DNA of 64,000 bases. Source: Dehalococcoidales bacterium (GTDB lineage Bacteria; Chloroflexota; Dehalococcoidia; Dehalococcoidales; RBG-16-60-22). The position numbers and the translations under genes were made by a program. The DNA is taken from contig DAOULX010000008.1 in the NCBI GenBank assembly GCA_034414775.1, positions 659 through 64,658 of the forward strand, read 5' to 3'. How positions within the stretch are numbered: the stretch's first letter is position 1; every line of letters starts with the position of its first letter. Below, one piece after another: positions 1 to 64,000 of the stretch. The notes beneath the pieces were generated by a model. That model did no database searches and was not told where the DNA came from. It saw only the letters and a program-made list of their open reading frames with translations.

Positions 1-126
1 TCGAATGTAGACTGGTTCCTGTCCATCTAAGATGCAAGTAAGAAAATGTGGTCATGGAGTCAGGTGTATAGTGAATGGCGGCCGCACAACTCCCTTGAAA
101 ACCTAGCGCCGGTGCGATATCATTAA
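1..126 (+). pseudogene. IS3-family transposase OrfB (rve/DDE integrase core) C-terminal remnant; runs off the left edge and carries an in-frame stop
   Basis: Frame 1 reads SNVDWFLSI*DASKKMWSWSQVYSEWRPHNSLENLAPVRYH*. The W..Y...RPH.SL....P tail is the conserved C-terminus of IS3-type transposases. The TAA at 28-30 sits where homologs usually have Glu. Confidence 0.6.
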
Positions 127-276
127 ATGCCTGGGGTCTAGATAAGTGGTGATTCTCTAGGTTTGGCTGATAAAGTTATTTGGTGAAGGGCAGAAAGTCC
201 TAATGTTCTCATAACGACTGATACCGCTTTTAGCGAGGGGCACAATATTAATGACAATTAAACAGGAGGTTGATTA

Positions 277-816
277 ATGACATTAGAGGAATTAGAGAAC
301 AAAATTAAAACTTTGGAAAAATTAGAAGATCGAGTCATTGAATTAGAAAAATGGGAGAATAGAGTTAGAGCTTTGGAGGATCTCGAAGAAATAGAAAAAC
401 TGCAAAGGACATACATGTCTTATTGGGATAATATTGAAGTAGATAAGATTGCAGATTTGTTTACGGAAAATGGGACCGCGGAAGTTCGAGATTCAGGGAT
501 TCGCAGAGGGAAAAAAGAGATCGCAGAATTTTATGTTAGCAAAGGCCCCAACATTAGAAATCGAGACGGCCATTTAAATGGTCAACAGATTGTTCATGTT
601 AATGGAAATGGAGCTGAGGGACATTGGATTGTATATATATTCTTTTTTGGGCAGCCTGTCCAATGGGTGGAGGGTAGAAATGATTGTAAATATATCAAAG
701 TGAATGGTGAATGGAAAATAAGTGAATTAAAATTTAACAGGATTGCGGCTTCGAAACTTGATCTGTTACTCCCTAGCGAGGCCGCCTCCATTAGGAAAAT
801 CGAGGATGCTCGATGA
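277..816 (+). CDS. NTF2-like / SnoaL-like domain protein with N-terminal coiled-coil segment
   Basis: ACAGGAGG lies 7 nt before the ATG. The N-terminus is heptad-like (LEELENKIKTLEKLEDRVIELEKWENRVRALEDLEEIEKL). It is followed by a ~130-aa region (YMSYWDN..ADLFTENGTAEV..WVEGRNDCKYIKVNGEWKI) typical of SnoaL/NTF2-like folds. Paralog of 16662-17180. Confidence 0.7.
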   Translation: MTLEELENKIKTLEKLEDRVIELEKWENRVRALEDLEEIEKLQRTYMSYWDNIEVDKIADLFTENGTAEVRDSGIRRGKKEIAEFYVSKGPNIRNRDGHLNGQQIVHVNGNGAEGHWIVYIFFFGQPVQWVEGRNDCKYIKVNGEWKISELKFNRIAASKLDLLLPSEAASIRKIEDAR

Positions 817-871
817 TAGGGCAAGTAATATTGTGCCTATTAATTAATAACTGAAAACTTTCTTGATCAGC

Positions 872-924
872 TCGATTCGGAATTAAGGAAGCAATCACTC
901 CTATATGTATGTGATTAAGTGATA
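872..924. repeat. ~52-nt segment duplicated at 16573-16623 (tail plus 3' flank of a lost SnoaL-like paralog)
   Basis: tcgattcggaattaaGgaagcaatCactcctAtatGTATgtgattaAgtgata aligns with tcgattcggaattaaAgaagcaatAactcctGtataCgtgattaGgtgata. The similarity ends exactly where the IS3-like end starts (925). Confidence 0.7.
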
Positions 925-1010
925 TGTATGTAGTCAGCGAAAGTGGGGCAATTTAGCCACTTGAGATAACGGACACTTATTGGAGATTGCCCTGTTTGTA
1001 TGTAGTCAGC
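925..1010 (+). mobile_element. solo IS3-family-like terminal inverted repeat (left-end type) with a subterminal repeat of its first 14 nt; no transposase follows
   Basis: TGTATGTAGTCAGCGAAAGTGGGGCAATTTAGCCACTTGAGATAACGGACAC (925-976) aligns with 62786-62838. It aligns more loosely with the IR in front of the orfA stub at 31056 (TGTTGTGGTCTAATAAAACGGACAC). TGTATGTAGTCAGC recurs at 997-1010. Confidence 0.5.
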
Positions 1011-1039
1011 TGGGACTGTTGCCGAAGTACTGTAGTAAG

Positions 1040-1079
1040 CAGTGAATAACCCCCCAGCAAGCTGGGGGGTTATTCACTG
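1040..1079. repeat. perfect palindrome, 19-bp arms with 2-nt centre
   Basis: cagtgaataaccccccagc-aa-gctggggggttattcactg. A degenerate relative at 16219-16250 shares GGGGT..TTCACTGAC. Confidence 0.8.
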
Positions 1080-1496
1080 ACGATATTTTTAACTTAGATT
1101 TCTCTCACATTGCAACAAAAATGGAAAGCGGAGAGATAGTTCCTGATACCAAACTTTTAGAAATTTCCTACGATGGGCCATACGAGATTTCATGCATGCA
1201 ATTATATAATGAACAATGCTTCCCCGAACAATTTTTCTCGATAACTCAAAAAATAGTTAATTATCTATATCTTCGTTGGAAAGAATCTTTTGAATTTGTC
1301 AGCAAGGAAGATGTTGATATTACAGCTGAATTTGATATTTAACTTTAATAAACACTACATATATTTGCAAACATTTTTGCTAACGAACTTTTAAGTACGA
1401 AAAGATGAGTAAAGATACCATCTGGTACAAAACGAAGCTAATTTGAATACGCAAAGGAGTTAATAACTACGATTCTTCACTCGGAGGTACAATACG

Positions 1497-1545
1497 CCTG
1501 TATCTTTTAATCAGGGTGTCGCAGGTTCGAGACCTGCACGGCCTA
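1497..1545 (+). other. tRNA-like 3' fragment (T-arm plus 3' acceptor strand) with no matching 5' half
   Basis: GCAGG-TTCGAGA-CCTGC (1521-1537) is a canonical T stem-loop and is followed by ACGGCCTA. No complementary 5' acceptor strand or regular 7-nt anticodon loop lies upstream. Confidence 0.3.
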
Positions 1546-1587
1546 CTTGATTCAGAAGCCCCACCCATCTCAGGAGATTTCCATAGA

Positions 1588-1636
1588 ATCAGGGTGTCAA
1601 GTCACGAGTCAAACCGACACCCTGATTTTATTGTTT
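1588..1636 (+). terminator. rho-independent terminator-like hairpin
   Basis: The 11-bp stem atcagggtgtc / gacaccctgat (1588-1598 / 1616-1626) is followed by TTTTATTGTTT. Confidence 0.5.
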
Positions 1637-1781
1637 CTCGGACAAAATTTCAAGTAATTTTGGTTTGAATTCTCCAAATATCACAATCTACTTCTTTGTT
1701 ACCCTCGAACAAATAACCAGTATTTGTGTGTTGACATTAAAAGGGGCGCTGGGTTTCTATGTATTCTGCTAATCCTTAATA

Positions 1782-2696
1782 TCAAAGCATACCTCTCAGC
1801 CTTGGGTCGAGTGCATCACGGAGTCCGTCTCCTACCATGTTAAAAGCGAAGACTACCACCATAATCGCGATCCCAGGCGCAAATGAGAGCACCGGATTAG
1901 AAATCAGATACCGGTAACCATCATTAACCATGGCGCCCCAGGCCGCCCCCGGCGGTTTGATACCGATGCCAAGGAAACTGAGCCCGGCCTCGGCCAGGAT
2001 GATGGTCCCCAGTTGCAATGTAATGAGCACAATCATCGGTGGTAAAGCGTTTGGCAGGATATGCGAAAGCATGATGCGCTGGTTGCTGGATCCAATTGCG
2101 TGTTCGGCTAAAATATAATCATTCTCTTTGGTACTGAGGGTCAGACCGTGCATTACTCTGGCGTAACCAGGTAGCGTGCCGATGGCGAGGGCGATAATGA
2201 CGTTCTGGATACCGCCTCCAAGCAGGGCGGCCATAAAAAGGGCAAAAATTATCATCGGAAAGGATATTAGTAGATCCATAATTCTCATAATTATCATATT
2301 GATGATTTTATTGCTGAAGTACCCTGCAATTAGCCCTAGCATTACGCCAACCACGGCGGCAAACCCGGTCGTGGCGAAGCCTACCATAATCGTTGTCCTC
2401 GAACCGTAGATAAGACGGCTGAGAGTATCCCTTCCCAGCGAATCGGTACCCAGTAAATGCTCCGGATTTGGTTGTTGCAGAGTGCTTCTCATATCCTGTT
2501 TATAAGGGTTATAAGGCGCCAGCAGTGGTGCAAATATAGCAGTTACAACGAGGAGAAACAGTATCAAGAGCCCGAAAATAATCAGTCTCCGGGCAAAAAA
2601 TACCCTGCGAAAGCGTCTCCACTCATTTACCCGCGGCGGGGCTTCTGAAAAAACTGTATCGGTATCACTTTTTACCCTGACCATTTCGGATATCAC
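1782..2696 (-). CDS. ABC transporter permease, DppC/OppC-type (peptide/nickel family)
   Basis: 304 aa with multiple hydrophobic spans. The N-terminal SEAPPRVNEWRRF and C-terminal FNMVGDGLRDALDPRLRG are typical of this permease family. It abuts the upstream permease gene. Confidence 0.9.
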   Translation of the reverse strand: MISEMVRVKSDTDTVFSEAPPRVNEWRRFRRVFFARRLIIFGLLILFLLVVTAIFAPLLAPYNPYKQDMRSTLQQPNPEHLLGTDSLGRDTLSRLIYGSRTTIMVGFATTGFAAVVGVMLGLIAGYFSNKIINMIIMRIMDLLISFPMIIFALFMAALLGGGIQNVIIALAIGTLPGYARVMHGLTLSTKENDYILAEHAIGSSNQRIMLSHILPNALPPMIVLITLQLGTIILAEAGLSFLGIGIKPPGAAWGAMVNDGYRYLISNPVLSFAPGIAIMVVVFAFNMVGDGLRDALDPRLRGML

Positions 2697-3653
2697 CTAG
2701 CCGTACCGTATCCTGGGATCGAGCCAGCCATAAGATATATCGACTATTAGATTCACCACCAGAACAATGGTGCCAAATATGAGTGTGGTAGCCTGAACGA
2801 CGACATAGTCCTGGTTGAAAATAGAATTTACCATCATCCTGCCCATACCCGGAATATTAAAAACGGTCTCGATGAACACGGAGCCACCGAAGATCATGCC
2901 GACGGCAAAACCCATCAGGGTAATTACCGGAATCAGGCTGTTTTTTAGCATGTGCTTGATTACGATGGTGCGCTCCCGCAGCCCCTTTGACCAGGCCGTG
3001 CGGATATAGTCCTGCCGGGCGACTTCAAGCACGCTTGACCTCATTTGCCGCGACATCGAGGCCAGGCCAAGTACGCTCCCACAAGCTACAGGCATAATTA
3101 ATTGCCGGGTATTCAGCCAGAAATCCTCGAATGGGGATTCATACCCGCCGATGGGCAGCCAGCCAAGCTTGAGACCGAAGGCATAAATAAGCAAAATACC
3201 CAGCCAGAAAACGGGCACGGTTATCCCCACGTAAGCCAATGGCGTCACAATTTGATCGGCTAACTTACCCCGTCTTAATCCCGCCAGGAGACCAGATAAC
3301 GTCCCCAAGATGGTGGCGACAATAAATGACAGCACTCCAATATGGGCTGTTATGGGAAAACGCTTGACTATCAGCTTGCCAACATTTTCATTGTAAAATA
3401 TCGACCTTCCCAGATCACCCCGCAAAACTTTGCTTACCCAGTTATAATATTGCACCAGGATCGGCTTATCCAGTCCGTGCTCAGCCCGCAGTTGCGCAAG
3501 CGCTTCGGGTCCTATATTCGATATCTGGCTCTGGGCAATATAGATCATCAGTGGGTCGCCGGGTAGGAGCCGCATGGCGAAAAAAATGACCAGTGTCAGC
3601 ATAATAATGATAACCAGTGCCCATATCAATCGCCGGATGATATATGTCGTCAT
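2697..3653 (-). CDS. ABC transporter permease, DppB/OppB-type
   Basis: 318 aa. The MTTYIIRRL start and C-terminal VDISYGWLDPRIRY are typical of DppB-like permeases. It forms an operon with 1782-2696. Confidence 0.9.
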   Translation of the reverse strand: MTTYIIRRLIWALVIIIMLTLVIFFAMRLLPGDPLMIYIAQSQISNIGPEALAQLRAEHGLDKPILVQYYNWVSKVLRGDLGRSIFYNENVGKLIVKRFPITAHIGVLSFIVATILGTLSGLLAGLRRGKLADQIVTPLAYVGITVPVFWLGILLIYAFGLKLGWLPIGGYESPFEDFWLNTRQLIMPVACGSVLGLASMSRQMRSSVLEVARQDYIRTAWSKGLRERTIVIKHMLKNSLIPVITLMGFAVGMIFGGSVFIETVFNIPGMGRMMVNSIFNQDYVVVQATTLIFGTIVLVVNLIVDISYGWLDPRIRYG

Positions 3654-3837
3654 TTTCTACCTCGAAAACTCGTGCTGCGTCTGCCCATAGACACTCTTTA
3701 ACCGTTGTTCCTCCCCCCGTATCGGTTCCACTGATGGTCGCCATAATCCTACCATGGAATATTAGGCTCGTTTACCGGGCGATTACTCAAATGGTCACAG
3801 GCAAGTTCAAAGTTACTACATGTTACTTCAATGTATT

Positions 3838-3902
3838 TTGATTGTCAATCTGAAATCCCTATAATATCCGTTATTGACAAAACGTAATTTATTGCTGATA
3901 AT
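3838..3902 (+). promoter_or_regulatory. two tandem sigma70-like promoters upstream of the binding-protein gene
   Basis: TTGATT(3838-3843)-16 nt-TATAAT(3860-3865) and TTGACA(3874-3879)-17 nt-GATAAT(3897-3902). They would give a ~150-190 nt leader before the ATG at 4057. Confidence 0.4.
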
Positions 3903-4056
3903 CTGATAGTGGTACAAAACCAATAAATATGAAATAGCCCGGCTGACAGAGTACTAACTTTAAAAACTGGGAGGGAGGCGAAAATGTAATGCGCAAGGTA
4001 CCCTCGAAAAAAGCTAATGACTGGTATGTTAATAAAGGAGGTTGGAAAGCAAAATA

Positions 4057-5682
4057 ATGAAGAAATTATTGATTTTAGCTCTAGCAATCATTGTCATCGG
4101 TAGTTTGTTGATTGGCGGTTGTGCTGAGACGACCAAACCGGCTGAGACGACCAAACCGACCGAGCCGGCCAAGACCACCGAGCCGGCCAAGACCACCGAG
4201 CCGACCCCAGCACCCGGCACGCCGAAGAGCGGTGGTACGTTGAGAGTGCTCTGGCAGGCCTGGGTAAGCAACCTGAGTTGGATCCCGGAACAGAGTATGA
4301 ATGATGAGGGCTTTGCCAAAGCCTATGCGGAGACGCTCGTATACTGGTCTGGCTCAGGAGATTTCGAGCCCGAACTGGCTAAGTCCTGGGAGATCGACGA
4401 GGTCAACAAGACCCTGACCTTTTACTTGGAAGAGGGCGTTAAGTTCCACGACGGCACTCCCTTCAATGCCGAGGCCGTAAGATGGAATGTACAGAACCTT
4501 ATAGACAGCAAAAGGTTGGCCAACAGTCAATACGTGGACTCTATCGAGGTGATCGATGATTATACCTTCCGCTACAATCTCAACGCAGTATTTACTCCGT
4601 CAATTATGTTGCACTCTTATGGCTATAACCTCTGCACCATGTTTTCACCCACGGCTTTCGAAAAGAACGGCGGTAGAGATTGGGCTGTTTCCCATTTTGT
4701 CAGCACTGGACCATTTAAATTCGAGAGTTGGGAGCAGGATGTCTCGATGAGAATAGTGAGGAATGATGATTACTGGCGCGGCGACCCCTATCCCTATCTT
4801 GACGCTATAGAATTTATCTTCATTGCTGACTCGACCGTCGCTGCAGCCAAGATGCAGGCCGGAGAAGCGGATGCCTGGCAATACCCGGTGTTGAAAGAGT
4901 CGACGGATTTAGAAAAACTGGGTTTCAATGTAATCGTTGGAGTCGGCGGTATGTATTCCGAACTCATCCCGGACAACGTATCCGAAGGCTCGGTCTACAA
5001 GGATAAAAGGGTCCGCGAGGCGGTGGAGTATGCCATTGATAGGGATTCAATGGCAATAGGACTGGGGTACGGCAAACTAAAAGCTGTGAAACAAGCCGGT
5101 GGTCCAGAAACCAGCCAGGGTTATAACCCGAACTTCAAAATGCGGGAATACAACCCGGAGAAGGCGAAAGAGCTGTTGGCAGAAGCCGGTTATCCCGACG
5201 GCTTTTCGACCACGATTCTCGTCATGCAGGGCGACCAGCAGGACATAGCTACTTCAATTCAGGCAAGTCTAGCAGATGTTGGCATCGAGGCTGAAGTGGA
5301 TGTAGCTGACCCGGGTAGGTTCATCGGCTCGATATACCAGGGCGGCTGGAACGGCGGCCTGTTGTTATGGATGGTCCCGGTTGACCCGGAATTCGCCATT
5401 GGCTGGTTCGTGCATTTCGGCCCGCAGCCTATTTTCCCTTACCCCAGCCTACAATGGCCGGATGAATACCGTGAACTGGTAGAAAAAGTACGCCTGGCAC
5501 CCACTCTTGATGAGATGCGTGCGGCTACCATGGAAATGATGACCCTGGTCACTGAAGGGGCATATCTCATCCCGCTTATGGATTTCCTGAACCTATACGT
5601 CGTCACAGACTATGTAAGGACCGAACGCTACCACGACCACTTCATGGTCTGGCATAACTATAATGATTGGCTGGATAAATAG
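4057..5682 (+). CDS. ABC transporter substrate-binding lipoprotein, family 5 (DppA/OppA/NikA-type)
   Basis: A signal peptide plus lipobox (LLIGG-C) is followed by the linker ETTKPAETTKPTEPAKTTEPAKTTEPTPAPG. The body contains VKFHDGTPFNAEAV and VREAVEYAIDR. I prefer the ATG at 4057 (MKKLLIL), because the ORF-track start at 4042 is a TTG abutting AAGGAGG. Confidence 0.9.
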   Translation: MKKLLILALAIIVIGSLLIGGCAETTKPAETTKPTEPAKTTEPAKTTEPTPAPGTPKSGGTLRVLWQAWVSNLSWIPEQSMNDEGFAKAYAETLVYWSGSGDFEPELAKSWEIDEVNKTLTFYLEEGVKFHDGTPFNAEAVRWNVQNLIDSKRLANSQYVDSIEVIDDYTFRYNLNAVFTPSIMLHSYGYNLCTMFSPTAFEKNGGRDWAVSHFVSTGPFKFESWEQDVSMRIVRNDDYWRGDPYPYLDAIEFIFIADSTVAAAKMQAGEADAWQYPVLKESTDLEKLGFNVIVGVGGMYSELIPDNVSEGSVYKDKRVREAVEYAIDRDSMAIGLGYGKLKAVKQAGGPETSQGYNPNFKMREYNPEKAKELLAEAGYPDGFSTTILVMQGDQQDIATSIQASLADVGIEAEVDVADPGRFIGSIYQGGWNGGLLLWMVPVDPEFAIGWFVHFGPQPIFPYPSLQWPDEYRELVEKVRLAPTLDEMRAATMEMMTLVTEGAYLIPLMDFLNLYVVTDYVRTERYHDHFMVWHNYNDWLDK

Positions 5683-5708
5683 TCCAAAATCCTGATGGAT
5701 AGAAAAGA

Positions 5709-5772
5709 CCGGATGGTTCAGCCTCGTACACAGAAAAATCGGAATGAAGCTGAACCATCCGGCTTAATTTTT
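5709..5772 (+). terminator. rho-independent terminator after the binding-protein gene
   Basis: The 14-bp stem ccggatggttcagc / gctgaaccatccgg (5709-5722 / 5749-5762) is followed by CTTAATTTTT. Confidence 0.6.
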
Positions 5773-6267
5773 AGATACTATATATATGAAAGAGTTCTAT
5801 ATGATAAAACTTCGGCGGGGATAGGGTGACAGAGTATAAGCGTTGAACAACAGGGCTGTTGAGATACTAAAAAAAAGAGGGCGAAATCCATCACTCCTCT
5901 AGCTGTACCATTGCTTACTATCCTGGTTTTTCCGGTTTTTTGAGTTCGGGCAGGAAAGTAATAATCCTCTTTTTTTACGAGACTTGTTTTTATTGTTAGC
6001 AAATAAACACCGGCATATAATGAGGGCCAGAATATAAGTAACAAGTTCATCCAAATGTGATTCTACTGTACCTTATTCGTTTCACGGTCTCCATTGGAAC
6101 ACTAAAAGATATCGCATGCATTCGTTAGTATTTTTCTATTAGATCATAAGAGACAATTCGAAACAGAGGATCTATGGCTGATAGTTCGGCAAAATCGTTG
6201 ACGTGAGCCAATTGATCCTGGTTGTGTATTTTTGAGTATACACTGAGAAAGTTTAGAAGATACCGAG

Positions 6268-6424
6268 GAAGTTCATGATATTTGTACCGGTACCGGGTAT
6301 CCTGGCTCGGTTGCCGACATTTATTGGCTCAGTTACCGGCGGTGGCAGTTCCGCCATGGCGCACGATTTATTCGGAGCCGAGAGTATCGTTCGAAAGCAG
6401 AACGGGGCCGATGTTAAAAATTAG
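6268..6424 (+). pseudogene. fragment of an FAD-dependent oxidoreductase paralogous to 17200-18735 (N-terminal ~50 aa, frameshifted and internally deleted)
   Basis: One frame reads EVHDICTGTGYPGSVAD (GxGxxG). After a +1 shift it reads GSVTGGGSSAMAHDLFGAESIVRKQNGADVKN*. The intact gene has GSTGGTSAMAHDLFGVESIVQKRMGTD. Confidence 0.55.
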
Positions 6425-7880
6425 TTGTTAAACCATTCGGATCAATGGCTGCCTGAAGCTTATGCCACCAGAGGTGGAAATTGGACATTCCCGGTCCGTA
6501 TTTATCAAGCTGGTTCTCCTGGTGAAAAATGAAATAGTGTTCGTTATAGGCCCTCGCAGTCTGCTCATTGAACCATTCTTGCACCGCCTTCCCGGCGTCA
6601 GGGTCAGTAGGGTCGTATCTACAAAATATTTCTGTCTTGCCGAGATGGGCGTTTTCAACTCCCCACCCGAAAAAGGCTCCGGCGTCATCTACTACCTGGC
6701 CTTTTTTAACCAGCTCTTTCTTGGCCTTGCCGGCACCGATAGCCCACTTGATAATCAGATCTCTCTGACCCATAAATGGAATCCCGGTGAGGCCCCCTGC
6801 GGCGCGGAAGGTCTCCCTGATAGAGGCGCTGATCCTGGTGCATTGACACAGCAGGATTCCTTCAACCTCCGGGTCTTCGACCATTTTCAGAGACTTCCCG
6901 TTAGCGCCCTTGATAATCTTCTCCAGCACCTTCTTCTTGTAGGCGAAGTCACCGGCCGAGTTGCCGGCAATGATGATAAAAAAGCCTGGCCCCTGCACTT
7001 CCTTGCTTATCCGTCCAAAGACTTCTATCTCCTCCTCGCCGCAGGTGGTGATATTACAGGCCACCATGGCCGCGTTAAATCCCATCAACACTAAAGCTAT
7101 TTCACTCTCGCCGATCTTGAGTTCCGCCTGCCACATTTTCTCTACCGAGGAGAAGCTGTAATAGCGCGCCATCATGTAAGGGGGTATCTCGCTCAGCGTG
7201 TATTTCGGTGATTTTCCGACCACCGGATAGCTCGCCGGCCCTGGCCAGTGGTAAAGCTTGATGGCCGCCTTGGCAAATACCCCCGGCGTCACGCCAGGCG
7301 GCATCACACTGTTAATGAGACTCCTTAAAGACGGGCCGGGCCCGTCACCGGTGAACCACTCGTCTGTAGAACCGAGTGCACCCAGTCTGACGAGGTCACC
7401 TGCAGGAGTCACCCACTCTATCGCCAGATGGTTCCTGTCTTCACCGCTGGTATATTCATCCATATGTCCATGGCCTCTAAGCAACGCCGTGCAGTTGGAT
7501 CCGGCTCCCTTCACGTTCAAGTTCAAGCCTCTCTTAAACAACTCAGCTTGCAGTTGTCCGGAGATCACGTAAGGCTCAACTACCGCATACATGTTCTTTT
7601 CATTGATTTCGATAATGCGGTTCATCCTTCTCAGGTCCAGCAAAATAATATCCTTGGGGAACCTTCCCATCCACATCCAACCTGTGCAGATAGGCCTGAA
7701 CTGCAACTTGTGCTTGTTACAGAGCTTGACCACGGCCTGAACTCCCGCTGTGTCCTTGGGAAGTATGACGGCGGCAAACTCGCCGTTAAAATAGGCGGGC
7801 GTAATGGCGGAATCAGAGCAGATATTCTCCTCCCCCACCACGTCCTCGAATTCCCGGTATATTTCTTGGCTCAAAGCCAT
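6414..7880 (-). CDS. FAD-binding (PCMH/FAD_binding_4-type) oxidoreductase subunit, GlcE/GlcD-like
   Basis: 488 aa with N-terminal AVILPKDTAGVQAVVKLCNKHKLQFRPICTG..NRIIEINEKNMYAVVEPYV. It shares an operon with an Fe-S CCG protein and a second FAD oxidase. Confidence 0.75.
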   Translation of the reverse strand: MALSQEIYREFEDVVGEENICSDSAITPAYFNGEFAAVILPKDTAGVQAVVKLCNKHKLQFRPICTGWMWMGRFPKDIILLDLRRMNRIIEINEKNMYAVVEPYVISGQLQAELFKRGLNLNVKGAGSNCTALLRGHGHMDEYTSGEDRNHLAIEWVTPAGDLVRLGALGSTDEWFTGDGPGPSLRSLINSVMPPGVTPGVFAKAAIKLYHWPGPASYPVVGKSPKYTLSEIPPYMMARYYSFSSVEKMWQAELKIGESEIALVLMGFNAAMVACNITTCGEEEIEVFGRISKEVQGPGFFIIIAGNSAGDFAYKKKVLEKIIKGANGKSLKMVEDPEVEGILLCQCTRISASIRETFRAAGGLTGIPFMGQRDLIIKWAIGAGKAKKELVKKGQVVDDAGAFFGWGVENAHLGKTEIFCRYDPTDPDAGKAVQEWFNEQTARAYNEHYFIFHQENQLDKYGPGMSNFHLWWHKLQAAIDPNGLTTNF

Positions 7881-7898
7881 GATTCATTACCACCTTTC

Positions 7899-9164
7899 TT
7901 AGATTGCCTTCTCGACCAGTTCGAGGATATCGTATACCTTCAGGCCGCCACCACCTGCCCTGAAGGCTTCATTAAAGGTTTTCTCACACCAGGGACAGGC
8001 GGTCACTATCGCCTCGGCGCCGGAGGCTACCGCTTCATTAATCCTCTCCACCGCCGTCCACCTGGCGAATTCCGGGTTCGATTCATTGACACCGCCGCCG
8101 GCTCCACAGCACCAGGCGTATTCCTTAATCCTGGTCATCTCCATGAGCTTTATGCCAGGAAGGCTCTTGAGAACATCCCTCGGAGGTTCGTAGACGCCTT
8201 TGGTTCCCCGCCGGTATTCCTTCGGCGGGTCGAAAATAAACCTGTCCCCGGGAATCTTTTTCCCTGACCAGTGTATCCAGGGCTCACCCAGCCTGCCGAG
8301 ATAGCACGGGTCATGATAAGTCACGTTTAAATTCACCTTCTTGGCCGGCTTTAGCTTGCCTTCCTTAATCAGCTTATCAATGTATTCGGTAATATGGAGC
8401 ACCTGAAGGTCGCCCTTAAGGTTGAATTTATCGTAGAGCACTTTAAACGCCTGATACCCGTCAGCACAACCGGTTACCAGCGTTTTGATACCGGCTTTTT
8501 TCATCATCGCCATGTTCTTCTTCGCCTGAGAAAGAAAGTCTTCTTGGTAACCCATCTGGTAAGCCCGACCGCCACAGCAAATCTCGGCGTCTCCGGCAAT
8601 GCCGAAATTGACGTTCGCCTTCTGCATTATCTTCACGGCTGCTTTGGCGAGCTTCCACATTTCCCTGTCATAGCTTGTTAAACAGCCGACATGATATAGC
8701 ACGTCCACTTTCTCTTCAGTGGCATTCTTCAAATCGAGCCCGATAGCCCAGTCACCACGCTTGCCCTTGACGGGTACCATGGAGTTTGTCTTCCTGAGTC
8801 CGGCAACAACCTTTTCCAATACCGGGTCCGTTTGACCGTCCTCAACACACTTGATCCTGAACTCATTAATGGGCTGGAGCACTTCCATGTCCATAGCATA
8901 ATTACACGAGACCCCGCAGGCACCGCACATCTGACAGTTATAAACGATATGGCGAAGCCTATCGGTATATTGGACCTGGTTCTTCAACATGGCCGCCGCG
9001 ATATTCAATCTACCGCCGCCGGAGTAGGCATGAAAATTGTACCTCGCTATGCTGGGACACACATAAGAATATTGAAGTCCCTGAATCTTCTGCATTGGTA
9101 TGAACTTGCACGCTGAACACCGGCAGCACATACCGACATCACCCCGGTATTGTTCCAGTCCCAT
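7899..9164 (-). CDS. (Fe-S)-binding CCG-domain protein, GlcF/LutA/HdrD-like
   Basis: It has two ferredoxin-type Cys motifs (CCRCSACKFIP.., CQMCGACGVSC) and two CCG domains (AEICCGGRAY, YAWCCGAGGGV..ACPWC). Confidence 0.85.
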   Translation of the reverse strand: MGLEQYRGDVGMCCRCSACKFIPMQKIQGLQYSYVCPSIARYNFHAYSGGGRLNIAAAMLKNQVQYTDRLRHIVYNCQMCGACGVSCNYAMDMEVLQPINEFRIKCVEDGQTDPVLEKVVAGLRKTNSMVPVKGKRGDWAIGLDLKNATEEKVDVLYHVGCLTSYDREMWKLAKAAVKIMQKANVNFGIAGDAEICCGGRAYQMGYQEDFLSQAKKNMAMMKKAGIKTLVTGCADGYQAFKVLYDKFNLKGDLQVLHITEYIDKLIKEGKLKPAKKVNLNVTYHDPCYLGRLGEPWIHWSGKKIPGDRFIFDPPKEYRRGTKGVYEPPRDVLKSLPGIKLMEMTRIKEYAWCCGAGGGVNESNPEFARWTAVERINEAVASGAEAIVTACPWCEKTFNEAFRAGGGGLKVYDILELVEKAI

Positions 9165-9223
9165 TTTTCGCTCCTTTTTTATTATTCACCTTATTTCCCC
9201 TTGCACTCACTTTCCTCACCACC

Positions 9224-10687
9224 CTAAAAACATAACTTCCCCGGATTCATAATATGGTTGGGATCAAATATCTTCTTGAGTTTATTTAAGACGGCCACGC
9301 TGGCCGCATCCCGGTTAAATACCATCCGGGAGCTTCCTCCATAAGGCCTGGAAAAAAAGGCTCCCCGGTTTAATAAGCCTTTGACAGCCGTAGCAGATAA
9401 CGTCTTAACCCGGTTAATCTCGGTTTGGTTATGGGGATCATAGAATAAATTGAATTCACAGTGACAGCCAGTGCCCTGTACGACCGGTTGGAGGTAAATC
9501 CCCATGTCTGAAGCAGGGTAGCCGGCTTTCTCGACCAAATCATTCATAACCCCAATCTGACCGCCTAGCTTGCTATTGATCGTCAAAAAGAAGATGTCCT
9601 CGCAGGCCCCTTTATGACGTAGCTTCCAGTAAGGCTCCCCGGAAGGCTGCTGAATCATCTTCAATAGCTCATTAGCCGAAATCCCACCAACTGCTTTTAA
9701 AGCCTCTACTCCCAGCCGCTGGGTTATATCCGTGATGTCTTTTATATTCGAACTGACCCTTTCCTCCGGGTAAAATTCGTAGCCGGCTACGTTATAGAAA
9801 AGAGTCCAGGCGGGCAAGGCATCTTTAAGGTTCCGATAGTCCCCGGGCCATTTCTTCGCCATAATAGCCGCCAGATTGGTATTATTGAGGATAAAGCATT
9901 CGTTGACCATCCTCAGCCTTATCAGCCAGGAGGCCATCTCGAGCAGCGAACCCAGATCGGAGCTAACCACGAAGGGCTCCTCCAGACTGGGAAGTATCTC
10001 ACATCTCATCGACGCCCAGGTGACGATGCCCATCGTCCCCTGCGACCCCTGAATTAGCCGTTGCCAGGACGCTATACCAGGCCCGTACGGTGCTTTTTGC
10101 ACCCCCCCAACCGCCCACTGCTCCTCGATTGTCCCCGGCCCGGCCGCCTGCCCTGTCCTGAACTCATCACCGGTCCCGAAGATTACCCCCAGGCAGGCCA
10201 GCGGGTCCATAACATCCCATTGATACTTGGGCATGACAACAGGCTCCCTCTCGAGCAGACTGCCAACAACTGCCTTCGTCTGCCGCGGTAAAAGCGGCAT
10301 GTTGAGCCTGATGCCCTCCTTCACCGCCATCGGTATGAGCTCGCCGAAAGTCACCCCGGCCTCGACCATTGCCACCCGGCGCGGCCGGTCAACATTAATA
10401 ATTTTCTTCATCCCGCTTAAATCTACGATGACCGCACCCCCAATGCCCGGCACGGTGTCACCCCGGAAATGGGGAGGCCCCGAACTCACTGGCACCAGCG
10501 GCGTCTGTGTCTCGTTGGCCAACTTGACGATCTGATGTACGTCATCCGCACTGGCCGGCTTTACCACGCACAGGGGCTTGATCGTGTTGACAAAACTCAT
10601 GTCCCTGGAGTATTCATCTAGCACTGCCTTTTCATAGCATATATTACGGGTTCCAATAACCTTCACCAACTTCTCTTTTTCAATCAT
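9224..10687 (-). CDS. FAD-linked oxidase, GlcD / D-lactate dehydrogenase-like
   Basis: 487 aa containing VVKPASADDVHQIVKLANETQTPLVPVSSG, then GGAVIVDLSGMKKI, and a C-terminal KKIFDPNHIMNPGKL typical of the family. Confidence 0.85.
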   Translation of the reverse strand: MIEKEKLVKVIGTRNICYEKAVLDEYSRDMSFVNTIKPLCVVKPASADDVHQIVKLANETQTPLVPVSSGPPHFRGDTVPGIGGAVIVDLSGMKKIINVDRPRRVAMVEAGVTFGELIPMAVKEGIRLNMPLLPRQTKAVVGSLLEREPVVMPKYQWDVMDPLACLGVIFGTGDEFRTGQAAGPGTIEEQWAVGGVQKAPYGPGIASWQRLIQGSQGTMGIVTWASMRCEILPSLEEPFVVSSDLGSLLEMASWLIRLRMVNECFILNNTNLAAIMAKKWPGDYRNLKDALPAWTLFYNVAGYEFYPEERVSSNIKDITDITQRLGVEALKAVGGISANELLKMIQQPSGEPYWKLRHKGACEDIFFLTINSKLGGQIGVMNDLVEKAGYPASDMGIYLQPVVQGTGCHCEFNLFYDPHNQTEINRVKTLSATAVKGLLNRGAFFSRPYGGSSRMVFNRDAASVAVLNKLKKIFDPNHIMNPGKLCF

Positions 10688-10821
10688 TATTCCCCCCTTT
10701 TATTTCCATCAAATTTAACCACTCCATGTATAAAATACCGCCACTGAGCCAGATTATTCTCGAAAAAAGTAATACATAATTTCGCACAAAGCTATAAGGC
10801 TAGTCTAACATGAGGAGCGTT

Positions 10822-12309
10822 TTAAAGTATACCAAACCAGGCATCATTGGTAATATTTCTGGTGGAGGTATCATCATCAAACGCCAGGTATTTGTTCAGC
10901 CTGACTGAAAATTTGGGCCAGTGAGGTATTCCCGCTATGTTTGGATCACCTTTTTTGGCGAACTGTACCCAATATTTCATCATCATTTCCGATATCTTCC
11001 TGTCTACCTCCGTATAACCTTCGCCATTCACATTGCCGAATACGTATGGAATATCGTCCTCGTGAGTGGCCCCAATATCGCTACAAGTGTTTTTCGGTGG
11101 TGACCGGTTAAACCGGTAGACATATACTCTGCCACCCAGCTTACTTAATGCCCGGGCTAACCTATATACCGGGACTGTCCACAAATTACAGGTACGTAGA
11201 TATATTGCATTCCTCAAAGCTTCTTCCTCCGAACCCGACGGAAAAGAAGCCATGACCTGCGTGGCTTTATCACCGAAGCTCTTTACGACAAATGATTTAT
11301 AATTGCCCATGGTTATGGGTGGCATCATCGGGCGGAAAAAATAGGCCTCATCTTTGTTGCTGCCGATAATCATGGGGAGATTAGCCTTCTCCTTGAGGGT
11401 TTTATCCTGGTCTTTGACGACAGCATCGTCCAGCGCTGGGGCAAAACGGAGTTTCTTCGGTTGCTCATCCTTGGCAACTAAATTTCTGGCCACTTCCATT
11501 AGCTTCGAAGGCGTGGTGCGGCGCATTTCTTCAATACTGGCTGCTCCCAGGGCCTTTTGAAATTCAAGTCCATCATGTAATGCCTCCTGATAAGGTATTT
11601 CCCGGGGCGGTGCCAGCAAGCCCCCGCTCTGACATATCGCTTTACTAAATAGCCCTCGGGCTTTAGGCGACGAGCATAATAAGGCTACGCTCATGGCGCC
11701 GGCGGATTCTCCAAAAATGGTGACGTTATCCCGGTCGCCACCAAAACTCGCGATGTTGTTTTGAACCCATTGCAGCGCGGCAATCTGGTCCCGTATCCCG
11801 TAGTTGCCGCTCAAACCATCTCCAGGCTCGGCCTCGAGCCCGGGGTGTGCCATGTTCCCTAACGGCCCCAGCCGATAGTTGAAGTTAATCAATACTACTC
11901 CTCTTTGTGCGAAAGTCGTTCCATCATATTCAGCTTTGGAACCCGAGCCATTCATCCACCCGCCCCCGTGAATCCAGACCATGACGGGCAGCTTTTCAGC
12001 CATAGATATCGAGCTTGTCCAGATATTCAGGTACAGGCAATCTTCGCTCTGTACCTGCATTCTTTCATTATCCGATGGTTCTGGCGGTCTTAGTTGGTAG
12101 GCAATCGGTCCGAAGCGGTTAACTTTTTTTATGCCTTCCCAGGGCTTTAACGGCTGCGGTGGACGCCAGCGCCATTCCCCGACCGGCGCCATCGCATAGG
12201 GAACGCCGTGGAATTTGAAAACGCCGCCTTCCCGAAATCCTTCAAGCAGACCACCTTTGACTCTTACCATCGGTTTATGCTTGTCGTCGTCTTCATATTC
12301 TATTGGCAT
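10822..12309 (-). CDS. carboxylesterase type B (alpha/beta hydrolase, PnbA-like)
   Basis: It has the oxyanion motif VWIHGGGW and the nucleophile elbow FGESAGA. At 495 aa it has the expected size. Confidence 0.85.
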   Translation of the reverse strand: MPIEYEDDDKHKPMVRVKGGLLEGFREGGVFKFHGVPYAMAPVGEWRWRPPQPLKPWEGIKKVNRFGPIAYQLRPPEPSDNERMQVQSEDCLYLNIWTSSISMAEKLPVMVWIHGGGWMNGSGSKAEYDGTTFAQRGVVLINFNYRLGPLGNMAHPGLEAEPGDGLSGNYGIRDQIAALQWVQNNIASFGGDRDNVTIFGESAGAMSVALLCSSPKARGLFSKAICQSGGLLAPPREIPYQEALHDGLEFQKALGAASIEEMRRTTPSKLMEVARNLVAKDEQPKKLRFAPALDDAVVKDQDKTLKEKANLPMIIGSNKDEAYFFRPMMPPITMGNYKSFVVKSFGDKATQVMASFPSGSEEEALRNAIYLRTCNLWTVPVYRLARALSKLGGRVYVYRFNRSPPKNTCSDIGATHEDDIPYVFGNVNGEGYTEVDRKISEMMMKYWVQFAKKGDPNIAGIPHWPKFSVRLNKYLAFDDDTSTRNITNDAWFGIL

Positions 12310-12385
12310 GAAATTACCCTTTAAATCCTCGCGTCTTCTATTATTAACACAATTCCGGTAACTTCTAATTTTGATAAATGATGCT

Positions 12386-13282
12386 TTAAAGCGTCCCTCT
12401 TAACCTCGGGTCAAGGGCATCTCTGAGAGCATCCCCAACTATGTTAAAGGCAAAGACAACTAACATAATAGCCGCCCCGGGAGCGAAAGAGAGAATCGGT
12501 AGCTTTACCAAGTAGCGATATCCTTCATTGACCATGGCGCCCCATGCAGCGCCCGGTGGTTTTATCCCGATACCGAGAAAGCTGAGGCCTGCCTCGGCAA
12601 GAATGAGGAACCCTAGCTGTAAAGTAACTACCACGATAATCGGCGCGATGGCATTCGGCAAGATATGGCGTAACATAATACGGGGATGACTAGCACCCAT
12701 CGCCCGTGTCGCCAGGATATAGTCATTTTCTTTGATGGAAAGAGCCATGCCGCACATTACCCTGATATAGCCGGGAATGGTGGCGATACCGAGGGCCAGG
12801 ATAACATTCTGGATACCCCCTCCAAGTACCGCCGCTAACAAAAGGGCAAGCACAATCATGGGAAAAGGCATGAGAATATCGGTGAACCTCATGATAAGCA
12901 TATTTATTGTACCGCCAAAATATCCGGCAAGTATGCCCAACGTCACGCCTATTACTGTGGCAATGGAAACGCTCACAAACCCCACCGTCAACGCCGTCCT
13001 CGTACCGTAAATGAGCCGACTTAACGTGTCTCGGCCAATGGGGTCGGTGCCCAGTAGATGTTCACGGCTCGGCTGCTGCAATATATTGCTCAGCTCCTGT
13101 TTATAGGGGTCGTAAGGCGCCAGTTGCGAGGCGAAGATGCCTGTCAACGCCAGGATTATTAGTATCAGGAGACCGAAAATGACTATTCTACGCTGGAAAA
13201 ATACTCTTACGAAGCGCCTCCACTCATTTACCCTCGGAGGAGCTTCAGAAAAACCAGTGGCGGTAATAACATCTGTTTTCAT
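12386..13282 (-). CDS. ABC transporter permease, DppC/OppC-type (paralog of 1782-2696)
   Basis: It shares SEAPPRVNEWRRF and LSFLGIGIKPPGAAWGAMVN with the first cassette and ends ..GDALRDALDPRLRG. Confidence 0.9.
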   Translation of the reverse strand: MKTDVITATGFSEAPPRVNEWRRFVRVFFQRRIVIFGLLILIILALTGIFASQLAPYDPYKQELSNILQQPSREHLLGTDPIGRDTLSRLIYGTRTALTVGFVSVSIATVIGVTLGILAGYFGGTINMLIMRFTDILMPFPMIVLALLLAAVLGGGIQNVILALGIATIPGYIRVMCGMALSIKENDYILATRAMGASHPRIMLRHILPNAIAPIIVVVTLQLGFLILAEAGLSFLGIGIKPPGAAWGAMVNEGYRYLVKLPILSFAPGAAIMLVVFAFNIVGDALRDALDPRLRGTL

Positions 13283-13295
13283 ATTTTAAAATCTC

Positions 13296-14255
13296 TTAAG
13301 CATACTGTATCCTGGGGTCGAGCCAGCCATAGGCGATGTCTACAATCAGATTGGCTAATACTACTACCACAGCGAAGACTAAAGTACATGATTGTACTAC
13401 TGCATAGTCATGAGAAAAGATACTGGTCACCATTAGATAGCCGATACCGGGAATGGAGAACACGGTTTCAACAATCACCGAACCGCCGATGATAAATCCC
13501 AGTTGAAGCCCGAGAACGGTAACAACCGGGATGAGGCTGTTTTTCAGGACGTGTTTCATTATTATGATACGCTCGGCTAAACCCTTGGACCAGGCGGTCC
13601 TAATGTAGTCCTGGCGGATAACTTCAAGCATGCTTGACCTCTGCAGGCGCGCTATCCCGGCTAGCGCCCCGATGGAAAGACAGATAACGGGCATGATTGC
13701 CTGTTTCGTGTGTTGCCAGACATCTGTAAAAGGTGAGGTATAACCGATTATCGGTAACCAATTGAGCTTGAGACCGAAAAGGTAAATCATCAGTACCCCC
13801 AGCCAGAAAATGGGAATGGTGATACCGATATACGATGAGGGCGTTATTATCCTGTCACCCCACCCGCCGCGCCTCATAGCGGCCAGTACGCCGGTCATAA
13901 TACCCAGAACCGTACTGATGACAAATGCTTCCAGTCCCAGGTTTATGGTTACCGGATAACGCTCCCGGAGTAATGTGCCGACCGGTACATGATGAAATAT
14001 TGAATGTCCGAAGTCGAATCTAATTACACCGGAAACCCAGTTAGCGTATTGTACCATGATGGGCTTGTCCAGCCCGAACTCCTGCCGCAGCTTTTCTATC
14101 CCCTCCTCGGATAGAGTGGATAACTGCTGACTCTGGCCGATATAGATGATAAGCGGGTCGCCGGGCAGTAATCTCATGGCGAAAAAAACAATAACTGTTA
14201 CCATCAACAGACAAAATATCGCCAGTAGCACCCGCCGAACAATATACGTTATCAT
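13296..14255 (-). CDS. ABC transporter permease, DppB/OppB-type (paralog of 2697-3653)
   Basis: 319 aa, starting MITYIVRRV and ending VDIAYGWLDPRIQY. Confidence 0.9.
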   Translation of the reverse strand: MITYIVRRVLLAIFCLLMVTVIVFFAMRLLPGDPLIIYIGQSQQLSTLSEEGIEKLRQEFGLDKPIMVQYANWVSGVIRFDFGHSIFHHVPVGTLLRERYPVTINLGLEAFVISTVLGIMTGVLAAMRRGGWGDRIITPSSYIGITIPIFWLGVLMIYLFGLKLNWLPIIGYTSPFTDVWQHTKQAIMPVICLSIGALAGIARLQRSSMLEVIRQDYIRTAWSKGLAERIIIMKHVLKNSLIPVVTVLGLQLGFIIGGSVIVETVFSIPGIGYLMVTSIFSHDYAVVQSCTLVFAVVVVLANLIVDIAYGWLDPRIQYA

Positions 14256-14451
14256 TGTGAAACTCTAGAAATTTGTTCGTCTGAACCAGCGAACATTGAC
14301 CTGGTGTTGGCCAAAATAAAAACCAGATCGGCACGGAATTCTCGGGCCGACCAAGCAACAGGGATATGTATTAACCGGGAACAGGGTAATCTGCGCCTGG
14401 AACAAGATTTTTAACGGCATTTGACCACCCTGTTCCCCGTCATTCTATTTA

Positions 14452-16083
14452 TTACTTTTCCAGCCAGTCGTTCCACATCGACCAGTATGTATAGTCAAGG
14501 TCCTTAAATAAGTCGGTATGGAAGTTTGGCCCGCAAGCGGAAGTTGCCATGTTCATGGTCAACGGAATAAACATGGCATCCAGTCCAGCCTGAGTAACCA
14601 TTTGCTGGGTCAATTTACGCATAGTGGTTATATCCGATGCCTGGATCAGCTTCGCGCAAAGGTCGAGATATGCCTGGGACTTGGCCATGCTCGCGAACTT
14701 CATAATTGGCTCCGGACCTACATGGTCAAGCCAGCCGACAGAGAATTCCGGGTTGATAGCGAGGGTACCTATGAGAAGGCCTTCCCAGCCCATGTTGACG
14801 GAACCCCAGAATCTGCCGACATCAGCAGCATCGATTTCGATATCAATTCCGATTTCTTTCAGGTAATTCTGTATGATAGCCCCTGCGTTCTCTGCGCCTT
14901 GGGGTACCATCAATTTCGTCTTGAAGCCGTCGGCAAAGCCTGCCTCTGCCATTAATTCCCTGGCTTTCGCCACGTTGTAGGCACGTTCCGGATAGTCGGG
15001 GTTGTAACCGGCGGTACCTTCGTGTGTCGGCTGGTTCACGGGCTCCTGGAAGCCAAACCCGAGCGCATCAGCCATCGCCTGGCGGTCAATGGCGTATTCA
15101 ACCGCTTCACGTACTTTCTTGTTGGCGAATGGTGAAGCCGGATCCACGCTATCAGGGTATAACACACTATATATCATCGGGGTCTCGATTACCTGGTAAC
15201 CCAAATTCTTCAGGTCGGCCGCTTGCTGAGCCCTTGTGTACAGCCAGATATCCGCCTGCCCCGCCTGCATCATCGCCGAAGCTGTCGTCGGATCCTTAAC
15301 AGTAATGTACTCTACAGAATCAAGATAGGGGAATCCAGTGCGCCAGTAGCCGTCAAATTTGTTCATCTTAAGAACCACATCGCGCTGGAAATCGGTAGTC
15401 TGGAATGCCCCTGTTGAAGTGGAATGGTTGATAGCCCAATCTTCTCCGTTTTTCTGACAAGCGGTGGGGGAGTACATAAAGACCCGCGTCAGGTTGTAAA
15501 TAACCTGGTTATTCGGGGCATTAAGAGAAATTTTTACAGTGTAGTCATCGGTAGCTTCTATCTTATCAATGTACTTGCCGTTGGATAAAATGCCCGCGTC
15601 CTTGGCTCCCTGGAAGCTCCAGACGACGGCCGTAGCATTTAAGGGAGTCCCATCCTGGAACTTGACGTCTTTCCTCAGGTGAATGGTAATGGTCTTCATG
15701 TCGGATGACATCTCGTAACTTTCCGCAAGACTGGGCGAAAAATCCCCGTTTGTTTTGAGGTCGAATATCCTTTCCGAAAATATCGTTGCGACGCCATTAT
15801 CGCTGAACGATTGTTTCGGATAGTAGCCAATATTCTGGGGGGTATGTGCACCACCAGCAATAACCCTCACATTACCGCCGTATTGGGGCTGACCGGGGGT
15901 GGGTTCTGGTGCAGTCGTCGGCGCTGGTGCAGATGTCGTTGCTGGTGCGGATGTCGTTGCTGGTGCGGATGTCGTTGCTGGTGCAGTCGTCGGCGCTGGT
16001 GCAGGTGTTGTTTCGGCACAACTGCTGAAAATCAAACTAGTCAAGAGTAGTACTATCAGGGACATAACTAACAATTTTTTCAT
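14452..16083 (-). CDS. ABC transporter substrate-binding lipoprotein, family 5 (paralog of 4057-5682)
   Basis: GGAGGG precedes the ATG. The lipobox (IFSS-C) is followed by an (APATTS)n linker. The body contains VKFQDGTPLNATAV and VREAVEYAIDR. Confidence 0.9.
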   Translation of the reverse strand: MKKLLVMSLIVLLLTSLIFSSCAETTPAPAPTTAPATTSAPATTSAPATTSAPAPTTAPEPTPGQPQYGGNVRVIAGGAHTPQNIGYYPKQSFSDNGVATIFSERIFDLKTNGDFSPSLAESYEMSSDMKTITIHLRKDVKFQDGTPLNATAVVWSFQGAKDAGILSNGKYIDKIEATDDYTVKISLNAPNNQVIYNLTRVFMYSPTACQKNGEDWAINHSTSTGAFQTTDFQRDVVLKMNKFDGYWRTGFPYLDSVEYITVKDPTTASAMMQAGQADIWLYTRAQQAADLKNLGYQVIETPMIYSVLYPDSVDPASPFANKKVREAVEYAIDRQAMADALGFGFQEPVNQPTHEGTAGYNPDYPERAYNVAKARELMAEAGFADGFKTKLMVPQGAENAGAIIQNYLKEIGIDIEIDAADVGRFWGSVNMGWEGLLIGTLAINPEFSVGWLDHVGPEPIMKFASMAKSQAYLDLCAKLIQASDITTMRKLTQQMVTQAGLDAMFIPLTMNMATSACGPNFHTDLFKDLDYTYWSMWNDWLEK

Positions 16084-16539
16084 AATACCCTCCTTATTTA
16101 AAATGTAATTGTTAGTGCACGCTCATATTCTGCGCTGAATCCCCCCAAGCTTGTTGGGGGGGGATAAAAATGGCCCCCGTCCGTAACTTGGTGTGGGGTG
16201 GATACCTATCCCCTAATGCCCCGCAGCTTGCCATGGGGTGCTTCACTGACAGGTATTTCACTTCGTTTGTAACCCCCTTGGAAGTTTATTCAACAAGCCA
16301 GCGATAGTTACGGGCACCATTCCTGACTTCTTTAAGGTTAGATGAATAATGGAACAGTGTTCCATTTTTTAATTGGTGATAGTATATAAGTGCGGAAATA
16401 TTTTGTCAAGAGCTTTGAATCGGAGATAGCCTGTATGCGGAAGTTACTTACTATTTTCAATGCTATGATTCGATCAAAGACAGTTGTTACAATGTTCCTG
16501 TGGAAGTAAAATGAACGGGCGGACGTTGTTGATAGACCC

Positions 16540-16587
16540 GAATTGGAAAAATTACAAGATCGAATCATGGCATCGATTCGGAATTAA
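16540..16587 (+). pseudogene. remnant of another SnoaL-like paralog (N-terminal coiled-coil words fused to C-terminal words)
   Basis: It reads ELEKLQDRIMASIRN*. Gene 277-816 has LEKLEDRVIELE near its start and EAASIRKIEDAR* at its end. The duplicated flank 16573-16623 follows directly. Confidence 0.35.
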
Positions 16588-16661
16588 AGAAGCAATAACT
16601 CCTGTATACGTGATTAGGTGATACTTACCCCAAAAATAGTAAGATTCAGGTAAGGAGCAAA

Positions 16662-17180
16662 ATGATAAGAGAAGAATATGAGAAAAAGTTAAAGAGGTTA
16701 GAGGCTGTTTTGGAAGATCATGAAAAACAGCTGAAAAAATTTAAGGATATACAGGAACTCCAAGAGTTGCATTTAAATTATGCCTACTTGCTGTGCACTC
16801 GTGAATGGGAGAAAATTGTGGATTTGTTCACAGATGATGCAGTGGCTATCCTGCATCGACGAGGAAGGTTTGAAGGAAAGAAAGAAATAATAAAAATATT
16901 TAAAGAAATTGTCCAGAATAATGGCGGCAGGGGAAGAGATGGCCATCTCGCATTACAGCCTATTATTAACGTTGATGGAGACGAAGCAACAGCTCAATGG
17001 CTGATGTACATTATGATTTTGGATCCAAAAGGGAAATATGAGAATACTTGGATGCATGGTAGGCATGATATGGAATACGTCCGTATTGACGGGCAGTGGA
17101 AAATTCGATATATGCTTTTTACATCTCCCTGGCCCAGGGAAGCCTGGTCATACCCCAAATTAGAGCCGCTGAAAAAGTAA
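16662..17180 (+). CDS. NTF2-like / SnoaL-like domain protein (paralog of 277-816)
   Basis: AAGGAG precedes the ATG. The coiled N-terminus (EEYEKKLKRLEAVLEDHEKQLKKFKDIQELQEL) is followed by YAYLLCTREWEKIVDLFTDDAV..RIDGQWKI. Confidence 0.7.
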   Translation: MIREEYEKKLKRLEAVLEDHEKQLKKFKDIQELQELHLNYAYLLCTREWEKIVDLFTDDAVAILHRRGRFEGKKEIIKIFKEIVQNNGGRGRDGHLALQPIINVDGDEATAQWLMYIMILDPKGKYENTWMHGRHDMEYVRIDGQWKIRYMLFTSPWPREAWSYPKLEPLKK

Positions 17181-17199
17181 ATCGTGTGGTGGGATCACT

Positions 17200-18735
17200 T
17201 TAAGAGAGATATTTAACCGCGTTTTCTCCGGCAATTCGGCCCGAATTAAGCGCAAAGCCAAGCAGGTGCCCGGTGAGTTCGTAGCAGTAGCTATCCGATT
17301 CCCAGCCACCAGTCGTCGAGCCGGCAGCAAAAAGGCCAGGGATAGGATCGTCATTGGAGTTAATCACCTCCATATTTTCATTTATCTTGATACCACCGAT
17401 GGCGTCACAAATCTGTGAATGACCTTTGATAGCATAGAAAGGAGGCGATTTGATTGGTAATAGATATATCTTGTCCTTGCAGAAAACGGGATCATAAGCT
17501 TTATCGCAGGCAGAGTTGTATTCCGCGATGGACCTCTTCAGTGTTTCAGGTCTTGCCCCGATCCAGTTAGCAATCTCTTCCAGGGTGTTGGCTATCTTTA
17601 ACCACTCAGAGTGATTTTCGGCAATTTCACGCAACCCCTTTCCTATTCCGGGTAAGGGTCTCCCGCTCGTCACCGAACGTGCCATCGCCTGTTGAACTCC
17701 GTAGGCAGCCGGGCGGAGCAGTCCTTCCTCCTCAATGGACCCCAATATGCTCTCGTCAAACAGGCAATACATGGTACCCTCTGGCTGCTGAGCCGATGCA
17801 TTAGCACAGGCAAAGGAAGAGAGGTTATGACCTTCATCGATATATCTTCGGCCTCTCTTATTCACCCACAGCGTTTGAGGCTCCCAGACAAGGTTTGACA
17901 GAAATACACTTATCTCATTATCCTTGCCGGGATTGATGGTAATACGTCCATCTGGCGAGTTGGAGGAAGGCGAGTGCGGGCCGTGAAACATGATATGCCC
18001 CAGGCCAGCCATTTCCGCTCCGACTTCCATGGCCAGCTGTATGCCATCTCCGGTGTTGTGGCGTACCCCGTGATTCAGCATGACTTCCGGGTTGTAATAG
18101 GAACAATGCTTCGCGAGTAATTCTTTGTTCCCGCTATAACCGCCGGTAGTGATAATAATGCTTTTAGCGGTAATCTGATAATCTTTATCCGGGCCGGTAG
18201 CCAAAACCCCGGTTACCTGGCCGTTCTTCTCGCATAAAATTTTTTCCCCGGGGGTTCTGGTGAGCACCTGTATTCCTCGTTCTTTGCATTCATTGGCCAA
18301 CACTCTCATTAAAAAAGCGCCCCGGCCTTCGATGGCATGCCTGACGCGCGGGCATTGATTGATATAATATTGACTAAGATGGAAAGTGATTCCCTTTTCC
18401 ATAAGCCATCTAATAGTGTCGCCTGATTTATCGATAAAAGCCCGCACAATGCGTGGATTCACCTTTGACCAGTGGCACCAGCGCATGGCTATTTTAAAAA
18501 AATCGTCCCTACGGGCATCGGTGCCCATCCGCTTCTGAACGATGCTTTCGACTCCGAATAAATCGTGTGCCATTGCGGAAGTGCCACCGGTGGAGCCTAC
18601 CTTCTCCAGCACAATTATTCTCTTGCCGCCTTTTTCCGCTGCCGCTAAAGCTGCCGCCAGTCCTGCGCCGCCGCCGCCGATGATGACTATTTCAGCTTCC
18701 AGTTTCTCACATTCTCTTTCTCCTGAAGAATTCAT
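17200..18735 (-). CDS. FAD-dependent oxidoreductase, FAD_binding_2 family (fumarate reductase / KstD-like flavoprotein)
   Basis: It has the dinucleotide motif VIIGGGGAGLAAALAAAEKG and the C-terminal GLFAAGSTTGG. 511 aa, convergent with the SnoaL-like gene. Confidence 0.85.
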   Translation of the reverse strand: MNSSGERECEKLEAEIVIIGGGGAGLAAALAAAEKGGKRIIVLEKVGSTGGTSAMAHDLFGVESIVQKRMGTDARRDDFFKIAMRWCHWSKVNPRIVRAFIDKSGDTIRWLMEKGITFHLSQYYINQCPRVRHAIEGRGAFLMRVLANECKERGIQVLTRTPGEKILCEKNGQVTGVLATGPDKDYQITAKSIIITTGGYSGNKELLAKHCSYYNPEVMLNHGVRHNTGDGIQLAMEVGAEMAGLGHIMFHGPHSPSSNSPDGRITINPGKDNEISVFLSNLVWEPQTLWVNKRGRRYIDEGHNLSSFACANASAQQPEGTMYCLFDESILGSIEEEGLLRPAAYGVQQAMARSVTSGRPLPGIGKGLREIAENHSEWLKIANTLEEIANWIGARPETLKRSIAEYNSACDKAYDPVFCKDKIYLLPIKSPPFYAIKGHSQICDAIGGIKINENMEVINSNDDPIPGLFAAGSTTGGWESDSYCYELTGHLLGFALNSGRIAGENAVKYLS

Positions 18736-18820
18736 AATTCTTGACCTCCTATACCAACATACACATTATAGTTATGTCAACCTGCCGGCTGGAGCTGAGC
18801 TTGGATTTCCTGGCGTTCAC

Positions 18821-19018
18821 TTAAGCGGTGATCTCGTCCTCCAGGAGACCTTCCAGAAGCCTCTTGAGCCCCTGCTTGAGCGTGGCGGCGATGGACTTCC
18901 AGATTTCTTCCCGGACATTTACCTCGGTTTCCTTGACTTTTTTCTCCGGAGCCGCTGCTGGCGATTTCATAGGGAGTGTACTTCCCTTCCTGATGTTATT
19001 CTTTATCGGAAAGGGCAC
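18821..19018 (-). pseudogene. IS256/Mutator-type transposase N-terminal stub
   Basis: The 65-aa ORF ends ..EEIWKSIAATLKQGLKRLLEGLLEDEITA*. This resembles the conserved N-terminal helix (..L..LLE.E.TE.LG) of IS256-family transposases. No catalytic part follows. Confidence 0.4.
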
Positions 19019-19272
19019 ATCCCCTGCCTGTTTTCAGCAATTTATCTTATATTACCATGTCCCACTTCGCTGTTATAGTCAAGCGGTTTTTTCAGGGTCG
19101 ATTGTGCCTTGACAACAAAAGTAGAGGGGCGGAGAATAGATAAACCGGACGGACTGGGAGAAGCACCTAAATCAGCACTGGGGCCAGATAAACCAAACTT
19201 GGTTAAAACAATTAATGGCACCGTATGTAGAATCGCATCAGATATGTCAACAAATGATAAGGAGAGCAAATA

Positions 19273-20256
19273 ATGAAAAGGATAAAAGTAGTATTCAGAG
19301 GCAGCTTTGAGCCTGAGGTTTGGGATATGTTCATCAAAGAGGCTCCACAAAATATAGAGGCTTTAATGATAAACCCAAAAGATACAACCGAAGAGGCTAT
19401 CGCCAAGCTAATGGTGGACACTGATTTTCTGATATGCTATAGAGGATGTGGCCGCATCCCAAAGGAGACTATTCAGGGAGCAAAAACTCTCAAGCTAATC
19501 CACCAACTTGGACAGGGTACCAACCATATACCGGTAAAAGCTGCGGCGGAAATGGGGATCCCTGTCACCAATATTGGCGGTGCCAGTGCGACGTCTGTTG
19601 CGGAGTATGCCGTGCTACTGATGCTGGCGGTCTTAAGATATCTGCCAATGCGCATCGCAGCTATTCATGGCGAAAAGCAAGATGTCAACCTCACCAGCAG
19701 ATATTCATATCAGCTATACCAGAAAACGGTTGGACTCGTGGGTTTTGGCAATATCGGGCGTTGGACTGCCAGGCTGCTACGCGGCTTTGATGCAAAGGTA
19801 ATCTTCCACGATAATTATGAGATTCCAAAATCAATTGCTGACGAACTCCAGGCTGCCCAGGTGAGTCTGGATGAACTGCTTTCAAGTGCTGATGTTGTTA
19901 GCCTGCACGTGCCACTGCGCGAGAGCACTCAAGGAATGATAGGTTGGGAGCAGCTGAACAAGATGAAGCCTTCAGCTGTTCTGATAAATACTGCCCGGGG
20001 AGCGGTAGTAGATGAAGAATCGCTTATCGGCGCTCTACAACAGAATATTATCGCCGGTGCAGGGTTGGACGTACTCACAAATGAACCGCCAAGCCCCGAT
20101 AATCCGCTATTGCATATGCAAAACGTAATCGTTACCCCGCATTCCGCAGCATCAAGAATCTGGGAAGATATCTCACCCTTAGTCAAACTCAGCTGGGAGA
20201 ATGTTTCGCTGGTGTTGGACGGTAAAAAACCACATAACATTGTGACTCCAGAGTAG
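19273..20256 (+). CDS. D-isomer-specific 2-hydroxyacid dehydrogenase (NAD-binding)
   Basis: It contains GLVGFGNIGRWTARLL (GxGxxG), RESTQGMI, NTARGAVVDE and TPHSAA. AAGGAGAG precedes the ATG. Confidence 0.85.
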   Translation: MKRIKVVFRGSFEPEVWDMFIKEAPQNIEALMINPKDTTEEAIAKLMVDTDFLICYRGCGRIPKETIQGAKTLKLIHQLGQGTNHIPVKAAAEMGIPVTNIGGASATSVAEYAVLLMLAVLRYLPMRIAAIHGEKQDVNLTSRYSYQLYQKTVGLVGFGNIGRWTARLLRGFDAKVIFHDNYEIPKSIADELQAAQVSLDELLSSADVVSLHVPLRESTQGMIGWEQLNKMKPSAVLINTARGAVVDEESLIGALQQNIIAGAGLDVLTNEPPSPDNPLLHMQNVIVTPHSAASRIWEDISPLVKLSWENVSLVLDGKKPHNIVTPE

Positions 20257-20339
20257 CGATTAGCAACGGATTGTACTCAATTATCAGTTAACACAAGACA
20301 ATAAATATTGGAAAACCGTATTTATAAGGAGGTTCGATT

Positions 20340-22022
20340 GTGGCTTTGAAGCGGGGCAGTGAAGCGCTGATGGAAATTATGCAAAACGAAGGAGTTGAGT
20401 ATGTCTTCGGTATCCCAGGTGTAACCGAAATAATGTTCATGAGTGCTCTCGAAAAGCACCCTGAGATAAAGTATATCCTAGGTCTTCAAGAAGTTATTTG
20501 TGCCGGTATGGCGGAAGGCTACGCCAGGATGTCTGGTAAACCGGGATTCCTTAATCTACATACCGCCCCCGGTTTGTCAGCCGCGATGCCCATATTAATT
20601 AATGCCCATATGGGCAACGTACCATTGATAGTAACTGCAGGGCAACAAGATACCCGTCTGCTGCTAAAAGACCCTCACCTGACCGGTGACCTGGTCGGAA
20701 TGGCAAAATCATTCTCCAAATGGCAGACCGAAGTCTTAAGAACTGAGGACATACCTCTTGCCATGGAGCGTGCCTTTAAAATGGCAATGCAACCTCCAAG
20801 CGGACCAGTCTTCTTATCCTTGCCGCATGATGTTATGTGCAATGAGATGGATTTTGAATATACTCCGCGTAAACCGCTCTTGAACGAGCTACGACCAGAC
20901 CGAAATGCTATCACCCAGGCGGTGAATTTACTTGCCAATGCAAAACCTAACAAAACCATAGCAATGTTCGTCGAGAGCGGTATAGCTAGGAACGATGCTT
21001 TATCAGAGGCAGTCCATTTCGCCGAATTGACAGGGGCGCGTGTATACCAGCCGTGGATGTCTGATATTAACTTCCCTATCCAGCACCCACAGTACATCGG
21101 TGGCATACAACTCTCCAGCCCCGAAACCAGAGACATGTTCCAATCAGTTGATGTACTGGTGATAATAGGATGCCCGTCATTATATAATTTACCTTACTTT
21201 GAATTTAGATCAATTTTACCCAAAGATATTAAAATATTACAGCTAGATGATAATCCCTGGGAAATTGCCAAAAACTTCCCAATAACGGTTGGTATCCAGG
21301 GTCATATAAAGGCATCCCTCAGGGAACTGATTGATAATCTGGAAGAGAAGATGACAACTGAGGCCAAACAAGCGGTAAAAAGCAGGATAAATGATATATC
21401 TGTACAGAAACAAGCCGTTTCAGAAGCTTTTCGTAAGCAAGACGAGGCAGAAAAGGATAACATCCCCATTTCCGTTTCATGGTTAATGAGAGAATTAAAC
21501 CGTGTTATTACACGTGATACCGTAATCGTGGATGATTGCTGGTCATCATCACGAACCCTACAGCGTGTACTGGATATTACCGATGTTAAAGGTTTTATCC
21601 GTTCTCGCCGGGGAGGGAGTATAGGATGGGGATTGCCAGGTGCTATCGGCGCCAAATTGGGTGCACCTAATCGGCCTGTAGTAGCTGTGTGCGGAGACGG
21701 CAGTGCCATGTGGTCAATCCAAGCTTTATGGACAGCAGCACACTGCAAAATACCAGTTACTTTTCTCATAATATCCAATGCAAATTACCGACAAGCCAAG
21801 CTTATGTGGAAAGTGTTCTTAGGTGGAGATTTAACTGAGAAGCGTATTGGCATGGATCTGGACGATCCCGTAATCAACTTCTGCAAGTTAGCTGAAGCAA
21901 TGGGTGTCTATGGAGAGAAGGTGCAACACCCAGATAACTTGGGACAGGTGTTGACAGATGCCATCGATTCCAATGCACCACGTCTGATTGAAGCGATTGT
22001 AGAAAACAAAAACACTCCTTGA
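20340..22022 (+). CDS. thiamine-diphosphate-dependent enzyme (acetolactate synthase / benzoylformate decarboxylase-like)
   Basis: GTG start 7 nt after AAGGAGG. It has an N-terminal Pyr domain (GVEYVFGIPG) and the C-terminal ThDP motif GDGSAMWSIQALWTAAHCKIPVTFLIISNANY. Confidence 0.85.
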   Translation: MALKRGSEALMEIMQNEGVEYVFGIPGVTEIMFMSALEKHPEIKYILGLQEVICAGMAEGYARMSGKPGFLNLHTAPGLSAAMPILINAHMGNVPLIVTAGQQDTRLLLKDPHLTGDLVGMAKSFSKWQTEVLRTEDIPLAMERAFKMAMQPPSGPVFLSLPHDVMCNEMDFEYTPRKPLLNELRPDRNAITQAVNLLANAKPNKTIAMFVESGIARNDALSEAVHFAELTGARVYQPWMSDINFPIQHPQYIGGIQLSSPETRDMFQSVDVLVIIGCPSLYNLPYFEFRSILPKDIKILQLDDNPWEIAKNFPITVGIQGHIKASLRELIDNLEEKMTTEAKQAVKSRINDISVQKQAVSEAFRKQDEAEKDNIPISVSWLMRELNRVITRDTVIVDDCWSSSRTLQRVLDITDVKGFIRSRRGGSIGWGLPGAIGAKLGAPNRPVVAVCGDGSAMWSIQALWTAAHCKIPVTFLIISNANYRQAKLMWKVFLGGDLTEKRIGMDLDDPVINFCKLAEAMGVYGEKVQHPDNLGQVLTDAIDSNAPRLIEAIVENKNTP

Positions 22023-22330
22023 CATTATATGCTCCCCGGTAACTGGGTAAAAGTAGAGTGATTTTTAAGTAATCGAAGAAAGCATTAGCTTCATGAAATG
22101 TTGCTCGTGAACATTAAATTTGTGTGATTCGTAGACATCGTTTCAAGAGGTCTTGGAGCTACCATCAAAAAAATGTGGAAATATTCAACGGCAGCGAGTA
22201 CCATATTAGGTAGCCCAAAAAACAGCCGAAGGAGGTACTTGCCGCCGCCATGGGATAGTACAAACTTTCAATACATGCTGATAGCAACAACTCCAGATCG
22301 CAAGAATATATATTGGATAAGGAGAAGTAG

Positions 22331-24937
22331 ATGGGTAAGACCGAAAACAGCCGAGAAAATACCGTTATCAGGTCTTTAGCCCTCGGAGGTGGTTTAGGTG
22401 GCGGCGGGCCATGTGCGGTGGACGTTAAAGACGGTAAAATAATCAGGATCAAACCCTTGCACTATGACTGGAAATATAAAAAAGAAGAACTAAATCCTTG
22501 GAAAATTACCAGGAATGGCCAAACCTTTGAACCTCTTATGAAAACGGTAGTGGCTCCTTTCTCACTGGCATACAAAAAGCGAGTCTATTCTCCCAATAGA
22601 ATTAAATATCCCTTAAAGAGGAAAGACTGGGACCCTAATGGGAAAAGAAATCCTCAGAACCGGGGCAAGACCAAGTATCAGAGAATCTCCTGGGACGAGG
22701 CTGCTCAAGTAATAGCGGATGAAATAAAAAGAGTTAAGGCAACATATGGTCCACTGGCAATCTTGTTGCAGGGGGATGGGCACGGGGAATGCAAGACCAT
22801 CCATGCATCTCACGGATGCCCTGCGATTCTCTTAGATAAAATGGGAGGCTTTACCCAGCAGATAAGAAACCCGGACAGTTGGGAAGGCTGGTATTGGGGC
22901 TCCAAGCATGTGTGGGGACAGGGCTGGGTGGGCATGATGAGGCCCTCGACTAATCTGGTCAAGGACATCACCGAGAACTGCGAATTGGTCCTCTGTTGGG
23001 GCTGTGATCCGGAAACCACCTCTTGGGGATTTACCGGCCAGTTTGCCAGCCGGCTAAGCTACTTCTGGAAGGATGTTGGCATAAATCAAGTCTATATTTG
23101 CCCTGACCTTAATTATGGAGCGGCGGTTCATGCGGATAAGTGGATCCCTATTCTTCCAAATACCGACGCCGCCTTACAGTTAGCTATTATATATCAATGG
23201 ATAAAGAAAGATACTTACGATAAGCAGTATGTGGACACTCATACCGTGGGATTTGACAAGGTTAAAGCTTATGTAATGGGGGAAGAAGATGGTATAGCCA
23301 AGTCCCCAGAGTGGGCCTCCAAGAAATGTGGCGTTCCTGAATGGACTATCAAAGCTCTGGCAAAGGAGTTTGCCTCAAGGATCACCTCCATTGTCCATTA
23401 TTTTGGCGGCTCCATGGTTAGAGGGGCTTACTCACACGAGCCAGCTAGGCTGGAAGCTATCTTACTGGGCATGCAGGGGCTGGGGAAACCCGGTGTCCAT
23501 CAGTTCCAGATAGGTTATGTAGGAATGCCCAGAAGTAAAGCCGCCATAGACTCATCATTTTTTAATGTTAATGTGAGTGAAAGTATTAAAAGGCCACAAG
23601 CAGTCACCCTAGAATTGAGTGAAAAGCAAGGTATTCCCAAAACCCTTATACATAAAGCTATTCTTAATCCCCCACTTAATTTTTGGGGCAGTGGTGCCAT
23701 AAATGCTACCTATGAGGACCAATTTAAGAAGTACACCTATCCCATCCCTAAAGATCAGGGTGGTACGGAGATCCATATGATCTGGACGGACTCTCCTTGC
23801 CGGACCACCTGCTGGAACTGCGGCAACGAGATCGTCGAATCTTATCGTAGTCCCAAGATAGAATGTATGATAGCCCAGCATCCCTGGTTGGAAAATGACT
23901 GCCTATATGCTGATATAATCCTGCCGGTCAGTACCACCTTGGAGGTGGAAGATATTGTAATTAATCTCAGGCAGGGAGTACAGTTCCAGAGCATCGTGCT
24001 GCAGAAACAAGCTATCCAACCAATAGGAGAATCGCGGAGCGATTTGGAAGCAGTTTATGAGATAGCCAAAAAACTGGGCAATTATGATGAGATCAACGAT
24101 AGTAAGAGCTCTGAAGAATTAGAGAAATCGGTCTTCGATTATATGGGAGCGCAGAAGTTCATTAACTGGGAAGAGTTCAAAGAAAAGGGCTACCTCCCCT
24201 TCCCGATTGCTGAAGATTGGGAAAAAGATCCAGCGGGTTTAATAAAATTCTATGAGGATCCGGTAATGAACCCTCTGACTACTCCCTCGGGTAAGCTGGA
24301 GTTCTATTCCGAAAGACTAGCTAAATATTTCCCCCATGATCAAGAGAGACCGCCGATTCCTAAGTGGATAGAAAAGAGTGAAATGCATGATGAAAGACTC
24401 TCCAGCAAACGGGCGCAAGTATATCCCCTGCTTCTGATGTCCAACCACGGAAGATGGAGAGTACATGCCCAATGCGACGACATACCGTGGACAAGAGAAA
24501 TTCCGACTTGCAAGGTAAAGGGATGGGATGGTTATCTATACGAGCCTGTTTGGATACATCCTAAAGATGCAGAAAAAAGAGGCATAAAAGATGGAGATAT
24601 TGTTAAAGTATTAAATGAGCGTGGTATTGTTCTTGGGGGAGCGCGTGTCTGGGAAAGAATAATGCCCGGTGTAACCTATGTCGACCATGGCGCGAGAGTA
24701 GACTACATCATTCCAGGAAAACTTGATCGGGGAGGGGCAATCAACACCATCGCTCCAGATGGAATTACTTCTAAATATTGTGGTGGGCAGGCCACCAGCG
24801 GTTACCTGGTGGAAGTCGAAAAGTTGACTCTCTCGCAACTTGAAGGTTGGAAGAATCAATACCCGGATGCTTTTGTCAGGGGATACGATTCATCATGCGG
24901 ATTACTTTTTGAATCCTGGGTAACTGAAGAAAGTTGA
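22331..24937 (+). CDS. molybdopterin (bis-MGD) enzyme without Fe-S cluster motif, pyrogallol-phloroglucinol transhydroxylase large-subunit-like
   Basis: 868 aa with no N-terminal Cys cluster and no twin-arginine motif. It has DMSO-reductase-family architecture. The strings VKDGKIIRIKP, YPLKRKDWDPNGKRNPQNRG and NPDSWEGWYWGSKHVWGQGW match my recollection of AthL. This needs checking. Confidence 0.75.
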   Translation: MGKTENSRENTVIRSLALGGGLGGGGPCAVDVKDGKIIRIKPLHYDWKYKKEELNPWKITRNGQTFEPLMKTVVAPFSLAYKKRVYSPNRIKYPLKRKDWDPNGKRNPQNRGKTKYQRISWDEAAQVIADEIKRVKATYGPLAILLQGDGHGECKTIHASHGCPAILLDKMGGFTQQIRNPDSWEGWYWGSKHVWGQGWVGMMRPSTNLVKDITENCELVLCWGCDPETTSWGFTGQFASRLSYFWKDVGINQVYICPDLNYGAAVHADKWIPILPNTDAALQLAIIYQWIKKDTYDKQYVDTHTVGFDKVKAYVMGEEDGIAKSPEWASKKCGVPEWTIKALAKEFASRITSIVHYFGGSMVRGAYSHEPARLEAILLGMQGLGKPGVHQFQIGYVGMPRSKAAIDSSFFNVNVSESIKRPQAVTLELSEKQGIPKTLIHKAILNPPLNFWGSGAINATYEDQFKKYTYPIPKDQGGTEIHMIWTDSPCRTTCWNCGNEIVESYRSPKIECMIAQHPWLENDCLYADIILPVSTTLEVEDIVINLRQGVQFQSIVLQKQAIQPIGESRSDLEAVYEIAKKLGNYDEINDSKSSEELEKSVFDYMGAQKFINWEEFKEKGYLPFPIAEDWEKDPAGLIKFYEDPVMNPLTTPSGKLEFYSERLAKYFPHDQERPPIPKWIEKSEMHDERLSSKRAQVYPLLLMSNHGRWRVHAQCDDIPWTREIPTCKVKGWDGYLYEPVWIHPKDAEKRGIKDGDIVKVLNERGIVLGGARVWERIMPGVTYVDHGARVDYIIPGKLDRGGAINTIAPDGITSKYCGGQATSGYLVEVEKLTLSQLEGWKNQYPDAFVRGYDSSCGLLFESWVTEES

Positions 24938-24996
24938 AAAGGTGCATATAAGGCCTCAGCCTTTGATGAAATAATGAATACGGGGGATTATAAAGA

Positions 24997-27411
24997 TTGA
25001 GCAGTATTAATTCAGCAGTAGACGGGGAGAGGATAATAAGAACTGCTTGTCATCTCTGTCACGGTGGTTGTATCTTACTGGCCCATGTTAAAGAGGGGAG
25101 ACTTATTAAATTAACAGGTGACCCCGAGGGGCCATTAAACAGAGGCGGTATGTGCGAAAAAGCATTTTCTGCCGTTGACTATGTATATAGCCCCTATCGC
25201 CTCAAACATCCTATGAAAAGGGTTGGAGAAAGGGGTGAAGGGAAATGGCAAAGAATCTCTTGGGATGAAGCTCTTGACACCATAGCTGGAAAATTGCAGG
25301 TCATAAAAGACAAATATGGAGGAGAGAGTATTGCATATGCTACTGGCACCGGTAGAGTAGCCGTCGAAACGCCGCAAGAGTTTTTTAGTGCTGTATTGGG
25401 TACACCGAATTGTATAGGTATTGGTCACATGTGCCTTAGTACCACCAGAAGACCCGTTGTTTATTCAACTCTAGGAACAGTACCCGGAAATATGGATAAA
25501 GGTATTTGCCGTGATTTTGAACGAGCTCAGTGTATCGTAGTTTGGGGAGATTCAATTATCGACTCGCGTGGTGATTATATGGGGCTCGCAGGGAAAAGGA
25601 TTTCTTCAGCACTCAATCGAGGAGCAAAGCTGATAGTCATAGACCCGGTATTAACAAAGGTGGCAGCGAAGTCCCATCTATGGCTGCAAGTCAGGCCTGG
25701 AACTGATATCGCTCTTGCATTGTCATGGATACATATAATTATAAATGAAAACCTATATGATATGGATTTTGTAATAAACTGGACCAATGCACCTTTTCTC
25801 GTCAGGTCTGATACGGGAAAGCTGCTAAGGGAAAAGGACATTTTACCCGATGCGTCACCTGATAATTTTGTTGTTTGGAATGCTGATGATAATACCTACC
25901 ATATATGGAACTCCGATATGCTCTCCTACGACTCGCACATTGCACAACCTGCTTTGACCGGAAGTTACTCAGTCAGCTTGGCAAACGATAGAATAATTGA
26001 ATGTAAGCCAGTCTGGCAAGTCATCAAAGATAATGTTAGAGAATGGACGCCGGAAAGGGCAGCCGAGATAACATGGATTCCCCCTGAAAAAATTGTAGAA
26101 TCTGCCATGATGTATGCCAAGATTAAGCCCGCATGTCTTGAATGGGGGCTTGGGACCTCTCAATGCACACGGTCAACAGCTACAAATCAGGCAATTTTAC
26201 ATCTTAAAGCAATTACTGGAAACCTTGATATTCCTGGAGGTAACCCTTTCTGGATTAATCCAGGAGTACTGGGAAGACCTGTCTTCTCCGCTTATCCCCC
26301 TGGGCAAGAAAAAAAGCGTATAAATGGCGGTTTCCCTTTTAATTGTTATGAAATATTGCCTGTCTTTGCTACCCATGCACCTACAGCGTGGAGGGCTGTT
26401 TTAACAGAGGAACCCTATCCAATCAAAGCGCTAGTCGGCCATAGCAGCAATCCATTATTAGGACATGAAAATCCAGGCAATTATATCCTCGAAGCATTGA
26501 AAAAGTTAGAGTTCATTGTATGGATAGATATTACGATGACGCCATCAAATGAGTGGGCAGACATTGTCTTACCCGCATCAACACCTTTGGAAAGGGACTG
26601 GATATCTGAATTTGACAGGGGCGTCTTTGCCGGCAAGGCCGTAATTCAACCACAGTGGGAAAGCAGATCTGACCTTGAAATTTATAGGGATTTATGTCAA
26701 AAGATGGGGCGTGAGGATGCATGGCCATGGAAGACTGATCGAGAGTGGTGTGACTATAGGTTAAAAGGTGCAGGAATAACTTTTGATGAGTTGACTGAAA
26801 CTTGTTTCAAACCTGCACTGGATGTTTGGAAAAAATATGAAAAGGGCTTGATACGTAAGGATGGTAGACCAGGATTTCAGACAAATTCAGGGAAAGTTGA
26901 ACTATATTCATCTCTTTTTGAGAAAGCAGGCATTCAACCTCTACCGCATTTTAGTTATCCGCCTGAAAGTTACGAAACCACGCCCGATTTAGCAAAAGAA
27001 TACCCATTAATATTAATTACTGGAGCTCGGGAATTAAATTATCCATTCTTTCAGACACAATACCAGATTTTACCCCGTTTGCGTAAAATGCAGCCTTATC
27101 CTTTGGTGCTTATTCACCCGGATACGGCACGTTCCTTGGAAATAAAAGACAATGATTGGGTATGGATAGAGACAAAAAAAGGCAAAGCCAAATTCAGAAC
27201 TCAAGTTACAGAAAGAATACATCCAAAGGTAGTTTCCGCCTCACATGACTGGTGGAATCCAGAATTTCCCGGTCCTGATCACGGGGCATTTGAGTCAAAT
27301 GTGAACCTCCTTGTTGACCCCGTCAGCTTTACTGACCCAGCTTCAGGTACAACAGAACTTAGAGGACTATTATGCAGGGTATATAAGTTCGAAGCAATCG
27401 CTGAAACTTAA
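24997..27411 (+). CDS. molybdopterin/tungstopterin (bis-MGD) enzyme with N-terminal [4Fe-4S] motif, acetylene-hydratase-like clade
   Basis: TTG start after GGGGGA. It has the Cys motif CHLCHGGC...C(EKA) and a candidate metal-ligand Cys in GIGHMCLST. The C-terminal GKVELYSSLFEKAGIQPLPHFSYPPES..LAKEYPLILITGARE resembles acetylene hydratase as I recall it. Confidence 0.75.
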   Translation: MSSINSAVDGERIIRTACHLCHGGCILLAHVKEGRLIKLTGDPEGPLNRGGMCEKAFSAVDYVYSPYRLKHPMKRVGERGEGKWQRISWDEALDTIAGKLQVIKDKYGGESIAYATGTGRVAVETPQEFFSAVLGTPNCIGIGHMCLSTTRRPVVYSTLGTVPGNMDKGICRDFERAQCIVVWGDSIIDSRGDYMGLAGKRISSALNRGAKLIVIDPVLTKVAAKSHLWLQVRPGTDIALALSWIHIIINENLYDMDFVINWTNAPFLVRSDTGKLLREKDILPDASPDNFVVWNADDNTYHIWNSDMLSYDSHIAQPALTGSYSVSLANDRIIECKPVWQVIKDNVREWTPERAAEITWIPPEKIVESAMMYAKIKPACLEWGLGTSQCTRSTATNQAILHLKAITGNLDIPGGNPFWINPGVLGRPVFSAYPPGQEKKRINGGFPFNCYEILPVFATHAPTAWRAVLTEEPYPIKALVGHSSNPLLGHENPGNYILEALKKLEFIVWIDITMTPSNEWADIVLPASTPLERDWISEFDRGVFAGKAVIQPQWESRSDLEIYRDLCQKMGREDAWPWKTDREWCDYRLKGAGITFDELTETCFKPALDVWKKYEKGLIRKDGRPGFQTNSGKVELYSSLFEKAGIQPLPHFSYPPESYETTPDLAKEYPLILITGARELNYPFFQTQYQILPRLRKMQPYPLVLIHPDTARSLEIKDNDWVWIETKKGKAKFRTQVTERIHPKVVSASHDWWNPEFPGPDHGAFESNVNLLVDPVSFTDPASGTTELRGLLCRVYKFEAIAET

Positions 27412-27698
27412 TGTAGAAACCAGATAAAATTCATAAGCGTTTTTTTTTACTGATCATGCTGATGAAACTGCATCAGAAACTACTTTTCCATTTATATCAT
27501 CCTAATTCTTTCTATCATATACTTTATTGGTGATTAGCACGCATCCTCGATACTCAGTAGCACTCGGTATAGCTGTGGACTGCTTGTGCCATTGGCCCCA
27601 AATACATCTAGACTTCCCTTCGCTCACTAGCTTCTCGCAATTGAACATACCTCAACTATATTCGACCAAATCAGAACGATACCCGAATGGCGGTTAAT

Positions 27699-27772
27699 TT
27701 GACATTATCTCTGCTATATGTTATATAGTAACTTAATAATGGGAATATAATTCCTCTTGTCGGAATATTAGG
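27699..27772 (+). promoter_or_regulatory. sigma70-like promoter plus palindromic candidate operator upstream of the UbiD gene
   Basis: TTGACA(27699-27704)-17 nt-TATATA(27722-27727) is followed by GGGAATATAATTCC..CGGAATATTAGG (27741-27772), which has GGAAT/ATTCC arms. Confidence 0.35.
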
Positions 27773-27810
27773 TATATTATACATATAAAAATAAGAGAGG
27801 AGGTAACTTT

Positions 27811-29271
27811 ATGCCTGGCAGAGACTTAAGGAGCTGGATAGTCCAATTGGAAGCTGAGGGTGAGTTTAAGAAAGTAACCGCACCAGTAGATTGGAACGAA
27901 GAAATATCCCAAATTATCCGGAAAGTATATGCCCAAAATGGTCCAGCTCTTCTATTTGATAATATCAGGGATTACCATAATACTCGGGGCCGAAGACTAT
28001 TTGTCAACGGTTTGGGAACAACAGGTCGTGTAAATATGATGCTCAATCTACCGAAGGATACTCCTATTCCAAAGCTGATAAAGACGATCAGAGATAGAAT
28101 GAAGTCACCAATAAAACCTGTGACGGTTAGCACCGGACCGGTCAAAGAAAATATTGTCAAAGGTGACGATATTGACCTTTTTCAATTCCCGGTGCCCAAA
28201 TGGCATGCGCATGATGCTGCGCGTTATATTAATACTTTCTATTCGGCAGTGACCAAGGATCCGGATACCGGCCAGTTAAATTGTGGTATCTATCGAGGTG
28301 GGATACTCAGTAAGAACAAGATAAGCAACCTATTGATACCCATGAAAGATTGGGGCGCTACTTATTCTAAGTACCAGCTTATAAAAAAACCAATGCCAGT
28401 AGCATTCGTCTATGGCTGGGATCCGGCTCTACTAGCAATTTCGGGAGTTCCATGTATCGGGCCCGAGTATGACCTGGCAGGAGCATTAAGGCAAGCTCCA
28501 GTGGAATTGGTTAAATGCGAATCCTCAGATATAGAGGTCCCTGCTTCAGCAGAAATAGTGGTTGAAGGCACTATTTCTCCGGATCCCCAAAGCTACGAAG
28601 TCGAAGGGCCATTCGGTGAGGCTTCCGGGTACTATGGTGTGGCTAGAACAAGACCGGTGGTAGAAGTTAGTTGCATCACGCACAGAAATGATCCCATTTT
28701 CCGAGGGGGTTATGTCGGTACTGAGAGTACTGTTACAGATGAACTCAAGACCATGGTGGGTAACACCATGTCAGCCGGTGTTTGGAGTATATTGGATACG
28801 CAAGAAATTCCGGGTATACTTGACGTCCAAACAGGGCACATAACAGCAATCAAGATTCACAAAACCTACCAAGGCCAGCCCAGGCAGATAAGCGCGGCTT
28901 TATGGGGATCCAAGTTTGCGGGTCAAGCTAACAGCAAGATAATCATGGTGGTTGAAGAAGATGTGGATATTCATAATCCCATGGATCTTCAGAAAGCCCT
29001 ACATGATAAACTAGATATTAAAGGAGGTCTAGTCTCATATCCCTTATACATCGGATCACCAGCGGACCCAAGTATTCCCTATGAGATGAGAAATGAGCTA
29101 AAATATGGGGCTGCCATGCAAGAAAAGCTGCTAATTGACGCTACGACCGATTGGGAAATTCACCCCATTCGCTCTGAGTGGGGTGGTAGCAGATTCCCCC
29201 CCAAGGCTATTGAAGCTTCAAGAGAAATAGAGGAATTGGTAGATAGAAGGTGGAAAGAATATAATATATAG
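27811..29271 (+). CDS. UbiD-family (prFMN-dependent) decarboxylase
   Basis: GAGGAGG precedes the ATG. The N-terminal RDLRSWIVQLEAEGEFKKVTAPVDWNEEISQI..GPALLFDNI is typical of UbiD. 486 aa. Confidence 0.85.
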   Translation: MPGRDLRSWIVQLEAEGEFKKVTAPVDWNEEISQIIRKVYAQNGPALLFDNIRDYHNTRGRRLFVNGLGTTGRVNMMLNLPKDTPIPKLIKTIRDRMKSPIKPVTVSTGPVKENIVKGDDIDLFQFPVPKWHAHDAARYINTFYSAVTKDPDTGQLNCGIYRGGILSKNKISNLLIPMKDWGATYSKYQLIKKPMPVAFVYGWDPALLAISGVPCIGPEYDLAGALRQAPVELVKCESSDIEVPASAEIVVEGTISPDPQSYEVEGPFGEASGYYGVARTRPVVEVSCITHRNDPIFRGGYVGTESTVTDELKTMVGNTMSAGVWSILDTQEIPGILDVQTGHITAIKIHKTYQGQPRQISAALWGSKFAGQANSKIIMVVEEDVDIHNPMDLQKALHDKLDIKGGLVSYPLYIGSPADPSIPYEMRNELKYGAAMQEKLLIDATTDWEIHPIRSEWGGSRFPPKAIEASREIEELVDRRWKEYNI

Positions 29272-29679
29272 ATTCATCTGTTCGTTAATATGAATCGAAT
29301 CATGGTATTACATCCCGATTAACTTTTTAATGGTTAAAATAAGTTTGATGGCTATTTTCAAAGGATCATTCAACTGACATTGAGACAGTTTTTATAATGT
29401 AGCTATAATATAAAAGTAAACTAAAAGGAAGTAACATCAAGAGGTGTGGATATAATCGGCGTTAGCGAGTGACCCTTTCTGTTAGTGAAGAAAATAATTG
29501 CGAAGGAAGTACTCACTACCGCCATGGAAAGCAAGCCACAAAAAGGATCTAGCCGTTAATTATTGTCCGGGAAAACCTGGAAGAATGAGGACGAAGGAAA
29601 GTACAGGAATTCATCCAGCCTCTTCTAGAGGAGGAAATCACCGATATTGCCTATATTTTATTAATGTTGGAGGTTTGAT

Positions 29680-30873
29680 ATGAGCGCATTAAATCAACTG
29701 ATAAAGATGTACATTCCGAATTCGGTCGTTGGATTAGGGGCTATTAACTCCATCAGTGAAACTATCAAAGGTTTTGCTCCGACAAAAATTCTTGTTCTTT
29801 CCGATGAAGGTTTGAGGAAAGCCGGGATTGTAGATAAGGTTATACCCTACCTTAAAAGTGCCGGCTATCCATTTGATATTTATGATAAATGTGAAACGGA
29901 GCCAACTATTAGCCACATTGAGACATTAGCACATAGTATTAAAACTAAACACTACGATCTCCTTATCGGTTTGGGAGGAGGCAGTGTCATGGATACTACC
30001 AAGGTCGCGAGTTTAATTGCTGCCAACAAGGGTGTAAACACTTATGACTTGATTAACGGCCAAAAGGTAGAAAATACCATTCGAAAGATACTTATTCCTA
30101 CTACTGCCGGTACTGGCTCGGAATGGAGCTATGCCGCCGTGGTTTCGGACGATAAAGCAGATAAAATGACAAAACTGATCTCAACCCAGCAAAACTTTGC
30201 TGATGCAGTGATCATAGACCCGGAACTAACCTTCGATTTACCTCCCAGGATTACAGCGGATACCGGGATCGATGCTCTTACACACTGTATGGAGGGCTAT
30301 TTCGGAGCTAGATCGAATGTACTTTCTGATATGATTAATGGAACAGCCTTGCAGCTTATTGCCGATAACTTACGTTCTGCCTACCTTCAGGGAACCCAAA
30401 ATCACGAAGCCCGATTTAATATGTCGGTTGCTGCCGCTCTTGCAATTCAGGGTGGAGGTCTTTCTGGTTCACCACTCGCACATATTTTAAATGAACCTCT
30501 TGGAAAAAGAGTGCACATATCCCACGGTACTGCCTGTGGCTTATTACTGGTGCCAGTCATGAAGTTTAATCTCCCAAGTAATCCGAAGAGGTTCGCCCAG
30601 ATTGCCCGAATAATGGGAGAAGATATCCATTTGCTCTCTGATCTTGAAGCAGCTGCCAGGTCAACGGAGGCAGTATACAAACTGATTAAAGACATTAAAA
30701 TGCCGACAAAACTTGCTGAGGCGACGGATATCGAGCTTACTGAGACAGATATCTCGATAATGGCGGAACAAGTCTCTAAAGCCTTTCCCATACTAAATTT
30801 AACAAATACCCGGCCAGTCACTCTCTCAGATGTAACACAAATCTATAGGCATGCTATTTGGGGAGAAAACTAG
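29680..30873 (+). CDS. iron-containing (group III) alcohol dehydrogenase
   Basis: It has the GLGGGSVMDTTK motif and the metal-site histidines IDALTHCMEGY and RVHISHGTACG. 397 aa. Confidence 0.85.
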   Translation: MSALNQLIKMYIPNSVVGLGAINSISETIKGFAPTKILVLSDEGLRKAGIVDKVIPYLKSAGYPFDIYDKCETEPTISHIETLAHSIKTKHYDLLIGLGGGSVMDTTKVASLIAANKGVNTYDLINGQKVENTIRKILIPTTAGTGSEWSYAAVVSDDKADKMTKLISTQQNFADAVIIDPELTFDLPPRITADTGIDALTHCMEGYFGARSNVLSDMINGTALQLIADNLRSAYLQGTQNHEARFNMSVAAALAIQGGGLSGSPLAHILNEPLGKRVHISHGTACGLLLVPVMKFNLPSNPKRFAQIARIMGEDIHLLSDLEAAARSTEAVYKLIKDIKMPTKLAEATDIELTETDISIMAEQVSKAFPILNLTNTRPVTLSDVTQIYRHAIWGEN

Positions 30874-31055
30874 TCCAGCTATTTTTCAAACCCAACATCA
30901 TAAAAAAGAGTTAAAGATATTTATGGTAGGAATAAATTCCATTCCTGATCCGGCTTCCTTGTAAAGATATGGATACAAAAACCGTATTTCAAGGGTAAAT
31001 CTGTCTCTTGTCCGGCCCTTCTTGGTCTCTATCACTTTTGAATAATTTACGGCCC

Positions 31056-31385
31056 TGTTGTGGTCTAATAAAACGGACACCTTAAGAAGAGTCAGGTAAA
31101 ATAGAAGAAAGCAGGAGGTGTTCGATTGACCGAGCAAAAGAGGGGACGTTACACCGCGGAGTTCAAGAATTCTTCCACTTGCGTATCCGGCTGGGATGAA
31201 CCCGAAACCGGTTGGCCAGTTCGGCTATCGTTTCTTCACCCTTTGATGCTTCCAGGGCTACCCTGGCCTTGAATGATGGGCTGTGTTTCCTTCGGTTCTT
31301 TGTCATGTCCTGCTCCTTTCTCTCTTCCTATTTTTAGGGCAGGACCCGCTCTTAGCTACGTGTCCAAATTCCGGGGACCACCTCA
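31056..31385. mobile_element. two IS3-family left-end stubs joined head-to-head (IR plus truncated orfA on each strand)
   Basis: On the + strand, IR TGTTGTGGTCTAATAAAACGGACAC (31056) and AGGAGG precede TTG-TEQKRGRYTAEFKN (31126-31170). On the - strand, IR TGAGGTGGTCCCCGGAATTTGGACAC (outer end 31385) and AAGGAG precede MTKNRRKHSPSFKARVALEASKGEETIAELANRFGVHPSRIRKWKN (31306-31169). The two stubs meet at the GAATTC at 31167-31172. Confidence 0.65.
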
Positions 31386-31513
31386 CGCCATGATGACACA
31401 GCCAAGCGGAACCGGTTATTGAAGCCCGTGAACGCAAAATGCTACTATGAGGGCAAGACCATGTTTCGATTATATTCTCAACAGTTAATCTGTCGATTCT
31501 CAGGGATTCCGTC

Positions 31514-33445
31514 ATGAACGATTTCGGCTATGCCGGTGAGATACTCCGGGTAGACCTGACGACTGGATCCGTCAGCAAGCTAATCACGTCCGATTACGCC
31601 GAACGGTTCCTGGGTGGCCGGGGCATCGCCGCTAAAATTCACTGGGATGAAACTCCCCTCCCCGTCCAGGCCTACAATCCCGGCAACTGCCTGGTCTTCG
31701 CCACCGGGCCGTTAACGGGATTCACCCGGTTGTCAGGCTGCCGTTGGGAGGTCTGCGCCACGGCGCCGGGTGGCGACCGGGACCGCTTTTCTTACGCCAA
31801 TTTCGGGGGGAGCTGGGGGGCCTGGCTCAAATTCAGCGGCTACGACGCGCTGGCCGTTACCGGTCGTGCTGAGCGCCCCGTCTATCTCCTCATCGAAAAC
31901 GGAGACGTTGAAATCAGGGACGCCGCCTTCCTCCGTAGCAAGACCACCTCCGAGACCCAGGAAATGCTGAAGGCAGAACTGGGGAAAGGGGCCAAGGTGC
32001 TCTGCATCGGACCGGCCGCCGAGAACCTGTTGCCCTTCGCCACCATCCTCGCCGAAGATAACGCCTCCGGTACAGGCGGCCTCGGCGGCGTCATGGGATC
32101 GAAGAATCTCAAAGCAATCGTTATCCGGACCGGTGAACTGAAAAGACCGGTGGCTGCCGAACCGGAGCTTCTCAAGACGCTTACAGAACAGGTCTACCGG
32201 CTACAGACGGAGAACTGGGAAGACCACGGCCACGAATTGGTCGCCATGGCCGGAAGGACGCATCGCACCGCCTGCTACGGATGCATCAAGGGCTGCACCC
32301 GCGGGATGTACCGGACTGAGGACGGGCGTCAGTTCAAGTTTTACTGCCAAGCCACTGCCGTCTACCGCGGTCCGGCGGCGAAATACAACGGGAATGCCGG
32401 GGATATCGATAAACTGGCAACGCGACTCTGTGATGAATACGGGCTGGATACCGCCGTACTCCAGCCGATGATCGAATGGCTGGATCGCTGCTATGAAGCG
32501 GGCCTGCTCAATGAACAACTGACCGGTCTGCCAATGGAGCGGATCGGCAGTCCGGAGTTTATCAGGGAGCTGACAAGGAAGCTTGCCTTCCGCGAGGGCT
32601 ACGGTGATGTCCTGGCCGCGGGTACATTCGAGGCCGCCGCTCGTGTCGGCCGGGACGCTGTTGAGCTCATCGGGACGACTATCGCCACACGGGCCGGGGA
32701 GTGCCGCGACCATGATCCCAGACTGTTACCACCCAATATCCTCATCTATGCCACGGAACCACGCCGGTCGGTCTATCTGCTCCACTCGACGGCCTTTCCG
32801 TTGACAAGGTGGCTGAACTGGCAGGCTGGCGCCGATAATGCGTTCCTTACCACCGATATCCTCCGGACCATCGCTGAGAGGGAATGGGGCAGCCGGGACG
32901 CTTTCGATTTTACCACCCGCGGCGGGATGGCTTTGGCCACGAAAAAGATCCAGGACTACGGGTATATAAAATCGAGCCTGGTGCTCTGCGACATGGCCTG
33001 GCCGATCTATCAGGTCCACTCGCTGGATAGCAGCATCGGGGCGTATACCCTGGAAAGCCGCCTTGTCTCGGCTATCACCGGGCGGCCGATGACCGAAGCG
33101 GAATTGGAAAAAACCGGCGAAAGGGTATTTAACCTGCAACGGGCGATACTAAACCGGCAGGGGTGGGGAGGTAGGTCGGGGGATAGCCTCGTCGAGCCGC
33201 TTTTCACCGAGCCCCTTGACGGGACGTTCTATGACCCCGAGAGCATTGTCCCCGGCGGTGATGACGACCCGGCTCCAAGAAAGGGCGCCGTCATCGGAAG
33301 AGAGGATTTTGAGAAGCTGAAGGACGAGTACTATACGTTGCGTGGTTGGGACGTGGCTACCGGACTTCAGAAAGATTCCAAACTGATTGAGCTGGGGCTC
33401 GGAGACATCGCCCGGGTGTTGGAGGAAAGCGGCCTCTTAAAGTAG
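31514..33445 (+). CDS. aldehyde:ferredoxin oxidoreductase family (tungstopterin) enzyme
   Basis: It has the N-terminal AFOR motif GEILRVDLTTGSV..FLGGRGIAAKI and the cluster motif TACYGCIKGC. 643 aa. Confidence 0.85.
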   Translation: MNDFGYAGEILRVDLTTGSVSKLITSDYAERFLGGRGIAAKIHWDETPLPVQAYNPGNCLVFATGPLTGFTRLSGCRWEVCATAPGGDRDRFSYANFGGSWGAWLKFSGYDALAVTGRAERPVYLLIENGDVEIRDAAFLRSKTTSETQEMLKAELGKGAKVLCIGPAAENLLPFATILAEDNASGTGGLGGVMGSKNLKAIVIRTGELKRPVAAEPELLKTLTEQVYRLQTENWEDHGHELVAMAGRTHRTACYGCIKGCTRGMYRTEDGRQFKFYCQATAVYRGPAAKYNGNAGDIDKLATRLCDEYGLDTAVLQPMIEWLDRCYEAGLLNEQLTGLPMERIGSPEFIRELTRKLAFREGYGDVLAAGTFEAAARVGRDAVELIGTTIATRAGECRDHDPRLLPPNILIYATEPRRSVYLLHSTAFPLTRWLNWQAGADNAFLTTDILRTIAEREWGSRDAFDFTTRGGMALATKKIQDYGYIKSSLVLCDMAWPIYQVHSLDSSIGAYTLESRLVSAITGRPMTEAELEKTGERVFNLQRAILNRQGWGGRSGDSLVEPLFTEPLDGTFYDPESIVPGGDDDPAPRKGAVIGREDFEKLKDEYYTLRGWDVATGLQKDSKLIELGLGDIARVLEESGLLK

Positions 33446-33776
33446 TCTGCTTCGTTCACTCCTCGGAATCGCCATTCGGTTCCTTTTCATCGATCAAGTG
33501 CAAAACGTTTTTCCTGACTTCCCGCAGGGTGTTGTCCAGTTCTATAATATCCGAGGTGTAGAGATAGGCAAGGAATATCCTGACACCCTGGAATTCCGTG
33601 ACTGTGCCCGAAGTTCCTTCGCCGTGGTCTTAATAGCGTCCCTGTCCGGCTGAGCCATGTACTTAAGATTTTAAACGGATACTAATAGATTATCGATGTT
33701 AAAGTCATATACGAAATAATTCATTTTATTAATTAGTGTCAGAGTTGAAAAAGATTAGTTAATTCGGGTGTGGGCC

Positions 33777-34928
33777 TTAGCCCCGGAGGAAGTCCCGGAG
33801 AAAAACAAGGCTGTGAGTTACCGCCCGCTGGACTACCTGCTGTGGGCCTCCCGGGTAGCCTGTCTCGATTACCTGGTTTTTTACTTCCCGGTCCGCCGCG
33901 ATGATTACCATTCCCCCCTCCCCGCCACCATCAATGGCGATGCCCACGTCGGCGGAGAACTGGCGCCGCACTGATCGCGCCATTTCCAGAACCTTCTCGT
34001 GGCTGCTGACGCCCTCGGCGGGGAGGATAAAACCGCCACGGAAATAACGACGGACGTCCGGATTACCCACTAGGGTCTGCGCCAGTAAACCCGTGGTAAA
34101 AGTCTCGGAGGCGGCCAGGGAGAGTTGCTTTTCAGTGAGGATACTCCCCACCACACCTTCTAAAGTATCTTCATCCGCCCCCCAAATATGATCTCCCATC
34201 ACCTCCCTAATCTCAGCCTCGCGTCCGGCAACTCTTGCCTCAGCATCTGCCCGGTCGTTGCCCTTAGTAGTGATACGCAGGTGGATGCCGTCATACTTGG
34301 CATAGACCCCCAGCGTGGGATCGGCCTGGGATAAGTACGGGGTGAGTAGTTCGTCAACTTTTCCCTCGGTCATGCCCCAGGTCTTCAGGGTCCGGGAGAT
34401 AATGATAGCGCCACTTTTCGCCTCTAGCCGGGGCTGCACTTCATTATGCCACATATCCTGCAGTTCTATTGGAGGGCCGGGTAAAGCCGCAATTATCCGG
34501 CCATCTTTCTCCACCCACCAGCCCGGCGCCGTGCCGCATTTGTTCGGCAGGGCCTTTGCGGACGGGACAAGCATGGCCTGTTTGATATTATTTTCCGGCA
34601 TTTCAATACCGCGACGTGTAAAGAAGCCGGTTAGCTCCTCCTTTATTTCCGGGACAATGGTCATCGTTTCGCCCAACAGCCCGGCAATCACCTCCCGGGT
34701 GATGTCCCCCAGAGTCGGGCCCAGGCCGCCGGTAGTGAAAATCAGGTCCGACCTTTCCCAGGCCTGCCGGAGCAGGCCGGAGTACCTGGCGAAATTGTCC
34801 CCCACCGCCGAGGTATAATACAGGTCTATTCCCAGCGCCGCGAGCCGCCCAGCGATAAAGGGCGTGTTGGAATCGGTGATTTCCCCGAGCAATAGCTCGG
34901 TGCCGCTGGTAATGATTTCGGCTTTCAT
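33777..34928 (-). CDS. cinA: CinA family protein (MoCF-biosynthesis-like N-domain plus PncC-like nicotinamide-nucleotide amidase domain)
   Basis: It begins MKAEIITSGTELLLGEITDSNTPFIAGRLAALGI. I prefer the ATG at 34928, which is preceded by GGAGGAG. The ORF-track start at 35054 adds 42 unsupported residues. Confidence 0.8.
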   Translation of the reverse strand: MKAEIITSGTELLLGEITDSNTPFIAGRLAALGIDLYYTSAVGDNFARYSGLLRQAWERSDLIFTTGGLGPTLGDITREVIAGLLGETMTIVPEIKEELTGFFTRRGIEMPENNIKQAMLVPSAKALPNKCGTAPGWWVEKDGRIIAALPGPPIELQDMWHNEVQPRLEAKSGAIIISRTLKTWGMTEGKVDELLTPYLSQADPTLGVYAKYDGIHLRITTKGNDRADAEARVAGREAEIREVMGDHIWGADEDTLEGVVGSILTEKQLSLAASETFTTGLLAQTLVGNPDVRRYFRGGFILPAEGVSSHEKVLEMARSVRRQFSADVGIAIDGGGEGGMVIIAADREVKNQVIETGYPGGPQQVVQRAVTHSLVFLRDFLRG

Positions 34929-35178
34929 GTCGTCATAGCTCCTCCAGCCCCCATTATCAGTGATAATGGGGCGGGTGCTCAAGTCCGGGCTGGATTTACC
35001 TGCCCTTATCCCCCAATCCGTCCCCATATAATCCCTGTTGATGGTTCGGGACATAAGTTACAGACACTCATCATGAAATACTCCTAGAATCGAATTGAAA
35101 AAGCGGCTTTCGCCCGACCTGCCTGAGGTTTAAGTCATCCCTAGTGGCATGCTAATATAGCTTAGAGGAGGAAGGCAC

Positions 35179-35625
35179 ATGAAAAATGTTCTTTTGGTTT
35201 ACTTCAGCCTGAGCGGCAATACCCAGACCATGGCGCAGTATGTAGCCGAAGGCGTCCGTTTTAGCGGGCAGGATGTAACGGTCAAAAAGGCGGCGGAAAT
35301 CAAGGAAGCCTCGGAGCTGGCCGGCTACGACGGCTACATCTTTGCTTCACCCACCTACTACCTGGATATCGGCGCCCCGATGAAGACCTTTCTTTTCCTG
35401 GCGCGGCAGGCCGACCTCGCCGGTAAGCTGGCCGGGGCGTTTGGCTCCTACACCCATGACGGCAACGCCCCGCGGATGATATTCGATACCATGCAGAATG
35501 TTTTTAAGATGGAGCCTTTCGAACTGGGGGCCTTCAACCTAGTTGAGGCTAAGGTAGCCACCAACGAAGGTATGCGCGCCTGCCAGGCCTACGGCCGGAC
35601 CTTCGGCGAGGCGCTGGAAAGGTAA
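35179..35625 (+). CDS. flavodoxin (short-chain)
   Basis: 148 aa with the FMN phosphate loop LLVYFSLSGNTQTMA. GAGGAGG precedes the ATG. Confidence 0.85.
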   Translation: MKNVLLVYFSLSGNTQTMAQYVAEGVRFSGQDVTVKKAAEIKEASELAGYDGYIFASPTYYLDIGAPMKTFLFLARQADLAGKLAGAFGSYTHDGNAPRMIFDTMQNVFKMEPFELGAFNLVEAKVATNEGMRACQAYGRTFGEALER

Positions 35626-35659
35626 ACATCTTTCCCCGTCCGGTTAAGGCAGGCACGCC

Positions 35660-36472
35660 ATGCATATTGTCTGTTGCATCAAGCAGGTGCCGGATACCGC
35701 CCAGGTAAAGATCGATCCGGATACCAATACCCTGGTGCGCTCCGGCATGGAATCCATCTGCAATCCGTATGACCTCGTCGCCGTGGAGGCCGCCGTCCAG
35801 CTTATCGAAAGACACGGCGGAAAGGTCACCGTGATAACGATGGGGCCTCCCCAGGCGGAAACGGCCCTGCGGGAGTGCCTGGCGCTGGGCGCCGCCGATG
35901 CCGTGCTGCTTTCGGACAGGGCCTTTGCCGGCGCCGATACTCTGGCCACCAGCTACACTCTGGCCCAGGCAATCACCATGATTGCCCAGGAGGAACCGGT
36001 TGACCTCGTCCTCTGTGGCAAGCAGGCCATCGACGGGGACACCGCGCAGACCGGGCCGGGCGTCGCCACGCGGCTGGGCTTTGACCAGCTAACCTACGTT
36101 TCCAAAATAGTCGATATCGATCCTGAGAACCGGACCATACGCGTGCAAAGAGAGGTAGAGGGTGGCCAGGAGATAGTTGAGGGGAGACTCCCCGCCCTGC
36201 TGACCGCCGAACTGGAACTGGCCACGCCTCGCTACGCCTCTCTGCCAGACCTAATACAGGCTTTAAGATACTCCGTCAAGACCTGGGGCGCCGCCGAGAT
36301 TTCCGGCCAGCCGGAAAAGCTGGGACTCAAGGGCTCGCCGACCTCGGTCAAGGAGATATTTACCCCACCGCTGCGCCAGGGTGGTCCGGTGTTCGATGGT
36401 GCTGATGAATTACTTGACGCCATCTTTAAGAACGAGAAAGCGCTGCTTGAAGAATTGCTGAAAAAGGGATAG
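35660..36472 (+). CDS. fixA: electron transfer flavoprotein beta subunit (FixA/EtfB)
   Basis: It begins MHIVCCIKQVPDTAQVKIDPDTNTLVR and contains NPYDLVAVEAAV. 270 aa. Confidence 0.9.
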   Translation: MHIVCCIKQVPDTAQVKIDPDTNTLVRSGMESICNPYDLVAVEAAVQLIERHGGKVTVITMGPPQAETALRECLALGAADAVLLSDRAFAGADTLATSYTLAQAITMIAQEEPVDLVLCGKQAIDGDTAQTGPGVATRLGFDQLTYVSKIVDIDPENRTIRVQREVEGGQEIVEGRLPALLTAELELATPRYASLPDLIQALRYSVKTWGAAEISGQPEKLGLKGSPTSVKEIFTPPLRQGGPVFDGADELLDAIFKNEKALLEELLKKG

Positions 36473-36474
36473 CC

Positions 36475-37725
36475 ATGCCGAAGAACTTTAAAGGCCGGGA
36501 CATCGCTGAGATCGTCCCGGAAAAGTGTATCGCCTGCCAGATGTGCATCGGGGAGTGCCCCGTCAGCGCTATTAAAATGAAGGGCGATGCGGCGCAAATC
36601 GATCCGGAGGCCTGCATCGCCTGCGGCAAGTGCTTTGATATCTGTCCGGTGGGCGCCGTCATCTTTGAAAAACCACGCAAGAAAAGACCGGCCGCCCCCG
36701 GACAGCCCCGCCCCGCCGGTGACCACGCCGGCGTCGCCGTCTTCATCGAAGTATGGGAGGGACAGGGTGCTGAGGTATCCTGGGAGCTGGTCGGCAAGGC
36801 GCGGGAGATCGCCGATAAGCTCGGGACGCCGGTGCTGGGATTTCTGCCCGGTTCCGATGTAACGCCAATCGCCGATGAGGCCATTGCCTATGGCTGCGAT
36901 ACGGTCTACGTCGTCAACGACTCCCTGTTGAAACAATATCTTTCCATGACTTACGGCCAGGCGTTGGCTCAGCTCTGCCGCGAGGCCAAGCCGGAGATGC
37001 TGCTGCTCGGTGCGACCGGCCTGGGCCGCGACCTTTCCGGCGTGGTGGCTACCCGGCTGGAGACCGGGTTGACGGCGGACTGCACCGACCTGGATGTAGA
37101 CATTGAGAACCGCTGGCTTCTTATGACCCGGCCCACCTTCGGCGGCAACATCATGGCCACCATCCTCTGCCGCCAGCATTACCCCCAGATGAGCACTGTC
37201 CGGCCGAGGGTCTTCCAGATACCCGAAAAAGACTCCGCTCGAAAGGGAGAAATCCGCCAGGTTAAGCTGGAGCCAATCGAAGGAGACCTGCCGAAAATCA
37301 TCGATTTTATCCCCGCGGCAGCCACCGGCGTCGATATCACCCAGGTCCCGGTACTGGTCGTGGTGGGCAAAGGCGCCTGCGATTCTAAGAACCTGCCCAT
37401 GCTCGAGGAGATGGCGGGGCTACTCGGCGGCACCGTAGCCTGCTCCCGCCCGGTAGTGGAGGCGGGGCTGATGCCCTACGAGCGCCAGGTAGGCCAGACG
37501 GGCCGGACCGTTGCTCCCAAGCTTTACATCGGTGTCGGGGTCTCCGGCTCGGTGCAGCACCAGGCCGGCATGCAGGGCGCCGCCAAGATAATCGCCATCA
37601 ACACCGACCGCCACGCCCCACTGGTGCAAATCGCTGATTACTCCATCATCGGGGACTACGCAGAGATAGTGCCGGAGATTATAAAGGGGCTGAAGACTAA
37701 GACCAGGCAGGCAAGCGCACCATGA
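36475..37725 (+). CDS. fixB: electron transfer flavoprotein alpha subunit (FixB/EtfA) with N-terminal 2x[4Fe-4S] ferredoxin domain
   Basis: It has CIACQMCIGECP and CIACGKCFDICP at the N-terminus, and the C-terminal LYIGVGVSGSVQHQAGMQGAAKIIAINTD FAD-binding signature. Confidence 0.9.
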   Translation: MPKNFKGRDIAEIVPEKCIACQMCIGECPVSAIKMKGDAAQIDPEACIACGKCFDICPVGAVIFEKPRKKRPAAPGQPRPAGDHAGVAVFIEVWEGQGAEVSWELVGKAREIADKLGTPVLGFLPGSDVTPIADEAIAYGCDTVYVVNDSLLKQYLSMTYGQALAQLCREAKPEMLLLGATGLGRDLSGVVATRLETGLTADCTDLDVDIENRWLLMTRPTFGGNIMATILCRQHYPQMSTVRPRVFQIPEKDSARKGEIRQVKLEPIEGDLPKIIDFIPAAATGVDITQVPVLVVVGKGACDSKNLPMLEEMAGLLGGTVACSRPVVEAGLMPYERQVGQTGRTVAPKLYIGVGVSGSVQHQAGMQGAAKIIAINTDRHAPLVQIADYSIIGDYAEIVPEIIKGLKTKTRQASAP

Positions 37726-39026
37726 AAGAGTCTTTCGACGTCGCCATCGTCGGGGCGGGGCCGGCCGGTATCTCGGCCGCCTGCACTCTGGCCGATGCCG
37801 GCGTCAAGACCATCGTCTTCGAGCGGGGGGAGTTCCCCGGGGCTAAAAACGTCTCCGGCGGTGTTCTCTATGGCCATGACCTGTCTCAAATAATACCGGA
37901 CTACATCGAACGCGACTGCCCTATCGAGCGGAATATTGTGGAGATGAGACTCTGGTACCTCTCCGTGCAGAGCGGTTATAGTTTGGGCTACCGGGATACC
38001 GCCTTCATGAACGAGCGCAAGAACAATGCTTTTACTATTACGCGCGCCCGGTTCGACCGCTGGTTCGCGGAGCAGGCGGTGAAAAAGGGCGCCCTGGTGG
38101 TGCCCGCCACCAACGTGATCGACCTGTTGAGAGATGGCGACAACAGCGTGGCGGGGGTGGTTACCGGCCGCGAGGACGGCGAGGTCCGGGCCAAAGTCAC
38201 CATCCTGGCCGACGGCGTCAACTCGCCGCTGGCCGCCAGGGCGGGGTTCCGCCCGGAGCCCCGGCCGGAAGATGTCGCCCTGGCCGTCAAGGAGATTATC
38301 GAGCTTCCCCCGGAGGTCATCGAGCAGCGCTTCGGGGTCGATAAAGAAAATGGCGTGACCACCGAGGTCCTCGGCGAGATAACGGCGGGCATGGACGGCG
38401 TGGCGGCCATCTACACCAACCGCGCTTCTGTTTCCCTGTCCATCGGGGCCAACCTGGCCGATTTTGTATCCTTACAGGTCAGGCCTTATGAAATGATCGA
38501 GTCCTTCAAGCAGCACCCGATGGTGGCCCCGCTTATAGAAGGGGGACACCCCCAGGAATACCTGGCCCACTGGCTGGCCGAAGGCGGCTACGATACCATC
38601 CCCCGGCTCTTTGGAAACGGCTATCTTATCGCCGGGGACTCTGCCATGCTCTTCAACGCCCTGCACCGCGAGGGCAACAACTTGGCTATGGCTTCGGGGA
38701 AAATGGCGGCGGAGGCGGCTATCGAGGCCCTGGAGCGTGGAGACGCATCGAAGCGGGGTCTCTCGGGATACGGCGAAAGGTTGGCCAAATCTTATGTAAT
38801 CAAAGACTTGAGGAAATACCGCCGCTTCGGGCGGTTCCTCTATCACCACAAAGAGCTTTTTAACGAGCTCCCGGCGCTGGCCTCAATGGTGGCCCGCAAG
38901 ATGCTTACCGTCGATGGCGTTCCCAAGAAACGAAAGCAGCGGTTGATCTGGCGGGAGATACGGCGTAAGATGGGAATCTGGAGGCTTCTCCGGCTGTTCT
39001 GGCAGGCGTGGAGGGCGGTAAAATGA
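37722..39026 (+). CDS. fixC: FixC-type FAD-dependent oxidoreductase (ETF:quinone oxidoreductase-like)
   Basis: It contains FDVAIVGAGPAGISAA. The ATGA overlap with fixB indicates coupling. 434 aa. Confidence 0.85.
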   Translation: MKESFDVAIVGAGPAGISAACTLADAGVKTIVFERGEFPGAKNVSGGVLYGHDLSQIIPDYIERDCPIERNIVEMRLWYLSVQSGYSLGYRDTAFMNERKNNAFTITRARFDRWFAEQAVKKGALVVPATNVIDLLRDGDNSVAGVVTGREDGEVRAKVTILADGVNSPLAARAGFRPEPRPEDVALAVKEIIELPPEVIEQRFGVDKENGVTTEVLGEITAGMDGVAAIYTNRASVSLSIGANLADFVSLQVRPYEMIESFKQHPMVAPLIEGGHPQEYLAHWLAEGGYDTIPRLFGNGYLIAGDSAMLFNALHREGNNLAMASGKMAAEAAIEALERGDASKRGLSGYGERLAKSYVIKDLRKYRRFGRFLYHHKELFNELPALASMVARKMLTVDGVPKKRKQRLIWREIRRKMGIWRLLRLFWQAWRAVK

Positions 39027-39304
39027 GTATGAAAATTGAGGACAAGCTTTTCCTCGACCGTTTCAGGGTGGATACCGAAAGCCACCTTAAGATTATCGAC
39101 GGGGACAGGTGTCTCAAAGACTGCCGGGAGCAGCCGTGCCTCTATTTCTGCCCGGCCAATGTCTACCGGCTGGAGGGCGACCGTATCAGCGTCAACTACG
39201 AGGGCTGCCTGGAATGCGGCTCCTGCCGTATCGGCTGCCCCCATATGAACATCGATTGGCGCTTCCCGCGGGGCGGCTACGGCGTCAGCCATAAGTTCGG
39301 CTAA
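39023..39304 (+). CDS. fixX: FixX ferredoxin-like protein
   Basis: It contains CREQPCLYFCPANVY..CLECGSCRIGCP. I prefer the ATG at 39023, which overlaps the fixC stop (ATGA) and follows GGAGGG. The ORF-track start is 39008. Confidence 0.85.
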   Translation: MSMKIEDKLFLDRFRVDTESHLKIIDGDRCLKDCREQPCLYFCPANVYRLEGDRISVNYEGCLECGSCRIGCPHMNIDWRFPRGGYGVSHKFG

Positions 39305-39327
39305 CGAAATACAAGGGGGAAGGTCCC

Positions 39328-39567
39328 ATGGCCCGGGAAGTAAGGCAGATACGGATCGACCGGATACATCCCAACCGCCGCCTCGTTTTTCAAGAGGAGG
39401 TAATTCAAAGCCTTTGCAGCGATATCGAGGCGAACGGACTCCGGGAGCCGATTACCGTCGAGCTGACCGAATTCCGATTCGAGATCATCGACGGCGAAAA
39501 ACGCTGGCGGGCCTGTAAGAAGATAGGCTGGGAAAGGATCAACGCCGTGATTGTCGAGGAATGGTAG
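39328..39567 (+). CDS. ParB N-terminal (ParB/Srx-fold) domain-only protein, possibly a truncated gene
   Basis: 79 aa containing IRIDRIHPN and IIDGEKRWRACKKIGWERINAVIV (compare the GERRxRA box). It ends where full-length ParB proteins continue into their HTH, and hairpin repeats start about 30 nt later. Confidence 0.55.
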   Translation: MAREVRQIRIDRIHPNRRLVFQEEVIQSLCSDIEANGLREPITVELTEFRFEIIDGEKRWRACKKIGWERINAVIVEEW

Positions 39568-39627
39568 AGAAATGCCATGATTAGATGTCAAGGGCATAAA
39601 AAAGGGGAGGAGATTACCGCCCCCCTT

Positions 39628-39666
39628 CTGGATTCCCGCTTTCGCGGGAATGACGTCGGGAATGAC
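39628..39666. repeat. GC-rich hairpin repeat (GTCATTCCCGCGAAAGCGGGAATCCAG type) plus partial duplicate
   Basis: ctggattcccgctttcgcgggaatgac is followed by gtcgggaatgac. The same module occurs at 45909-45936 (ctggattccagctttcgctggaatgaca). Confidence 0.8.
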
Positions 39667-39677
39667 GTTGGGTTTTT

Positions 39678-40676
39678 TTACTTTTTCCTGTTCTTCAGCG
39701 CCTCCCGCTTGTCGATGCATTCCTTGACCGAGACGGCGATATCCTCGGCGCGGAGGCCGAAATGCACCTTGAGCTCGTCGATTTCCGGGGTGATTTTCCC
39801 GGACTGGCTGAACTCATCCTCGACGCCGACCTTGACGACAGGCGTGGGCAGGTTTTCAGCAAGGACGGCTGCCACCCCATCCCCCAGCCCGCCGATGATG
39901 CTGCCGTTCTCCGCCGTAACAACAGCACCGGTAGCCTCGGCGGCTGCGATAATGGCCTCCTCATCGAGCGGCTTGAGGGTACACATGTCCAGGATACCCA
40001 CGTCCAGACCGTCTTTCTCCAGAATATCGATCGACCGGATCGCCTCGGTCAGCATATAGCCGGTGGCGATGATAGTGGCATCTTGACCATCCTTAATGGC
40101 GAAAGCCTTGCCGATATCGAAGGGAAGATCCTCGGCGAATATTTTCATCGAAGGCGGACTCGACTCTTGCCGCAACAGCACCGGGCCGATATACTGTAAC
40201 ATGGCCTCGGCGGCCTTCTCCGCCTCGACGGCATCCGAGGGATTCATAATCACCAGATTAGGCAGTACCCGCGTACTGCCGATACCTTCGACGGTATTGT
40301 GAGAGATGCCCGTCTCACCCCAGACGCCTTCGCGCCCGATGAACTTCACGTTAAAGCGGTCGACCAGGATGCTCTGCCTTATCTGGTTGTACGCACGACC
40401 GACATCGGCGAAAAGGAAGCTATAGATGATGGGGATAAACCCTTCCGCGGCCAATCCACCCGCCACCGCTGCCCCGTTCTGCTCGGCGATGCCGCACTCT
40501 ATCATGCGCTCCGGCGCGTTCTCCTTGAACCACAGCAGGCCCGGGAAACCCATGTCCTCCAGGACGGCGAGAATGCGTTTATCTTTAGCTGCCGCCGCCG
40601 TGATCGCCTTTTCGATGCCCTGTGCCACTGGGCTGGGCTTGTCCTCTATCTGAACGTACTTGTTAAAGGTCGGCAT
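39678..40676 (-). CDS. transketolase, C-terminal (pyrimidine-binding) subunit
   Basis: 332 aa containing CGIAEQNGAAVAGGLAAEGFIPIIYSF. It overlaps the N-terminal subunit gene by 14 nt. Confidence 0.9.
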   Translation of the reverse strand: MPTFNKYVQIEDKPSPVAQGIEKAITAAAAKDKRILAVLEDMGFPGLLWFKENAPERMIECGIAEQNGAAVAGGLAAEGFIPIIYSFLFADVGRAYNQIRQSILVDRFNVKFIGREGVWGETGISHNTVEGIGSTRVLPNLVIMNPSDAVEAEKAAEAMLQYIGPVLLRQESSPPSMKIFAEDLPFDIGKAFAIKDGQDATIIATGYMLTEAIRSIDILEKDGLDVGILDMCTLKPLDEEAIIAAAEATGAVVTAENGSIIGGLGDGVAAVLAENLPTPVVKVGVEDEFSQSGKITPEIDELKVHFGLRAEDIAVSVKECIDKREALKNRKK

Positions 40677-41565
40677 ATTTTTCTCTCCCTTCCCGGATGC
40701 CCTTCATAATGACCTCACCCCGCCCCAGGTGAATGTGCTCGCGCTCCCAGGCCGGAACGCCGTGACCCTTTACGGTGTGGGCAATGATGCATTTGGGCCG
40801 GTAATCGCCGTAGAGCTTGTTGGTCAGGTCCAGGGTATCGAGGATCTGGCGGATGTCGTGGCCGTCGATCTCGGTGACCCACCAGCCGAAGGCCTTCCAC
40901 TTATCAACGAGGGGTTCTATGTTCATTATTTCATTGGTGGGGCCGTCCAGCGAGAACTTGTTGTAATCGACGATGGCAATCAGGTTATCCAGCTTGTACT
41001 TGGCGGCGAACATGGCGGCCTCCCAGACCATGCCTTCCTGGCACTCTCCATCGCCGAGTATGCAGTAAGAGCGGTAAAGGGGATCGAAGCGGACAACATA
41101 GCGCTGCTGGGATCTGCCCTGGCTGACGTTGATATCCGCGATGGCGGATTTCAGCTTCTCGGCGTAGGCCATCCCCACGGCAAAGGACAGACCCTGTCCC
41201 AGGGAGCCTCCTGAATAGTCGATACCCGGGGTGCACCAACGGTCGGCGTGGCCCTGGAACGGCGAGCGATAGCAATAATACGTCTTGAGGGTTTCTTTGG
41301 GGTAGACGTCCAGCTCCACCAGGGCGCCGTAAATGGCCTCGCAGCAGTGCGCCTTGGAGAGCACGACGCGGTCCCGCTCCGGCCAGTCGCAGTTTTTCGT
41401 GTCGAACTTGATGTGATGGAAATACAGGGCGGTGATAAGCTCGATGATGGACATCGTACCACCGCCGTGTCCCATCTGGGCGAACTCGAAGATATCAAAG
41501 CAGTTTTTTCGAACCAGGTTGGCCTTCTTTTCCAGGTCCCGGATCAGTTTATCATCATGCGCCAT
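40663..41565 (-). CDS. transketolase, N-terminal (ThDP-binding) subunit
   Basis: It contains MGHGGGTMSIIELITALYFH and ILGDGECQEGMVWEAAMFA. I prefer the start MAHDDKL at 41565; the ORF-track start is 41589. Confidence 0.9.
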   Translation of the reverse strand: MAHDDKLIRDLEKKANLVRKNCFDIFEFAQMGHGGGTMSIIELITALYFHHIKFDTKNCDWPERDRVVLSKAHCCEAIYGALVELDVYPKETLKTYYCYRSPFQGHADRWCTPGIDYSGGSLGQGLSFAVGMAYAEKLKSAIADINVSQGRSQQRYVVRFDPLYRSYCILGDGECQEGMVWEAAMFAAKYKLDNLIAIVDYNKFSLDGPTNEIMNIEPLVDKWKAFGWWVTEIDGHDIRQILDTLDLTNKLYGDYRPKCIIAHTVKGHGVPAWEREHIHLGRGEVIMKGIREGREKYADL

Positions 41566-41758
41566 ATTTTTGCCGCCCTTTCGTTTCAATATCGACTGTA
41601 TCCAGGGTGAGCTTGCTGCCGCAGCGCGGGCAGGCGTTGCCGTAGAACCCCAGCACCGTCTCCTCGGAGGGTATCGCCCGCATGTAGAGCCGGCGTTTTA
41701 TCTCCTCCCCGAAGTAGAGTAGCATGCGGCACTTCTTACAGTTGATCTTTTCGGTCAT
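41555..41758 (-). CDS. small zinc-ribbon protein (CxxC...CxxC)
   Basis: 67 aa with CKKC and CPRC pairs. Its stop overlaps the transketolase start (ATGGCGCATGA), which suggests translational coupling. Confidence 0.5.
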   Translation of the reverse strand: MTEKINCKKCRMLLYFGEEIKRRLYMRAIPSEETVLGFYGNACPRCGSKLTLDTVDIETKGRQKYGA

Positions 41759-41831
41759 CGTTACCTCGCTTTCTGTTATGGTTATTAGCTTTTAGCCATT
41801 AGCTGTTACTTTTCACCACCCCACCTTATAC

Positions 41832-41948
41832 CCTTTGTCATCCTGAGCACCCTTTGTCATCATGAGCGGAGCGAAGGATCTCGGGGCGTGGTGGATCCAA
41901 ACTCCCCACCCCGAGATTCTTCGGTCGCTACGCTCCCTCAGAATAACA
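41832..41948. repeat. inverted pair of TGTCATYCTGAG-type repeat modules
   Basis: tgtcatcctgagc (41836) and tgtcatcatgagcggagcgaaggatctcggggcgtggtgg (41856-41894) face ccccaccccgagattcttcggtcgctacgctccctcagaataaca (41904-41948). Confidence 0.8.
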
Positions 41949-41955
41949 TGGGCGT

Positions 41956-42969
41956 TTACGGCTTAATCAAAATCTTGATTGATTTGCCGGCTTTATGAAG
42001 CTCGAAGGCCTTCCGTATCTCGGCCAGGGGGACGATGTCCGTTATCAGAGGCTCGATCTCGAGCTTGGGCAGCATTTTCAGCGCTCGCGGGAACGAGTAC
42101 GGCGAGACGAAAGTGGAGGTAATAGTAAGCTCCTTGGCGTACATCAGGAACGGGGAAACGACGATCTCCACATCCTTACCGTACACGGCCGCCCAGAGTA
42201 TCGTAGCGCCGTTATCGGCCAGCGCGATGGCCTGTTTGGCGGCGTTCACATTGCCGCTGGCATCGATAACCGTATTAAAGCCGCGTCCGTCGGTCAGCTT
42301 CTTCCCGGCCTCTATGATGTCCTCGTTGAAGGGGTCCACCGCCACGTCCGCCCCGAGCTTTTTGGCCAGGGCGCGCTTTTCGGCGATCGGCTCGGACAGC
42401 AGCGTCCGTGCCGCGCCGGCATGAAGGGCCATCTCCAGGCAAAGCAGGCCGATGGGACCTCCCCCGCAGATAGCGACGGTGCTGCCGGTGCCGACGTTGG
42501 CCCGGTCAATAGCGTGTACGGCCACCGAGACCGGCTCGAGGAAGGAGCCGACCTCCATGCTGATATCATCTGGCAGCAGGTAGATGGCGCTCTCCGGATA
42601 GACAGCATATTCGGCAAAGGACCCGCTGGCATGTTCGCCACGCCGGCAGAAGTTCTCCATCCCGTTGCGGCAATAGTCACACGCCCCGCAGGAACTGCGG
42701 AAGTCCATGGCTACCCTCTGGCCGACCCGGTAATCTTTAATATTGCTGCCCGTGGCAGCAATTGTCCCCGAGGCTTCGTGGCCGAGTATCCTGGGCTGTT
42801 CATAGGCCTCCGGCGGCACCAGGCCGAAACGCCCCTCCAGGTTTTCAGGATCGGTGCCGCAGATTCCGCAATAGGCTATCTTGACCTTGATATCATTCGG
42901 CCCCATTTCCGGCTCAGGGACTTCTTCCATGTTGATGTTCCCGATGCCTCTCATGACCGCTGCTTTCAT
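41956..42969 (-). CDS. zinc-dependent alcohol dehydrogenase (MDR family, sorbitol/threonine dehydrogenase-like)
   Basis: It contains CGICGTD, GHEASG, the structural zinc site CGACDYCRNGMENFC and the nucleotide motif ICGGGPIG. Confidence 0.85.
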   Translation of the reverse strand: MKAAVMRGIGNINMEEVPEPEMGPNDIKVKIAYCGICGTDPENLEGRFGLVPPEAYEQPRILGHEASGTIAATGSNIKDYRVGQRVAMDFRSSCGACDYCRNGMENFCRRGEHASGSFAEYAVYPESAIYLLPDDISMEVGSFLEPVSVAVHAIDRANVGTGSTVAICGGGPIGLLCLEMALHAGAARTLLSEPIAEKRALAKKLGADVAVDPFNEDIIEAGKKLTDGRGFNTVIDASGNVNAAKQAIALADNGATILWAAVYGKDVEIVVSPFLMYAKELTITSTFVSPYSFPRALKMLPKLEIEPLITDIVPLAEIRKAFELHKAGKSIKILIKP

Positions 42970-43027
42970 AGCAGAATCCTCCTTCGTTACTTACGAGTTA
43001 ACAGCTTTAGTTTTAACCCCCAAATAA

Positions 43028-43492
43028 CTACTGCTTCATCTCGCGGAACTCGATAGCTATGCCCCCGGTGGGCGTCGGGTCCGAGTAGATAAAAGGGCCG
43101 CCCGCTGCGGCGCCCTTCGTCCAGATGCCGACTCCGTTGCTCTTAAAATTGGCGATTTCACCGTCAAGGTCATTGGTGACGAATCCGATGTGATGCAGGC
43201 CCTCACCGGTTTCATCCAGGGACTCCTTGAGGGCCTGGTCGCCCTCGGTTGGCTCCAAGAGCTCGAGTTCCACGTCGCCGAGGCGGACACTGCTGATGGT
43301 GGTCGTCCATTCGGCGGGCTTGCCGTGCAGCTCTCCCTGGAAAGAGACCGGGAACGCCTTTTGCCCCCTCGGCCCCTCGAACGGCCCGATCCCCAGGGTT
43401 TCCAGATATTCTATCGCCTTCTTGATGTCCTTGACGACAATCCCCACGTGGTGGAGCTTCCCGTAAGATCTCCGAAAGGTGTTATCCGCCAT
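43028..43492 (-). CDS. VOC (glyoxalase/bleomycin-resistance/dioxygenase) family protein, methylmalonyl-CoA-epimerase-like
   Basis: 154 aa containing LHHVGIVVKDIKKAIEYL and GLHHIGFVTND. Confidence 0.75.
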   Translation of the reverse strand: MADNTFRRSYGKLHHVGIVVKDIKKAIEYLETLGIGPFEGPRGQKAFPVSFQGELHGKPAEWTTTISSVRLGDVELELLEPTEGDQALKESLDETGEGLHHIGFVTNDLDGEIANFKSNGVGIWTKGAAAGGPFIYSDPTPTGGIAIEFREMKQ

Positions 43493-43576
43493 AGCGCCTC
43501 CCTTTACGTCTTAACTACGGGGAAAAAGATGCCACGACCAGTGTATCCGGGGTGCTGAATGTTGTCAAACCAGCGC

Positions 43577-44326
43577 CTACCCCCTCCCCAGGTACGGCTG
43601 TTGGCGAGGTAGCTGGACGAGCTCCAGAACGTTGACGCCAGACGGCTGGCAAGCCATATAGACGGCGGCGGCAGCAATCTCCTCCTGAGACATAGCGACG
43701 TCTTTACCCGAGCCACTGGAATCCGAGCCGCCGACTCCGCGTGGAACCCTCTCATCTTTCTGCACGTTACCCGGGTGGAGGATGCCGCAGTTGATATTGA
43801 AATCACGGCCTTCCAGGGCAGTGGTATGGGTCAGCCCGACGAGGCCGAACTTGGCGCTGCTGTAGGCGGCGTTGTTCTGGCGGACGCGGGAGGCGGAGAT
43901 ACTGCCGATATTAATGATGCGCCCGCCCCCCTGGGCTTTCATAATGCGAAAGGCATTGCGCGTGCAGATGAAGGCCGCCCGCAGACCGGTGTTGATTACG
44001 TTATCCCAGGCCTCGGTGGATAGCTGTTCGATGGGACCGCTGTCGAAGACTCCGGCGTTGTTGACCAGAATGTCCAGCCGGCCGAACCGTTCCATCGTTT
44101 TTCCAAAGAGGTTTTCGATTTGGGATTCCTCGCGCATATCCGTCGGGACGACCTCGGCCTCGGAGCCGGCTTCCCTGACGAAGGCAGCCGTTTTTTCCAG
44201 TCCTTCGGCCGTCCGTGCCGCGAGGACGAGCCTGGCACCCTCCCTGGCCAGGGCGATGGCGATGGCCTTACCAATGCTGCGGCTGGCACCGGTCACCAGG
44301 GCTACTTTACCTTCGAGCTTTTCCAC
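43577..44326 (-). CDS. short-chain dehydrogenase/reductase (SDR)
   Basis: It contains VALVTGASRSIGKA, NNAG and the catalytic YSSAK. Confidence 0.85.
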   Translation of the reverse strand: MEKLEGKVALVTGASRSIGKAIAIALAREGARLVLAARTAEGLEKTAAFVREAGSEAEVVPTDMREESQIENLFGKTMERFGRLDILVNNAGVFDSGPIEQLSTEAWDNVINTGLRAAFICTRNAFRIMKAQGGGRIINIGSISASRVRQNNAAYSSAKFGLVGLTHTTALEGRDFNINCGILHPGNVQKDERVPRGVGGSDSSGSGKDVAMSQEEIAAAAVYMACQPSGVNVLELVQLPRQQPYLGRG

Positions 44327-44401
44327 GGAACCTCCTTTGAAATATTACGTACTGGCCTGAGGACGTACGTGCTCCTTTTCTCAACTTCTCTTTTTTTATA
44401 A

Positions 44402-44800
44402 TCAAACCAAATTCCGCCATGCAAATATAATCAGGGCTATTCCAAAACCCAGTGTCCAGAAATTGATGAGTAATTCAAACCTCATCTCATTAGAGGTACG
44501 TAAAAAACGATACAGTTTATTTTGAATATTAAAAGTAACATCCATGAGCCCGAGAAATATCAGGGAACTCGCTGCGAGAAGTGTGAAGAAAAAACCAAAG
44601 GAGTGTCCTGCTAAAAGGATGATAGCACCGGCAAGAGCAACAGCGGCGGTCCAGAAATCGGCGACTGGAAACGCTTTCTGAAATTTCACATACCAGTCTT
44701 CATTTATGACTTGGACTCCTCCCTTAACGTAGAAATCAATCCAATAGTAGACCAGGCCCACTGCCGTTAAAATCAATAATATGGAAACCGTTGTAAGCAT
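44402..44800 (-). CDS. small integral membrane protein, unknown function (about 4 hydrophobic spans)
   Basis: 132 aa with hydrophobic segments (VSILLILTAVGLVYYW, AAVALAGAIILLAG, FFFTLLAASSLIFLGL, FWTLGFGIALIIFAW). It lies in an AT-rich patch and has no clear RBS. Confidence 0.5.
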   Translation of the reverse strand: MLTTVSILLILTAVGLVYYWIDFYVKGGVQVINEDWYVKFQKAFPVADFWTAAVALAGAIILLAGHSFGFFFTLLAASSLIFLGLMDVTFNIQNKLYRFLRTSNEMRFELLINFWTLGFGIALIIFAWRNLV

Positions 44801-45029
44801 AACAGCCCATGCTCTAGCATCTTCCGGCTAACCAGAATTACGTGTAATTTTCTTCGCTAAAGGATTATATAGGAGAAGCCAAAAAAACACAAAGAAGACG
44901 GGGGAAAGGATGCATAATAACAATAGTGCATTGCAGACCGAGTACTTCTGCGTAATCAGTCCGATCACCAAGAAAAGTGGTTTTATCCGACCCCCTTATG
45001 GATAATCGGGCAATACACCAAGCCTGAGG

Positions 45030-48000
45030 TTACCGGAAATCCTTCGAAGCCGGCACCTTGTCCAAAGCAGTAAACGGCTCCACCCGCGTGATGACGAGGT
45101 TGCAGGTCCCCTCCCGCCGGGTGAGACGCCCGCTGACCACCAGGAACGGCATCTTGAACTTGGGCTCGTGGCGCCCGTAGACCTTGGGGAAGACCATGCA
45201 GGGGATGTGCCCGAACTCGTCCTCCAGGGTGATGAAGGTCACCTTGCCCTGCGGCCGCTGCCGGCGGATGACCATCCCGGCCGTCGTCACCGGGGCGCCG
45301 TCCCCGAGCCGCGCAATGTCACGGCTGGTGCGCACTTCCGGCCCGAAACCGGGCCGCAGCCGGGACATGATGTGCCCGGCGGGAAAGAGGCTGAGGACGC
45401 TGTACTCTTCTTTCATGCGCTCCCACTCGCCGGGGGCCTCCAGCTCCACCAGGTCCTGCGCGACGGGCAGGGGAAGGGGCAGCTGGGAGTTGACCGGCCG
45501 GTAGCGCAGGCCGATCTCCCATTTGACCTTGCGGCGGTTCGACTCCAGGCCGTCGAAGGCCCCGGCGCCGGCCAGGTTGAGGGCGACCTCTTCCAGCACG
45601 CCGGTGCGCTCCAGGAAGTCCCCGATGCCGCGGAACTCGCCGTTTTCACGCGCCTTTTCGATGGCCTCGGCGGCGGCCCCACCCAGCCCCAGGACGTTGA
45701 GGAAACCCAGGCGCAGGGCGGCGTGAATAAATCCCTCTCTAGCTCTCCCCTTACGAAGGGGAGAGGATGGGCCTTCAAGCCCTTCTTTTGATTTAGCACC
45801 ATCTGTTTCCCTCCTTCGTAAGGAGGGATTAAGGGAGAATTCCTCAACTCTCCCCCTTCCGTAAAGGGGGATTAAGGGGGATTTTCCCCCTCCTCTCCCA
45901 ACATCCGACTGGATTCCAGCTTTCGCTGGAATGACACTAAACGAACTGTCATTCTGAGGGAGCGCCGCGACCGAAGAATCCCGGAGAGAGGCGGTACACT
46001 CCCCACCCCGAGATCCTTCGCGGAGTTTACCCTGAGTGTAGCCGAAGGGCTCAGGATGACAACTATGGAGCTCAGGATAACAAAAAAGGGAATCGGGATG
46101 ACATTCTTCTATAACGCACTTGGCCCGGCTCTTGTTTATATCCGGATTCAGCACCCGTATCCCGTGCCGTCGGGCGTCCTCCTTGAGTGTCTCCAGGTTA
46201 TAGAAGCCCATCGGCTGCTGGTTGAAGATGGCCACGAAGAACTCCAGCGGGTAATGGTACTTCATCCAGGCCGCCTGGTAGGCCGTCACCCCGAAGGCGA
46301 AGGCGTGCGATTCCGGGAACATGTACTGCCCGTTGAACTTCTTAAAGACCTTTTCGGCCGATGCCTCGTCGACGCCTTTTTCGGCGGCCCCGGCGAGGAA
46401 TTTTTGCCGGTAGTCCTCGATGAGCGCCTCGTTGTGCTTTCTGCCGAAGGCGCGGCGCAGCCGGTCCGCCTCGCTGGGCGAAAAGCCGGCCACGTCGATA
46501 GCGAGCTGGTTGACCTGGTCCTGAAAGAGGACGATGCCCAGGGTGCGCTCCAGGGCCCGCCGCTCCAGCGGGTGGTCGTAGGTGACTGGCTTGCGCCCGG
46601 TGCGCCGGGACAGGTACTCGTGCACGCCGTGGTTAACGCCCACCCCCGGCCGCACCGCCCCCACCTCGTGGGCCATGTCCAGCAGGTTGCGCGGCCGCAG
46701 CCGGGTGATGGTCTGCATCTGAGCGGCCGATTCCACCTGGAAGATGCCGATGGTGTCCCCACGGCAGAGCATGTCGTAGACGTCATTGTCCTCGAAGTCG
46801 ATGCGGGAGAGGTCGATGCGGCGGCCGGTGCGCTCTTTGATAAGGCCGACGGCCTCCTGCATCTGGGAAAGGGCCCCCAGGGCCAGGAAATCGATCTTGA
46901 CGAAACCGGCGTCATCGATGCTGTCCTTGTCCCACTGGCAGACGTAGCGGCCCTCGATGGCGCCCCGCTGCACCGGCACGATGTCGATGAGGGGGCTGGA
47001 CGAGAGAATCATGCCGCCGGGGTGCTGGCCCAGGTACTTGGGAAAGCCGTCCAGCTCGGCGGCGAGGGCAATCAGGTCCCGCCAGACCGGGGCGTCCGTC
47101 CGGTCCTTAAAAGCGGGTATCTTCTTCATCTTTTCTTCGAGCTTGCGGGCGCTGCCCCAGTCCACGTTTTTGGCAAGCTGGTCGACCTCCGGCTCCGGCA
47201 GGCCCAGCGCCTTACCGAGGTCGCGCACGGCCCCCTTGACCATGTAGGTATTGATGGTGCCGGTCAGGGCAGCGTGCCGCCAGCCCCATTTCTCGTGGGT
47301 GCGCAGGATGAGGTCCTCGCGGATGCTGCGGGGAAAATCGAGGTCGATGTCCGGCACGTTGGTCATGACGTCCTCGGGAAGGAACCTCTCCAGCGAGAGG
47401 CGGTACTGGAGGGGGTCGATGTGCGAGAGGCCGATGAGGTAGCCGACCAGCAGTGCCACCGAGGAGCCGCGCCCCCGCCCCGGCGGGGCCTCCTCGAGGG
47501 TCAGGGAGGGGTCGCTGAGCCCCTGCTCGATCATGACCTCCCGCCCCAGATTGATGACCTCGTGGTACATCAGCAGGAAGCCGGCCAGGTTATAGCGGTT
47601 AATCAGACGGAACTCCTCGTCGAGGCGAGCGCGCACGGCCGGGGTGACGGAGCCGTAGCGCCGCACGGCCGCCTCCGCGCAGAGCTTTTCCAGGTAGCTC
47701 TCCGGGGTGAAGCCTTCCGGCACGGGGTAGTCCGGAAAGGTGTAATCCAGGTTCCGCGTCAGGTCGAACGAGCACCTCCCGGCGATTTCCACGGTATTGG
47801 CCAGGGCCTCCGGGCAGTCGCGAAAGAGCTCCTCCATCTCCGAGATAGGCCGCAGGTAGAACTCGGAGTTGGGGCGCCTTTCCCGGTGCGTCTCCTCAAG
47901 ACTCTTGCACTCTTTAATGGCGACCAGACAGTCCTGGAGACGGTGGCGCTCGCGGACGTGGTAGTGGACGTTGCCGGTAGCGGCCACCCGGGCGCCGGTC

Positions 48001-48566
48001 TCCCGGGCCAGCCCCAGCAGGGCCAGGTTGCGGGCCGTATCCCCGTAGACCAGGTTCTGCTGCAGCTCGATGTAGTAGCTGTCCGTCCCGAACCAGTCCA
48101 GATACCGACGGACAAGCTCCCTGGCCGCGTCCGGGGGCGCCTTGCCGATTAACTGCGCCAACTCGCCTTTCGGGCAGCCGGACAGGGCGATGAGGCCTTC
48201 CGCGTGGGCGGGGAGGAGGGCGGAATCGAGCTCGGGCTCGTAGCGCTCGCCGGAGGCATGGGCGGCGGTGATGAGACGGCAGAGGTTGCGGTAGCCCCGG
48301 CTGTCCTTCACCAGCAGGGTCAGGTGGCCGCCGCCTTTGAGGGTCATCTCCGTGCCGATGATGCCGGGCACCTCCAGGGAGCGGGCCAGCCGGGCGAAGC
48401 GCATCGCCCCGCAGAGGTTATCATGGTCGGTGACGGCCAGGGCGCGGTAGCACAGGTCTTTGGCGCGCGCCAGCAGCTCCTCCAGCGACGAAGCGCCGTC
48501 GTGGAAGGAGTAGTAGCTGTGGCAGTGAAGCTCGGCGTAAGGCATGGTTCCAAATCGGTCTGTCAT
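45030..48566 (-). CDS. dnaE2: error-prone DNA polymerase III alpha-type subunit DnaE2 (ImuC) carrying a repeat-derived in-frame insertion
   Basis: It has the PHP N-terminus YAELHCHSYYSFHDGASSLEELL..ALAVTDHDNLCG and is collinear with the DnaE body. The first ATG (48566) lies inside a repeat module, so the ATG at 48545 (MPYAELH) is the more likely start. Confidence 0.85.
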   Translation of the reverse strand: MTDRFGTMPYAELHCHSYYSFHDGASSLEELLARAKDLCYRALAVTDHDNLCGAMRFARLARSLEVPGIIGTEMTLKGGGHLTLLVKDSRGYRNLCRLITAAHASGERYEPELDSALLPAHAEGLIALSGCPKGELAQLIGKAPPDAARELVRRYLDWFGTDSYYIELQQNLVYGDTARNLALLGLARETGARVAATGNVHYHVRERHRLQDCLVAIKECKSLEETHRERRPNSEFYLRPISEMEELFRDCPEALANTVEIAGRCSFDLTRNLDYTFPDYPVPEGFTPESYLEKLCAEAAVRRYGSVTPAVRARLDEEFRLINRYNLAGFLLMYHEVINLGREVMIEQGLSDPSLTLEEAPPGRGRGSSVALLVGYLIGLSHIDPLQYRLSLERFLPEDVMTNVPDIDLDFPRSIREDLILRTHEKWGWRHAALTGTINTYMVKGAVRDLGKALGLPEPEVDQLAKNVDWGSARKLEEKMKKIPAFKDRTDAPVWRDLIALAAELDGFPKYLGQHPGGMILSSSPLIDIVPVQRGAIEGRYVCQWDKDSIDDAGFVKIDFLALGALSQMQEAVGLIKERTGRRIDLSRIDFEDNDVYDMLCRGDTIGIFQVESAAQMQTITRLRPRNLLDMAHEVGAVRPGVGVNHGVHEYLSRRTGRKPVTYDHPLERRALERTLGIVLFQDQVNQLAIDVAGFSPSEADRLRRAFGRKHNEALIEDYRQKFLAGAAEKGVDEASAEKVFKKFNGQYMFPESHAFAFGVTAYQAAWMKYHYPLEFFVAIFNQQPMGFYNLETLKEDARRHGIRVLNPDINKSRAKCVIEECHPDSLFCYPELHSCHPEPFGYTQGKLREGSRGGECTASLRDSSVAALPQNDSSFSVIPAKAGIQSDVGRGGGKSPLIPLYGRGRVEEFSLNPSLRRRETDGAKSKEGLEGPSSPLRKGRAREGFIHAALRLGFLNVLGLGGAAAEAIEKARENGEFRGIGDFLERTGVLEEVALNLAGAGAFDGLESNRRKVKWEIGLRYRPVNSQLPLPLPVAQDLVELEAPGEWERMKEEYSVLSLFPAGHIMSRLRPGFGPEVRTSRDIARLGDGAPVTTAGMVIRRQRPQGKVTFITLEDEFGHIPCMVFPKVYGRHEPKFKMPFLVVSGRLTRREGTCNLVITRVEPFTALDKVPASKDFR
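45731..46103. repeat. composite block of hairpin / TGTCATYCTGAG modules lying inside the dnaE2 reading frame
   Basis: Hairpins lie at 45743-45765, 45808-45828, 45851-45871 and 45876-45890. The GGAATCCAG-type hairpin lies at 45909-45936. tgtcattctgagggagcgccgcgaccgaagaatc starts at 45947, its inverted partner ends at 46061, and further heads lie at 46066-46080 and 46088-46103. Confidence 0.8.
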
Positions 48567-48649
48567 TCCGAGCGATAGCGAAGAATCTCGGAGAGGGGCG
48601 GCGGAAAAGTCCCACCGCCCCGGGACCCTTCGCTCCGCTCAGGGTGACA
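48561..48649. repeat. inverted pair of TGTCATYCTGAG-type repeat modules in the dnaE2 5' region
   Basis: tgtcattccgagcgatagcgaagaatctcggagaggggcggcgg faces cccaccgccccgggacccttcgctccgctcagggtgaca. Confidence 0.8.
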
Positions 48650-48717
48650 ACGAAAAACGGTTTTTAATTTTAAGCTATGGCTTTAAGCTCATTCAGGATT
48701 TAGAGCTTAGAACTTCC

Positions 48718-49002
48718 CTAATAATCCTGTTGATACCACTCCCCGCTGATAATGTCCTTGTAAAGCACCGCCCGGTGCCCGGAGGCGAGGCGGACACTGT
48801 AATAGAGGCGCGCCACCGGCTCGCGGCGCCACCACTCGTCGTCGATGCGCCAGCAGTCCTTGATGTCCGTCACGACCTGACGCCGCTTTGCCCGGACGGC
48901 GGCCGGCAGCCCTTCGGCGTCTTCCTCGACGTGCACCGGCTCCGGGGCATTTACCGGTTTGCTGGCGTCAGCGCGTAGCGTCTCTCCGGTATCCGGGACC
49001 AC
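48718..49002 (-). CDS. small Trp-rich conserved-looking protein between imuB and dnaE2 (function unknown)
   Basis: 94 aa containing CWRIDDEWWRREPVARLYYSVRLASGHRAVLYKDIISGEWYQQ. The ATG start overlaps the imuB 3' end by 52 nt. An alternative GTG at 48936, after GGAG, would avoid the overlap. Confidence 0.55.
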   Translation of the reverse strand: MVPDTGETLRADASKPVNAPEPVHVEEDAEGLPAAVRAKRRQVVTDIKDCWRIDDEWWRREPVARLYYSVRLASGHRAVLYKDIISGEWYQQDY

Positions 49003-50129
49003 GGCTCGACCTCCTTGACCGTGAACACCTGGGGATTGCCCAGCCGGAACTCAAGCTGGCGGATATCGTCCATCAGGTGGTCTTTGGCCCTGACCCTGGA
49101 GAACAGGCTGCGCTGCCGTCCCCGCGGGTAGCCCAGGCCGGTGATCCGCAGGCCCACCTGCTCCACGGGGCCGGGCTGGGGATAGCTCTCCAGTACCCGC
49201 TTGATGCGGTTAACGGCGGCCCGGATATCCATGGCCGGCTCCTTGAACTGGATGCCCCTCTCCCAGTGCTCCGCCCCCCAGGTACGCGTCCACAGGGTCA
49301 GGCCACGGATACCCCTCCCCCGGGAGCCGTCCCGCGCCATGGCCTTGACGAGAAGATCCTCCACCGCCACCAGGACGGCCTCCAGGGAGACGGTCACCGA
49401 GGTCAACGCGGTGCTCTCCTCGATGGTCTCCTCGCCGCCGCGGGGATACAGCGGCGTGTCGTCTTCGCCCCGCGCCAGCGCCGCTATCCTCCGGCCCTCC
49501 TCGCCGAACTGGGACTGGAGGGGGCCGGGGGCCAGGGCCGCCAGCTGCCCCAGGGTATTTATCCCGAAATCGTGCAGGCGGTCTTTAATCCTGATGGAGA
49601 CGGGCAGGACGTCGCAGGGCAACTCCCGGAGGAAATCCCCCGCCTCCCCCGCCAGTATCCGGTGCCCGCCGGGAGGGCCGCGGCGGGTGGCCAGATACGC
49701 CAGGAACTTGTTCCCGGCAATCCCCAGGCAGGGGGAGAAGATATCGGGTACGGCTTCCCTCATCGCCGCCAGCAGGGCGTCATCATCCGGGTAGATAAGC
49801 TGGAGCCCGTCCACGCCGACGTAGGCACAGCCCAGCTCGTCGCCTTCCACCAGAGGGCTCCTCTCTTCCAGCGCGTCCAGTATCTCATCGAAGGCGGACC
49901 AGTAGCGGGGCATATCGGCGGGGAGCAGTCGGGCCTCCCCATAGCGGGCCAGGGCCTGCTGGAGGGGCATGCCGGATTGCAGGCCTTCCAGCCCGGGGGA
50001 GTAGTCCAAGACGAGCTTCTGCGAGCCCGCGGCGGCGGTTATCACCGCCGGGCGGCCCTGGATATCCGGTTGCTTCCGGACCTCGCACATGAGGGGAAAA
50101 TGCGGCAGCAGTATACAGAGTATTCTCAT
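48951..50129 (-). CDS. imuB: ImuB, Y-family-polymerase-like mutasome subunit
   Basis: It begins MRILCILLPHFPLMCEV, where DinB has its catalytic acidic residues, as expected for ImuB. The IMS-like body contains GIAGNKFLAYLA and HDFGINTLGQLAAL. The start at 50129 is preferred over the ORF-track start at 50165. Confidence 0.8.
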   Translation of the reverse strand: MRILCILLPHFPLMCEVRKQPDIQGRPAVITAAAGSQKLVLDYSPGLEGLQSGMPLQQALARYGEARLLPADMPRYWSAFDEILDALEERSPLVEGDELGCAYVGVDGLQLIYPDDDALLAAMREAVPDIFSPCLGIAGNKFLAYLATRRGPPGGHRILAGEAGDFLRELPCDVLPVSIRIKDRLHDFGINTLGQLAALAPGPLQSQFGEEGRRIAALARGEDDTPLYPRGGEETIEESTALTSVTVSLEAVLVAVEDLLVKAMARDGSRGRGIRGLTLWTRTWGAEHWERGIQFKEPAMDIRAAVNRIKRVLESYPQPGPVEQVGLRITGLGYPRGRQRSLFSRVRAKDHLMDDIRQLEFRLGNPQVFTVKEVEPWSRIPERRYALTPANR

Positions 50130-50151
50130 GGTTTCACCCCGGCAAGTAACC

Positions 50152-50181
50152 ATTATATAGAACATTAGTTCTGTTTGTCAA
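50152..50181 (-). promoter_or_regulatory. SOS-type promoter: TTGACA / TATAAT with a Cheo-type LexA box in the spacer
   Basis: On the minus strand, TTGACA (50181-50176) is followed by an 18-nt spacer containing the palindrome AGAAC-ATTA-GTTCT (50159-50172) and then TATAAT (50157-50152). The imuB ATG is at 50129. Confidence 0.65.
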
Positions 50182-50364
50182 GTCCCCCGTCCGTTCGTGA
50201 TTGCAAAACCACGTATGACAACTGTAAACTAGGCACTATGTAATGCTTTTGCAACTTTTCCAGGCCGGGTTTTATGATTTTGTAACAAACGGTTTGCTAA
50301 CATTGAAGACGATACCGGAGGGCAAACGCCGTTCGATGCGGTGAACCGCCGTAAGGAGGCAAGC

Positions 50365-51303
50365 ATGAAAAAAATCACCGGCCTGCTCATGGTCACGCTG
50401 GTCGCTATCATCCTCGTAATGTCAGCCTGCAACGGTGACGGCACCGGCTCCAGCAAAGGGCCGATCACCGTCGGCTCGAAGATAGATACCGAAGGCGGCC
50501 TGCTGGCGCAAATGATCATCGCCATGCTTAAAGATAACGGCTTCGATGTCGTTGATAAAGCCCAGTTCGGCCCAACTGACATTGTCCGCAAGGCAATCAA
50601 CAGCGGGGAACTGGATATCTATCCGGAGTATACCGGTAACGGCGCTTTCTTCTTCGACGAGGCGGACTCCCCGGTCTGGAAAAACGCCCGGCAGGGGTAC
50701 GAGCGTGTCAAGGAGCTCGATATGGACGCAAACAATATTGTCTGGCTGACCCCCGCCCCCGCCAATAACACCTGGGCCATCGCCATTCCCAAAGACCTTG
50801 CCGATTCCAAGGGACTTAAAACCCTAGACGATTTTGCGGCTTACGTTAACGGTGGCGGGTATGTTAAGCTGATCGGCTCCGAGGAGTTTGTCACCAGCGC
50901 CGCCGCCCTGCCTTCTTTCGAACAGGCCTACGGTTTCACTCTGATGCAGGAACAACTGGTGACCGTCTCCAGTGGCGATACCGCCCAGACGGAAAAGGCC
51001 GCCTATGAGGGCACCGACGGCGTTAACGCCGCCATGGCTTACGGCACCGACGGGAGCCTGAGCGCTTTCAACCTGGTAATCCTGGATGACCCGCGCGGTG
51101 CCCAGCCGGTCTATGAGCCGGCCCCGATAATCCGCGGCGAGGTCTACGACCAGTACCCCGAGATAGGCGACATATTGGAACCCGTCTTTAAGGGCCTGGA
51201 CCTGGAAACGCTGCAGGACCTGAACGGCAGGATCGCCGTCGAAGGCCAGAGCGCCTTTGATGTAGCCAATGACTACCTGAAACAGGAAGGATTTCTGAAT
51301 TAA
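50365..51303 (+). CDS. osmoprotectant (glycine betaine/choline-type) ABC transporter substrate-binding lipoprotein
   Basis: AAGGAGG lies 5 nt before the ATG at 50365. The lipobox (VMSA-C) is followed by ITVGSKIDTEGGLLAQMIIAMLKDNGF..SGELDIYPEYTGNG, typical of OpuBC/OpuCC/OsmX-type proteins. Confidence 0.8.
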   Translation: MKKITGLLMVTLVAIILVMSACNGDGTGSSKGPITVGSKIDTEGGLLAQMIIAMLKDNGFDVVDKAQFGPTDIVRKAINSGELDIYPEYTGNGAFFFDEADSPVWKNARQGYERVKELDMDANNIVWLTPAPANNTWAIAIPKDLADSKGLKTLDDFAAYVNGGGYVKLIGSEEFVTSAAALPSFEQAYGFTLMQEQLVTVSSGDTAQTEKAAYEGTDGVNAAMAYGTDGSLSAFNLVILDDPRGAQPVYEPAPIIRGEVYDQYPEIGDILEPVFKGLDLETLQDLNGRIAVEGQSAFDVANDYLKQEGFLN

Positions 51304-51329
51304 AGCCGGCCGCAGGACGCGGCCGCAGT

Positions 51330-52535
51330 ATGGACAGGATGCGGCAGCCCTATAGCTCGGACCGCCTGGCGCTTACCGGCTCGCTCATCGGGCTGGCCTC
51401 GCTCATCCCCAGCTGGCTGACATTGCGACCAAACCGCCTGGCGGCCGGCATCGACCAGAGCATCTGGGAAAGTCTGGGCCCAGTAGAAGGTGGGGTAATA
51501 ACCGGGCTCTGGCTGTTTTGCCTTCTCATCGGACTAATGACCCAGCCCTCGGAGTCCGATTCCAAAGACTGGCAAGGCCTTGGGCTTGGTATCGCTGCCA
51601 ACGGCATTATAATCCTCATTTTCTGGTCGGTCGGGCTGGGCAGCGCCCGGCTGCTGGCCGACCAGCCATCCATCGCCAGGGTATCGCTTGGCGTTGGTTT
51701 CTGGATAGCCCTGGCCGGCGCCTACACCCTGGTCTATGCAGCCCGCCGCCGATTGACCGACCGAGGCATCTGGCGTCACCTGGTATCCTGGAGCGGACTC
51801 ATTATCGCCGCTGGCCTGCTTGGCGCTGGCTGGTTGGGCAACGTTTCCGTGCTGGAGGAATATGCCGGAAACCAGGCCCGTTTTTTCCAGGAGGTGGTGC
51901 AGCATGCCCGCCTTTTCGGGAGCAGCGTAATCATCGCCACGCTACTGGGTATCCCACTAGGCGTCTGGGCCACCCGCAGCCGCTTTGCCGAGCGGCCGGT
52001 ATTTTTCGTCACCAATATCGTGCAAACGGTGCCCAGCCTGGCCCTTTTCGGACTGCTGATCGCCCCGCTTTCGGCGCTGTCCTTCGCCTACCCCGCGCTC
52101 CGAGATATCGGCATACGGGGCGTCGGCGTGGCCCCGGCCATCATCGCCCTGACGATCTACTCGTTACTGCCAATTGTGCGGAATACCTTTGTCGGCATCC
52201 GCCACGTCGATCCCGCCGCCATTGACGCCGGACTGGGCATGGGCATGAGCCGCCGGCAGGTCTTCTTCAGAATAGAGGCGCGGCTGGCCGCCCCGCTGGT
52301 GTTGGAAGGCGTCCGCACCGCGGCAGTACAGGCGGTCGGGCTGACCACGGTAGCGGCTCTCATCGGGGCCGGCGGGTTGGGTTGGTTCGTCTTTCAGGGG
52401 ATCGGCCAGGCTGCCGCGGACCTGATCATCCTGGGGGCGATACCGGTGATTATCATAGCCCTGTTCGTAGACGCCCTTATGCGCATTATCATCAAACTGG
52501 GGACGCCCCCCGGGGTAAGGAGGGAAAGCGAGTGA
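51330..52535 (+). CDS. ABC transporter permease (Opu/Osm-type) with ~190-aa N-terminal membrane extension
   Basis: The C-terminal half is a BPD_transp_1-type permease (SLALFGLLIAP..IRNTFVGIRHVDPAAIDAGLGMGMS). The N-terminal half adds extra hydrophobic spans. Confidence 0.8.
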   Translation: MDRMRQPYSSDRLALTGSLIGLASLIPSWLTLRPNRLAAGIDQSIWESLGPVEGGVITGLWLFCLLIGLMTQPSESDSKDWQGLGLGIAANGIIILIFWSVGLGSARLLADQPSIARVSLGVGFWIALAGAYTLVYAARRRLTDRGIWRHLVSWSGLIIAAGLLGAGWLGNVSVLEEYAGNQARFFQEVVQHARLFGSSVIIATLLGIPLGVWATRSRFAERPVFFVTNIVQTVPSLALFGLLIAPLSALSFAYPALRDIGIRGVGVAPAIIALTIYSLLPIVRNTFVGIRHVDPAAIDAGLGMGMSRRQVFFRIEARLAAPLVLEGVRTAAVQAVGLTTVAALIGAGGLGWFVFQGIGQAAADLIILGAIPVIIIALFVDALMRIIIKLGTPPGVRRESE

Positions 52536-53629
52536 TTACGTTAGAACGCGTGAACAAACGCTACGGTGAAACGGTCGCTGTCAGCGAACTTTCCCTGGAA
52601 ATCGGGGAGGGCGAGGTCTGTATCCTCATCGGGCCGTCCGGCTGTGGAAAAACGACAACACTACGCATGATGAACCGACTCGTCAGGCCAACCTCAGGCC
52701 GCATTTTAATCGATGGTAAAGATACCAGCCGAATTTCCCCGGAGAAGCTGCGCCTCTCGATCGGTTATGCCATCCAGAGCGTCGGCCTTTTTCCTCACCT
52801 GACCGTATCACAAAATATCAGCGTCGTACCACAGCTCCTGCACTGGGAAAAAGGCCGGGTGAGGCAGCGCATTGAAGAGCTATTGGAGCTGGTGGGACTG
52901 GACGCCACCGAATACTCCCATAAATACCCCTCCCAACTCTCCGGGGGAGAAGCTCAGCGTATCGGGGTGGCCCGGGCGCTGGCGGCAGACCCACCCATCA
53001 TGCTCATGGACGAACCATTCGGCGCCGTCGATCCACTTACCCGCGAGAGGCTCCAGGCCCAGTTCCTGCGTATCCAGCAGGAAGTGAAAAAGACCATTGT
53101 CCTGGTGACGCATGACCTCGATGAGGCCATCCGCCTGGCCGACCGCATTGCCATCATGGAGTCAGGACGGCTGGTGCAGTACGATACTCCGGAAACGATA
53201 CTTTCCCGGCCCGTCAACATGTTCGTCCGAGACTTTGTCGGTACCGACCGCGCCCTGAAGCGTCTTTCCCGTATCAGCATCAAAAGCTACATTAAAAAAG
53301 CTCCCTCAGTCTCCATAGAAAGCAAGCCGCAGGAGGCGCTGGCTGGTGCCGGGGACTTCCGCTGGCTGTGGGTGGTGAACGATAACGGGAGTCTCATCGG
53401 CTGGGTCGACAGGGACAACCTGACGAAAGCGGCTTCCATCAGCGAGGTCATGGACCATAGGGGGGCTAGCGAGATCTCGATAACTGAAAACGCCAGCCTC
53501 AAAGAGGCTTTGTCAAGGATGCTGGGCCTTGGTTTCCGACATCTCCCCGTCATTGACGAGGAAGGCCGCCTCCTCGGAGAGCTGGCCCTGCATGACGTCG
53601 AGTCCGCCACCATGGACGGAGACGATTAA
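52532..53629 (+). CDS. ABC transporter ATP-binding protein with C-terminal CBS pair (OpuCA/OsmV-type)
   Basis: GTG start after AAGGAGGGA, overlapping the permease stop. It has Walker A GPSGCGKTT, the signature LSGGEAQR and Walker B IMLMDEP. The CBS region contains FRHLPVIDEEGRLLG. Confidence 0.9.
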   Translation: MITLERVNKRYGETVAVSELSLEIGEGEVCILIGPSGCGKTTTLRMMNRLVRPTSGRILIDGKDTSRISPEKLRLSIGYAIQSVGLFPHLTVSQNISVVPQLLHWEKGRVRQRIEELLELVGLDATEYSHKYPSQLSGGEAQRIGVARALAADPPIMLMDEPFGAVDPLTRERLQAQFLRIQQEVKKTIVLVTHDLDEAIRLADRIAIMESGRLVQYDTPETILSRPVNMFVRDFVGTDRALKRLSRISIKSYIKKAPSVSIESKPQEALAGAGDFRWLWVVNDNGSLIGWVDRDNLTKAASISEVMDHRGASEISITENASLKEALSRMLGLGFRHLPVIDEEGRLLGELALHDVESATMDGDD

Positions 53630-53632
53630 ACA

Positions 53633-54394
53633 ATGTTCCGATTGCAGGCTCAGGCCAGGCGGTGGATCTTTCTCGTTATTGCGGTAGCGGCGTTTATCGT
53701 GATCATTGCCAATATGGGCTGGTGGCAGACCGCCTTGCACTACCTGTTCCCGTCGGAGACCACCGTACTCCACCCGCGTGCCAATCTCGGGGTGCTCGTC
53801 TGGGAGCACATTCAGCTCGTCGTTATTTCGAGTGCTATTACCATTATCCTAGGCATACCGCTGGGAATATGGGTCACCCGCCCCGGCGGACGGGACTTCC
53901 TACCGCTGGTGACGGATATCGTTTCCTTCGGGCAGACCTTCCCGCCGGTGGCCGTCCTGGCGCTGACCGTGCCCATGCTGGGTTTCGGCCTGGTACCCAC
54001 CGTCGTCGCCCTGTTCCTCTACGGCCTTCTCCCGGTCGTCCGCAACACCATCGCCGGGCTGCGGGCCGTGCCTCCCCATCTCCTCGATGCGGCTTACGGC
54101 CTGGGCATGGGGCGGTTCCAGGCGCTCTACCGGGTGGAAATCCCCCTGGCCGTGCCGGTGATTATCGCAGGGGTACGTATTTCGGTGATTATAAACATCG
54201 GGACGGCAATGATAGGGGCGGTCATCGGCGCCGGCGGCCTCGGCTCGCCAATCGTCGCCGGCCTGGTGCGTGATAACCTGGCCTTCATCATCGAGGGGGC
54301 CCTGCCGGCGGCCATGCTGGCCATCCTGGCCGACCAGCTCCTGGGCAACATCGAGAGCCTCTTTGCCTACGAAGGAAGGGCTGCATCGGTATAG
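53633..54394 (+). CDS. ABC transporter permease (Opu/Osm-type)
   Basis: 253 aa containing FLYGLLPVVRNTIAGLRAVPPHLLDAAYGLGMG, an EAA-like loop. Confidence 0.85.
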   Translation: MFRLQAQARRWIFLVIAVAAFIVIIANMGWWQTALHYLFPSETTVLHPRANLGVLVWEHIQLVVISSAITIILGIPLGIWVTRPGGRDFLPLVTDIVSFGQTFPPVAVLALTVPMLGFGLVPTVVALFLYGLLPVVRNTIAGLRAVPPHLLDAAYGLGMGRFQALYRVEIPLAVPVIIAGVRISVIINIGTAMIGAVIGAGGLGSPIVAGLVRDNLAFIIEGALPAAMLAILADQLLGNIESLFAYEGRAASV

Positions 54395-54395
54395 T

Positions 54396-54487
54396 AAACA
54401 GTTGTCAGTTTACAGTTTACAGTTTACAGTCCCCACCCCGACCCCTTTTCTAGAAAACTGTAGGCTGTATACGGTATACTGTAAACC
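54396..54487. promoter_or_regulatory. CAGTTTA heptamer tandem (3.5 units) plus inverted ACTGTAAAC copy just upstream of the second etfB
   Basis: cagtttacagtttacagtttacagt (54406-54430) and actgtaaac (54478-54486) are exact reverse complements of each other's core. A related aaaactgtagg lies at 54455-54465. Confidence 0.35.
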
Positions 54488-54489
54488 AA

Positions 54490-55281
54490 ATGCTGAATAT
54501 TATCGTCTTTGCCAAGGTCGTCATCGATCCCGAAGCCCCCGCCTCCACTTTCAAACTCGATCCCGAAGGACAAAGGGTCGTGCCCGGAGCCGGCGTACCG
54601 CCCGTGGTGAATCCCTACGACGAGAACGCTCTGGAAGCCGCTTTGAGACTTAAAGAAGTCCAACCCTGTAATATAACGGTTATCAGCGCCGGCAAGACCG
54701 TACCGAAGGCCATCGTCAGGAAATGCCTGGCGGTAGGCGCCGACAACCTGGTCGTCATCGAAGACGAAACGCTCGATAACGCCGATAGCCATACTACCGC
54801 CCGGATACTCGCGGCGGCTGTGCGAAAACTGGAAGATTTCGACCTTATCCTGGCTGGCCGCATGGCGTCGGATACCAATGCCGGTCAGGTCGGCGCCGGT
54901 ATAGCCGAATTACTGGGCATTCCTGCCGTCACTACCGCCCGTAAAATAGAAGTCAATGGGAACCATGTACGCATAGAAAGCGCCCTGGCCGACGGCCATG
55001 AGGTTGTTGAGAGCGGCCTGCCCTGCCTGATCACCGTCAGCCATGAACTGGGGGAGATAAGGCCTGCCGGCGTCAAAGGGCTGATGGCGGCCCAGAAACA
55101 GCCTTTTACCGCCTGGAAGGCTGCCGACCTGGAGGTGGAATCATTGTCCCTGCAAAGGAACCGGACAATACGCCTGTTCATCCCGGAAAAAGCGGTGAAC
55201 TGCGAAATGCTCGACGGCGCTACGCCAGAGGAAGCCGGGGCCGCCCTGGCACTCAAGCTGCGGGAGACTGCCGGGATATAG
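54490..55281 (+). CDS. etfB: electron transfer flavoprotein beta subunit, second copy, without an adjacent alpha subunit
   Basis: It begins MLNIIVFAKVVIDPEA and contains NPYDENALEAALRLKE, LILAGRMASD and GAGIAELLGIPAVT. 263 aa. Confidence 0.85.
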   Translation: MLNIIVFAKVVIDPEAPASTFKLDPEGQRVVPGAGVPPVVNPYDENALEAALRLKEVQPCNITVISAGKTVPKAIVRKCLAVGADNLVVIEDETLDNADSHTTARILAAAVRKLEDFDLILAGRMASDTNAGQVGAGIAELLGIPAVTTARKIEVNGNHVRIESALADGHEVVESGLPCLITVSHELGEIRPAGVKGLMAAQKQPFTAWKAADLEVESLSLQRNRTIRLFIPEKAVNCEMLDGATPEEAGAALALKLRETAGI

Positions 55282-55286
55282 AATAA

Positions 55287-55323
55287 TGTCATTCTGAAGG
55301 CACGAAGCGACCGAAGAACCTCG
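55287..55323. repeat. single TGTCATTCTGA-type repeat module at the etfB / pseudogene junction
   Basis: tgtcattctgaaggcacgaagcgaccgaagaacctcg. Confidence 0.75.
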
Positions 55324-55337
55324 TTGTTAAGGGCAAA

Positions 55338-55526
55338 CAAATCCATCCCTGTCACCTGGGGCGCTACCTGGGTTAGGACGGCTTCTATGATGCCCCACGC
55401 CGCGTCCTCGCCGCCCTGCCGGGTGTAGAGCTGGTGGAAATGGAGCGCCGCCGCGAGAACGCCTGGTGCTGCGGGGCGGGGGCGGGTGTCAGTCAGGCCA
55501 ACCCGGAACTTGCCCTGTGGACGGCT
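55338..55526 (+). pseudogene. C-terminal fragment of a CCG-domain Fe-S oxidoreductase (paralog of 7899-9164), with internal deletion and stop
   Basis: It reads [62 protein letters not shown]. The intact paralog has TYHDPCYLGRLGE..(30 aa)..GVYEPPRDVLKSLPGIKLMEMTRIKEYAWCCGAGGGVNESNPEFARWTA. Confidence 0.7.
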
Positions 55527-55811
55527 AAGGTCATCATGTTGATGGGGGACGTGGCTATTAAAATGATGAACGCCTCCTGGAAAAACCAGACCGGGAAGAA
55601 GGTAATATCCGCCGGACCGACCTATAAAATACGAGAGCAGCCGTTTTATCTCGAGGGTAAACGCATCTTTCCGTCCTACACACCGGCCGGTGAAAACTTC
55701 CTCATCGAGAAATCGAAAAGGCGGATGGTCGCCGAGGACGTCCGGGAAGCACTTAAATATCTGGCATCATAGCACTTCGCGGCTTTGACTCCAATCCCCA
55801 GCTATAGGACT

Positions 55812-57014
55812 TTACCTTCGCGCTGTCTCGCGTAATGGGACCAGGATGAACAGCGATACCAGGGAAAGGCCTGCCCAGAAAAAGAACGGAACTCCCGGAG
55901 CGATATCGGCCAGACTATTGCCGATGGGTGGAGAAACGACCGAACCGATATGGGAAACAGAGAAGATGACACCGAGGGCTATTCCGGAAAAAGCCGGCCC
56001 GATTCCTTCCGTCTCCAGTAGAGTGGTGACGATAATCGACATAAAGCCGTCCAGAAACATTCCCGCCATCATTGCCAGGACCCATATCGCGACACCACTG
56101 GCCAGCGGCAGGAGACTGACAGACACCGTGGTTACCACCACTGCCGGGATTATGATCGCCTTCCTCGATCGGAGCTTGTCCGATAGTAGCGACAGCGGTA
56201 TAACCAGCGTTGTACTCAGCGCGTAAAACACGGCCAGGGTACTATCGGCGACAGCCGGGTCCCATCCCTGCCCGCGTAAGTAAAGCGGCAGGTACCCCAT
56301 CACCCCAAACATACAGCCGATCCGGAATAGCAGACCTAAGGATATCAGCCAGAGTGTTTTAATACGGGCTAGCCTGGAGAGTAATGGAATTAAGGGTAAC
56401 CTGGTGGGGGTTTCAGCAAATTCCGCTGATGGTACCGGGCCTCTCATGGAAAAGGCCCAGACCAGTCCCATCAATGCCGAGAGGGCCCCGTAGAAAAACA
56501 TCACGTTTCTCCAGCCACCCAGCAGTGGCGAGAGCACCGTAGCGCTTATCAGCGGTCCGAGGGTCAACCCCAGGCCCATCCCCATGGCGGATATACCCAT
56601 GGCCGTTCCCAACCGGGGACCCTTAAACCATATCCCGATCGCCTTGGAAATAGTGATGGGGACTATCAGCCTGGCGATCCCATTGATGAAAACGGTAATC
56701 AACAGGATTAAGTAATTACCGGATAGACCCCTCATCGCACCGGTGATACCGACCAGGATGCTGAACAAACATAAAAGACGTCTTAGTCCGAAACGGTCGC
56801 TGATGACACCGCCGATGATGCTGACGAAGATCCCCGCCAGGTTGGCTATTCCCCAGATTGAGCCGATCTGCACCAGGTCCAGGCCCAGATCGTCCGAAAT
56901 TTCCTTAAAAAGGACCGGCATCGAGGACATTGGTATAGCGGCAACGAACGTACCGGTCAAAGTCAGCAGCGCCAGTATCGGCCAGTTAAAGGCGGGACGC
57001 TGATTATATATCAT
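55812..57014 (-). CDS. MFS transporter
   Basis: 400 aa with about 12 hydrophobic spans. It has an MFS-type loop motif, GVISDRFGLRR, after TM2. Confidence 0.8.
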   Translation of the reverse strand: MIYNQRPAFNWPILALLTLTGTFVAAIPMSSMPVLFKEISDDLGLDLVQIGSIWGIANLAGIFVSIIGGVISDRFGLRRLLCLFSILVGITGAMRGLSGNYLILLITVFINGIARLIVPITISKAIGIWFKGPRLGTAMGISAMGMGLGLTLGPLISATVLSPLLGGWRNVMFFYGALSALMGLVWAFSMRGPVPSAEFAETPTRLPLIPLLSRLARIKTLWLISLGLLFRIGCMFGVMGYLPLYLRGQGWDPAVADSTLAVFYALSTTLVIPLSLLSDKLRSRKAIIIPAVVVTTVSVSLLPLASGVAIWVLAMMAGMFLDGFMSIIVTTLLETEGIGPAFSGIALGVIFSVSHIGSVVSPPIGNSLADIAPGVPFFFWAGLSLVSLFILVPLRETARR

Positions 57015-57123
57015 GGAGTTCCTTTGTGCAGGTAGTGATAGAGTCTCCCAAGAAAGTATATGTTGCTACTGTAATAGCTGTCAAAGAAAAGTGTAATGAC
57101 CGGGCTCAAGGCTGCCAGTACGC

Positions 57124-57693
57124 TCAATCAGCCGTCGTGGCGACGGCCGGTCTTTCGGCCGGAGACTGGATGGTTTCGGTTACCAGAGAGATGAGACTGT
57201 CTGCCATAGGGTGTCCCGGGGCGTCTACGTGAAAGCAAGCGTCCATCCCCATCCAGATGTCGCGTAAAAGTGGCAGTATTTTTAATCGGCCATCGAAGAT
57301 TGCTTTTTGAACGCTGGCAATGTGGAAAAGCCCCACCCCCTGCCCGCTTTCGACCAGGCTGATGCCCCACTCGGAGCTGTTGACTTCCACGATAATCGGA
57401 GTCGGCATGGCGCACCCGCCGATCCGGAGCTTTTTCAAGAGAATGCGCCGTATAGCGGATGTTTCCGGCCCGAGTACCAGAGGATAGCCGCAGAGACTCA
57501 TGAAATCCACACACTCCCTCCGGGCGATGGGGCTGGATGGCGAAGCTACCAGCACCAGCTTTTGCCGTAGGGAGATGTTTACGGACCTTAGCTTGGCGCT
57601 ACCATAGTCTATGCTGACGACAATACCCAGGTTTATCTGTGAGTTGATGACCTCCTGGGCGATCTCGAAAGAAGCCGAACTGCGAATGGCCAA
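57124..57693 (-). pseudogene. LysR-family regulator lacking the N-terminal HTH (substrate-binding domain only)
   Basis: 189 aa starting within the effector domain (ASFEIAQEVINSQINLGIVV..LVLVASP). I found no winged-HTH segment in any frame upstream. Confidence 0.55.
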
Positions 57694-57992
57694 TCTAACA
57701 TGCGGTTAAAAGGAGCCATACCCTTACATCCCGCAAGGCCCGGAATAACCTCAATAGCCAGAGTTTCTCTATAACATCATAGATACTTTTGTATTGCAAT
57801 TATTGGGTGGGCCACGATGAATTACAAGGTAATTGATGGCTAAAGCCCCTATTGTTTATCCTTGAAATTTTCGATTTGAGCGTTTAATATTAGGGAGTCA
57901 AGTTTCAGACTACGGATACCGATCACCTTGAAATAACTTACCGGCCGTAAAGGGTCCGGATCCCAGTATTGTAGCCAAGGAGGTATAGAAAG

Positions 57993-58622
57993 TTGGCAAA
58001 TGATTTATCCAGGTCACTGGCGGACCTGGAGGAAGAGAAATCGCTGGCGATTGTCGAAGAGAGGCTGAAGGCGGGCGCCGATCCCATGACCATCCTTGAG
58101 GAATCCCGGCGCGGTATGGAGACCGTGGGCAAACGTTTCGCCGAAGGCAAATACTTCATCCCGGACCTGGTATACTCCGGCGAAATACTGAAGAGTATCA
58201 ACGAGCTGGTCAAGCCAAACCTGTCAGGCGAAGGCGGAACCAAGAGCGGCGGCAAGGTCGTCTTCGGTACCGTGGCTGGCGATATCCACGATATCGGCAA
58301 AGACATCGTCGTCTTCATGCTCGATGTCAGTGGCTTCGATGTGGTCGACCTGGGTGTCGATGTGCCGGTTGACAAGTTCGTCGCGGCGATCAAAGACAGC
58401 GGCGCCCCGATCGTCGGACTGAGCGGCTTCCTCACCCTGGCATACGATTCCATGAAGCGGACCGTGGACGCCATCAAAGAGGCCGGCCTCAGAGACAAGA
58501 CCAAGATTATGATCGGCGGCGGCCAGATCACCAACGAGGTGGTCGGTTATACCGGCGCCGACGCCTACGGCAAAGATGCCGTCGAGGGCGTCTCTCTGGC
58601 CAGGAAATGGGCCGGCGTATAA
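57993..58622 (+). CDS. corrinoid (cobalamin-binding) protein of a methyltransferase system (MtbC/MtmC/MtvC-like)
   Basis: TTG start 8 nt after AAGGAGG. An N-terminal B12-binding_2 helical cap is followed by a Rossmann domain with the DxHxxG motif (AGDIHDIGKDIV) and SGFLT. Confidence 0.85.
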   Translation: MANDLSRSLADLEEEKSLAIVEERLKAGADPMTILEESRRGMETVGKRFAEGKYFIPDLVYSGEILKSINELVKPNLSGEGGTKSGGKVVFGTVAGDIHDIGKDIVVFMLDVSGFDVVDLGVDVPVDKFVAAIKDSGAPIVGLSGFLTLAYDSMKRTVDAIKEAGLRDKTKIMIGGGQITNEVVGYTGADAYGKDAVEGVSLARKWAGV

Positions 58623-58661
58623 CAGCGGCCGCCCAGCCAATTAAGCGCAGGGGGTCATAAA

Positions 58662-59996
58662 ATGGAAAAGAAATGGGAAGCGATGACGCCGGATGAAAAG
58701 CAGGAAGCGAACTTAGCCAAGTGGACTTCCGGAGAAGGCGTTGAGTTTATTTCACCGGAGGCCAAGCAAGCCTTCCAGGAAAGGGCAACCAGGCTCAAAG
58801 ACGCCATTCAAATAAAGAAAACACCGGACCGGGTACCGATCTTTACGATTCACGGTTACTATCCCGCCGTTTATGCCGGATTCACTCCCCGGGATGTAAT
58901 GTACGACTATGAAAAGTGCGCCGCAGCCTGGAAAAAGTACGTGCTGGACTTTGCCCCGGACGCGCATATCGGCGCGGTCGTGCCCGGCCCGGGGAAGATG
59001 TATGAGACCCTTGATTTAAAACTGTATTCATGGCCCGGCCACGGGGTGGCGCCCGAGTACGGCTATCAGTGCAACGAAGGTGAGTATATGCTGGCGGATG
59101 AATACGACGCCCTCATCGAAGACCCGTCCCGCTATTACGCCAATACCTACCTGCCGCGTGTCTATGGAGCGCTGGAAGGCCTATCCACCCTCGCCATAAC
59201 CGACCCGATGGAAATATACGGCTCAGCTTTCGTCTTTATACCCTTTGGCTTGCCGCCTGTTCAGGCCGCCTACAAGGCCCTCTTCGAGGCCGGGGCTGAG
59301 GCGCTAAAATGGGCTGGTGCTATGGGAGCTCATGGCGCCGAAATGGCCGCCAACGGCTTTCCCGCTTTCTGGGACGGCGCCGCCAAACCGCCGTTCGATA
59401 TGATCGGCGACACCCTGCGGGGTACCAAAGGCATTATGGTGGACATGTACCGCCAGCCCAATAAGCTCATCAAGGCTTTGGACGTGATGGTACCGATAGT
59501 GGTCAAAAATGCGTTGGCCAGTTCTGCGGCCGCGGGAGTTCCCATCGTAGCCATAGTGATGCACAAAGGCGCTGACGGATTCCTCTCCGACGAGCAGTAC
59601 CAGAAGTTTTACTGGCCCACATTTAGACAGGTCCTCATGGGCTTGATCAATGAGGGAATTGTACCGTTCCTGTTCATCGAGGGCGGCTACAACTCCCGCC
59701 TGGAAATTATCAAGGACCTGCCCAAAGGAAAGGTCATCTATTGGGTGGACCGGACAGATATGGCCAAGGCGAAGAAAATACTCGGCGATGTCGGCTGCAT
59801 CGGCGGCAACGTACCCCCTGATTTATTAGCCGTGGGTACGCCGCAACAGATAGAGGAATATGTGAAGAAGCTCATCGATACCGTCGGCAAAGGCGGCGGT
59901 TACATCCTGGGCAACGGGACGGTAATCGATGAAGCCAAGCCGGAAAACATCCACGCTATGATTGACACCACCAAAGAATATGGTATCTATAAATAG
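58662..59996 (+). CDS. uroporphyrinogen-decarboxylase (URO-D) family methyltransferase (MtaA/MtvB-like)
   Basis: 444 aa directly downstream of the corrinoid protein. The assignment to the URO-D-like TIM-barrel family rests on overall length, context and my family recognition, and needs HMM confirmation. Confidence 0.65.
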   Translation: MEKKWEAMTPDEKQEANLAKWTSGEGVEFISPEAKQAFQERATRLKDAIQIKKTPDRVPIFTIHGYYPAVYAGFTPRDVMYDYEKCAAAWKKYVLDFAPDAHIGAVVPGPGKMYETLDLKLYSWPGHGVAPEYGYQCNEGEYMLADEYDALIEDPSRYYANTYLPRVYGALEGLSTLAITDPMEIYGSAFVFIPFGLPPVQAAYKALFEAGAEALKWAGAMGAHGAEMAANGFPAFWDGAAKPPFDMIGDTLRGTKGIMVDMYRQPNKLIKALDVMVPIVVKNALASSAAAGVPIVAIVMHKGADGFLSDEQYQKFYWPTFRQVLMGLINEGIVPFLFIEGGYNSRLEIIKDLPKGKVIYWVDRTDMAKAKKILGDVGCIGGNVPPDLLAVGTPQQIEEYVKKLIDTVGKGGGYILGNGTVIDEAKPENIHAMIDTTKEYGIYK

Positions 59997-60094
59997 AAGA
60001 CCACGTTTCAAGCCTGGTAAAAAGGAGAGTGTGCCTGGCCATTCAGGAGCTGTACACTCTCCCGTTCATTCAAAAGTTTTAGTGGGGGCGTACC

Positions 60095-61549
60095 ATGAAA
60101 AAGATTCCTACGATAGTCGGGGCGGTGATATGCATCGTTATTGTCATGGTCTCGCTGGCCCGGCCTTTCGAAGCCAGGGCTGACGGCGGACCGGTGGTCG
60201 GGCCTGCCCTGTGGCGTTACCTCAGCGAAGGGCAACAGGTGGCCGTCGTCACTCTAAAGGACGCCGAAAGCGCCGAGGTCGTCCTTTTCATTTCCCTCCT
60301 GGACACTACCGGGGAATCCCACGAGGTAACTTTCTTCATACCGCTCGGCTTCGGGGCCGCCGAGTTCGGCGTTTACGAGCAGGAACTCTTTAGCTTCGAT
60401 CAGGCTAATACGAGGGATCTCGACAGGATCATCTACGACGACGTCCAGCGAAAGCAGCAAGCCATCAACGCCCTTTTTAGCGCTACGCTGCTGACTAACG
60501 GCATCTGGCTGCTGCCTCTATGGCTGCCTGCCATCCTGACCGGTTGCGCCGAAGCGGCGCCGCTGGCCACCTTCGAGACGGAAAGCTCGCAGGTGAGTAT
60601 CTACGGCCTGGAGGAGGATACCGACCTGGACGCACTTATCGCCACCACCGGCCTCGACCCGTCCGTGCGGGAAACGCTACGGCGCCTCCAGGGACAGCAA
60701 ATTGCGGTAGTCAACCTGCAAACGCAAGCCCGGGGTACCGGGGGAAGCTCCGGGGAAGGTGGTCTGCCCGGAGAGACCGGTATTCGCTTCAAATGGACTA
60801 CCTCGCTGGCGCAATCCGGCGGCACCTATCACTACCCGCTGGGCACGGGCAGCGCCTGGTACCACCCCATCGAGATTACCCGCATCTACGTGGTCGCTCC
60901 TCCGGGGCTGGACTTCGACGTACAGTACCCGGAGCTGGGGGCGGACCGCTCCGGGTATTCCGGTCGCAACCAGAGAATCGTTGGAAATACCCAGATCCCC
61001 GCATACGCCATAGATGAAGCCAACGGCGATTTCGGACGGGTATGGCGGGCCATCTATACCCAAAGCAACGCCGCCGAAGATATCGCCATTACCACCAAAC
61101 CCCAAAGCTCCTTTAGCAGGATATCCGCCAGCCTGCATTCTACCGGGATGAGCGGATTGTCGTTGGTATTCGGCCTAATACTGGCGCTGGCCTGCTGGCT
61201 GCTCGCCTGGCGCTTTTTAATGCCCCGTCTGCTGCGCGGGACATACCGCGGCGACCCAAGCAAATTGTGGCAGCATGCTCTGGTATATACAGGAATTAAT
61301 ATTGCATTGTTGATACCCGGGGCTATCCTGTACGTCATATGGTCATTCACCGGAAATGTGATCACCCTGGCGATACTTTTCCTGCTGTTCGGAGGAGTGG
61401 CGGCGGCCATTTTCGCCGCCAGTAACATCCGCCGCCTCAGCGAAAATCGCGCTCTGGCTCTGCGGGCTTTCGCCCTGGTGACACTGGCCAGCAACGGTAC
61501 CTATCTGGTACTGGCAATGGGCTACGCGGCGCTGACGGGAATCATATAA
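60095..61549 (+). CDS. exported protein with C-terminal multi-span membrane anchor, unknown function
   Basis: It has a signal peptide (MKKIPTIVGAVICIVIVMVSLARPFEARA), a ~330-aa soluble part and about 4 C-terminal hydrophobic spans. I recognise no catalytic motif. Confidence 0.7.
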   Translation: MKKIPTIVGAVICIVIVMVSLARPFEARADGGPVVGPALWRYLSEGQQVAVVTLKDAESAEVVLFISLLDTTGESHEVTFFIPLGFGAAEFGVYEQELFSFDQANTRDLDRIIYDDVQRKQQAINALFSATLLTNGIWLLPLWLPAILTGCAEAAPLATFETESSQVSIYGLEEDTDLDALIATTGLDPSVRETLRRLQGQQIAVVNLQTQARGTGGSSGEGGLPGETGIRFKWTTSLAQSGGTYHYPLGTGSAWYHPIEITRIYVVAPPGLDFDVQYPELGADRSGYSGRNQRIVGNTQIPAYAIDEANGDFGRVWRAIYTQSNAAEDIAITTKPQSSFSRISASLHSTGMSGLSLVFGLILALACWLLAWRFLMPRLLRGTYRGDPSKLWQHALVYTGINIALLIPGAILYVIWSFTGNVITLAILFLLFGGVAAAIFAASNIRRLSENRALALRAFALVTLASNGTYLVLAMGYAALTGII

Positions 61550-61616
61550 GTCGACAGCTTCAACTCAACGGTTAATACCCCGGGCTGTAACCGAAAACCG
61601 TTTCCCGGATATCTTA

Positions 61617-62384
61617 CTAAAGCATCACCGTGCCACCGTCGACGCAGATGACCTGACCCGAAATAAAATCCGATTCCGCCGAGGCCAGCAATACCCCCAC
61701 CCCCAGCAGGTCGCCTGGCTCTTCGCGCCGGGCAATGGACGCTTCCGAGATGGCCAGCTCGTAAATATTATCGATACCAGCCTTACTTAAGCTGGCCTCC
61801 GTAGCTACCAGCCCCGGGGCAATGCCATTGACGTTGATACCCGAGGGACCCAGAGCTCTGGCCAGGGCGTGAGTCAATGTATAGACGGCTCCTTTACTGC
61901 AGGCATAAGGCAAGAACATCTGCGCCGCGGGCACTCTGGCCACAATAGAGGCCATATTTATAATTTTGCCACTGCCTGCCTTTATCATGTGGGGAGCAAT
62001 CGCCTTGCAGCATAACCATACGCCTGTTAAATTGACTTTGAGTATGCGCTCCCAGTCCGCCGCCGTCCACGAGTCCCAGGGCACGGCCTCGACCCCCTGC
62101 CAGATTCCAGCATTATTAACAAGGATATCCACATTGCCGTAACGCTTGATAACCTCATCGGCCATCTGCTGCGTCGATTTTTCATCGGAAACATCGGTCA
62201 GTATAGAGTAGGCCTTCCCGCCTTTCTGTTTGATCTCTGCGGCGGTAGCCTCGGCCCAATCGATGTTAATATCCGGCAGGAGTAGTTTGGCGCCTTCCTC
62301 CGCGTATCTGAGCGCAAACGCCTTACCGATACCACGCCCGCCCCCGGTTACAATGGCAACCTTGTCTTTTAGTGCTGGCGACAT
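61617..62384 (-). CDS. short-chain dehydrogenase/reductase (SDR)
   Basis: It contains VAIVTGGGRGIGKA, NNAG and the catalytic YACSK. Confidence 0.85.
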   Translation of the reverse strand: MSPALKDKVAIVTGGGRGIGKAFALRYAEEGAKLLLPDINIDWAEATAAEIKQKGGKAYSILTDVSDEKSTQQMADEVIKRYGNVDILVNNAGIWQGVEAVPWDSWTAADWERILKVNLTGVWLCCKAIAPHMIKAGSGKIINMASIVARVPAAQMFLPYACSKGAVYTLTHALARALGPSGINVNGIAPGLVATEASLSKAGIDNIYELAISEASIARREEPGDLLGVGVLLASAESDFISGQVICVDGGTVML

Positions 62385-62519
62385 TCATACCTCCTGTATA
62401 TCGTCGGTCTTTCGTCCCCGGTAATGGTCACGATCCACTACCGACTCACAACCGAGAGAAATCTACATTACCAGTGTCCCGGTGTCAAGTTATTCGGCTC
62501 TGGAGGGAACAGGCTCCGT

Positions 62520-62548
62520 TTGACAACCCCCAGGCGTTAGCCTATTAT
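62520..62548 (+). promoter_or_regulatory. sigma70-like promoter for tRNA-Pro
   Basis: TTGACA(62520-62525)-17 nt-TATTAT(62543-62548), 34 nt upstream of the tRNA 5' end. Confidence 0.45.
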
Positions 62549-62581
62549 TAAACTCGTACAGGTTCTTCCCACGGGTCTTGG

Positions 62582-62658
62582 CGGGGCGTGGCGCAGCATG
62601 GTAGCGCGTCTGAATGGGGTTCAGAAGGTCCCCGGTTCAAATCCGGGCGCCCCGACCA
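62582..62658 (+). tRNA. tRNA-Pro (anticodon GGG), CCA encoded
   Basis: Hand-folded cloverleaf. Acceptor stem CGGGGCG/CGCCCCG, D stem GCGC/GCGC, anticodon stem TCTGA/TCAGA with loop AT-GGG-GT, T arm CCCGG-TTCAAAT-CCGGG, then ACCA. Confidence 0.9.
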
Positions 62659-62785
62659 TACGAATAAAACTTGGTGGCGAGACCATCTGATACCTTAAAA
62701 ATGGGCGGGTCCGCAAATGAAAAATGATTACCGCCGCACGCCCGACGGCAAAGCCGGGGACTTCCCTCAAGTCTCTGATAATAGC

Positions 62786-62838
62786 TGTATGTGGTCAGCG
62801 AAAACGGGACAATTCGGCCATTTGAGTTAATGGACACT
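62786..62838 (+). mobile_element. solo IS3-family-like terminal inverted repeat, second copy of the 925-976 sequence, 128 nt downstream of tRNA-Pro
   Basis: TGTATGTGGTCAGCGAAAACGGGACAATTCGGCCATTTGAGTTAATGGACACTC aligns with TGTATGTAGTCAGCGAAAGTGGGGCAATTTAGCCACTTGAGATAACGGACACTT. No transposase follows. Confidence 0.5.
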
Positions 62839-63034
62839 CAAAGGGGAGCGCGTAAGCAAAATATCACTATACCTTTCTACCTGAAAATAAAGGCACCCAC
62901 AAAAAGTATTTAAGTACGAATCCCCTATGGTGGAGCGGGTTGTACGAAGTCAGGACTTTTCCCATTACTTGGGGGCGTTAACTATGGCCATTTTTGTAAA
63001 AATTCTCTGATAACAGACCAGTTATTTTCTTTTA

Positions 63035-64000
63035 TTATTTAGCAACCATCATACCGGGAAGAAAAAGGCTTATTGCGGGAAAGGCTATTATAATCGCCAA
63101 AAAGATAAGTTCCACAATGAAGAATGGCGTCACACCACGGACGAGATCACCGGTTGGAATATTAAAGACAGTTCTCATGGCAATCAAGTCCATGGCCATC
63201 GGTGGTGTAATCAGTCCTAACTGTGTGTTGACGACGAAAATTATCCCAAACCAGACGGGGTCGAAACCTAGCCCAATAACTACTGGGAAGAAGATAGGTA
63301 TAGTAAGAAAGGTAATGGTTATCGGGTCCAGGATAAATCCCAACATCAGGTAAGCAACATTCATGACGATAATGACTACCCAAGGGGATATTTCTGATGT
63401 CTCAAGAAAATTGAATAAATTTCTGGCTATATTAGCCCCCTCCACCACGTACGTGAATAATGAAGCCCCAATAAGGATAAACATAAACATACCATTAATG
63501 TTCGCGGCTTCCTTTATGGCGCGGAGTATACCGCTCCAGCGAAGGCGAAAACGGGTAACCGCCAATATCAGGACGATGACACAACCGACTCCCGCTGACT
63601 CGGTAGGAGTGGCTATCCCGAAGTAGATTACCCCGAGAATAGACAGGATGATTAGTATAGCGGGCCAGACCCGGCTGAGAGAAACGAACCTCTCTCGCCA
63701 AGAATAGCTACCCAAGGCCGGACCAAACTGAGGCTTTACGGTACAAATCGATACGGCCAGGAGGGAGAGCATCCCTATCAAGAGGGCTCCCGGTATTAAT
63801 CCGGCGATGAAGAGATGACCTAAGGATGTTTCGGTAAGAACGGAGTAAATAATCATCACGGCACTTGGGGGGATAAGCGGGCCGAGGACACCCCCAGCCA
63901 AAAGGGCTCCGGCGCCAAGTGACCGGTTGTAGCCGTGTCTTTCAAATTCCGGTAGCGCTATCTTGCCCACCACCATAATACAGGCGGAACTGGTGCCAAG
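63035..64000 (-). CDS. TRAP transporter large permease (DctM-type), N-terminus beyond the window edge
   Basis: It contains GAGALLAGGVLGPLIPPSAVMIIYSVLTETSLGHLFIAGLIPG and many hydrophobic spans. The reading frame stays open to position 64000. Confidence 0.85.
   Translation of the reverse strand, partial: LGTSSACIMVVGKIALPEFERHGYNRSLGAGALLAGGVLGPLIPPSAVMIIYSVLTETSLGHLFIAGLIPGALLIGMLSLLAVSICTVKPQFGPALGSYSWRERFVSLSRVWPAILIILSILGVIYFGIATPTESAGVGCVIVLILAVTRFRLRWSGILRAIKEAANINGMFMFILIGASLFTYVVEGANIARNLFNFLETSEISPWVVIIVMNVAYLMLGFILDPITITFLTIPIFFPVVIGLGFDPVWFGIIFVVNTQLGLITPPMAMDLIAMRTVFNIPTGDLVRGVTPFFIVELIFLAIIIAFPAISLFLPGMMVAK

Follow-up and report, generated by a model that had tools for sequence, protein, structure and literature searches.

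PCMH/VAO enzymes act on 4-hydroxyphenyl substrates. The same substrate class is used by VprA (PMC10295242) and by LdpA, which proceeds via a quinone methide (PMC9942872). Sharing of "multitask" ATPases is well established among type I importers (PMC7658222). In the 64-kb stretch of Dehalococcoidales DNA analyzed here (the window), genes resembling each of these enzymes lie among what sequence comparison identifies as two anciently diverged PepT-type ABC uptake modules (SBP5, DppB, and DppC), both without ATPase genes of their own.

Two genes encode SnoaL_4/NTF2-fold proteins, namely, the BaiE/LdpA-like SnoaL1 (277 to 816, plus strand; 179 amino acids; Pfam SnoaL_4, E = 4.5e-20) and the LdpA/BaiE-like SnoaL2 (16662 to 17180, plus strand; 172 amino acids; E = 1.5e-23). 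Both resemble LdpA and BaiE by sequence profile and fold, although identity is only 19 to 24%. A profile search of the PDB with SnoaL2 retrieved LdpA (1e-13) and BaiE (1.5e-9), which were also the top Foldseek matches of its AF2 model (pLDDT 85). The SnoaL1 model (pLDDT 87, with a helix at residues 3 to 51) matched a putative scytalone dehydratase (3ef8), LdpA, and BaiE. A coiled-coil N terminus on a SnoaL fold had been considered unusual; however, this helix lines up with its N-terminal counterparts in BaiE and LdpA, and additional LE(K/E)LExRV repeats seen in the alignment account for its greater length in SnoaL1. SnoaL1 has Tyr, Asp, and His aligned with BaiE Tyr30, Asp35, and His83. SnoaL2 (dN/dS 0.09) retains the Tyr and His but carries Cys in place of the catalytic Asp, the Asp of the His-Asp dyad. 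LdpA residues Glu143 and Tyr147 are conserved in neither protein. From profile and modeled fold, we infer that the SnoaL_4 proteins may be cofactor-less lyases or dehydratases.

Convergent with SnoaL2, and so not cotranscribed with it, is FAD2 (17200 to 18735, minus strand), a cytoplasmic FAD_binding_2 oxidoreductase of 511 amino acids (Pfam E = 1e-50; dN/dS 0.18). Its best family is NCBIfam VprA, matched at 269.5 bits over the full model length, under the 600-bit cutoff; the vinylphenol reductase VprA thus appears closest to FAD2. FAD2 lacks three of the four catalytic residues of fumarate reductase, with Trp, Cys/Asp, and Glu in place of Arg402, His504, and Arg545, respectively.

Further redox genes belong to a string of seven same-strand genes (16083 to 6414) that opens with the solute-binding protein gene of the second importer. 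Two VAO/PCMH-like FAD_binding_4 flavoproteins, member a (6414 to 7880, minus strand; Pfam) and member b (9224 to 10687, minus strand; PDB match), flank an HdrD/GlcF/TfrB-like Fe-S protein (7899 to 9164, minus strand) with two CCG domains (Pfam CCG, E = 8.7e-27; Fer4_8). The Fe-S protein, for which NCBIfam returned TfrB- and LdhH-type matches under their cutoffs, is presumed to be the electron-transfer subunit of the trio. The best PDB match of member b is p-cresol methylhydroxylase (1dii/1wve, E = 1.8e-17, residues 6 to 442); that of member a is annotated "Oxidoreductase" (8s7s, E = 3e-13), followed by p-cresol methylhydroxylase (E = 7e-12), and its matches include eugenol/vanillyl-alcohol oxidases. 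A GlcDEF-like assignment was rejected, as the glcD match was weak and confined to the N terminus of member a, and PCMH/eugenol oxidase matched best. Homologous trios adjoin FAD2 or SnoaL homologues in L002, L005, L006, L014, L027, L029, L103, L105, and L108. A type-B carboxylesterase (COesterase; 10822 to 12309, minus strand; Pfam E = 3e-115) separates DppC2 from the trio and shares their strand. In L001, the COesterase N terminus likewise follows DppC, and homologues occur near related cassettes in L039 and L042. The window also holds UbiD-like, AhtL-like, benzoylformate-decarboxylase-like, and aldehyde:ferredoxin oxidoreductase genes.

The first importer comprises the permeases DppC1 (1782 to 2696, minus strand; OppC_N and BPD_transp_1) and DppB1 (2697 to 3653, minus strand; BPD_transp_1_N and BPD_transp_1), both intact by Pfam, and the family-5 solute-binding lipoprotein SBP1 (4057 to 5682, plus strand; SBP_bac_5, E = 1.4e-77). 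The second comprises DppC2 (12386 to 13282, minus strand) and DppB2 (13296 to 14255, minus strand), typed through 70% and 59% amino acid identity to their Pfam-typed counterparts, and the family-5 lipoprotein SBP2 (14452 to 16083, minus strand), which is 39 to 41% identical to SBP1. The L001 orthologues of DppC2 and DppB2 (each 94% identical; dN/dS 0.19 and 0.14) and of SBP2 (dN/dS 0.31) carry precomputed OppC_N and BPD_transp_1, BPD_transp_1_N and BPD_transp_1, and SBP_bac_5 domains, respectively. NCBIfam searches yielded GsiB, NikA, and CntA types as best matches for SBP1, all far under cutoffs, and GsiB/NikA-type matches under cutoff for SBP2. The host is probably a monoderm, given that each SBP is a lipoprotein with a Thr/Pro-rich linker (in SBP1 behind the lipobox Cys, MKKLLILALAIIVIGSLLIGGCAETTKP...).

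One of the two copies had been described as decaying, a view that the set-1 genes contradict. DppC1, DppB1, SBP1, and SnoaL1 are all full length with complete Pfam domains, and similarity to outgroup homologues is equal for set-1 genes and their set-2 partners (DppC1, for instance, is 61 to 68% identical to homologues in L006, L010, L046, and L096). The intergenic region between DppB1 and SBP1 (3820 to 3902) contains divergent promoter-like sites, which are consensus matches only: a sigma-70-like TTGACA-17-GATAAT upstream of SBP1 (3874 to 3902, plus strand; 11/12 matches) and TTGACA-17-TAACAT on the DppB1 side (3848 to 3820, minus strand; 10/12 matches). SBP2 is preceded by a comparable TTGACA-17-TATACT (16409 to 16381, minus strand; 11/12 matches). 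SnoaL1 has a dN/dS of 0.33 relative to its L084 orthologue, and set 2 ranges from 0.09 to 0.31 against L001. By these measures, both transporters are intact and under constraint.

The four paralog pairs listed in the earlier note were recovered at their positions (open reading frames and Pfam), and the two DppC peptides quoted there as identical do occur in both DppC1 and DppC2. These pairs nevertheless proved very divergent, the outcome that the earlier note had named as counting against its proposal: amino acid identities span 32 to 70%, from the SnoaL_4 pair (32%, E = 3e-28) through the SBP and DppB pairs to DppC, nucleotide identity is at best 65 to 68%, and synonymous sites are saturated (pS 0.76 to 0.84). 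SnoaL1 and SnoaL2 fall into separate subfamilies and are both nearer to proteins of other phyla than to one another. In a neighbor-joining tree of concatenated DppB and DppC, set 1 joins the foreign contig L096 before set 2. Recent duplication was rejected on these three grounds (saturation, distinct SnoaL subfamilies, and the L096 grouping); an ancient paralogy of the two sets is well supported by the sequence comparisons.

What gave set 1 the look of a second, decaying unit evidently results from later local rearrangement that left an IS3 remnant, a relocated SnoaL1, and a fragment of the FAD2 clade. Directly upstream of SnoaL1 lies the C-terminal remnant of an IS3-family (rve_3) transposase (1 to 130, plus strand), whose open reading frame (46 to 126) ends in ...WRPHNSLENLAPVRYH; its homologue in L084 matches Pfam rve_3 (E = 1.7e-19), and L089 extends 177 nt further upstream than the window at 100% identity. 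On the right flank of SnoaL1, positions 872 to 924 copy the 5' leader of SnoaL2 (16573 to 16623) as a 53-nt direct repeat of 87% identity. Just upstream of SnoaL2, a collapsed relic (16492 to 16623) is what is left of a segment that ran left flank, IS remnant, SnoaL1, and right flank: positions 16492 to 16547 match what precedes the IS remnant (L089 1 to 56; 84%), positions 16543 to 16568 match SnoaL1 codons (window 313 to 338; 92% over 26 nt), and the three matches (left flank, SnoaL1, and right flank) are collinear. Of the two stretches previously taken for SnoaL debris, 16540 to 16587 is thus borne out, with its collinear flank copies, while 862 to 880 is not SnoaL coding sequence but part of the 53-nt repeat. 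In L084, the leader sequence occurs once, linking SnoaL1 to SnoaL2 directly beside it. That junction could be a mis-join, as it coincides with a repeat of the Logan contig, but the relic inside the window points to the same relocation. Movement of SnoaL1 out of the set-2 neighborhood, together with the IS3 remnant and with flanks that duplicate SnoaL2 leader sequence, is therefore well supported at the sequence level.

The proposed FAD fragment is real. It lies at 6340 to 6424 (plus strand), is cut at both ends, and covers only residues ~50 to 75; positions 6341 to 6418 correspond to FAD2 residues 50 to 75 with 18/26 identities (tblastn E = 2.8e-6). At the nucleotide level, it is 82% identical to FAD2 of the window over 74 nt, and its identity to the L001 FAD2 is 89%. 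The sequence upstream gave no match to FAD2, and the fragment runs to a stop codon at position 6425, overlapping the 3' end of the convergent member a gene. Its DLFG..ESIV signature was found only in the window FAD2 and its L001 orthologue, marking it as a 5' piece from the same lineage-specific clade. The idea that a three-part set occurs twice does not hold, since set 1 is not an ancestral unit: the fragment (by its signature) and SnoaL1 (by its copied flanks and the L084 order) derive from the set-2 neighborhood.

A search of other genomes did uphold the proposed linkage of SnoaL_4, FAD_binding_2, and SBP/DppBC genes beyond chance position. With FAD2 homologues as anchors, 79 loci were drawn from 185,579 species-representative genomes; a SnoaL_4 gene was present in 14, a family-5 SBP in 13, and both in 8. 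Presence of the two was associated (odds ratio 16, p = 1e-4, ignoring kinship and contig-length differences), and SnoaL and SBP genes were 3.3-fold (p = 0.014) and 5.1-fold (p = 0.0017) denser, respectively, <2 kb from FAD2 than at 2 to 10 kb, again ignoring kinship and contig-length differences. The cassette DppB-DppC-SBP-SnoaL_4-M24-FAD_binding_2 recurs without ATPases, mostly in Dehalococcoidia-labelled MAGs (at least eight species-level genomes plus L001, L088, L106, and L110). In L042, L088, and L106, it extends, beside IclR, to DppB-DppC-SBP-SnoaL_4-M24-FAD_binding_2-(OYE+Pyr_redox_2)-M24-COesterase, with which L035, L039, L069, and L075 are collinear. The unit is nonetheless loose, as 60/79 loci contain no SnoaL or SBP gene inside 10 kb and SnoaL homologues also occur with other partners. 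The importer is exchangeable, given that Desulfopila aestuarii retains the enzymes with TRAP and MFS transporters in its place, and relatives replace the redox partner with an OYE-type enzyme or a PCMH-like trio. Judged by gene order, importer, NTF2 enzyme, and flavoprotein are genuinely linked in a recurrent and modular way; because the same combination appears in other anaerobes, the linkage is probably functional.

The description of the importers as ATPase-less also stands, in that no Dpp/Opp-type ATPase gene or relic occurs within 64 kb. Pfam, a motif scan, and a gap search of the whole window found none, nor did tblastn searches that used two L046 DppD/F proteins as queries; the sole ABC ATPase is OpuA type (52382 to 53629). 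No ATPase lies beside the DppBC pairs of L001, L006, L010, L035, L039, L042, L069, L078, L088, or L096, whereas dppDF adjoins dppC in the delta-proteobacterial MAGs L046 and L064. We infer that ATPases are supplied in trans: the SBP would hand substrate to DppBC, with DppD/F-type ATPases from other genomic loci, common to the paralogous permease pairs, energizing transport.

Once inside, an ester or amide may be hydrolyzed (COesterase in the window; M24 peptidases in related cassettes). The Tyr/His (with or without Asp) acid-base set of the NTF2 enzyme could then remove or add water (or a comparable leaving group) adjacent to a carbonyl or 4-hydroxyphenyl group, making or consuming a conjugated C=C (enone, vinylphenol, or quinone methide). 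The VprA-like FAD2 would reduce or form such a bond, and the PCMH-like complex of two flavoproteins and the HdrD-like Fe-S subunit would oxidize an alkyl side chain. Every enzyme assignment falls under family cutoffs (e.g., VprA, 269 versus 600 bits). Family-5 SBPs are not known to bind phenolic compounds, and the M24 peptidases within cassettes are in keeping with a substrate that could instead be peptide-like or amino acid derived.

Support is good for the evolutionary and structural account, while the chemistry and substrate class are tentative. On balance, we lean toward ancient paralogous importers combined with modular NTF2/flavin catabolism and ATPases in trans as the best overall explanation. 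Rather than representing a novel type of system, the locus is an uncharacterized catabolic gene cluster. It belongs to a catabolic island in an uncultured anaerobe, where it may serve a modular anaerobic pathway that degrades a phenolic or enone substrate.

The ORF listing and Pfam place four gene families twice inside 18.5 kb, confirming the gene calls of the earlier note, whose sequence observations were essentially right. Set 1 consists of a SnoaL_4 gene (SnoaL1, 277-816, plus strand), DppC-like and DppB-like permease genes (DppC1, 1782-2696, and DppB1, 2697-3653, both minus strand), an SBP_bac_5 lipoprotein gene (SBP1, 4057-5682, plus strand), and a short FAD_binding_2 fragment (about 6340-6424, plus strand) recognized by its match to the complete flavoprotein of set 2. 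A minus-strand string starts with SBP2 (16083-14452) and runs through DppB2 (14255-13296), DppC2 (13282-12386), a type-B carboxylesterase (12309-10822), and a trio comprising a FAD_binding_4 flavoprotein (member b, 10687-9224), a CCG/Fe-S protein (9164-7899), and another FAD_binding_4 flavoprotein (member a, 7880-6414). Set 2 is completed by SnoaL2 (SnoaL_4, 16662-17180, plus strand) and FAD2, a 511-aa FAD_binding_2 oxidoreductase (18735-17200, minus strand) that is convergent with SnoaL2 at a distance of 19 bp. An exact look-up of the FAD2 protein returned no record, and the exact SnoaL1 sequence occurs among the records only on a 1.2-kb Logan contig. An Rfam search of window positions 1-22000 (E ≤ 1) retrieved no riboswitch or other RNA element naming a substrate. 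The AT-rich noncoding gap separating SnoaL1 from DppC1 contains a perfect hairpin with an 18-bp stem (1040-1079; CAGTGAATAACCCCCCAGC AAGC TGGGGGGTTATTCACTG) with a T-rich tail after it; a C6/G8 hairpin-like motif resembling it lies at about 16130-16170.

The two sets are far apart in sequence. In pairwise BLAST, amino-acid identity was 70% for DppC, 59% for DppB, 39 to 41% for the SBPs, and 32% for the SnoaL proteins (32 to 36% across the comparisons made); at the nucleotide level, the permeases were 65 to 68% identical, and the SnoaL genes showed no detectable identity. The proportion of synonymous differences (pS, Nei-Gojobori) was 0.76 to 0.84 in all four pairs and is thus saturated. Neither the high nucleotide identity nor the low dS of a recent block duplication was found. 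SnoaL1 and SnoaL2 fall into separate subfamilies, with SnoaL2 homologues retrieved at 61 to 94% identity (74% in Desulfopila aestuarii) and SnoaL1 relatives at 39 to 93%. In a neighbor-joining tree of DppB plus DppC, set 1 joins the foreign contig L096 first, and set 2 with its close relative L001 (GCA_975964885.1) only afterwards. Taken together, the low identity, the saturated pS, and the grouping with L096 argue that the two sets are old paralogues or separate acquisitions rather than the outcome of a recent block duplication.

The set 1 genes are also intact. The transporter genes of this set are full-length and as similar to outgroup homologues as their set 2 counterparts: DppC1 and DppC2 share 64 and 60% identity, respectively, with the homologue at retrieved locus L006, 61 and 64% with that at L046, and 61 and 62% with that at L078. 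This symmetry was used in place of dN/dS, as no close orthologue of the set 1 transporter genes was retrieved. For the set 2 genes, dN/dS against the 90 to 93% identical relative L001 was 0.09 to 0.31; for SnoaL1 against the Logan contig L084, it was 0.33. Strong promoter-like sequences, which are consensus matches only, lie upstream of both SBP1 and SBP2. The comparison of pairwise identity and dS (32 to 70% amino-acid identity, pS saturated) speaks against recent duplication, and the description of a duplicated unit with one decaying copy was wrong, since the pairs are saturated at synonymous sites and the set 1 genes are intact.

Both SBP lipoproteins carry a Thr/Pro/Ala-rich linker of short tandem repeats behind the lipobox Cys, made up of APATTS repeats in SBP2 (window 15906-15940 versus 15978-16012) and TTKPAE/TTEPAK repeats in SBP1 (window 4130-4200). 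These linkers suggest a monoderm host.

The flavoprotein fragment beside set 1 has a different age from the transporter genes. It corresponds to FAD2 residues 50 to 75 (18/26 identities, E = 2.8e-6) and terminates where the convergent gene at 6414-7880 ends; the sequence 5' of it has no match to FAD2. Its nucleotide identity is 82% to the window FAD2 and 89% to the FAD2 of L001, and the three alone have DLFG...ESIV in common, all other homologues reading DIFG...ESPV. This identity and the private motif make the fragment far younger than the transporter split; it is a young piece of the FAD2 clade rather than an old companion of set 1. A tblastn search of the gaps 817-1781, 3654-4056, 5683-6340, and 16084-16661 with 22 query proteins (E ≤ 5) found only this fragment and a 9-residue SnoaL1 relic.

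SnoaL1, too, is a later arrival beside set 1. The contig L089 is 100% identical to window 1-978, reaches 177 nt further upstream, and carries, in this order, a left flank, an IS3 (rve_3) remnant, SnoaL1, and a right flank at 872-924. Directly upstream of SnoaL2, window 16492-16623 contains both flanks and 26 nt of SnoaL1 coding sequence, collinear with that arrangement. In L084 (84 to 90% nucleotide identity), the IS remnant and SnoaL1 are directly followed by SnoaL2, and the three are bordered on both sides by SBP2-SnoaL2 intergenic sequence; L084 is a short-read unitig contig with its right junction inside a repeat, and the window relic agrees with it independently. The copied SnoaL2-leader flanks and the collapsed twin upstream of SnoaL2 show a secondary move: SnoaL1 formerly stood beside SnoaL2 and later came to lie next to set 1, by copying or by relocation. 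The SnoaL debris noticed earlier at 16540-16587 is real and, judging from its collinearly flanked coding sequence, is what remains of the original SnoaL1. Because the repeats 872-924/16573-16623 and 1050-1151/16219-16319 (the latter a weak likeness, 63% over 103 nt) are not collinear, we give no step-by-step rearrangement history. In L084, the SnoaL2 orthologue (1420-1936) is broken into overlapping frames at 1525-1773 and 1667-1936, reflecting either a pseudogene or an assembly error, and no FAD2 gene follows it.

These observations bear on the proposal that a three-gene unit (importer, SnoaL protein, and flavoprotein) was block-duplicated in this genome and that set 1 is now decaying. The close spacing of the doubled SnoaL, DppC, DppB, and SBP families, the FAD_binding_2 fragment adjoining set 1, and the placement of both DppBC pairs in the same tree clade are what recommend it. 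Synonymous saturation, the low identity of the SnoaL proteins, the closer relationship of set 1 DppBC to L096 than to set 2, the youth of the FAD fragment, the secondary arrival of SnoaL1, and the intact set 1 genes all stand against it. We regard this proposal as already largely refuted and highly unlikely.

We then considered the linkage outside the window. A profile of FAD2 homologues, run against one genome per GTDB species, yielded 79 loci, each taken with at most 10 kb of flanking sequence. Most of them come from MAGs that bear the labels Dehalococcoidales/Dehalococcoidaceae, Acidobacteriota, or Desulfobacteraceae/delta-proteobacteria, with peat, fen, and sediment as source labels; Desulfopila aestuarii DSM 18488 is also included. 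By tblastn with the window proteins, a SnoaL homologue was found at 14/79 loci, a family-5 SBP at 13/79, DppB plus DppC at 9/79, and SnoaL together with SBP at 8/79, from eight different genomes. SnoaL density within 2 kb of FAD2 was 3.3 times that at 2 to 10 kb (p = 0.014), and SBP density was 5.1 times higher (p = 0.0017); DppB and DppC showed no enrichment within 2 kb across the 79 loci. The presence of SnoaL and that of SBP were associated (8/6/5/60 loci; odds ratio 16, p = 1e-4, in statistics that ignore phylogeny). Co-occurrence of SnoaL, FAD_binding_2, and family-5 SBP genes elsewhere thus exceeds that expected from position by chance.

A collinear cassette recurs at loci L035, L039, L042, L069, L075, L088, and L106, and partly at L110. 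At L042 it reads IclR, DppC-DppB, SBP-SnoaL_4-M24(Creatinase_N)-FAD_binding_2-(Oxidored_FMN+Pyr_redox_2)-M24-COesterase. The same order and orientation are found in at least eight species-level genomes (MAGs labelled Dehalococcoidia and delta-proteobacteria) and on independent metagenome contigs. Other arrangements occur as well: L001 has the set 2 layout of the window plus one additional SnoaL_4 gene; L096 has DppC-DppB-SBP divergent from SnoaL_4, a second Dpp set, and no FAD2; and SnoaL homologues accompany OYE-type reductases at loci L097, L117, and L133. A metagenome scan anchored on SnoaL returned mostly short contigs, and its matches at 30 to 35% identity were uninformative, being tandem SnoaL arrays that belong to other subfamilies. 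In the cultured sulfate reducer Desulfopila aestuarii DSM 18488 (locus L005, NZ_FRFE01000002.1, 204165-225649), the order is DctQ-DctM-SnoaL-DctP-SnoaL-(176-aa ORF)-AOR-FAD2-SnoaL-AsnC, followed by the trio and two MFS genes. FAD2 is 59% identical to that of the window, the SnoaL2-type protein 74%, and the trio 56 to 72%, and there are two more SnoaL genes. These enzymes are accompanied by a TRAP system and the two MFS transporters, without a Dpp importer.

It could be argued that there is no functional link at all and that abundant, multicopy families meet by chance in large catabolic islands. Neither SnoaL nor SBP lies in the flanks of 60/79 FAD2 loci, many genomes supply two or three FAD2 paralogues, SnoaL homologues are also found as tandem arrays or next to unrelated genes, and DppB and DppC are not enriched around FAD2. 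However, chance does not readily account for the collinear cassette across so many genomes and contigs, for the enrichment of SnoaL and SBP near FAD2 and their mutual association, or for the retention of the SnoaL2-type/FAD2 pair in D. aestuarii despite a different transporter; we consider a chance meeting unlikely. The suggestion of a functional unit made in the earlier note therefore holds as regards recurrent linkage, which the 79-locus enrichment and the cassette bear out, but not as regards a fixed unit, given the loci without partners and the exchangeable transporter. The gene neighborhoods support a modular, exchangeable, and loose association, and the window region is an uncharacterized variant of an ordinary-looking catabolic gene neighborhood. 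A literature search on Dehalococcoidia SnoaL/fumarate-reductase clusters found no paper on this cluster.

Both importers have the Dpp/Opp architecture, namely a family-5 SBP with permeases carrying OppC_N and BPD_transp_1_N domains. The set 1 importer was typed by Pfam and that of set 2 through its 39 to 70% identity to set 1 and the Pfam matches of the L001 orthologues. In canonical DppABCDF/OppABCDF systems, two ATPase genes normally follow dppC. In contrast, they are missing here and in the cassettes, which are mostly Dehalococcoidia-labelled: no Dpp/Opp-type ATPase gene or relic was found in the 64-kb window, and DppBC pairs lack adjacent ATPases in both window sets and at L001, L006, L010, L035, L039, L042, L069, L078, L088, and L096. 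Among the retrieved DppBC pairs, dppD/dppF lie next to dppC only at L046 and L064, both from delta-proteobacterial MAGs. Type I sugar importers borrow shared multitask ATPases such as MsmX, MsmK, and MsiK (PMC7658222). The operon-encoded ATPase is missing in both cases, although the papers found concern carbohydrate (CUT1-type) importers. By analogy, we infer that the ATPases would be encoded in trans and shared among PepT-type importers.

The SnoaL proteins are about 170 aa long and combine a SnoaL_4/NTF2 fold with an N-terminal helix. AF2 models (pLDDT 85 and 87) show a continuous N-terminal helix of 44 to 49 residues (3-46 or 3-51). Among solved structures, the SnoaL2-family profile scores LdpA (E = 1e-13) over the bile-acid 7-alpha-dehydratase BaiE of Clostridium scindens and relatives (E = 1.5e-9; PDB 4LEH, 4L8O, 4L8P). 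Foldseek likewise places LdpA and BaiE among the top matches of both models, over 148 to 175 aligned columns, with TM scores of 0.58 to 0.72 against 4leh and 4l8p. Since the helix aligns with the LdpA and BaiE folds in profile, AF2, and Foldseek comparisons, it is a shared feature of this subfamily, and the N-terminal coiled coil is not unusual, contrary to the earlier note. SnoaL1 and its four closest relatives have about 20 extra N-terminal residues with repeated LE(K/E)LExRV units (window 277-400); compared with the usual family N-terminus, MTLEELEKRVRALEDLEEI, this extension lengthens the N-terminal helix from within.

Residue conservation separates the window proteins from both enzymes. 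The BaiE catalytic residues are, in the C. scindens numbering, Tyr30, Asp35, and His83. HMMER alignments put a Tyr, an Asp, and a His of SnoaL1 at these positions; the SnoaL2 family keeps Tyr40 and His95 with Cys or Leu in place of Asp (Cys in SnoaL2), and in the cassette homologues of SnoaL1, Gln or Ser occupies the Asp35 position. BaiE resembles the window proteins in fold, in its length of about 170 aa, and in an N-terminal helix of the "MTLEE..LE.E...DIEEI" type, but it is only 21 to 24% identical to them. BaiE works functionally with flavin oxidoreductases in the bai pathway; its partners are the OYE-type BaiCD/BaiH, whereas the partner here is a FAD_binding_2 protein, with OYE-type enzymes present in related cassettes. 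By Pfam, no CoA ligase/transferase, 3-alpha-HSDH, BaiCD/BaiH, or BaiG gene lies beside either SnoaL gene in the window. LdpA, a homotrimeric diarylpropane lyase from sphingomonads (PDB 8ABT-8ABW), uses a His97-Asp40 dyad, Glu143, and the oxyanion-hole residues Tyr35 and Tyr147 (PMC9942872). Equivalents of Tyr35 and His97 are conserved in both SnoaL proteins and that of Asp40 in SnoaL1 alone, while Glu143 aligns with Met or Val and Tyr147 with His or Asn, such that the full LdpA residue set is absent. LdpA shares the fold and the long N-terminal helix with the window proteins; it is a cofactor-less acid-base enzyme that works beside a 4-hydroxyphenyl group, as the window proteins may be. In contrast, identity to LdpA is only 19 to 24%, and LdpA comes from aerobic sphingomonads, while window-type loci come from anaerobe MAGs. 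At 172 aa (SnoaL2) and 179 aa (SnoaL1) versus 251 to 263 aa, the window proteins lack the trimer-stabilizing C-terminal arm of LdpA. Neither SnoaL1 nor SnoaL2 is an orthologue of LdpA or BaiE.

For FAD2, the best curated family is VprA (NF053717; 269.5 bits, E = 5.6e-80, model positions 6 to 481 of 481). The score falls below the equivalog cutoff of 600 bits, so VprA is the closest named family and not an equivalog. FAD2 has only FAD_binding_2-type Pfam matches, without a haem or FMN_bind domain. Among solved structures, it matches flavocytochrome c3 and urocanate reductase best (E = 1e-36 to 7e-31) and shares with them the FAD plus capping-domain architecture. The catalytic residues of flavocytochrome c3 are His365, Arg402, His504, and Arg545; in alignment with 1d4c, His365 is kept as His, but Trp stands in for the proton donor Arg402, Cys/Asp for His504, and Glu for Arg545, and these substitutes are conserved across the FAD2 family. 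The "fumarate reductase" label (JGI) on FAD2 homologues is thus not supported. FAD2 also matches tricarballylate dehydrogenase TcuA and, partially and more weakly than VprA or the flavocytochrome, KstD and 3-ketosteroid-delta4-5alpha-dehydrogenase. VprA, to which FAD2 is similar by sequence, is soluble, consists of a single FAD_binding_2 domain, and catalyzes reduction of a C=C bond conjugated to a phenol. It was characterized as the vinylphenol reductase of Lactiplantibacillus plantarum, where its gene adjoins that of the LysR-type regulator VprR; the cluster lp_3124-lp_3125 as described has no SnoaL or ABC-importer partner (PMC10295242).

The trio (6414-10687, minus strand) resembles p-cresol methylhydroxylase-type (PCMH) flavoproteins. 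The top solved structure for member b is PCMH (1dii/1wve, E = 2e-17, nearly full length); for member a, PCMH ranks second behind the unnamed oxidoreductase 8s7s. E-values of the two flavoproteins against the PCMH/VAO family range from 1e-12 to 1e-17, with eugenol and vanillyl-alcohol oxidases also best or near-best. A glycolate oxidase (GlcDEF) identity was rejected, as PCMH/VAO matches rank many orders of magnitude above GlcD or LDH. Unlike PCMH/VAO systems, the trio has no cytochrome c gene and encodes a CCG/HdrD-like Fe-S protein (Pfam) between its two flavoproteins. Geobacter PCMH likewise uses two different flavoprotein isoforms. The trio may be read, on similarity, as an anaerobic alkylphenol hydroxylase whose Fe-S subunit replaces the cytochrome c of classical PCMH. 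It stands beside FAD2 at loci L005, L006, L014, L027, and L029, and SnoaL homologues accompany it at L002, L103, L105, and L108. It is kept at 56 to 81% identity in MAGs labelled with several phyla. Within the CCG gene, 67 nt (8053-8119) match the opposite strand at 55459-55525 with 78% identity, which may mark a second CCG-type gene or fragment near 55.5 kb.

Further genes of the window deserve mention. Window 19273-33445 is a gene run typical for anaerobic aromatic or 2-oxoacid metabolism: it encodes a D-2-hydroxyacid dehydrogenase, a benzoylformate-decarboxylase-like TPP enzyme, a UbiD-like decarboxylase, an Fe-ADH, an aldehyde:ferredoxin oxidoreductase, and two molybdopterin enzymes, one with a pyrogallol-hydroxytransferase-like AhtL N-terminal domain. 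Genes for ETF beta, a ferredoxin-fused ETF alpha, and a FixC-like flavoprotein (FAD_binding_3/DAO) follow in a row at 35660-39026, and another ETF-domain gene lies at 54490-55281; these could be electron partners of the flavoenzymes. At 45030-50165 (minus strand), a gene for a 1,178-aa DNA polymerase III alpha-like protein adjoins an impB/mucB/samB (IMS) family gene in a layout that resembles the imuB-dnaE2 damage-inducible mutagenesis cassette. A 189-aa ORF at 57124-57693 (minus strand) with a LysR substrate-binding domain alone, lacking the HTH domain, may be a truncated regulator gene.

In a possible scheme, a substrate would be taken up through the family-5 SBP and DppBC, powered by ATPases acting in trans, and its ester or amide bond might be hydrolyzed by the carboxylesterase of the window or by the M24 enzymes of the cassettes. 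The NTF2 enzyme would then perform an acid-base elimination or hydration, yielding or using a C=C bond conjugated to a carbonyl or 4-hydroxyphenyl ring; the VprA-like flavoprotein would reduce or form that conjugated bond; and the PCMH-like/HdrD-like complex would oxidize the side chain. As LdpA, VprA, and PCMH/VAO all act on 4-hydroxyphenyl substrates, a phenolic compound is the best single guess by analogy, though still less likely than not. The LdpA reaction on its 4-hydroxyphenyl substrate passes through a quinone methide (PMC9942872). The more specific reading, that the modules form an anaerobic quinone-methide route (LdpA-like lyase/hydratase, VprA-like ene-reductase, and PCMH-like hydroxylase) fed by PepT-type importers with one common ATPase pair encoded in trans, is conceivable yet doubtful.

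Two other substrate classes were weighed. The first is a bile-acid or steroid pathway, with the SnoaL proteins as BaiE/Hsh2-like 7-hydroxy-3-oxo-delta4 dehydratases and FAD2 as a KstD-like 3-ketosteroid dehydrogenase/reductase. BaiE is among the best solved-structure matches, SnoaL1 keeps its Tyr/Asp/His triad, and FAD2 has the partial steroid-dehydrogenase matches. Related cassettes carry OYE+Pyr_redox_2 enzymes resembling BaiCD/BaiH, with FAD2 at L042 followed by a 700-aa Oxidored_FMN+Pyr_redox_2 protein, and the locus P0043 has ChsH2-like, thiolase, CoA-transferase, and SDR genes. However, the family profile favors LdpA over BaiE, the KstD matches are partial and much weaker than those to VprA and the flavocytochrome, and a bile-acid CoA ligase/transferase, a 3-alpha-HSDH, and a BaiG-type transporter are absent beside the window sets. 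The peat, fen, and sediment origin of the loci also counts against this pathway, as does the fact that no family-5 SBP is known to bind a steroid; we judge the pathway very improbable. The second is a peptide-like or amino-acid-derived substrate (an opine, Amadori product, modified dipeptide, or phenolamide), set by the Dpp importer and M24/creatinase-like hydrolases, with the flavoprotein and NTF2 enzyme processing a nonpeptide moiety. The SBPs are nearest to GsiB, NikA, CntA, and DppA types, although every match is far below its cutoff. In the cassettes of L042, L088, L106, and L110, M24/Creatinase_N genes separate SnoaL from FAD2 (L088 also has a PepX/S15 peptidase), but no M24 gene occurs in the window. 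The TcuA match of FAD2 fits such a substrate as well, while the TRAP and MFS transporters of D. aestuarii suggest a carboxylate. Taken as a separate explanation, this substrate class is improbable; it is compatible with a phenolic substrate and not exclusive of it.

If the linkage is functional, it represents a widely distributed, uncharacterized catabolic module, with hundreds to thousands of homologues in peat, fen, aquifer, and sediment metagenomes and hosts among Dehalococcoidia, Acidobacteriota, and Desulfobacterota whose carbon substrates are largely unknown. Two points bear on annotation: as a rule, the PepT-type permease pairs in the cassettes of mostly Dehalococcoidia-labelled MAGs have no ATPases, and homologues annotated as "fumarate reductase flavoprotein subunit" do not have the catalytic residues of that enzyme. 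The similarities to LdpA, VprA, and PCMH offer a testable lead to anaerobic turnover of plant phenolics, which is experimentally tractable in the cultured D. aestuarii DSM 18488, as it carries the enzyme core. The quinone-methide route, if it exists, would act on 4-hydroxyphenyl compounds from lignin or plants (phenylpropanoids, vinylphenols, or ethylphenols, and perhaps dimers or conjugates). It would place such chemistry in uncultured Dehalococcoidia and Desulfobacterota, with a new PCMH-like enzyme that passes electrons to an HdrD-like Fe-S protein instead of cytochrome c.

Follow-up and report, generated by a model that had tools for sequence, protein, structure and literature searches.

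A six-gene block of foreign composition

Six co-directional open reading frames (ORFs) lie on the plus strand at positions 19273-30873 of the window, a 64,000-nucleotide stretch of a 66-kb metagenome-assembled contig. An ORF check confirmed their coordinates and the Pfam content described in an earlier note on this sequence; all six are intact, conserve their cofactor motifs and are preceded by a GGAGG-type Shine-Dalgarno sequence. Gene 1 (19273-20256; 327 aa) encodes a member of the D-isomer-specific 2-hydroxyacid dehydrogenase family (2-Hacid_dh_C, 1.4e-57) that falls under every NCBIfam equivalog cutoff and has PGDH, McyI and glyoxylate reductase as its nearest Protein Data Bank (PDB) entries. 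Gene 2 (20340-22022; 560 aa), which follows after 83 bp, encodes a ThDP enzyme with TPP_enzyme N, M and C domains. In NCBIfam it scores highest against benzoylformate decarboxylase (363 bits, under the cutoff of 493), and its best 49 PDB matches are benzoylformate decarboxylases without exception, the highest at 223 bits. Genes 3 (22331-24937; 868 aa) and 4 (24997-27411; 804 aa) are separated by 59 bp and encode the bis-MGD enzymes considered below. Gene 5 (27811-29271; 486 aa) encodes a UbiD-family, prFMN-dependent decarboxylase (UbiD_N, UbiD and UbiD_C; TIGR00148 at 264 bits, over the cutoff of 244.85), for which the nearest PDB entries are 7pda (210 bits) and HmfF (162), with AroY at only about 95. 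Gene 6 (29680-30873; 397 aa) encodes an iron-containing alcohol dehydrogenase (Fe-ADH and ADH_Fe_C domains) that is under all NCBIfam cutoffs and closest in the PDB to methanol dehydrogenase, 1,3-propanediol oxidoreductase and lactaldehyde reductase.

The block is broken into at least four units by three non-coding, AT-rich gaps, each 308-408 bp long. The first (22023-22330; 308 bp, GC 0.40) holds no coding remnant in six-frame translation; the second (27412-27810; 399 bp, GC 0.35), also without a coding remnant, lies at the site where most gene-4 orthologs carry a Fer4_11 beta-subunit gene. Within the third (29272-29679; 408 bp, GC 0.36) is the block's best sigma-70-like match, a promoter-like site at 29380-29409 that agrees with the consensus at 11 of 12 positions and is a consensus match only. 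As the earlier note had observed, the block contains no regulator or transporter gene. Beyond the block, UbiX, an Fe-S partner gene and any BthL-like or gene-4-type beta subunit are absent from the whole window. The block also encodes no phloroglucinol reductase or ring-cleaving enzyme and, lacking all of these functions, cannot be a self-sufficient pathway.

GC at third codon positions (GC3) is 0.36-0.48 in the block, compared with 0.53-0.64 in the left flank (Mann-Whitney, p = 0.0013) and 0.65-0.84 in the right flank (p = 0.0004), and it differs significantly in every pairwise comparison of these three compartments. Tetranucleotide usage gives correlations of 0.73 between the block and the left flank, 0.59 between the block and the right flank and 0.84 between the flanks; within the block, one half correlates with the other at 0.82, and the within-compartment range is 0.82-0.91. 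The block is compositionally foreign by both measures, as had been proposed. Plain GC rises abruptly on the right, from 0.40 to 0.57-0.60 between 31.0 and 31.4 kb, and shows only a weak step at 19 kb (left flank 0.48 vs. block 0.44). Of the two steps that the earlier note had anticipated, the one at 31 kb was thus found and the other proved small; its five hand counts of GC were all exact. The left boundary is diffuse. Another AT-rich patch occurs in the left flank at 16.2-17.0 kb.

The right-hand GC step coincides with a truncated HTH_Tnp_1 gene of 47 aa on the minus strand (31163-31306). It matches PF01527 at profile positions 2-45 of 75 (31.4 bits vs. a cutoff of 24.1), by which we identify it as a true N-terminal fragment of a transposase-accessory protein of the IS3 OrfA or IS66 TnpA type. 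The fragment had been assigned to IS3, and IS66 TnpA fits as well (NCBIfam scores of 18.3 and 32.7 bits, respectively). On the plus strand, a possible transposase OrfA start of 14-15 aa (31126-31167; MTEQKRGRYTAEFK) has a Shine-Dalgarno sequence and no family match. At the left end, the putative IS256-type N-terminal stub of the earlier note, a short minus-strand ORF (18821-19018) whose translation ends in EEIWKSIAATLKQGLKRLLEGLLEDEITA and a stop, matched nothing in Pfam or NCBIfam or by tblastn against plasmids, and we do not retain that assignment. No direct or inverted repeats bounding the block were found. Because the left boundary is diffuse and its stub unverified, a mobile-element framing is supported at one end only.

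The high-GC flank carries DnaE and a split transketolase, the latter 65-71% identical to its counterpart in a Dehalococcoidaceae metagenome-assembled genome (MAG). The host is a Dehalococcoidia-like member of the Chloroflexota with a sediment-type genome.

Two cytoplasmic bis-MGD enzymes

Gene 3 encodes a cytoplasmic bis-MGD enzyme of the branch of AthL, the pyrogallol transhydroxylase large subunit, with AhtL-like_1st, Molybdopterin and Molydop_binding domains and no Fe-S domain in Pfam. Gene 4, also cytoplasmic, combines Molybdop_Fe4S4, Molybdopterin and Molydop_binding domains and has one [4Fe-4S] site. Neither N-terminus bears a twin-arginine motif, in keeping with the earlier statement that both proteins lack a Tat signal. 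The structural resemblances drawn in that note were also recovered: the closest solved structures are the large subunit of pyrogallol hydroxytransferase for gene 3 (PDB 4v4c, E 1.5e-125) and acetylene hydratase for gene 4 (PDB 2e7z, E 8.6e-92).

Compared with 4v4c, gene 3 conserves Ser175, Asp174, His144 and Trp176 but differs at Tyr152, Arg153, Trp354 and Tyr404; it retains the Mo-ligand Ser and the Asp/His pair and has altered substrate-pocket residues. Its family is vast, with 5374 matches at E <= 1e-50 and often several copies per locus, and the subfamily to which it belongs at about 70% identity is itself very large and consistently without an adjacent beta subunit.

Gene 4 retains the acetylene hydratase Cys that binds the metal, the conserved Lys and all four cluster cysteines; it also has some 78 additional residues as an insertion. 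Catalysis by acetylene hydratase requires Asp13; in gene 4 (motif CHLCHGGC) and every one of its orthologs, this position is occupied by His. A Fer4_11-type beta subunit, overlapping or closely adjacent, is found in four of the five ortholog loci with downstream sequence (L005, L006, L012 and L170) and follows 71 of 163 members of the wider family, yet tblastn with the beta subunits of L005, L006 and L170 detected none in the 27412-27810 gap. In our tree, acetylene hydratase (Ahy) is basal and the gene-4 clade is nested among Eggerthellaceae homologs, to which gene 4 is at least as close as it is to Ahy (34% identity). The membership of gene 4 in the dehydroxylase clade is drawn through uncharacterized Slackia and Enterorhabdus homologs, the tree containing no characterized dehydroxylase. 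The His in place of Asp13, the Fe-S beta subunits of the orthologs and this position in a catechol-dehydroxylase-like radiation suggest that redox chemistry is likelier than hydration for gene 4. The view that both enzymes are net non-redox thus keeps its structural basis and loses ground on the active site and the orthologs of gene 4.

Gene neighborhoods and the origin of the block

A survey of 170 related loci, with genes 3, 4 and 5 as anchors, found the six-gene set in none. Of the 162 loci with a gene-4-like gene, 18 have an AthL-like gene within 10 kb, 7 a UbiD gene, 7 an aldehyde:ferredoxin oxidoreductase (AFOR) gene, 1 a ThDP enzyme, 1 a 2-hydroxyacid dehydrogenase and none an Fe-ADH. 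Among the loci surveyed, the only block genes to recur together are genes 3 and 4, which are adjacent in L005 and L085 though not in all loci; an AthL-like gene also lies next to more distant gene-4-like genes in L037 and L137. A looser association of UbiD, AthL-like, gene-4-like and AFOR genes was seen in many loci. The six genes do not make up a new pathway conserved as a set, and the single coherent system envisaged in the earlier note is not supported. The converse picture in that note, of genes drawn from different well-characterized pathways, held no better, as the best matches are all uncharacterized paralogs.

Orthologs of gene 5 in Dehalococcoidales MAGs (61-74% identity) adjoin a GlcDEF-like trio, UbiX, FAD_binding_2 with ferredoxin, and TRAP transporters, and three independent neighborhoods of this kind contain no Mo enzyme. 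A trio of the same type occupies our left flank (6414-10687, minus strand; FAD_binding_4, CCG Fe-S and FAD_binding_4 domains). Homologous colinear trios directly downstream of gene-5 orthologs in L166 and L168 (46-49%, 48-49% and 33-34% identity) suggest that it is possibly linked in function to gene 5. In the right flank, a tungsten-type AFOR (31514-33445, plus strand; AFOR_N and AFOR_C) with a host-like GC3 of 0.72 may consume an aldehyde intermediate; AFOR recurs near AthL-like, gene-4-like and UbiD genes in L002, L018, L027, L074, L081, L104, L131 and L168. The loci of the closest relatives share a block-like composition (L085, GC 0.45; L169, GC 0.47).

With somewhat more confidence than doubt, we interpret the block as a mosaic accessory segment, probably acquired horizontally, composed of at least three separately circulating modules of uncharacterized catabolic paralogs. 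Co-directionality and good ribosome-binding sites would, against this reading, fit a single long transcript equally well. The most likely role of the segment, by analogy, would be the anaerobic breakdown of plant-derived phenolic acids, a general idea of the earlier note that survived testing. By family analogy, genes 1, 2 and 6 may form a mandelate/Ehrlich-type side-chain route, in which gene 1 would oxidize a 2-hydroxy acid to the 2-oxo acid, gene 2 would decarboxylate this to an aldehyde, and the aldehyde would be reduced by the gene 6 Fe-ADH or oxidized by the neighboring AFOR. A second module, gene 5, would carry out prFMN-dependent decarboxylation or carboxylation of an aromatic or heteroaromatic acid. 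In the third module, genes 3 and 4 may alter the hydroxylation of aromatic rings. Gene 3, its metal bound by Ser, would transfer or introduce hydroxyl groups in the manner of AthL, and gene 4, a [4Fe-4S] enzyme with a Cys metal ligand, would act like the catechol dehydroxylases and not as an acetylene hydratase. The substrates would most likely be hydroxylated aromatic acids derived from organic matter of plant or sediment origin, an assignment that rests on family-level analogy because no block enzyme exceeds about 40% identity to a characterized one; the order of steps is likewise inferred, and the modules may or may not cooperate.

An acquired segment could instead have gathered functionally unrelated paralogs from the very large catabolic pool of the Dehalococcoidia, with no shared pathway and with a beta-less gene 4 that may be inactive or use a partner encoded elsewhere. 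The size and frequent multicopy state of the gene-3 family make chance adjacency likely, the neighborhoods of close homologs are highly variable, the beta subunit is missing exactly where orthologs encode it, and the presence of truncated mobile-element genes on the right-hand side indicates rearrangement. We nonetheless find this account rather unlikely: genes 3 and 4 adjoin with short spacers at two or more independent loci, including that of the closest gene-4 ortholog, which likewise has no beta subunit, and both the intact ORFs with conserved motifs and the loose co-occurrence of UbiD, AthL-like, gene-4-like and AFOR genes argue against it.

It is unlikely that the block is one co-evolved and self-contained pathway for the redox-neutral fermentation of a phenolic or unsaturated compound, with both Mo/W enzymes performing net non-redox transhydroxylation and hydration. 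Such a pathway would account for the shared orientation and Shine-Dalgarno sequences, a common composition unlike both flanks with well-correlated halves, structural matches to the two known non-redox bis-MGD enzymes, and the lack of Tat signals and beta subunits; NAD-linked oxidation by gene 1 and reduction by gene 6 could balance redox. Against it speak the absence of the six-gene set from the 170 loci surveyed with genes 3, 4 and 5, the three gene-5 neighborhoods without a Mo enzyme, the three intergenic gaps of 300-400 bp, the loss of Asp13 from gene 4 and the electron-transfer subunits of its orthologs, and the lack of UbiX, transporter, regulator and downstream ring-reduction genes in the block.

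An assembly chimera, in which the contig joins two or three populations at repeated mobile-element sequence and the island and its boundaries are artefacts, is improbable. The metagenomic source, the pairwise GC3 differences and the position of the sharpest step, at abutting truncated transposase starts on opposite strands, would all be expected of one. However, the flanks share a tetranucleotide signature at a within-compartment level, the two stubs have only about 10 bp in common, too little for a k-mer-graph misjoin, no repeat links the boundaries, and an independent Logan assembly (L001) reproduces part of the block exactly, though it spans no junction. Very improbable is an alkyne module, in which an aldehyde formed by gene 4 through hydration of acetylene or a substituted alkyne would be reduced by gene 6 or oxidized by AFOR: the best PDB match of gene 4, its conserved Cys ligand, Lys and cluster cysteines and the nearby Fe-ADH and AFOR fit, but the His at Asp13, the low identity to Ahy, the insertion and the orthologs' beta subunits do not.

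Comparison with characterized systems

The proposed mosaic of phenolic-acid modules has partial counterparts among known systems. In the Pseudomonas putida mandelate pathway, mandelate dehydrogenase, benzoylformate decarboxylase and benzaldehyde dehydrogenase act on a side chain; genes 1 and 2 offer both steps from 2-hydroxy acid through 2-oxo acid to aldehyde, and benzoylformate decarboxylase is the best family match of gene 2. However, gene 2 remains under the equivalog cutoff, gene 1 is an NAD-type D-2-hydroxyacid dehydrogenase whereas MdlB is an FMN enzyme, and the aldehyde would here pass to Fe-ADH or AFOR and not to an NAD(P)-dependent aldehyde dehydrogenase.

Gene 3 matches AthL/BthL of Pelobacter acidigallici (4v4c) across its full architecture, down to an AhtL-like first domain without a cluster; it is cytoplasmic and keeps the metal-ligand Ser with the neighboring Asp, His and Trp. 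It is only about 40% identical, has other residues at the four pocket positions, lacks a BthL-type beta subunit anywhere in its window and belongs to a separate beta-subunit-less subfamily from Chloroflexota and Deltaproteobacteria MAGs. Acetylene hydratase of Pelobacter (Syntrophotalea) acetylenicus, the best solved-structure match of gene 4, likewise has one four-Cys [4Fe-4S] site, a Cys metal ligand and the Lys. Neither protein bears a Tat signal, and the window encodes no beta subunit for gene 4. Acetylene hydratase is set apart by its Asp13, the low identity, the insertion in gene 4 and the Fer4_11 subunits of most gene-4 orthologs, and it branches outside the clade that contains gene 4.

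The Mo-dependent catechol dehydroxylases of Eggerthella and Gordonibacter (Dadh, Dodh, Cldh and Hcdh) form a clade sister to Ahy, and those of the Gordonibacter type are soluble and Tat-less (PMC7028382). Gene 4 falls in the same acetylene-hydratase-related bis-MGD radiation, and the Eggerthellaceae homologs, 34-38% identical to it, also have His at the Asp13 position. Most gene-4 orthologs are built like the Gordonibacter type, in which a soluble enzyme is accompanied by a small 4Fe-4S partner; in our window, the partner gene is missing, and the organism is an environmental member of the Chloroflexota rather than a gut actinobacterium. A further lead is the cluster of Thauera aromatica AR-1 for anaerobic degradation of 3,5-dihydroxybenzoate (alpha-resorcylate), whose hydroxyhydroquinone route is oxidative and respiratory and involves beta subunits and a dedicated regulator. 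Its gene content and order differ from those of the block. The cluster reportedly includes an AthL/BthL-type hydroxylase and, if so, would be a precedent for the two Mo-enzyme classes in one phenolic pathway. A catechol-dehydroxylase homolog has been described in the same operon (PMC7028382).

Gene families and gene order

The block (19273-30873) comprises six plus-strand genes, each with a GGAGG-type ribosome-binding site. Our ORF listing and Pfam searches agree exactly with the families named in the earlier note: a 2-hydroxyacid dehydrogenase (gene 1, 19273-20256; 2-Hacid_dh), a ThDP enzyme (gene 2, 20340-22022; TPP_enzyme N/M/C), a bis-MGD enzyme without an Fe-S domain that resembles AthL, the pyrogallol-phloroglucinol transhydroxylase large subunit (gene 3, 22331-24937; AhtL-like_1st, Molybdopterin and Molydop_binding), a bis-MGD enzyme with one [4Fe-4S] (gene 4, 24997-27411; Molybdop_Fe4S4, Molybdopterin and Molydop_binding), a UbiD decarboxylase (gene 5, 27811-29271; UbiD N/core/C) and an Fe-ADH (gene 6, 29680-30873; Fe-ADH). 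None of the six proteins passes an NCBIfam equivalog cutoff (0/6), and the sole model passed is a generic UbiD subfamily. Three AT-rich gaps of 308, 399 and 408 bp part genes 1-2, genes 3-4, gene 5 and gene 6. Six-frame reading of these gaps revealed no coding remnants, neither BsdD/VdcD-like small subunits nor pieces of a beta subunit, and an Rfam scan of 16-34 kb found no riboswitches (Moco, TPP) or other RNAs at E <= 0.1. A promoter and terminator scan performed near shuffle level (35 promoter-like sites versus 26 +/- 5; 10 terminator-like sites versus 12 +/- 3) and was not taken as a basis for operon limits.

For genes 1, 2, 5 and 6, the family matches fix a predicted reaction type, not a substrate. 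Among PDB entries, gene 1 resembles PGDH, McyI and glyoxylate reductase, while gene 6 resembles Fe-ADHs of the methanol, propanediol and lactaldehyde type. The best NCBIfam family for gene 2 is benzoylformate decarboxylase (363.3 bits, under the cutoff of 493), and benzoylformate decarboxylases make up the whole of its best 49 PDB hits (49/49). Gene 5 carries PF20695, PF01977 and PF20696 and scores 264.3 bits against TIGR00148 (cutoff 244.85); its nearest PDB entries are an unnamed UbiD (7pda, 210 bits), HmfF (162) and UbiD (158), with AroY far off at ~95 bits. It falls under every NCBIfam equivalog cutoff for VdcC, AroY, UbiD and phenylphosphate carboxylase.

Gene order was compared across 170 loci drawn from collections of genomes and metagenomes, each locus chosen for a homologue of gene 3, 4 or 5, and probed with the window proteins by tblastn. 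The six-gene set recurs at none of them (0/170). Within 10 kb of a gene-4-like gene, an AthL-like gene occurs in 18 of 162 loci; a UbiD and an aldehyde:ferredoxin oxidoreductase (AFOR) gene occur in 7/162 each, a ThDP enzyme and a 2-hydroxyacid dehydrogenase in 1/162 each and an Fe-ADH in 0/162. The UbiD genes found in this position share just 28-35% identity with gene 5. The sole recurring feature is the adjacency of gene 3 and gene 4, in that order, in locus L005 (74% and 60% identity) and locus L085 (71% and 74%); in L037 and L137 a gene 3-type gene is followed by a more distant gene-4-like gene. The two genes also occur apart: gene-4 orthologues in L006, L087, L128 and L170 have no adjoining AthL-like gene, and no gene-4 partner accompanies the close homologues of gene 3 in L002, L003 and L004. 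The metagenome scan with gene 4 used a peptide-pattern method, so its matches are mostly distant, the close ones being L086, L087 and L128 only. Against plasmids, genes 2 and 4 reached identities of <= 37% by tblastn, uninformative for synteny.

Two readings turn on these counts. The block could be an accretion of functionally unrelated genes: the size of the gene-3 family and the varied surroundings of close homologues suit this, the recurring gene 3-gene 4 adjacency does not, and we regard it as unlikely. It could alternatively be the single redox-neutral pathway of the earlier note, whose observations largely stood and whose one-system interpretation is supported in part only. The gene families are as that reading supposed, none of the 170 loci repeats the set, and the probability we give it is low, slightly below that of accretion. 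The six genes appear to be a one-off mosaic, not a new conserved pathway.

Gene-5 orthologues (67-70% identity) keep other company. Their neighbors are a FAD_binding_4 / CCG / FAD_binding_4 trio, UbiX, a FAD_binding_2 protein with a small ferredoxin, TRAP transporters and AFOR, and no Mo enzymes were found among them. We saw no UbiX-like sequence in the 64-kb window, the earlier note having reported none in the block; at the gene-5 orthologue locus L166 one lies 5 kb away, and the genome may carry a UbiX gene outside the window. The left flank of the window contains a GlcDEF-like trio (6414-10687, minus strand) with homologous, colinear counterparts in L166 (11710-16256) and L168 (12337-16798), at 46-49%, 48-49% and 33-34% identity. 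In these two independent loci the trio lies directly downstream of the gene-5 orthologue, which suggests a UbiD plus flavoprotein module that in the window would be split by 17 kb and a composition boundary. A succinate-dehydrogenase-like FAD_binding_2 flavoprotein with a ~75-aa ferredoxin precedes both the gene 3-gene 4 pair in L085 (948-2930) and the gene-5 orthologue in L169 (3388-5279). The FAD_binding_2 gene that borders the block on the left (17200-18735, minus strand) is of another subfamily, giving no match by tblastn at 1e-20, and no small ferredoxin lies beside it.

Composition and edges of the block

Mean GC of the block is 0.44, with third-codon-position GC (GC3) of 0.36-0.48 in its genes, against 0.48 and 0.53-0.64 in the left flank and 0.58 and 0.65-0.84 in the right flank (GC3, Mann-Whitney p = 0.0013 and p = 0.0004, respectively). 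The five G+C counts made by hand for the earlier note were all exact. Deviations in tetranucleotide usage correlate between the flanks at r = 0.84 (within-compartment controls, 0.82-0.91), and between the block and the left and right flanks at 0.73 and 0.59; from these lower values, the block is compositionally foreign to both.

GC steps had been expected at both edges, each near a transposase stub. The right step is sharp (0.40 to 0.57-0.60 at 31.0-31.4 kb), whereas plain GC changes little at 19 kb (~0.50 to 0.45). At the sharp step lies a genuine HTH_Tnp_1 N-terminal fragment of 47 aa (31163-31306, minus strand; 31.4 bits versus a cutoff of 24.1), which fits IS66-type TnpA at least as well as IS3 in NCBIfam; it adjoins a 14-aa ORF start (31126-31167, plus strand). 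The supposed IS256 stub on the left found no match in Pfam, in NCBIfam or by tblastn of its peptide, and blastn of the 600-bp region holding it against plasmids returned nothing. With a verified transposase fragment at the right end only, the left stub unsupported and no flanking repeats beyond chance-level matches, we rejected a composite transposon or IS-bounded island.

The right flank, which we take to be native chromosome, encodes a tungsten-type AFOR, a protein with CinA and Mo-cofactor-binding domains, ETF beta and alpha, a FixC-like flavoprotein, a split transketolase whose halves share 65-71% identity with those of a Dehalococcoidaceae MAG, and DnaE. The ETF alpha has a ferredoxin domain (2x[4Fe-4S]) at its N-terminus. 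The run from AFOR through the CinA/MoCF-domain protein, ETF-beta and ETF-alpha to the FixC-like protein (31514-39026), just right of the block, forms a FixABC-type module, perhaps electron-bifurcating, that could tie aldehyde oxidation to ferredoxin and NADH pools. A lone GC dip to 0.478 occurs at 44001-45000, between the ORF at 43577-44326 and dnaE, in a flank otherwise at 0.55-0.68.

In addition to the GlcDEF-like trio and the FAD_binding_2 flavoprotein, the left flank holds two peptide-type ABC transporters, a carboxylesterase and a SnoaL-like protein. A second AT-rich patch (16200-17180, GC 0.38-0.41) spans the SnoaL_4-domain gene (16662-17180, GC3 0.405). Since the composition of this gene is block-like, the foreign DNA may have its left edge at some position other than 19 kb. 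Mean GC3 differs strongly between the flanks (0.57 for 1-18735 and 0.71 for 31514-64000, p = 4e-5), yet their tetranucleotide signature is common; the left flank may be an older, partly ameliorated accessory region and the window a product of two layers of acquisition.

The great majority of close relatives (60-74% identity) of genes 3, 4 and 5 belong to MAGs of Dehalococcoidia, Chloroflexota and some "Deltaproteobacteria". The loci of the closest relatives match the block in composition (L085, GC 0.45; L169, GC 0.47), which fits uptake from a lower-GC relative in the same phylum. A misjoined assembly could also place a sharp GC step beside foreign DNA. The flanks on either side share one tetranucleotide signature, and we consider a chimera quite unlikely. 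Gene 3 is also present, with identical sequence, in SRR14802573. Exact-sequence look-ups of the flank AFOR and FAD_binding_2 proteins, aimed at an "empty site" or alternative junction, found neither on record, and gene 4 with its TTG start gave no record.

The two bis-MGD catalytic subunits

The PDB sequence search bears out the proposed kinship of both bis-MGD proteins, and neither N-terminus has a twin-arginine motif, as the earlier note had also observed. Gene 3 best matches the large subunit of pyrogallol hydroxytransferase (4v4c, E 1.5e-125). Like AthL, it has a cluster-less AhtL-like first domain (PF21423, PF00384 and PF01568, no Fe4S4 domain) and keeps the metal ligand Ser175 with adjacent Asp174 and Trp176, in the motif NPDSWEGW, as well as the aligned, neighboring His144. 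It differs at Tyr152 and Arg153 (Ala and Ser in gene 3), at Trp354 (deleted) and at Tyr404 (Met, at a gapped position of low alignment confidence); these four are reportedly residues of the substrate and cosubstrate pocket, said to have been described by Messerschmidt et al. in 2004. The real enzyme moreover has a BthL beta subunit with three [4Fe-4S] clusters and an Ig-like domain, which is not found beside gene 3. Neither a BthL-like nor a gene-4-type beta subunit was detected in the 64-kb window, and the BthL-like gene of L003 gave no match there as a tblastn query.

The gene-3 subfamily is very large, with 5374 hits at E <= 1e-50, the best 120 of which are all at least 67% identical. Its members consistently lack an adjoining beta subunit; the BthL-type partner in L003 belongs to a more AthL-like paralogue. 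The AthL-like genes of L004 (18631-21168) and L170 (18058-20533), both from sample ERZ25039477, are called in two or three fragments. They are either pseudogenes or long-read frameshift errors, and paralogue counts should be read with caution as a result.

Gene 4 best matches acetylene hydratase (Ahy; E 8.6e-92, 34% identity). It keeps the four cluster Cys residues, the Cys metal ligand (the Cys141 equivalent) and the Lys, but has a ~78-aa insertion and replaces Asp13, next to cluster residue Cys12, with His ("CHLCHGGC"). From the structural literature, we take Asp13 to be the catalytic residue of acetylene hydratase. The His is invariant in the gene-4 orthogroup, and none of 120 relatives among the matches listed has Asp. 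Among sampled members of the wider radiation this residue is commonly His, as in homologues from Slackia and Enterorhabdus, and Asp occurs only in Ahy and in one distant actinobacterial homologue (L071). Against this background, an alkyne pathway is highly improbable for all the overall likeness of gene 4 to Ahy, and a strict acetylene pathway was considered and then rejected.

A neighbor-joining tree (few references, no support values or bootstrap) places Ahy as basal and nests the gene-4 orthogroup within the radiation. Gene 4 shares 34-38% identity and the common His with the Eggerthellaceae homologues (Slackia, Enterorhabdus), on which the tree and class comparison rest in place of the characterized Dadh, Dodh and Cldh. 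A gene for a Fer4_11 poly-ferredoxin overlaps or closely follows most gene-4 orthologues with downstream sequence (L005, L006, L012, L170), though not gene 4 of the window or its nearest relative, in L085; such a beta gene follows 71 of 163 family members overall. The bis-MGD clade nearest acetylene hydratase is that of the reductive catechol dehydroxylases, whose Gordonibacter-type members are soluble, carry no Tat signal and have a small 4Fe-4S protein as partner (Maini Rekdal et al. 2020, PMC7028382). Taken together, the His at the Asp13 position, the nesting, the Fer4_11 partners and these clade features argue that gene 4 is more plausibly a redox-active dehydroxylase-type enzyme than a hydratase. 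The earlier note was correct that no partner is encoded in the window; its step from there to non-redox chemistry is weakened, as orthologues mostly have a Fer4_11 beta subunit.

Two further observations concern distant relatives of gene 4. In P0197 (1006 aa) the Fer4_11 beta-subunit domain is fused at the N-terminus, independent support for a poly-ferredoxin partner as the norm in this radiation. Archaeal gene-4-like proteins from Methanomethylicia/Methanomethylicota MAGs (L007, L013; 35-43% identity) have a degenerate cluster motif lacking the first Cys ("SAGPGCHGGCG"); the group also turned up among bacterial hits P0181-P0207.

Candidate chemistry and known systems

The comparisons show an acquired mosaic of intact genes, with gene 3-gene 4 as its sole conserved internal linkage. 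On balance we lean toward the overall reading that this mosaic acts on hydroxylated aromatic acids, and we hold any particular substrate with less confidence than that. The most plausible candidates would be such acids derived from the organic matter of plants or sediments. By family chemistry, genes 1 and 2 would convert a 2-hydroxy acid to a 2-oxo acid and then to an aldehyde, in a mandelate- or Ehrlich-type sequence, and the aldehyde could be reduced by gene 6 or oxidized by the adjoining AFOR. Gene 5 would decarboxylate an aromatic acid, and genes 3 and 4 would add, move or remove ring hydroxyls, an editing that we propose makes the ring reducible.

We also entertain, as a long shot, an electron-coupled "hydroxyl shuffler," in which gene 3 and gene 4 would act as hydroxylase and dehydroxylase, with a net transhydroxylation that needs no cosubstrate. 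Using water, the AthL-like enzyme would add a hydroxyl to a phenolic ring in a two-electron oxidation. The electrons would pass to the dehydroxylase-like enzyme, directly or via the [4Fe-4S] of gene 4, for removal of a different hydroxyl. The tetrahydroxybenzene cosubstrate, beta subunit and external electron carrier would all be dispensable, which would account for the two closest beta-less gene-4 loci (the window and L085) being those with an AthL-like gene immediately upstream.

Returning to the mosaic reading, we rate the block as an anaerobic phenolic-type catabolic island of uncharacterized subfamilies with a recurring beta-less pair of bis-MGD catalytic subunits. Sediment and subsurface Dehalococcoidia harbor very large uncharacterized expansions of AthL-like and acetylene-hydratase-like Mo/W enzymes, labeled "pyrogallol" or "acetylene" enzymes by homology since 2013; both gene types were reported on sediment Chloroflexi scaffolds in 2013 and 2016, as annotation only (PMC3971608, PMC4959651). 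Judged by sequence features, such labels are unsafe and misleading for both clades, because the catalytic residue of the hydratase is missing in the gene-4 clade, where an electron-transfer subunit is usual, and because the gene-3 clade has neither the beta subunit nor several of the transhydroxylase pocket residues. The gene 3-gene 4 pair and these clade names are the points that merit experiment.

In the literature searched, we found no description of a transhydroxylase, acetylene hydratase and UbiD combination. A copy of the gallate-pyrogallol-phloroglucinol pathway was rejected because BthL, the reductase and the hydrolase are missing. A published urolithin Mo-enzyme had no bearing on the AthL class. 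Homologues of catechol dehydroxylases are common across environmental anaerobes that degrade aromatics, and the same source reports one in the 3,5-dihydroxybenzoate operon of Thauera aromatica AR-1 (PMC7028382). The window differs from catechol dehydroxylase systems in lacking the co-localized 4Fe-4S electron-transfer protein that stands beside most gene-4 orthologues. If the pair cooperates, it would provide a cytoplasmic route for rearranging phenolic hydroxyls in the anaerobic turnover of lignin- and tannin-derived carbon, and catechol-dehydroxylase-type chemistry would reach from gut Actinobacteria to environmental Chloroflexota. The Thauera operon reportedly also includes an AthL-type hydroxylase, which would be a precedent for cooperation between the two classes.

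Follow-up and report, generated by a model that had tools for sequence, protein, structure and literature searches.

A transhydroxylase-type molybdenum enzyme gene of a Dehalococcoidales bacterium without an adjacent gene for the iron-sulfur subunit

AthL (PgtL) is the catalytic alpha subunit of the pyrogallol-phloroglucinol transhydroxylase of Pelobacter acidigallici (PDB 4V4C, 4V4D and 4V4E, chain A). Its first domain is of the AhtL-like type and replaces the N-terminal [4Fe-4S] (FS0) Cys-cluster domain; the protein is devoid of a twin-arginine (TAT) signal and binds its molybdenum through Ser175. An adjacent gene for a BthL-type beta subunit carrying three [4Fe-4S] clusters is a trait of the family. 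To our knowledge, the role of this subunit in an enzyme whose net reaction is non-redox has not been settled, and Messerschmidt and colleagues reportedly described, in 2004, no demonstrated catalytic role for the Fe-S clusters of the transhydroxylase.

RhL of Azoarcus anaerobius and DbhL of Thauera aromatica AR-1 belong to the same RhL/PgtL family and are Ser-ligated, cytoplasmic alpha-beta enzymes with phenol substrates (PMC10100899); we liken the present protein to them by their description. RhL is a resorcinol hydroxylase and DbhL a 3,5-dihydroxybenzoate hydroxylase. Both are redox hydroxylases, which need an electron outlet. DorA, TorA, BisC and MtsZ are also Ser-ligated and without FS0, but they are monomeric and have no beta subunit, and they show that this branch of the DMSO-reductase family is able to work without an Fe-S subunit. 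We describe here an alpha gene of the RhL/PgtL type in a 64-kb stretch of DNA, hereafter the window, and compare it with these systems.

Family placement of the alpha gene and search for a beta gene

The alpha gene (22331..24937, + strand) starts with ATG, 6 nt downstream of an AGGAG ribosome-binding site read from the sequence (22320..22324, + strand), and encodes 868 residues, as compared with 875 in AthL. Its translation contains GGGGPCAVDVKDGKIIRIKP, YPLKRKDWDPNGKRNPQNRG, NPDSWEGWYWGSKHVWGQGW and DTYDKQYV, all of which had been quoted in a first-pass annotation of this DNA. The same annotation had described the protein as lacking an N-terminal Cys cluster and a twin-arginine motif, with which the translation agrees: the N-terminus, MGKTENSRENTVIRSLALGGG, holds a single Cys, and neither CxxCxxxC nor an RR motif is present. 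From the missing twin-arginine signal, the protein is predicted to be cytoplasmic, like AthL.

A Pfam search of the alpha protein returned AhtL-like_1st (PF21423, 48.3 bits for a cut-off of 27), Molybdopterin (PF00384, 91 bits) and Molydop_binding (PF01568, 61.8 bits), and did not find Molybdop_Fe4S4 (PF04879). The best sequence match in the PDB was AthL (4V4C_A, 423 bits), as opposed to 251 bits for the best TorA/DorA/MtsZ-type chain; these less similar chains scored 215-251 bits, with one TorA chain at 200, and do not have the AhtL-like first domain. Foldseek, applied to the predicted fold, also placed 4V4C_A first (E 5e-60, TM 0.79). Next came the monomeric MtsZ, DorA and TorA, which share the overall fold (TM 0.70-0.73). 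DorA and TorA act in the periplasm as S-/N-oxide reductases. The relationship to AthL rather than to BisC/TorA that had been proposed in the first-pass annotation is thus borne out by the sequence scores, by the top Foldseek match and by the AhtL-specific domain. Sequence and modelled fold place the protein in the RhL/PgtL (transhydroxylase/hydroxylase) family of the DMSO reductase superfamily, as a variant of a known family. An identity as BisC, TorA or DorA was rejected, TIGR00509 scoring 359 bits for a cut-off of 1017 and the TorA models 282-289 bits for cut-offs of 909-1465.

According to the alignment columns, His151 (codon 22781..22783, + strand) corresponds to AthL His144 and is invariant in all clades, and Asp182 and Ser183 (codons 22874..22879, + strand) correspond to AthL Asp174 and to the Mo ligand Ser175, inside the conserved NPDSWEGW. 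The three residues are invariant across 110/110 aligned relatives. The equivalent of the AthL serine ligand is therefore present, as the earlier annotation had supposed, and the alpha protein is predicted to be a Ser-ligated Mo-bisPGD catalytic subunit.

In contrast with AthL, no bthL gene lies beside the alpha gene. A beta gene was sought over the whole 64 kb by a six-frame scan for Cys motifs, by tblastn with a verified BthL homologue (L003:6129-6959, 220 bits to 4V4C_B), by tblastn (E<10) with the Fer4_11 partner of the acetylene hydratase (AH)-like gene of locus L004, and by running a profile HMM built from 72 beta proteins against all six-frame peptides of at least 15 residues. None of the four tests found a BthL/DmsB-type gene, or a remnant of one, in the window, in agreement with the absence of an adjacent beta gene noted at first. 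The sole matches were to ferredoxin domains of a generic kind, in a FixB-like ETF subunit (36475-37725), a FixX-like ORF (38969-39301) and a CCG-domain protein (7899-9164). It had also been stated that no Cys-rich ORF exists between 19.2 and 31 kb. One does, at 19443-19787, with 9 Cys, but it is an alternative frame inside a 2-hydroxyacid dehydrogenase gene and has no ferredoxin motif.

Relation to AthL and the substrate pocket

The alpha protein is 37% identical to AthL, versus 49-55% for an 836-aa clade and for L035/L059-type paralogs in related genomes. Sequence comparison assigns it to a large uncharacterised paralog clade outside the AthL orthologue group, the hosts of which are anaerobic Dehalococcoidia, Desulfobacterota and Actinomycetota MAGs. 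A C-terminal extension of ~36 residues, absent from AthL, is common to this whole clade.

We take Tyr152, Arg153, Trp354, Tyr404 and Tyr560 of AthL to be the residues of the pyrogallol/co-substrate pocket, a list said to stem from the 2004 work of Messerschmidt and colleagues; the residue identities at these numbers were checked against a reconstructed AthL sequence. In the alignment, which is gappy near residue 404, Tyr152 is replaced by Ala159, Arg153 by Ser160, Trp354 by Gly359 and Tyr404 by Val415, and the Tyr560 loop or region is deleted. Further changes are those of His145 to Gly and of Trp147 to Cys. Of the match to AthL as first proposed, the family branch and the Ser ligand stand, whereas orthology does not, given the 37% identity and the replacement of these presumed pocket residues. 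Since the pocket differs from that of AthL, the enzyme probably acts not on pyrogallol but on some other hydroxylated aromatic. Because this different pocket belongs to the clade of the alpha protein, genes named "pyrogallol hydroxytransferase" in sediment Chloroflexi and Desulfobacterota should not be annotated as pyrogallol-degrading without caution.

It is accordingly hard to credit that the alpha protein is an orthologue of AthL, and hence a pyrogallol-phloroglucinol transhydroxylase in the strict sense, whose partner has simply escaped annotation. Its top hits in the PDB and Pfam do point to AthL, and a UbiD-family (prenyl-FMN) aromatic-acid decarboxylase encoded 2.9 kb downstream (27811..29271, + strand; TIGR00148 264 bits for a cut-off of 244.85, Pfam UbiD) could in principle yield pyrogallol from gallate. 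Yet other clades are closer to AthL, the pocket is changed, its Tyr560 loop is missing, and phloroglucinol-pathway genes were not recognised in the 64-kb window, so that we regard this reading as highly improbable.

Loss of the beta gene among relatives

Alpha-beta contexts in the paralog clade were classed by tblastn coordinates. A beta gene directly adjoins 62 of the 83 assessable alpha genes (~75%), downstream and at a distance of a few to ~30 nt. Beta-paired members (L005, L016, L017 from Chloroflexi RBG_13_51_18, L087 and L088) are 56-74% identical to the alpha protein of the window and resemble it in length, motifs, C-terminal extension and in 269/274 near-invariant residues. They differ from it by a gene for a ~269-aa BthL-like protein (Fer4_11 + CarboxypepD_reg) after the alpha stop and by a Trp at position 430, neither of which is found in the window.

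In the tree, the alpha protein sits in a beta-less subclade (bootstrap 97, n = 7), all seven members of which are full length. Beta is absent from the five contexts that could be assessed (the window, L002, L086, L089 and P0010), on contigs of 4.4-64 kb. The absence of beta is a derived loss in this subclade; neither the family nor the paralog clade as a whole is characterised by it. Elsewhere in the clade, L084 has an intact alpha gene, behind which lies a beta pseudogene disrupted by stops and internal deletions, while its sisters L087 and L088 keep an intact beta; this is a beta loss caught in progress. We rejected the notion that a wider, 17-member group is uniformly beta-less, as P0023 and P0014 carry an intact beta. 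The loss of beta in the paralog clade is therefore recurrent rather than a single event.

Sequence divergence within the beta-less subclade points to strong purifying selection on alpha, with pN at 0.12-0.17 and pS at 0.81-0.90; the latter is saturated, so that dN/dS is given as a qualitative statement only. In the alpha protein of the window, 5/274 near-invariant positions are changed, all conservatively. These data, together with the intact ORF, its good ribosome-binding site and the full length of 7/7 subclade members, argue against the alpha gene being a decaying, non-functional orphan left after operon disruption. Such decay would fit with the in-frame stop in the alpha gene of L004, the closest genome-derived relative, and with the pseudogenisation of beta in a relative, but we consider it the least probable of all explanations. 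A large uncharacterised sister clade has thus shed its beta gene repeatedly, and at least one subclade has long kept alpha under strong selection afterwards.

The subclade shows 10/360 clade-specific replacements at conserved positions, as compared with 5-18 in four beta-paired control clades, hence no excess, and its branches are no longer than others. Five beta-less sequences grouped ad hoc (bootstrap 29, not a supported clade) had no shared deviations. Fifteen conserved columns each deviate in at least three beta-less lineages, versus 5.7 ± 3.4 in controls; besides 430, positions 36, 148, 206 and 605 are recurrently changed. One candidate beta-related site is position 430, which is Ser in the window (codon 23618..23620, + strand). 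Trp430 is found in 59/61 beta-paired crown-group relatives and retained in 6/17 beta-less proteins, these counts being made without phylogenetic correction. It was lost independently at least six times; P0003, for instance, has Cys where an 84%-identical beta-paired sister has Trp. It is retained in beta-less copies that lie beside an alpha-beta operon of the same clade. Since Trp430 is also lacking in AthL, in the 836-aa clade and in the deep branches of its own clade, although beta is present in each of these, it cannot count as a universal contact of beta. Together with the 15 columns, the pattern of its loss hints at the release of a beta-related constraint.

The downstream Mo/W enzyme and the need for a beta subunit

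Acetylene hydratase is said, from the work of Seiffert et al. in 2007, to contain an FS0 cluster, to bind W through a Cys and to use as a catalytic residue Asp13, which adjoins the second cysteine of FS0. The gene that follows alpha (24997..27411, + strand) encodes an 804-aa protein similar to this enzyme (2E7Z, 312 bits), with an N-terminal [4Fe-4S] (FS0) motif, a Cys metal ligand (HMC) and no TAT motif. An identity as acetylene hydratase proper was rejected despite the FS0 cysteines and the Cys ligand, as Asp13 is replaced by His (CHLCHGGC versus CQSCDINC); an insertion of ~77 residues is also present. Based on Pfam, on the 2E7Z match, on a 60%-identical neighbour in L004 and on the class description of the catechol dehydroxylases of gut Actinobacteria, with which it shares FS0, the Cys ligand and the lack of a TAT motif (PMC7028382), we class it as an AH-like (catechol-dehydroxylase-class) Mo/W-bisPGD enzyme. 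The related enzymes of L004 and L084 are each accompanied by a small 4Fe-4S protein, as are the soluble dehydroxylases of the Gordonibacter type. In contrast, an Fe-S partner gene for the AH-like enzyme was not found in the window, and the 399-nt gap 3' of the gene (27412..27810), where relatives have the Fer4_11 gene, holds no trace of one.

The spacer between the alpha and AH-like genes (24938..24996) measures 59 nt, rather than the 60 nt first given for this second bis-MGD gene, the Fe4S4 domain of which had been correctly recognised. Neither a beta remnant nor a terminator-like hairpin is present in it, so that the two genes are probably co-transcribed. The junction is the same in an independent Logan assembly (L001). 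When 19.0-33.6 kb was scanned for promoters and terminators, the counts were no better than in shuffled sequence, which makes them a poor guide to operon structure.

The first-pass annotation had offered two options, a stand-alone variant or a replacement of beta by the second enzyme with its own [4Fe-4S]. According to the latter, the AH-like protein would be the physical or electron-transfer partner of alpha. A variant that we add is a coupled hydroxylase/dehydroxylase pair with net transhydroxylation. The closeness of the two genes, with no terminator-like site between them, the recurrence of the pairing in L004, the presence of an AH-like gene 5 kb upstream of alpha in L084 and the fact that both enzymes of the window are without the Fe-S partners usual in relatives would all fit. 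However, the AH-like gene is found at 6/83 surveyed loci and is the immediate neighbour of alpha in just two cases, the window and L004; in the latter, the alpha protein is 74% identical and, as mentioned, interrupted by a stop. It is missing beside the alpha genes of L002, L086, L089 and P0010, the other assessable members of the beta-less subclade, and the AH-like genes of L004, L084 and L074 are accompanied by their own Fer4_11 protein, which suggests a separate enzyme. Furthermore, we know of no alpha-alpha' heteromer described in the DMSO-reductase family, which also counts against this arrangement. Found in this position in two cases only, the AH-like neighbour is not a general substitute for beta, and even for the window we find a partnership of this kind very unlikely.

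A more serious contender is that beta is supplied in trans, i.e. that the cis copy was lost and alpha forms a heterodimer with a BthL-like subunit from a paralogous operon elsewhere in the genome. E. coli ynfEFGH, with two alpha paralogs and one beta, is a precedent for such sharing. Clusters with more alphas than betas are common in the clade (tandem alpha-alpha-beta in L033 and L038, alpha-beta-alpha-alpha for P0008), which implies that one beta may serve several alphas; L079 and L081 combine an alpha of the large clade, an 836-type alpha and a single beta; another alpha-beta operon is found no more than 10 kb from the beta-less alphas of L003, L014 and L040; and a MAG may hold several paralogs, as does MFD05942.bin.1.358 (L008, L018 and L073). 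Constraint is also not globally relaxed in the beta-less subclade, and a large interface long vacated should have led to more change than is seen there. These observations weigh against stand-alone function. On the other hand, the 64-kb window is devoid of beta, as are the four other assessable contigs of the subclade, coupling elsewhere in the family is very tight, and Trp430 is lost in the subclade of the window but kept in the beta-less copies beside a beta of the same clade. Supply in trans is thus a substantial possibility, and stand-alone function is slightly favoured over it. Our leading, though tentative, interpretation is that the product of the alpha gene is a functional, cytoplasmic RhL/PgtL-type catalytic subunit that has lost beta and would work without a dedicated one, much as the monomeric sister families DorA, TorA, BisC and MtsZ do. 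Such a protein would use Mo to transfer a hydroxyl group (oxygen atom) on a phenolic intermediate, either in a redox-neutral, transhydroxylation-type reaction or by exchanging electrons directly with a soluble carrier.

A bolder version of stand-alone function, which we hold to be rather unlikely, is that a lineage of the family now truly does without the 3x[4Fe-4S] beta, its enzymes being monomers, that the loss of Trp430 marks the vacated site, and that in the window alpha forms an operon with the equally partner-less AH-like enzyme, the two rearranging phenolic hydroxyls without a dedicated electron-transfer subunit. If true, it would provide natural evidence that catalysis in the transhydroxylase family does not depend on the Fe-S subunit. 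The beta-less alphas offer natural "beta-deletion" variants with which to test the need for beta in catalysis, stability and activation, with position 430 as a candidate marker.

As judged from gene context, alpha may act in a catabolic cluster with the AH-like enzyme, the UbiD decarboxylase and three further enzymes encoded on the same strand: a ThDP-dependent decarboxylase (20340..22022, +), an iron-containing alcohol dehydrogenase (29680..30873, +; Pfam) and a tungsten-type aldehyde:ferredoxin oxidoreductase (31514..33445, +; Pfam). A D-2-hydroxyacid dehydrogenase encoded upstream (19273..20256, +) possibly belongs to the same cluster. The best NCBIfam match of the ThDP-dependent enzyme was benzoylformate decarboxylase, at 363 bits, below the cut-off of 493.

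Family membership of the alpha protein

The gene at 22331-24937 (plus strand) starts with an ATG that lies 6 nt behind an AGGAG ribosome-binding site, and encodes the 868-residue protein (alpha) described in the first-pass annotation. The translation contained all four peptide motifs quoted there and bore out the reported lack of both an N-terminal CxxCxxxC cluster motif and a twin-arginine motif, the N-terminus holding a single Cys. Pfam recognized an AhtL-like first domain (PF21423, 48.3 bits; cut-off 27), Molybdopterin and Molydop_binding in alpha, and no Fe4S4 domain. The downstream gene (24997-27411) does encode a second, different bis-MGD enzyme, with a Pfam Fe4S4 domain; it starts 59 nt past the alpha stop, not 60 nt as annotated. 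The junction was identical when run SRR14802573 was assembled independently (Logan), and is therefore no assembly chimera.

The best solved relative of alpha by sequence was the large subunit of Pelobacter acidigallici pyrogallol hydroxytransferase, AthL (4V4C_A; E 1.5e-125, 423 bits), whereas the top TorA/DorA-type chain reached 251 bits. An AlphaFold2 model (44 homologs, pTM 0.84) also matched 4V4C_A best (E 5e-60, TM 0.79), followed by the monomeric MtsZ, DorA and TorA (TM 0.70-0.73), and alpha scored far under the cut-offs of the NCBIfam BisC and TorA models. Membership of a BisC/TorA-like clade, the alternative named in the first-pass annotation, is ruled out by these results. Alpha is no new kind of enzyme: it belongs to an uncharacterized paralog clade of the RhL/PgtL family, a small recognized family with two characterized members (PMC10100899).

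The likeness to AthL holds for the transhydroxylase family but not for orthology. We rebuilt AthL from the printed alignment (residues 12-867; length and residues 144, 153, 174, 175 and 404 were as expected) and aligned it with the alphas of related loci (112 sequences). Alpha was 37% identical to AthL, whereas two further groups of paralogs in genomes of these kinds reached 49-55%, and orthology was rejected. AthL His144, Asp174 and Ser175, with the WEGW that follows, were invariant across all clades; the Ser ligand position, proposed for comparison at the outset, is thus kept in alpha. The substrate-binding residues, proposed likewise, are not. The pyrogallol/co-substrate pocket, which we take to comprise Tyr152, Arg153, His145, Trp147, Trp354, Tyr404 and Tyr560 (reportedly from Messerschmidt et al., 2004), differs in alpha at every position: the first six are replaced by Ala, Ser, Gly, Cys, Gly and Val, respectively, and the Tyr560 region is deleted. 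Judged from the alignment, the Mo chemistry of alpha is probably conserved and its substrate probably differs from that of AthL. Such genes should not be taken for pyrogallol transhydroxylases.

More than 5,000 database relatives were found at E<=1e-30. The best 120 of these were 67-74% identical, and nearly all bore generic names and belonged to uncultured Chloroflexota, Deltaproteobacteria and Actinomycetota. In sediment Chloroflexi, "pyrogallol hydroxytransferase" and acetylene-hydratase-like genes in multiple copies have repeatedly been noted, none of them characterized (PMC3971608, PMC4959651). Among species-representative genomes, 80 alpha loci (56-74% identity) were found, every one in a MAG. 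A neighbour-joining tree (100 bootstraps) placed the window alpha among 95 sequences that form a clade with bootstrap 100, hereafter the big clade, apart from AthL and from a clade of 836-residue proteins.

Loss of the beta gene and maintenance of alpha

A gene for the Fe-S subunit (beta, like BthL of the Pelobacter enzyme) is directly adjacent to 62 of the 83 assessable big-clade alphas. The usual gap between the alpha stop and the beta start is a few to about 30 nt, while three of the betas lie just upstream of alpha. Of the remaining alphas, six have another alpha next and 15 no adjacent beta. These beta proteins consist of Fer4_11 and CarboxypepD_reg, the same architecture as BthL. A missing beta is therefore not characteristic of the family, and deviates from what is normal in this clade.

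The first-pass annotation had found no beta gene near alpha, between 19 and 31 kb, and this proved true of all 64 kb. No beta gene was found there by a six-frame Cys-motif scan, by tblastn with a BthL homolog checked against PDB 4V4C_B (220 bits), by tblastn (E<10) with the Fer4_11 protein that accompanies an acetylene-hydratase-like gene in a relative, or by a profile HMM (72 beta proteins) run at maximum sensitivity on all six-frame peptides of at least 15 aa. The sole matches were generic ferredoxin domains in a FixB-like ETF subunit, a FixX-like ORF and a CCG-domain protein, all distant from the alpha gene.

When 14 metagenomic relatives (P-numbers) were added to the tree, the window alpha fell in a subclade of seven (bootstrap 97) with L002/P0004, P0002, P0005, P0006, P0010 and P0011, L-numbers being loci in related genomes. 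With P0011 left out, beta was not found in any of the five assessable members, on contigs of 4.4-64 kb. The prediction that a wider 17-member group would be uniformly beta-less failed, since P0023 and P0014 carry an intact beta 3-4 nt downstream. Their sister P0003 (L084) has a beta pseudogene (L084:10626-10980; identical in L085) directly behind an intact alpha. One frame encodes the beta N-terminus (VKAFVIDV) and then stops; another joins part of the last Cys motif to the Ig-like domain at the C-terminus. The cluster-binding region is mostly deleted, and the sole surviving ORF (76 aa) encodes the CarboxypepD_reg-like domain of the beta C-terminus. L084 thus shows beta loss in progress. Further beta-less alphas are dispersed over the tree. 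As the mixed 17-member group, the pseudogene and these dispersed copies show, beta has been lost many times in the big clade.

We considered the possibility that alpha is a decaying orphan. All seven subclade alphas are full length. Of 274 positions with at least 95% conservation in beta-paired members, the window alpha is changed at only 5, each time conservatively; this count is within the beta-paired range (mean 2.9, SD 4.6). Among subclade genes whose DNA was compared, pN was 0.12-0.17 with pS saturated (0.81-0.90), and the L084 alpha beside its decayed beta gave a dN/dS of 0.03-0.08 against beta-paired sisters. Decay is therefore very unlikely. Alpha represents an architectural variant that has lost its cis-encoded Fe-S subunit and is maintained by selection.

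Alpha without an adjacent beta

Our tentative preference, short of an even chance and on mixed evidence, is that alpha functions on its own. The structurally nearest sister families in the prediction are monomeric, which favours this reading, and so does residue 430 (codon 23618-23620), where many relatives have Trp in the equivalent column. Trp430 is kept in 59/61 beta-paired crown-group proteins but in 6/17 beta-less ones (Fisher p ~1e-7, phylogeny uncorrected). It was replaced independently in the window subclade (Ser/Arg), L004 (His), L006 (Glu), L009 (Ala), L067 (Met) and P0003 (Cys), whose 84%-identical beta-paired sister has Trp, and was retained in beta-less copies beside a same-clade alpha-beta operon or within alpha-alpha-beta operons. 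Conserved columns deviating in at least three independent beta-less lineages numbered 15, against 5.7 +/- 3.4 in random beta-paired controls. Yet AthL, the 836-aa clade and deep big-clade branches, all with beta, are without this Trp; it would be at most a crown-group-specific beta-related site, with position 430 a candidate beta-contact or electron-relay residue.

Owing to these caveats, stand-alone function is only slightly favoured over a beta supplied in trans from elsewhere in the genome, which is possible though we doubt it somewhat more. In favour of a beta in trans, clusters in which alphas outnumber betas are common: alpha-alpha-beta tandems in L033 and L038, alpha-beta-alpha-alpha around P0008, and a big-clade alpha, an 836-type alpha and one beta in L079 and L081. 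The beta-less copies L003, L014 and L040 lie no more than 10 kb from another alpha-beta operon. Subclade-specific replacements at conserved positions (10/360) also showed no excess over four beta-paired control clades (5-18), and beta-less subclade branches were no longer than others. Against a beta in trans, none was within reach in 5/5 subclade contexts, despite the otherwise very tight alpha-beta coupling. As a natural variant, the beta-less alpha gives access to the question of what the family's Fe-S subunit does.

In three Dehalococcoidales loci (L079:578-6069, L081:450-6719 and L080:6294-18178), alphas of two paralog clades (~40% identical) are followed by one beta. Such strings suggest either a shared beta or independence of beta in part of the alphas.

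The acetylene-hydratase-like neighbour and the gene context

The best solved relative of the enzyme at 24997-27411 was acetylene hydratase (312 bits). It retains the cysteines of FS0 as well as the Cys that ligates the metal; with His in place of Asp13 and an insertion of ~77 aa, it was rejected as a true acetylene hydratase. It fits the acetylene-hydratase-related catechol dehydroxylases, a class with soluble members that lack a TAT signal and are paired with a small 4Fe-4S protein (PMC7028382). The same adjacency occurs in L004, the closest genome-derived relative (alpha 74%, neighbour 60% identical), and in L084 such a gene lies 5 kb upstream of alpha. None was found at the other four assessable subclade members, which makes it most improbable that this protein substitutes for beta. 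Of the first-pass interpretation, the transhydroxylase family and the missing beta thus stand, while AthL orthology and this substitution do not. A functional link of the two enzymes in one pathway is plausible.

The related genes in L004, L084 and L074 have their own small Fer4_11 protein next (214 aa in L004, 223 aa in L084). No such partner gene was found in 24997-27810, behind the window gene, or elsewhere in the 64 kb by the tblastn search with a Fer4_11 protein (E<10); both Mo/W enzymes of the operon are without an Fe-S partner gene. The L004 alpha (L004:42-2615, from a MAG of Dehalococcoidia) is interrupted by a single in-frame stop, IK*PWNWV against IKYPLKRK in the window, either an assembly error or incipient pseudogenization.

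On the same strand, a D-2-hydroxyacid dehydrogenase and a benzoylformate-decarboxylase-like ThDP enzyme are encoded upstream, and a UbiD-family decarboxylase, an Fe-ADH and a tungsten-type aldehyde:ferredoxin oxidoreductase (AOR) after the two Mo/W enzymes. The AOR gene is followed at a distance of a few kb by a flavodoxin and then a FixABCX-type ETF set (35179-39301), whose EtfA carries a 2x[4Fe-4S] ferredoxin domain at its N-terminus; another ETF-beta-like gene stands alone at 54490-55281. Relatives are flanked by TRAP or SCFA transporters, WYL or GntR regulators, SDRs, CoA-transferases and AORs. Together these neighbours point to anaerobic catabolism of hydroxylated aromatic acids; phloroglucinol-pathway genes were not recognized in the window.

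Phenolic-compound metabolism around the locus is hinted at by a flavoprotein (17200-18735, minus strand; best NCBIfam model vinyl phenol reductase VprA, 270 bits, under the cut-off of 600), two SnoaL_4-domain proteins (277-816 and 16662-17180, plus) and a carboxylesterase (10822-12309, minus). A 189-aa ORF (57124-57693, minus) with a LysR substrate-binding domain alone and no HTH may be a truncated or split regulator. A URO-D-family protein (58662-59996, plus), in whose family there are methyltransferases from anaerobic demethylation systems, is encoded next to a 484-aa ORF without a Pfam match (60095-61549, plus) and beside a glycine-betaine-type ABC transporter (50341-54394).
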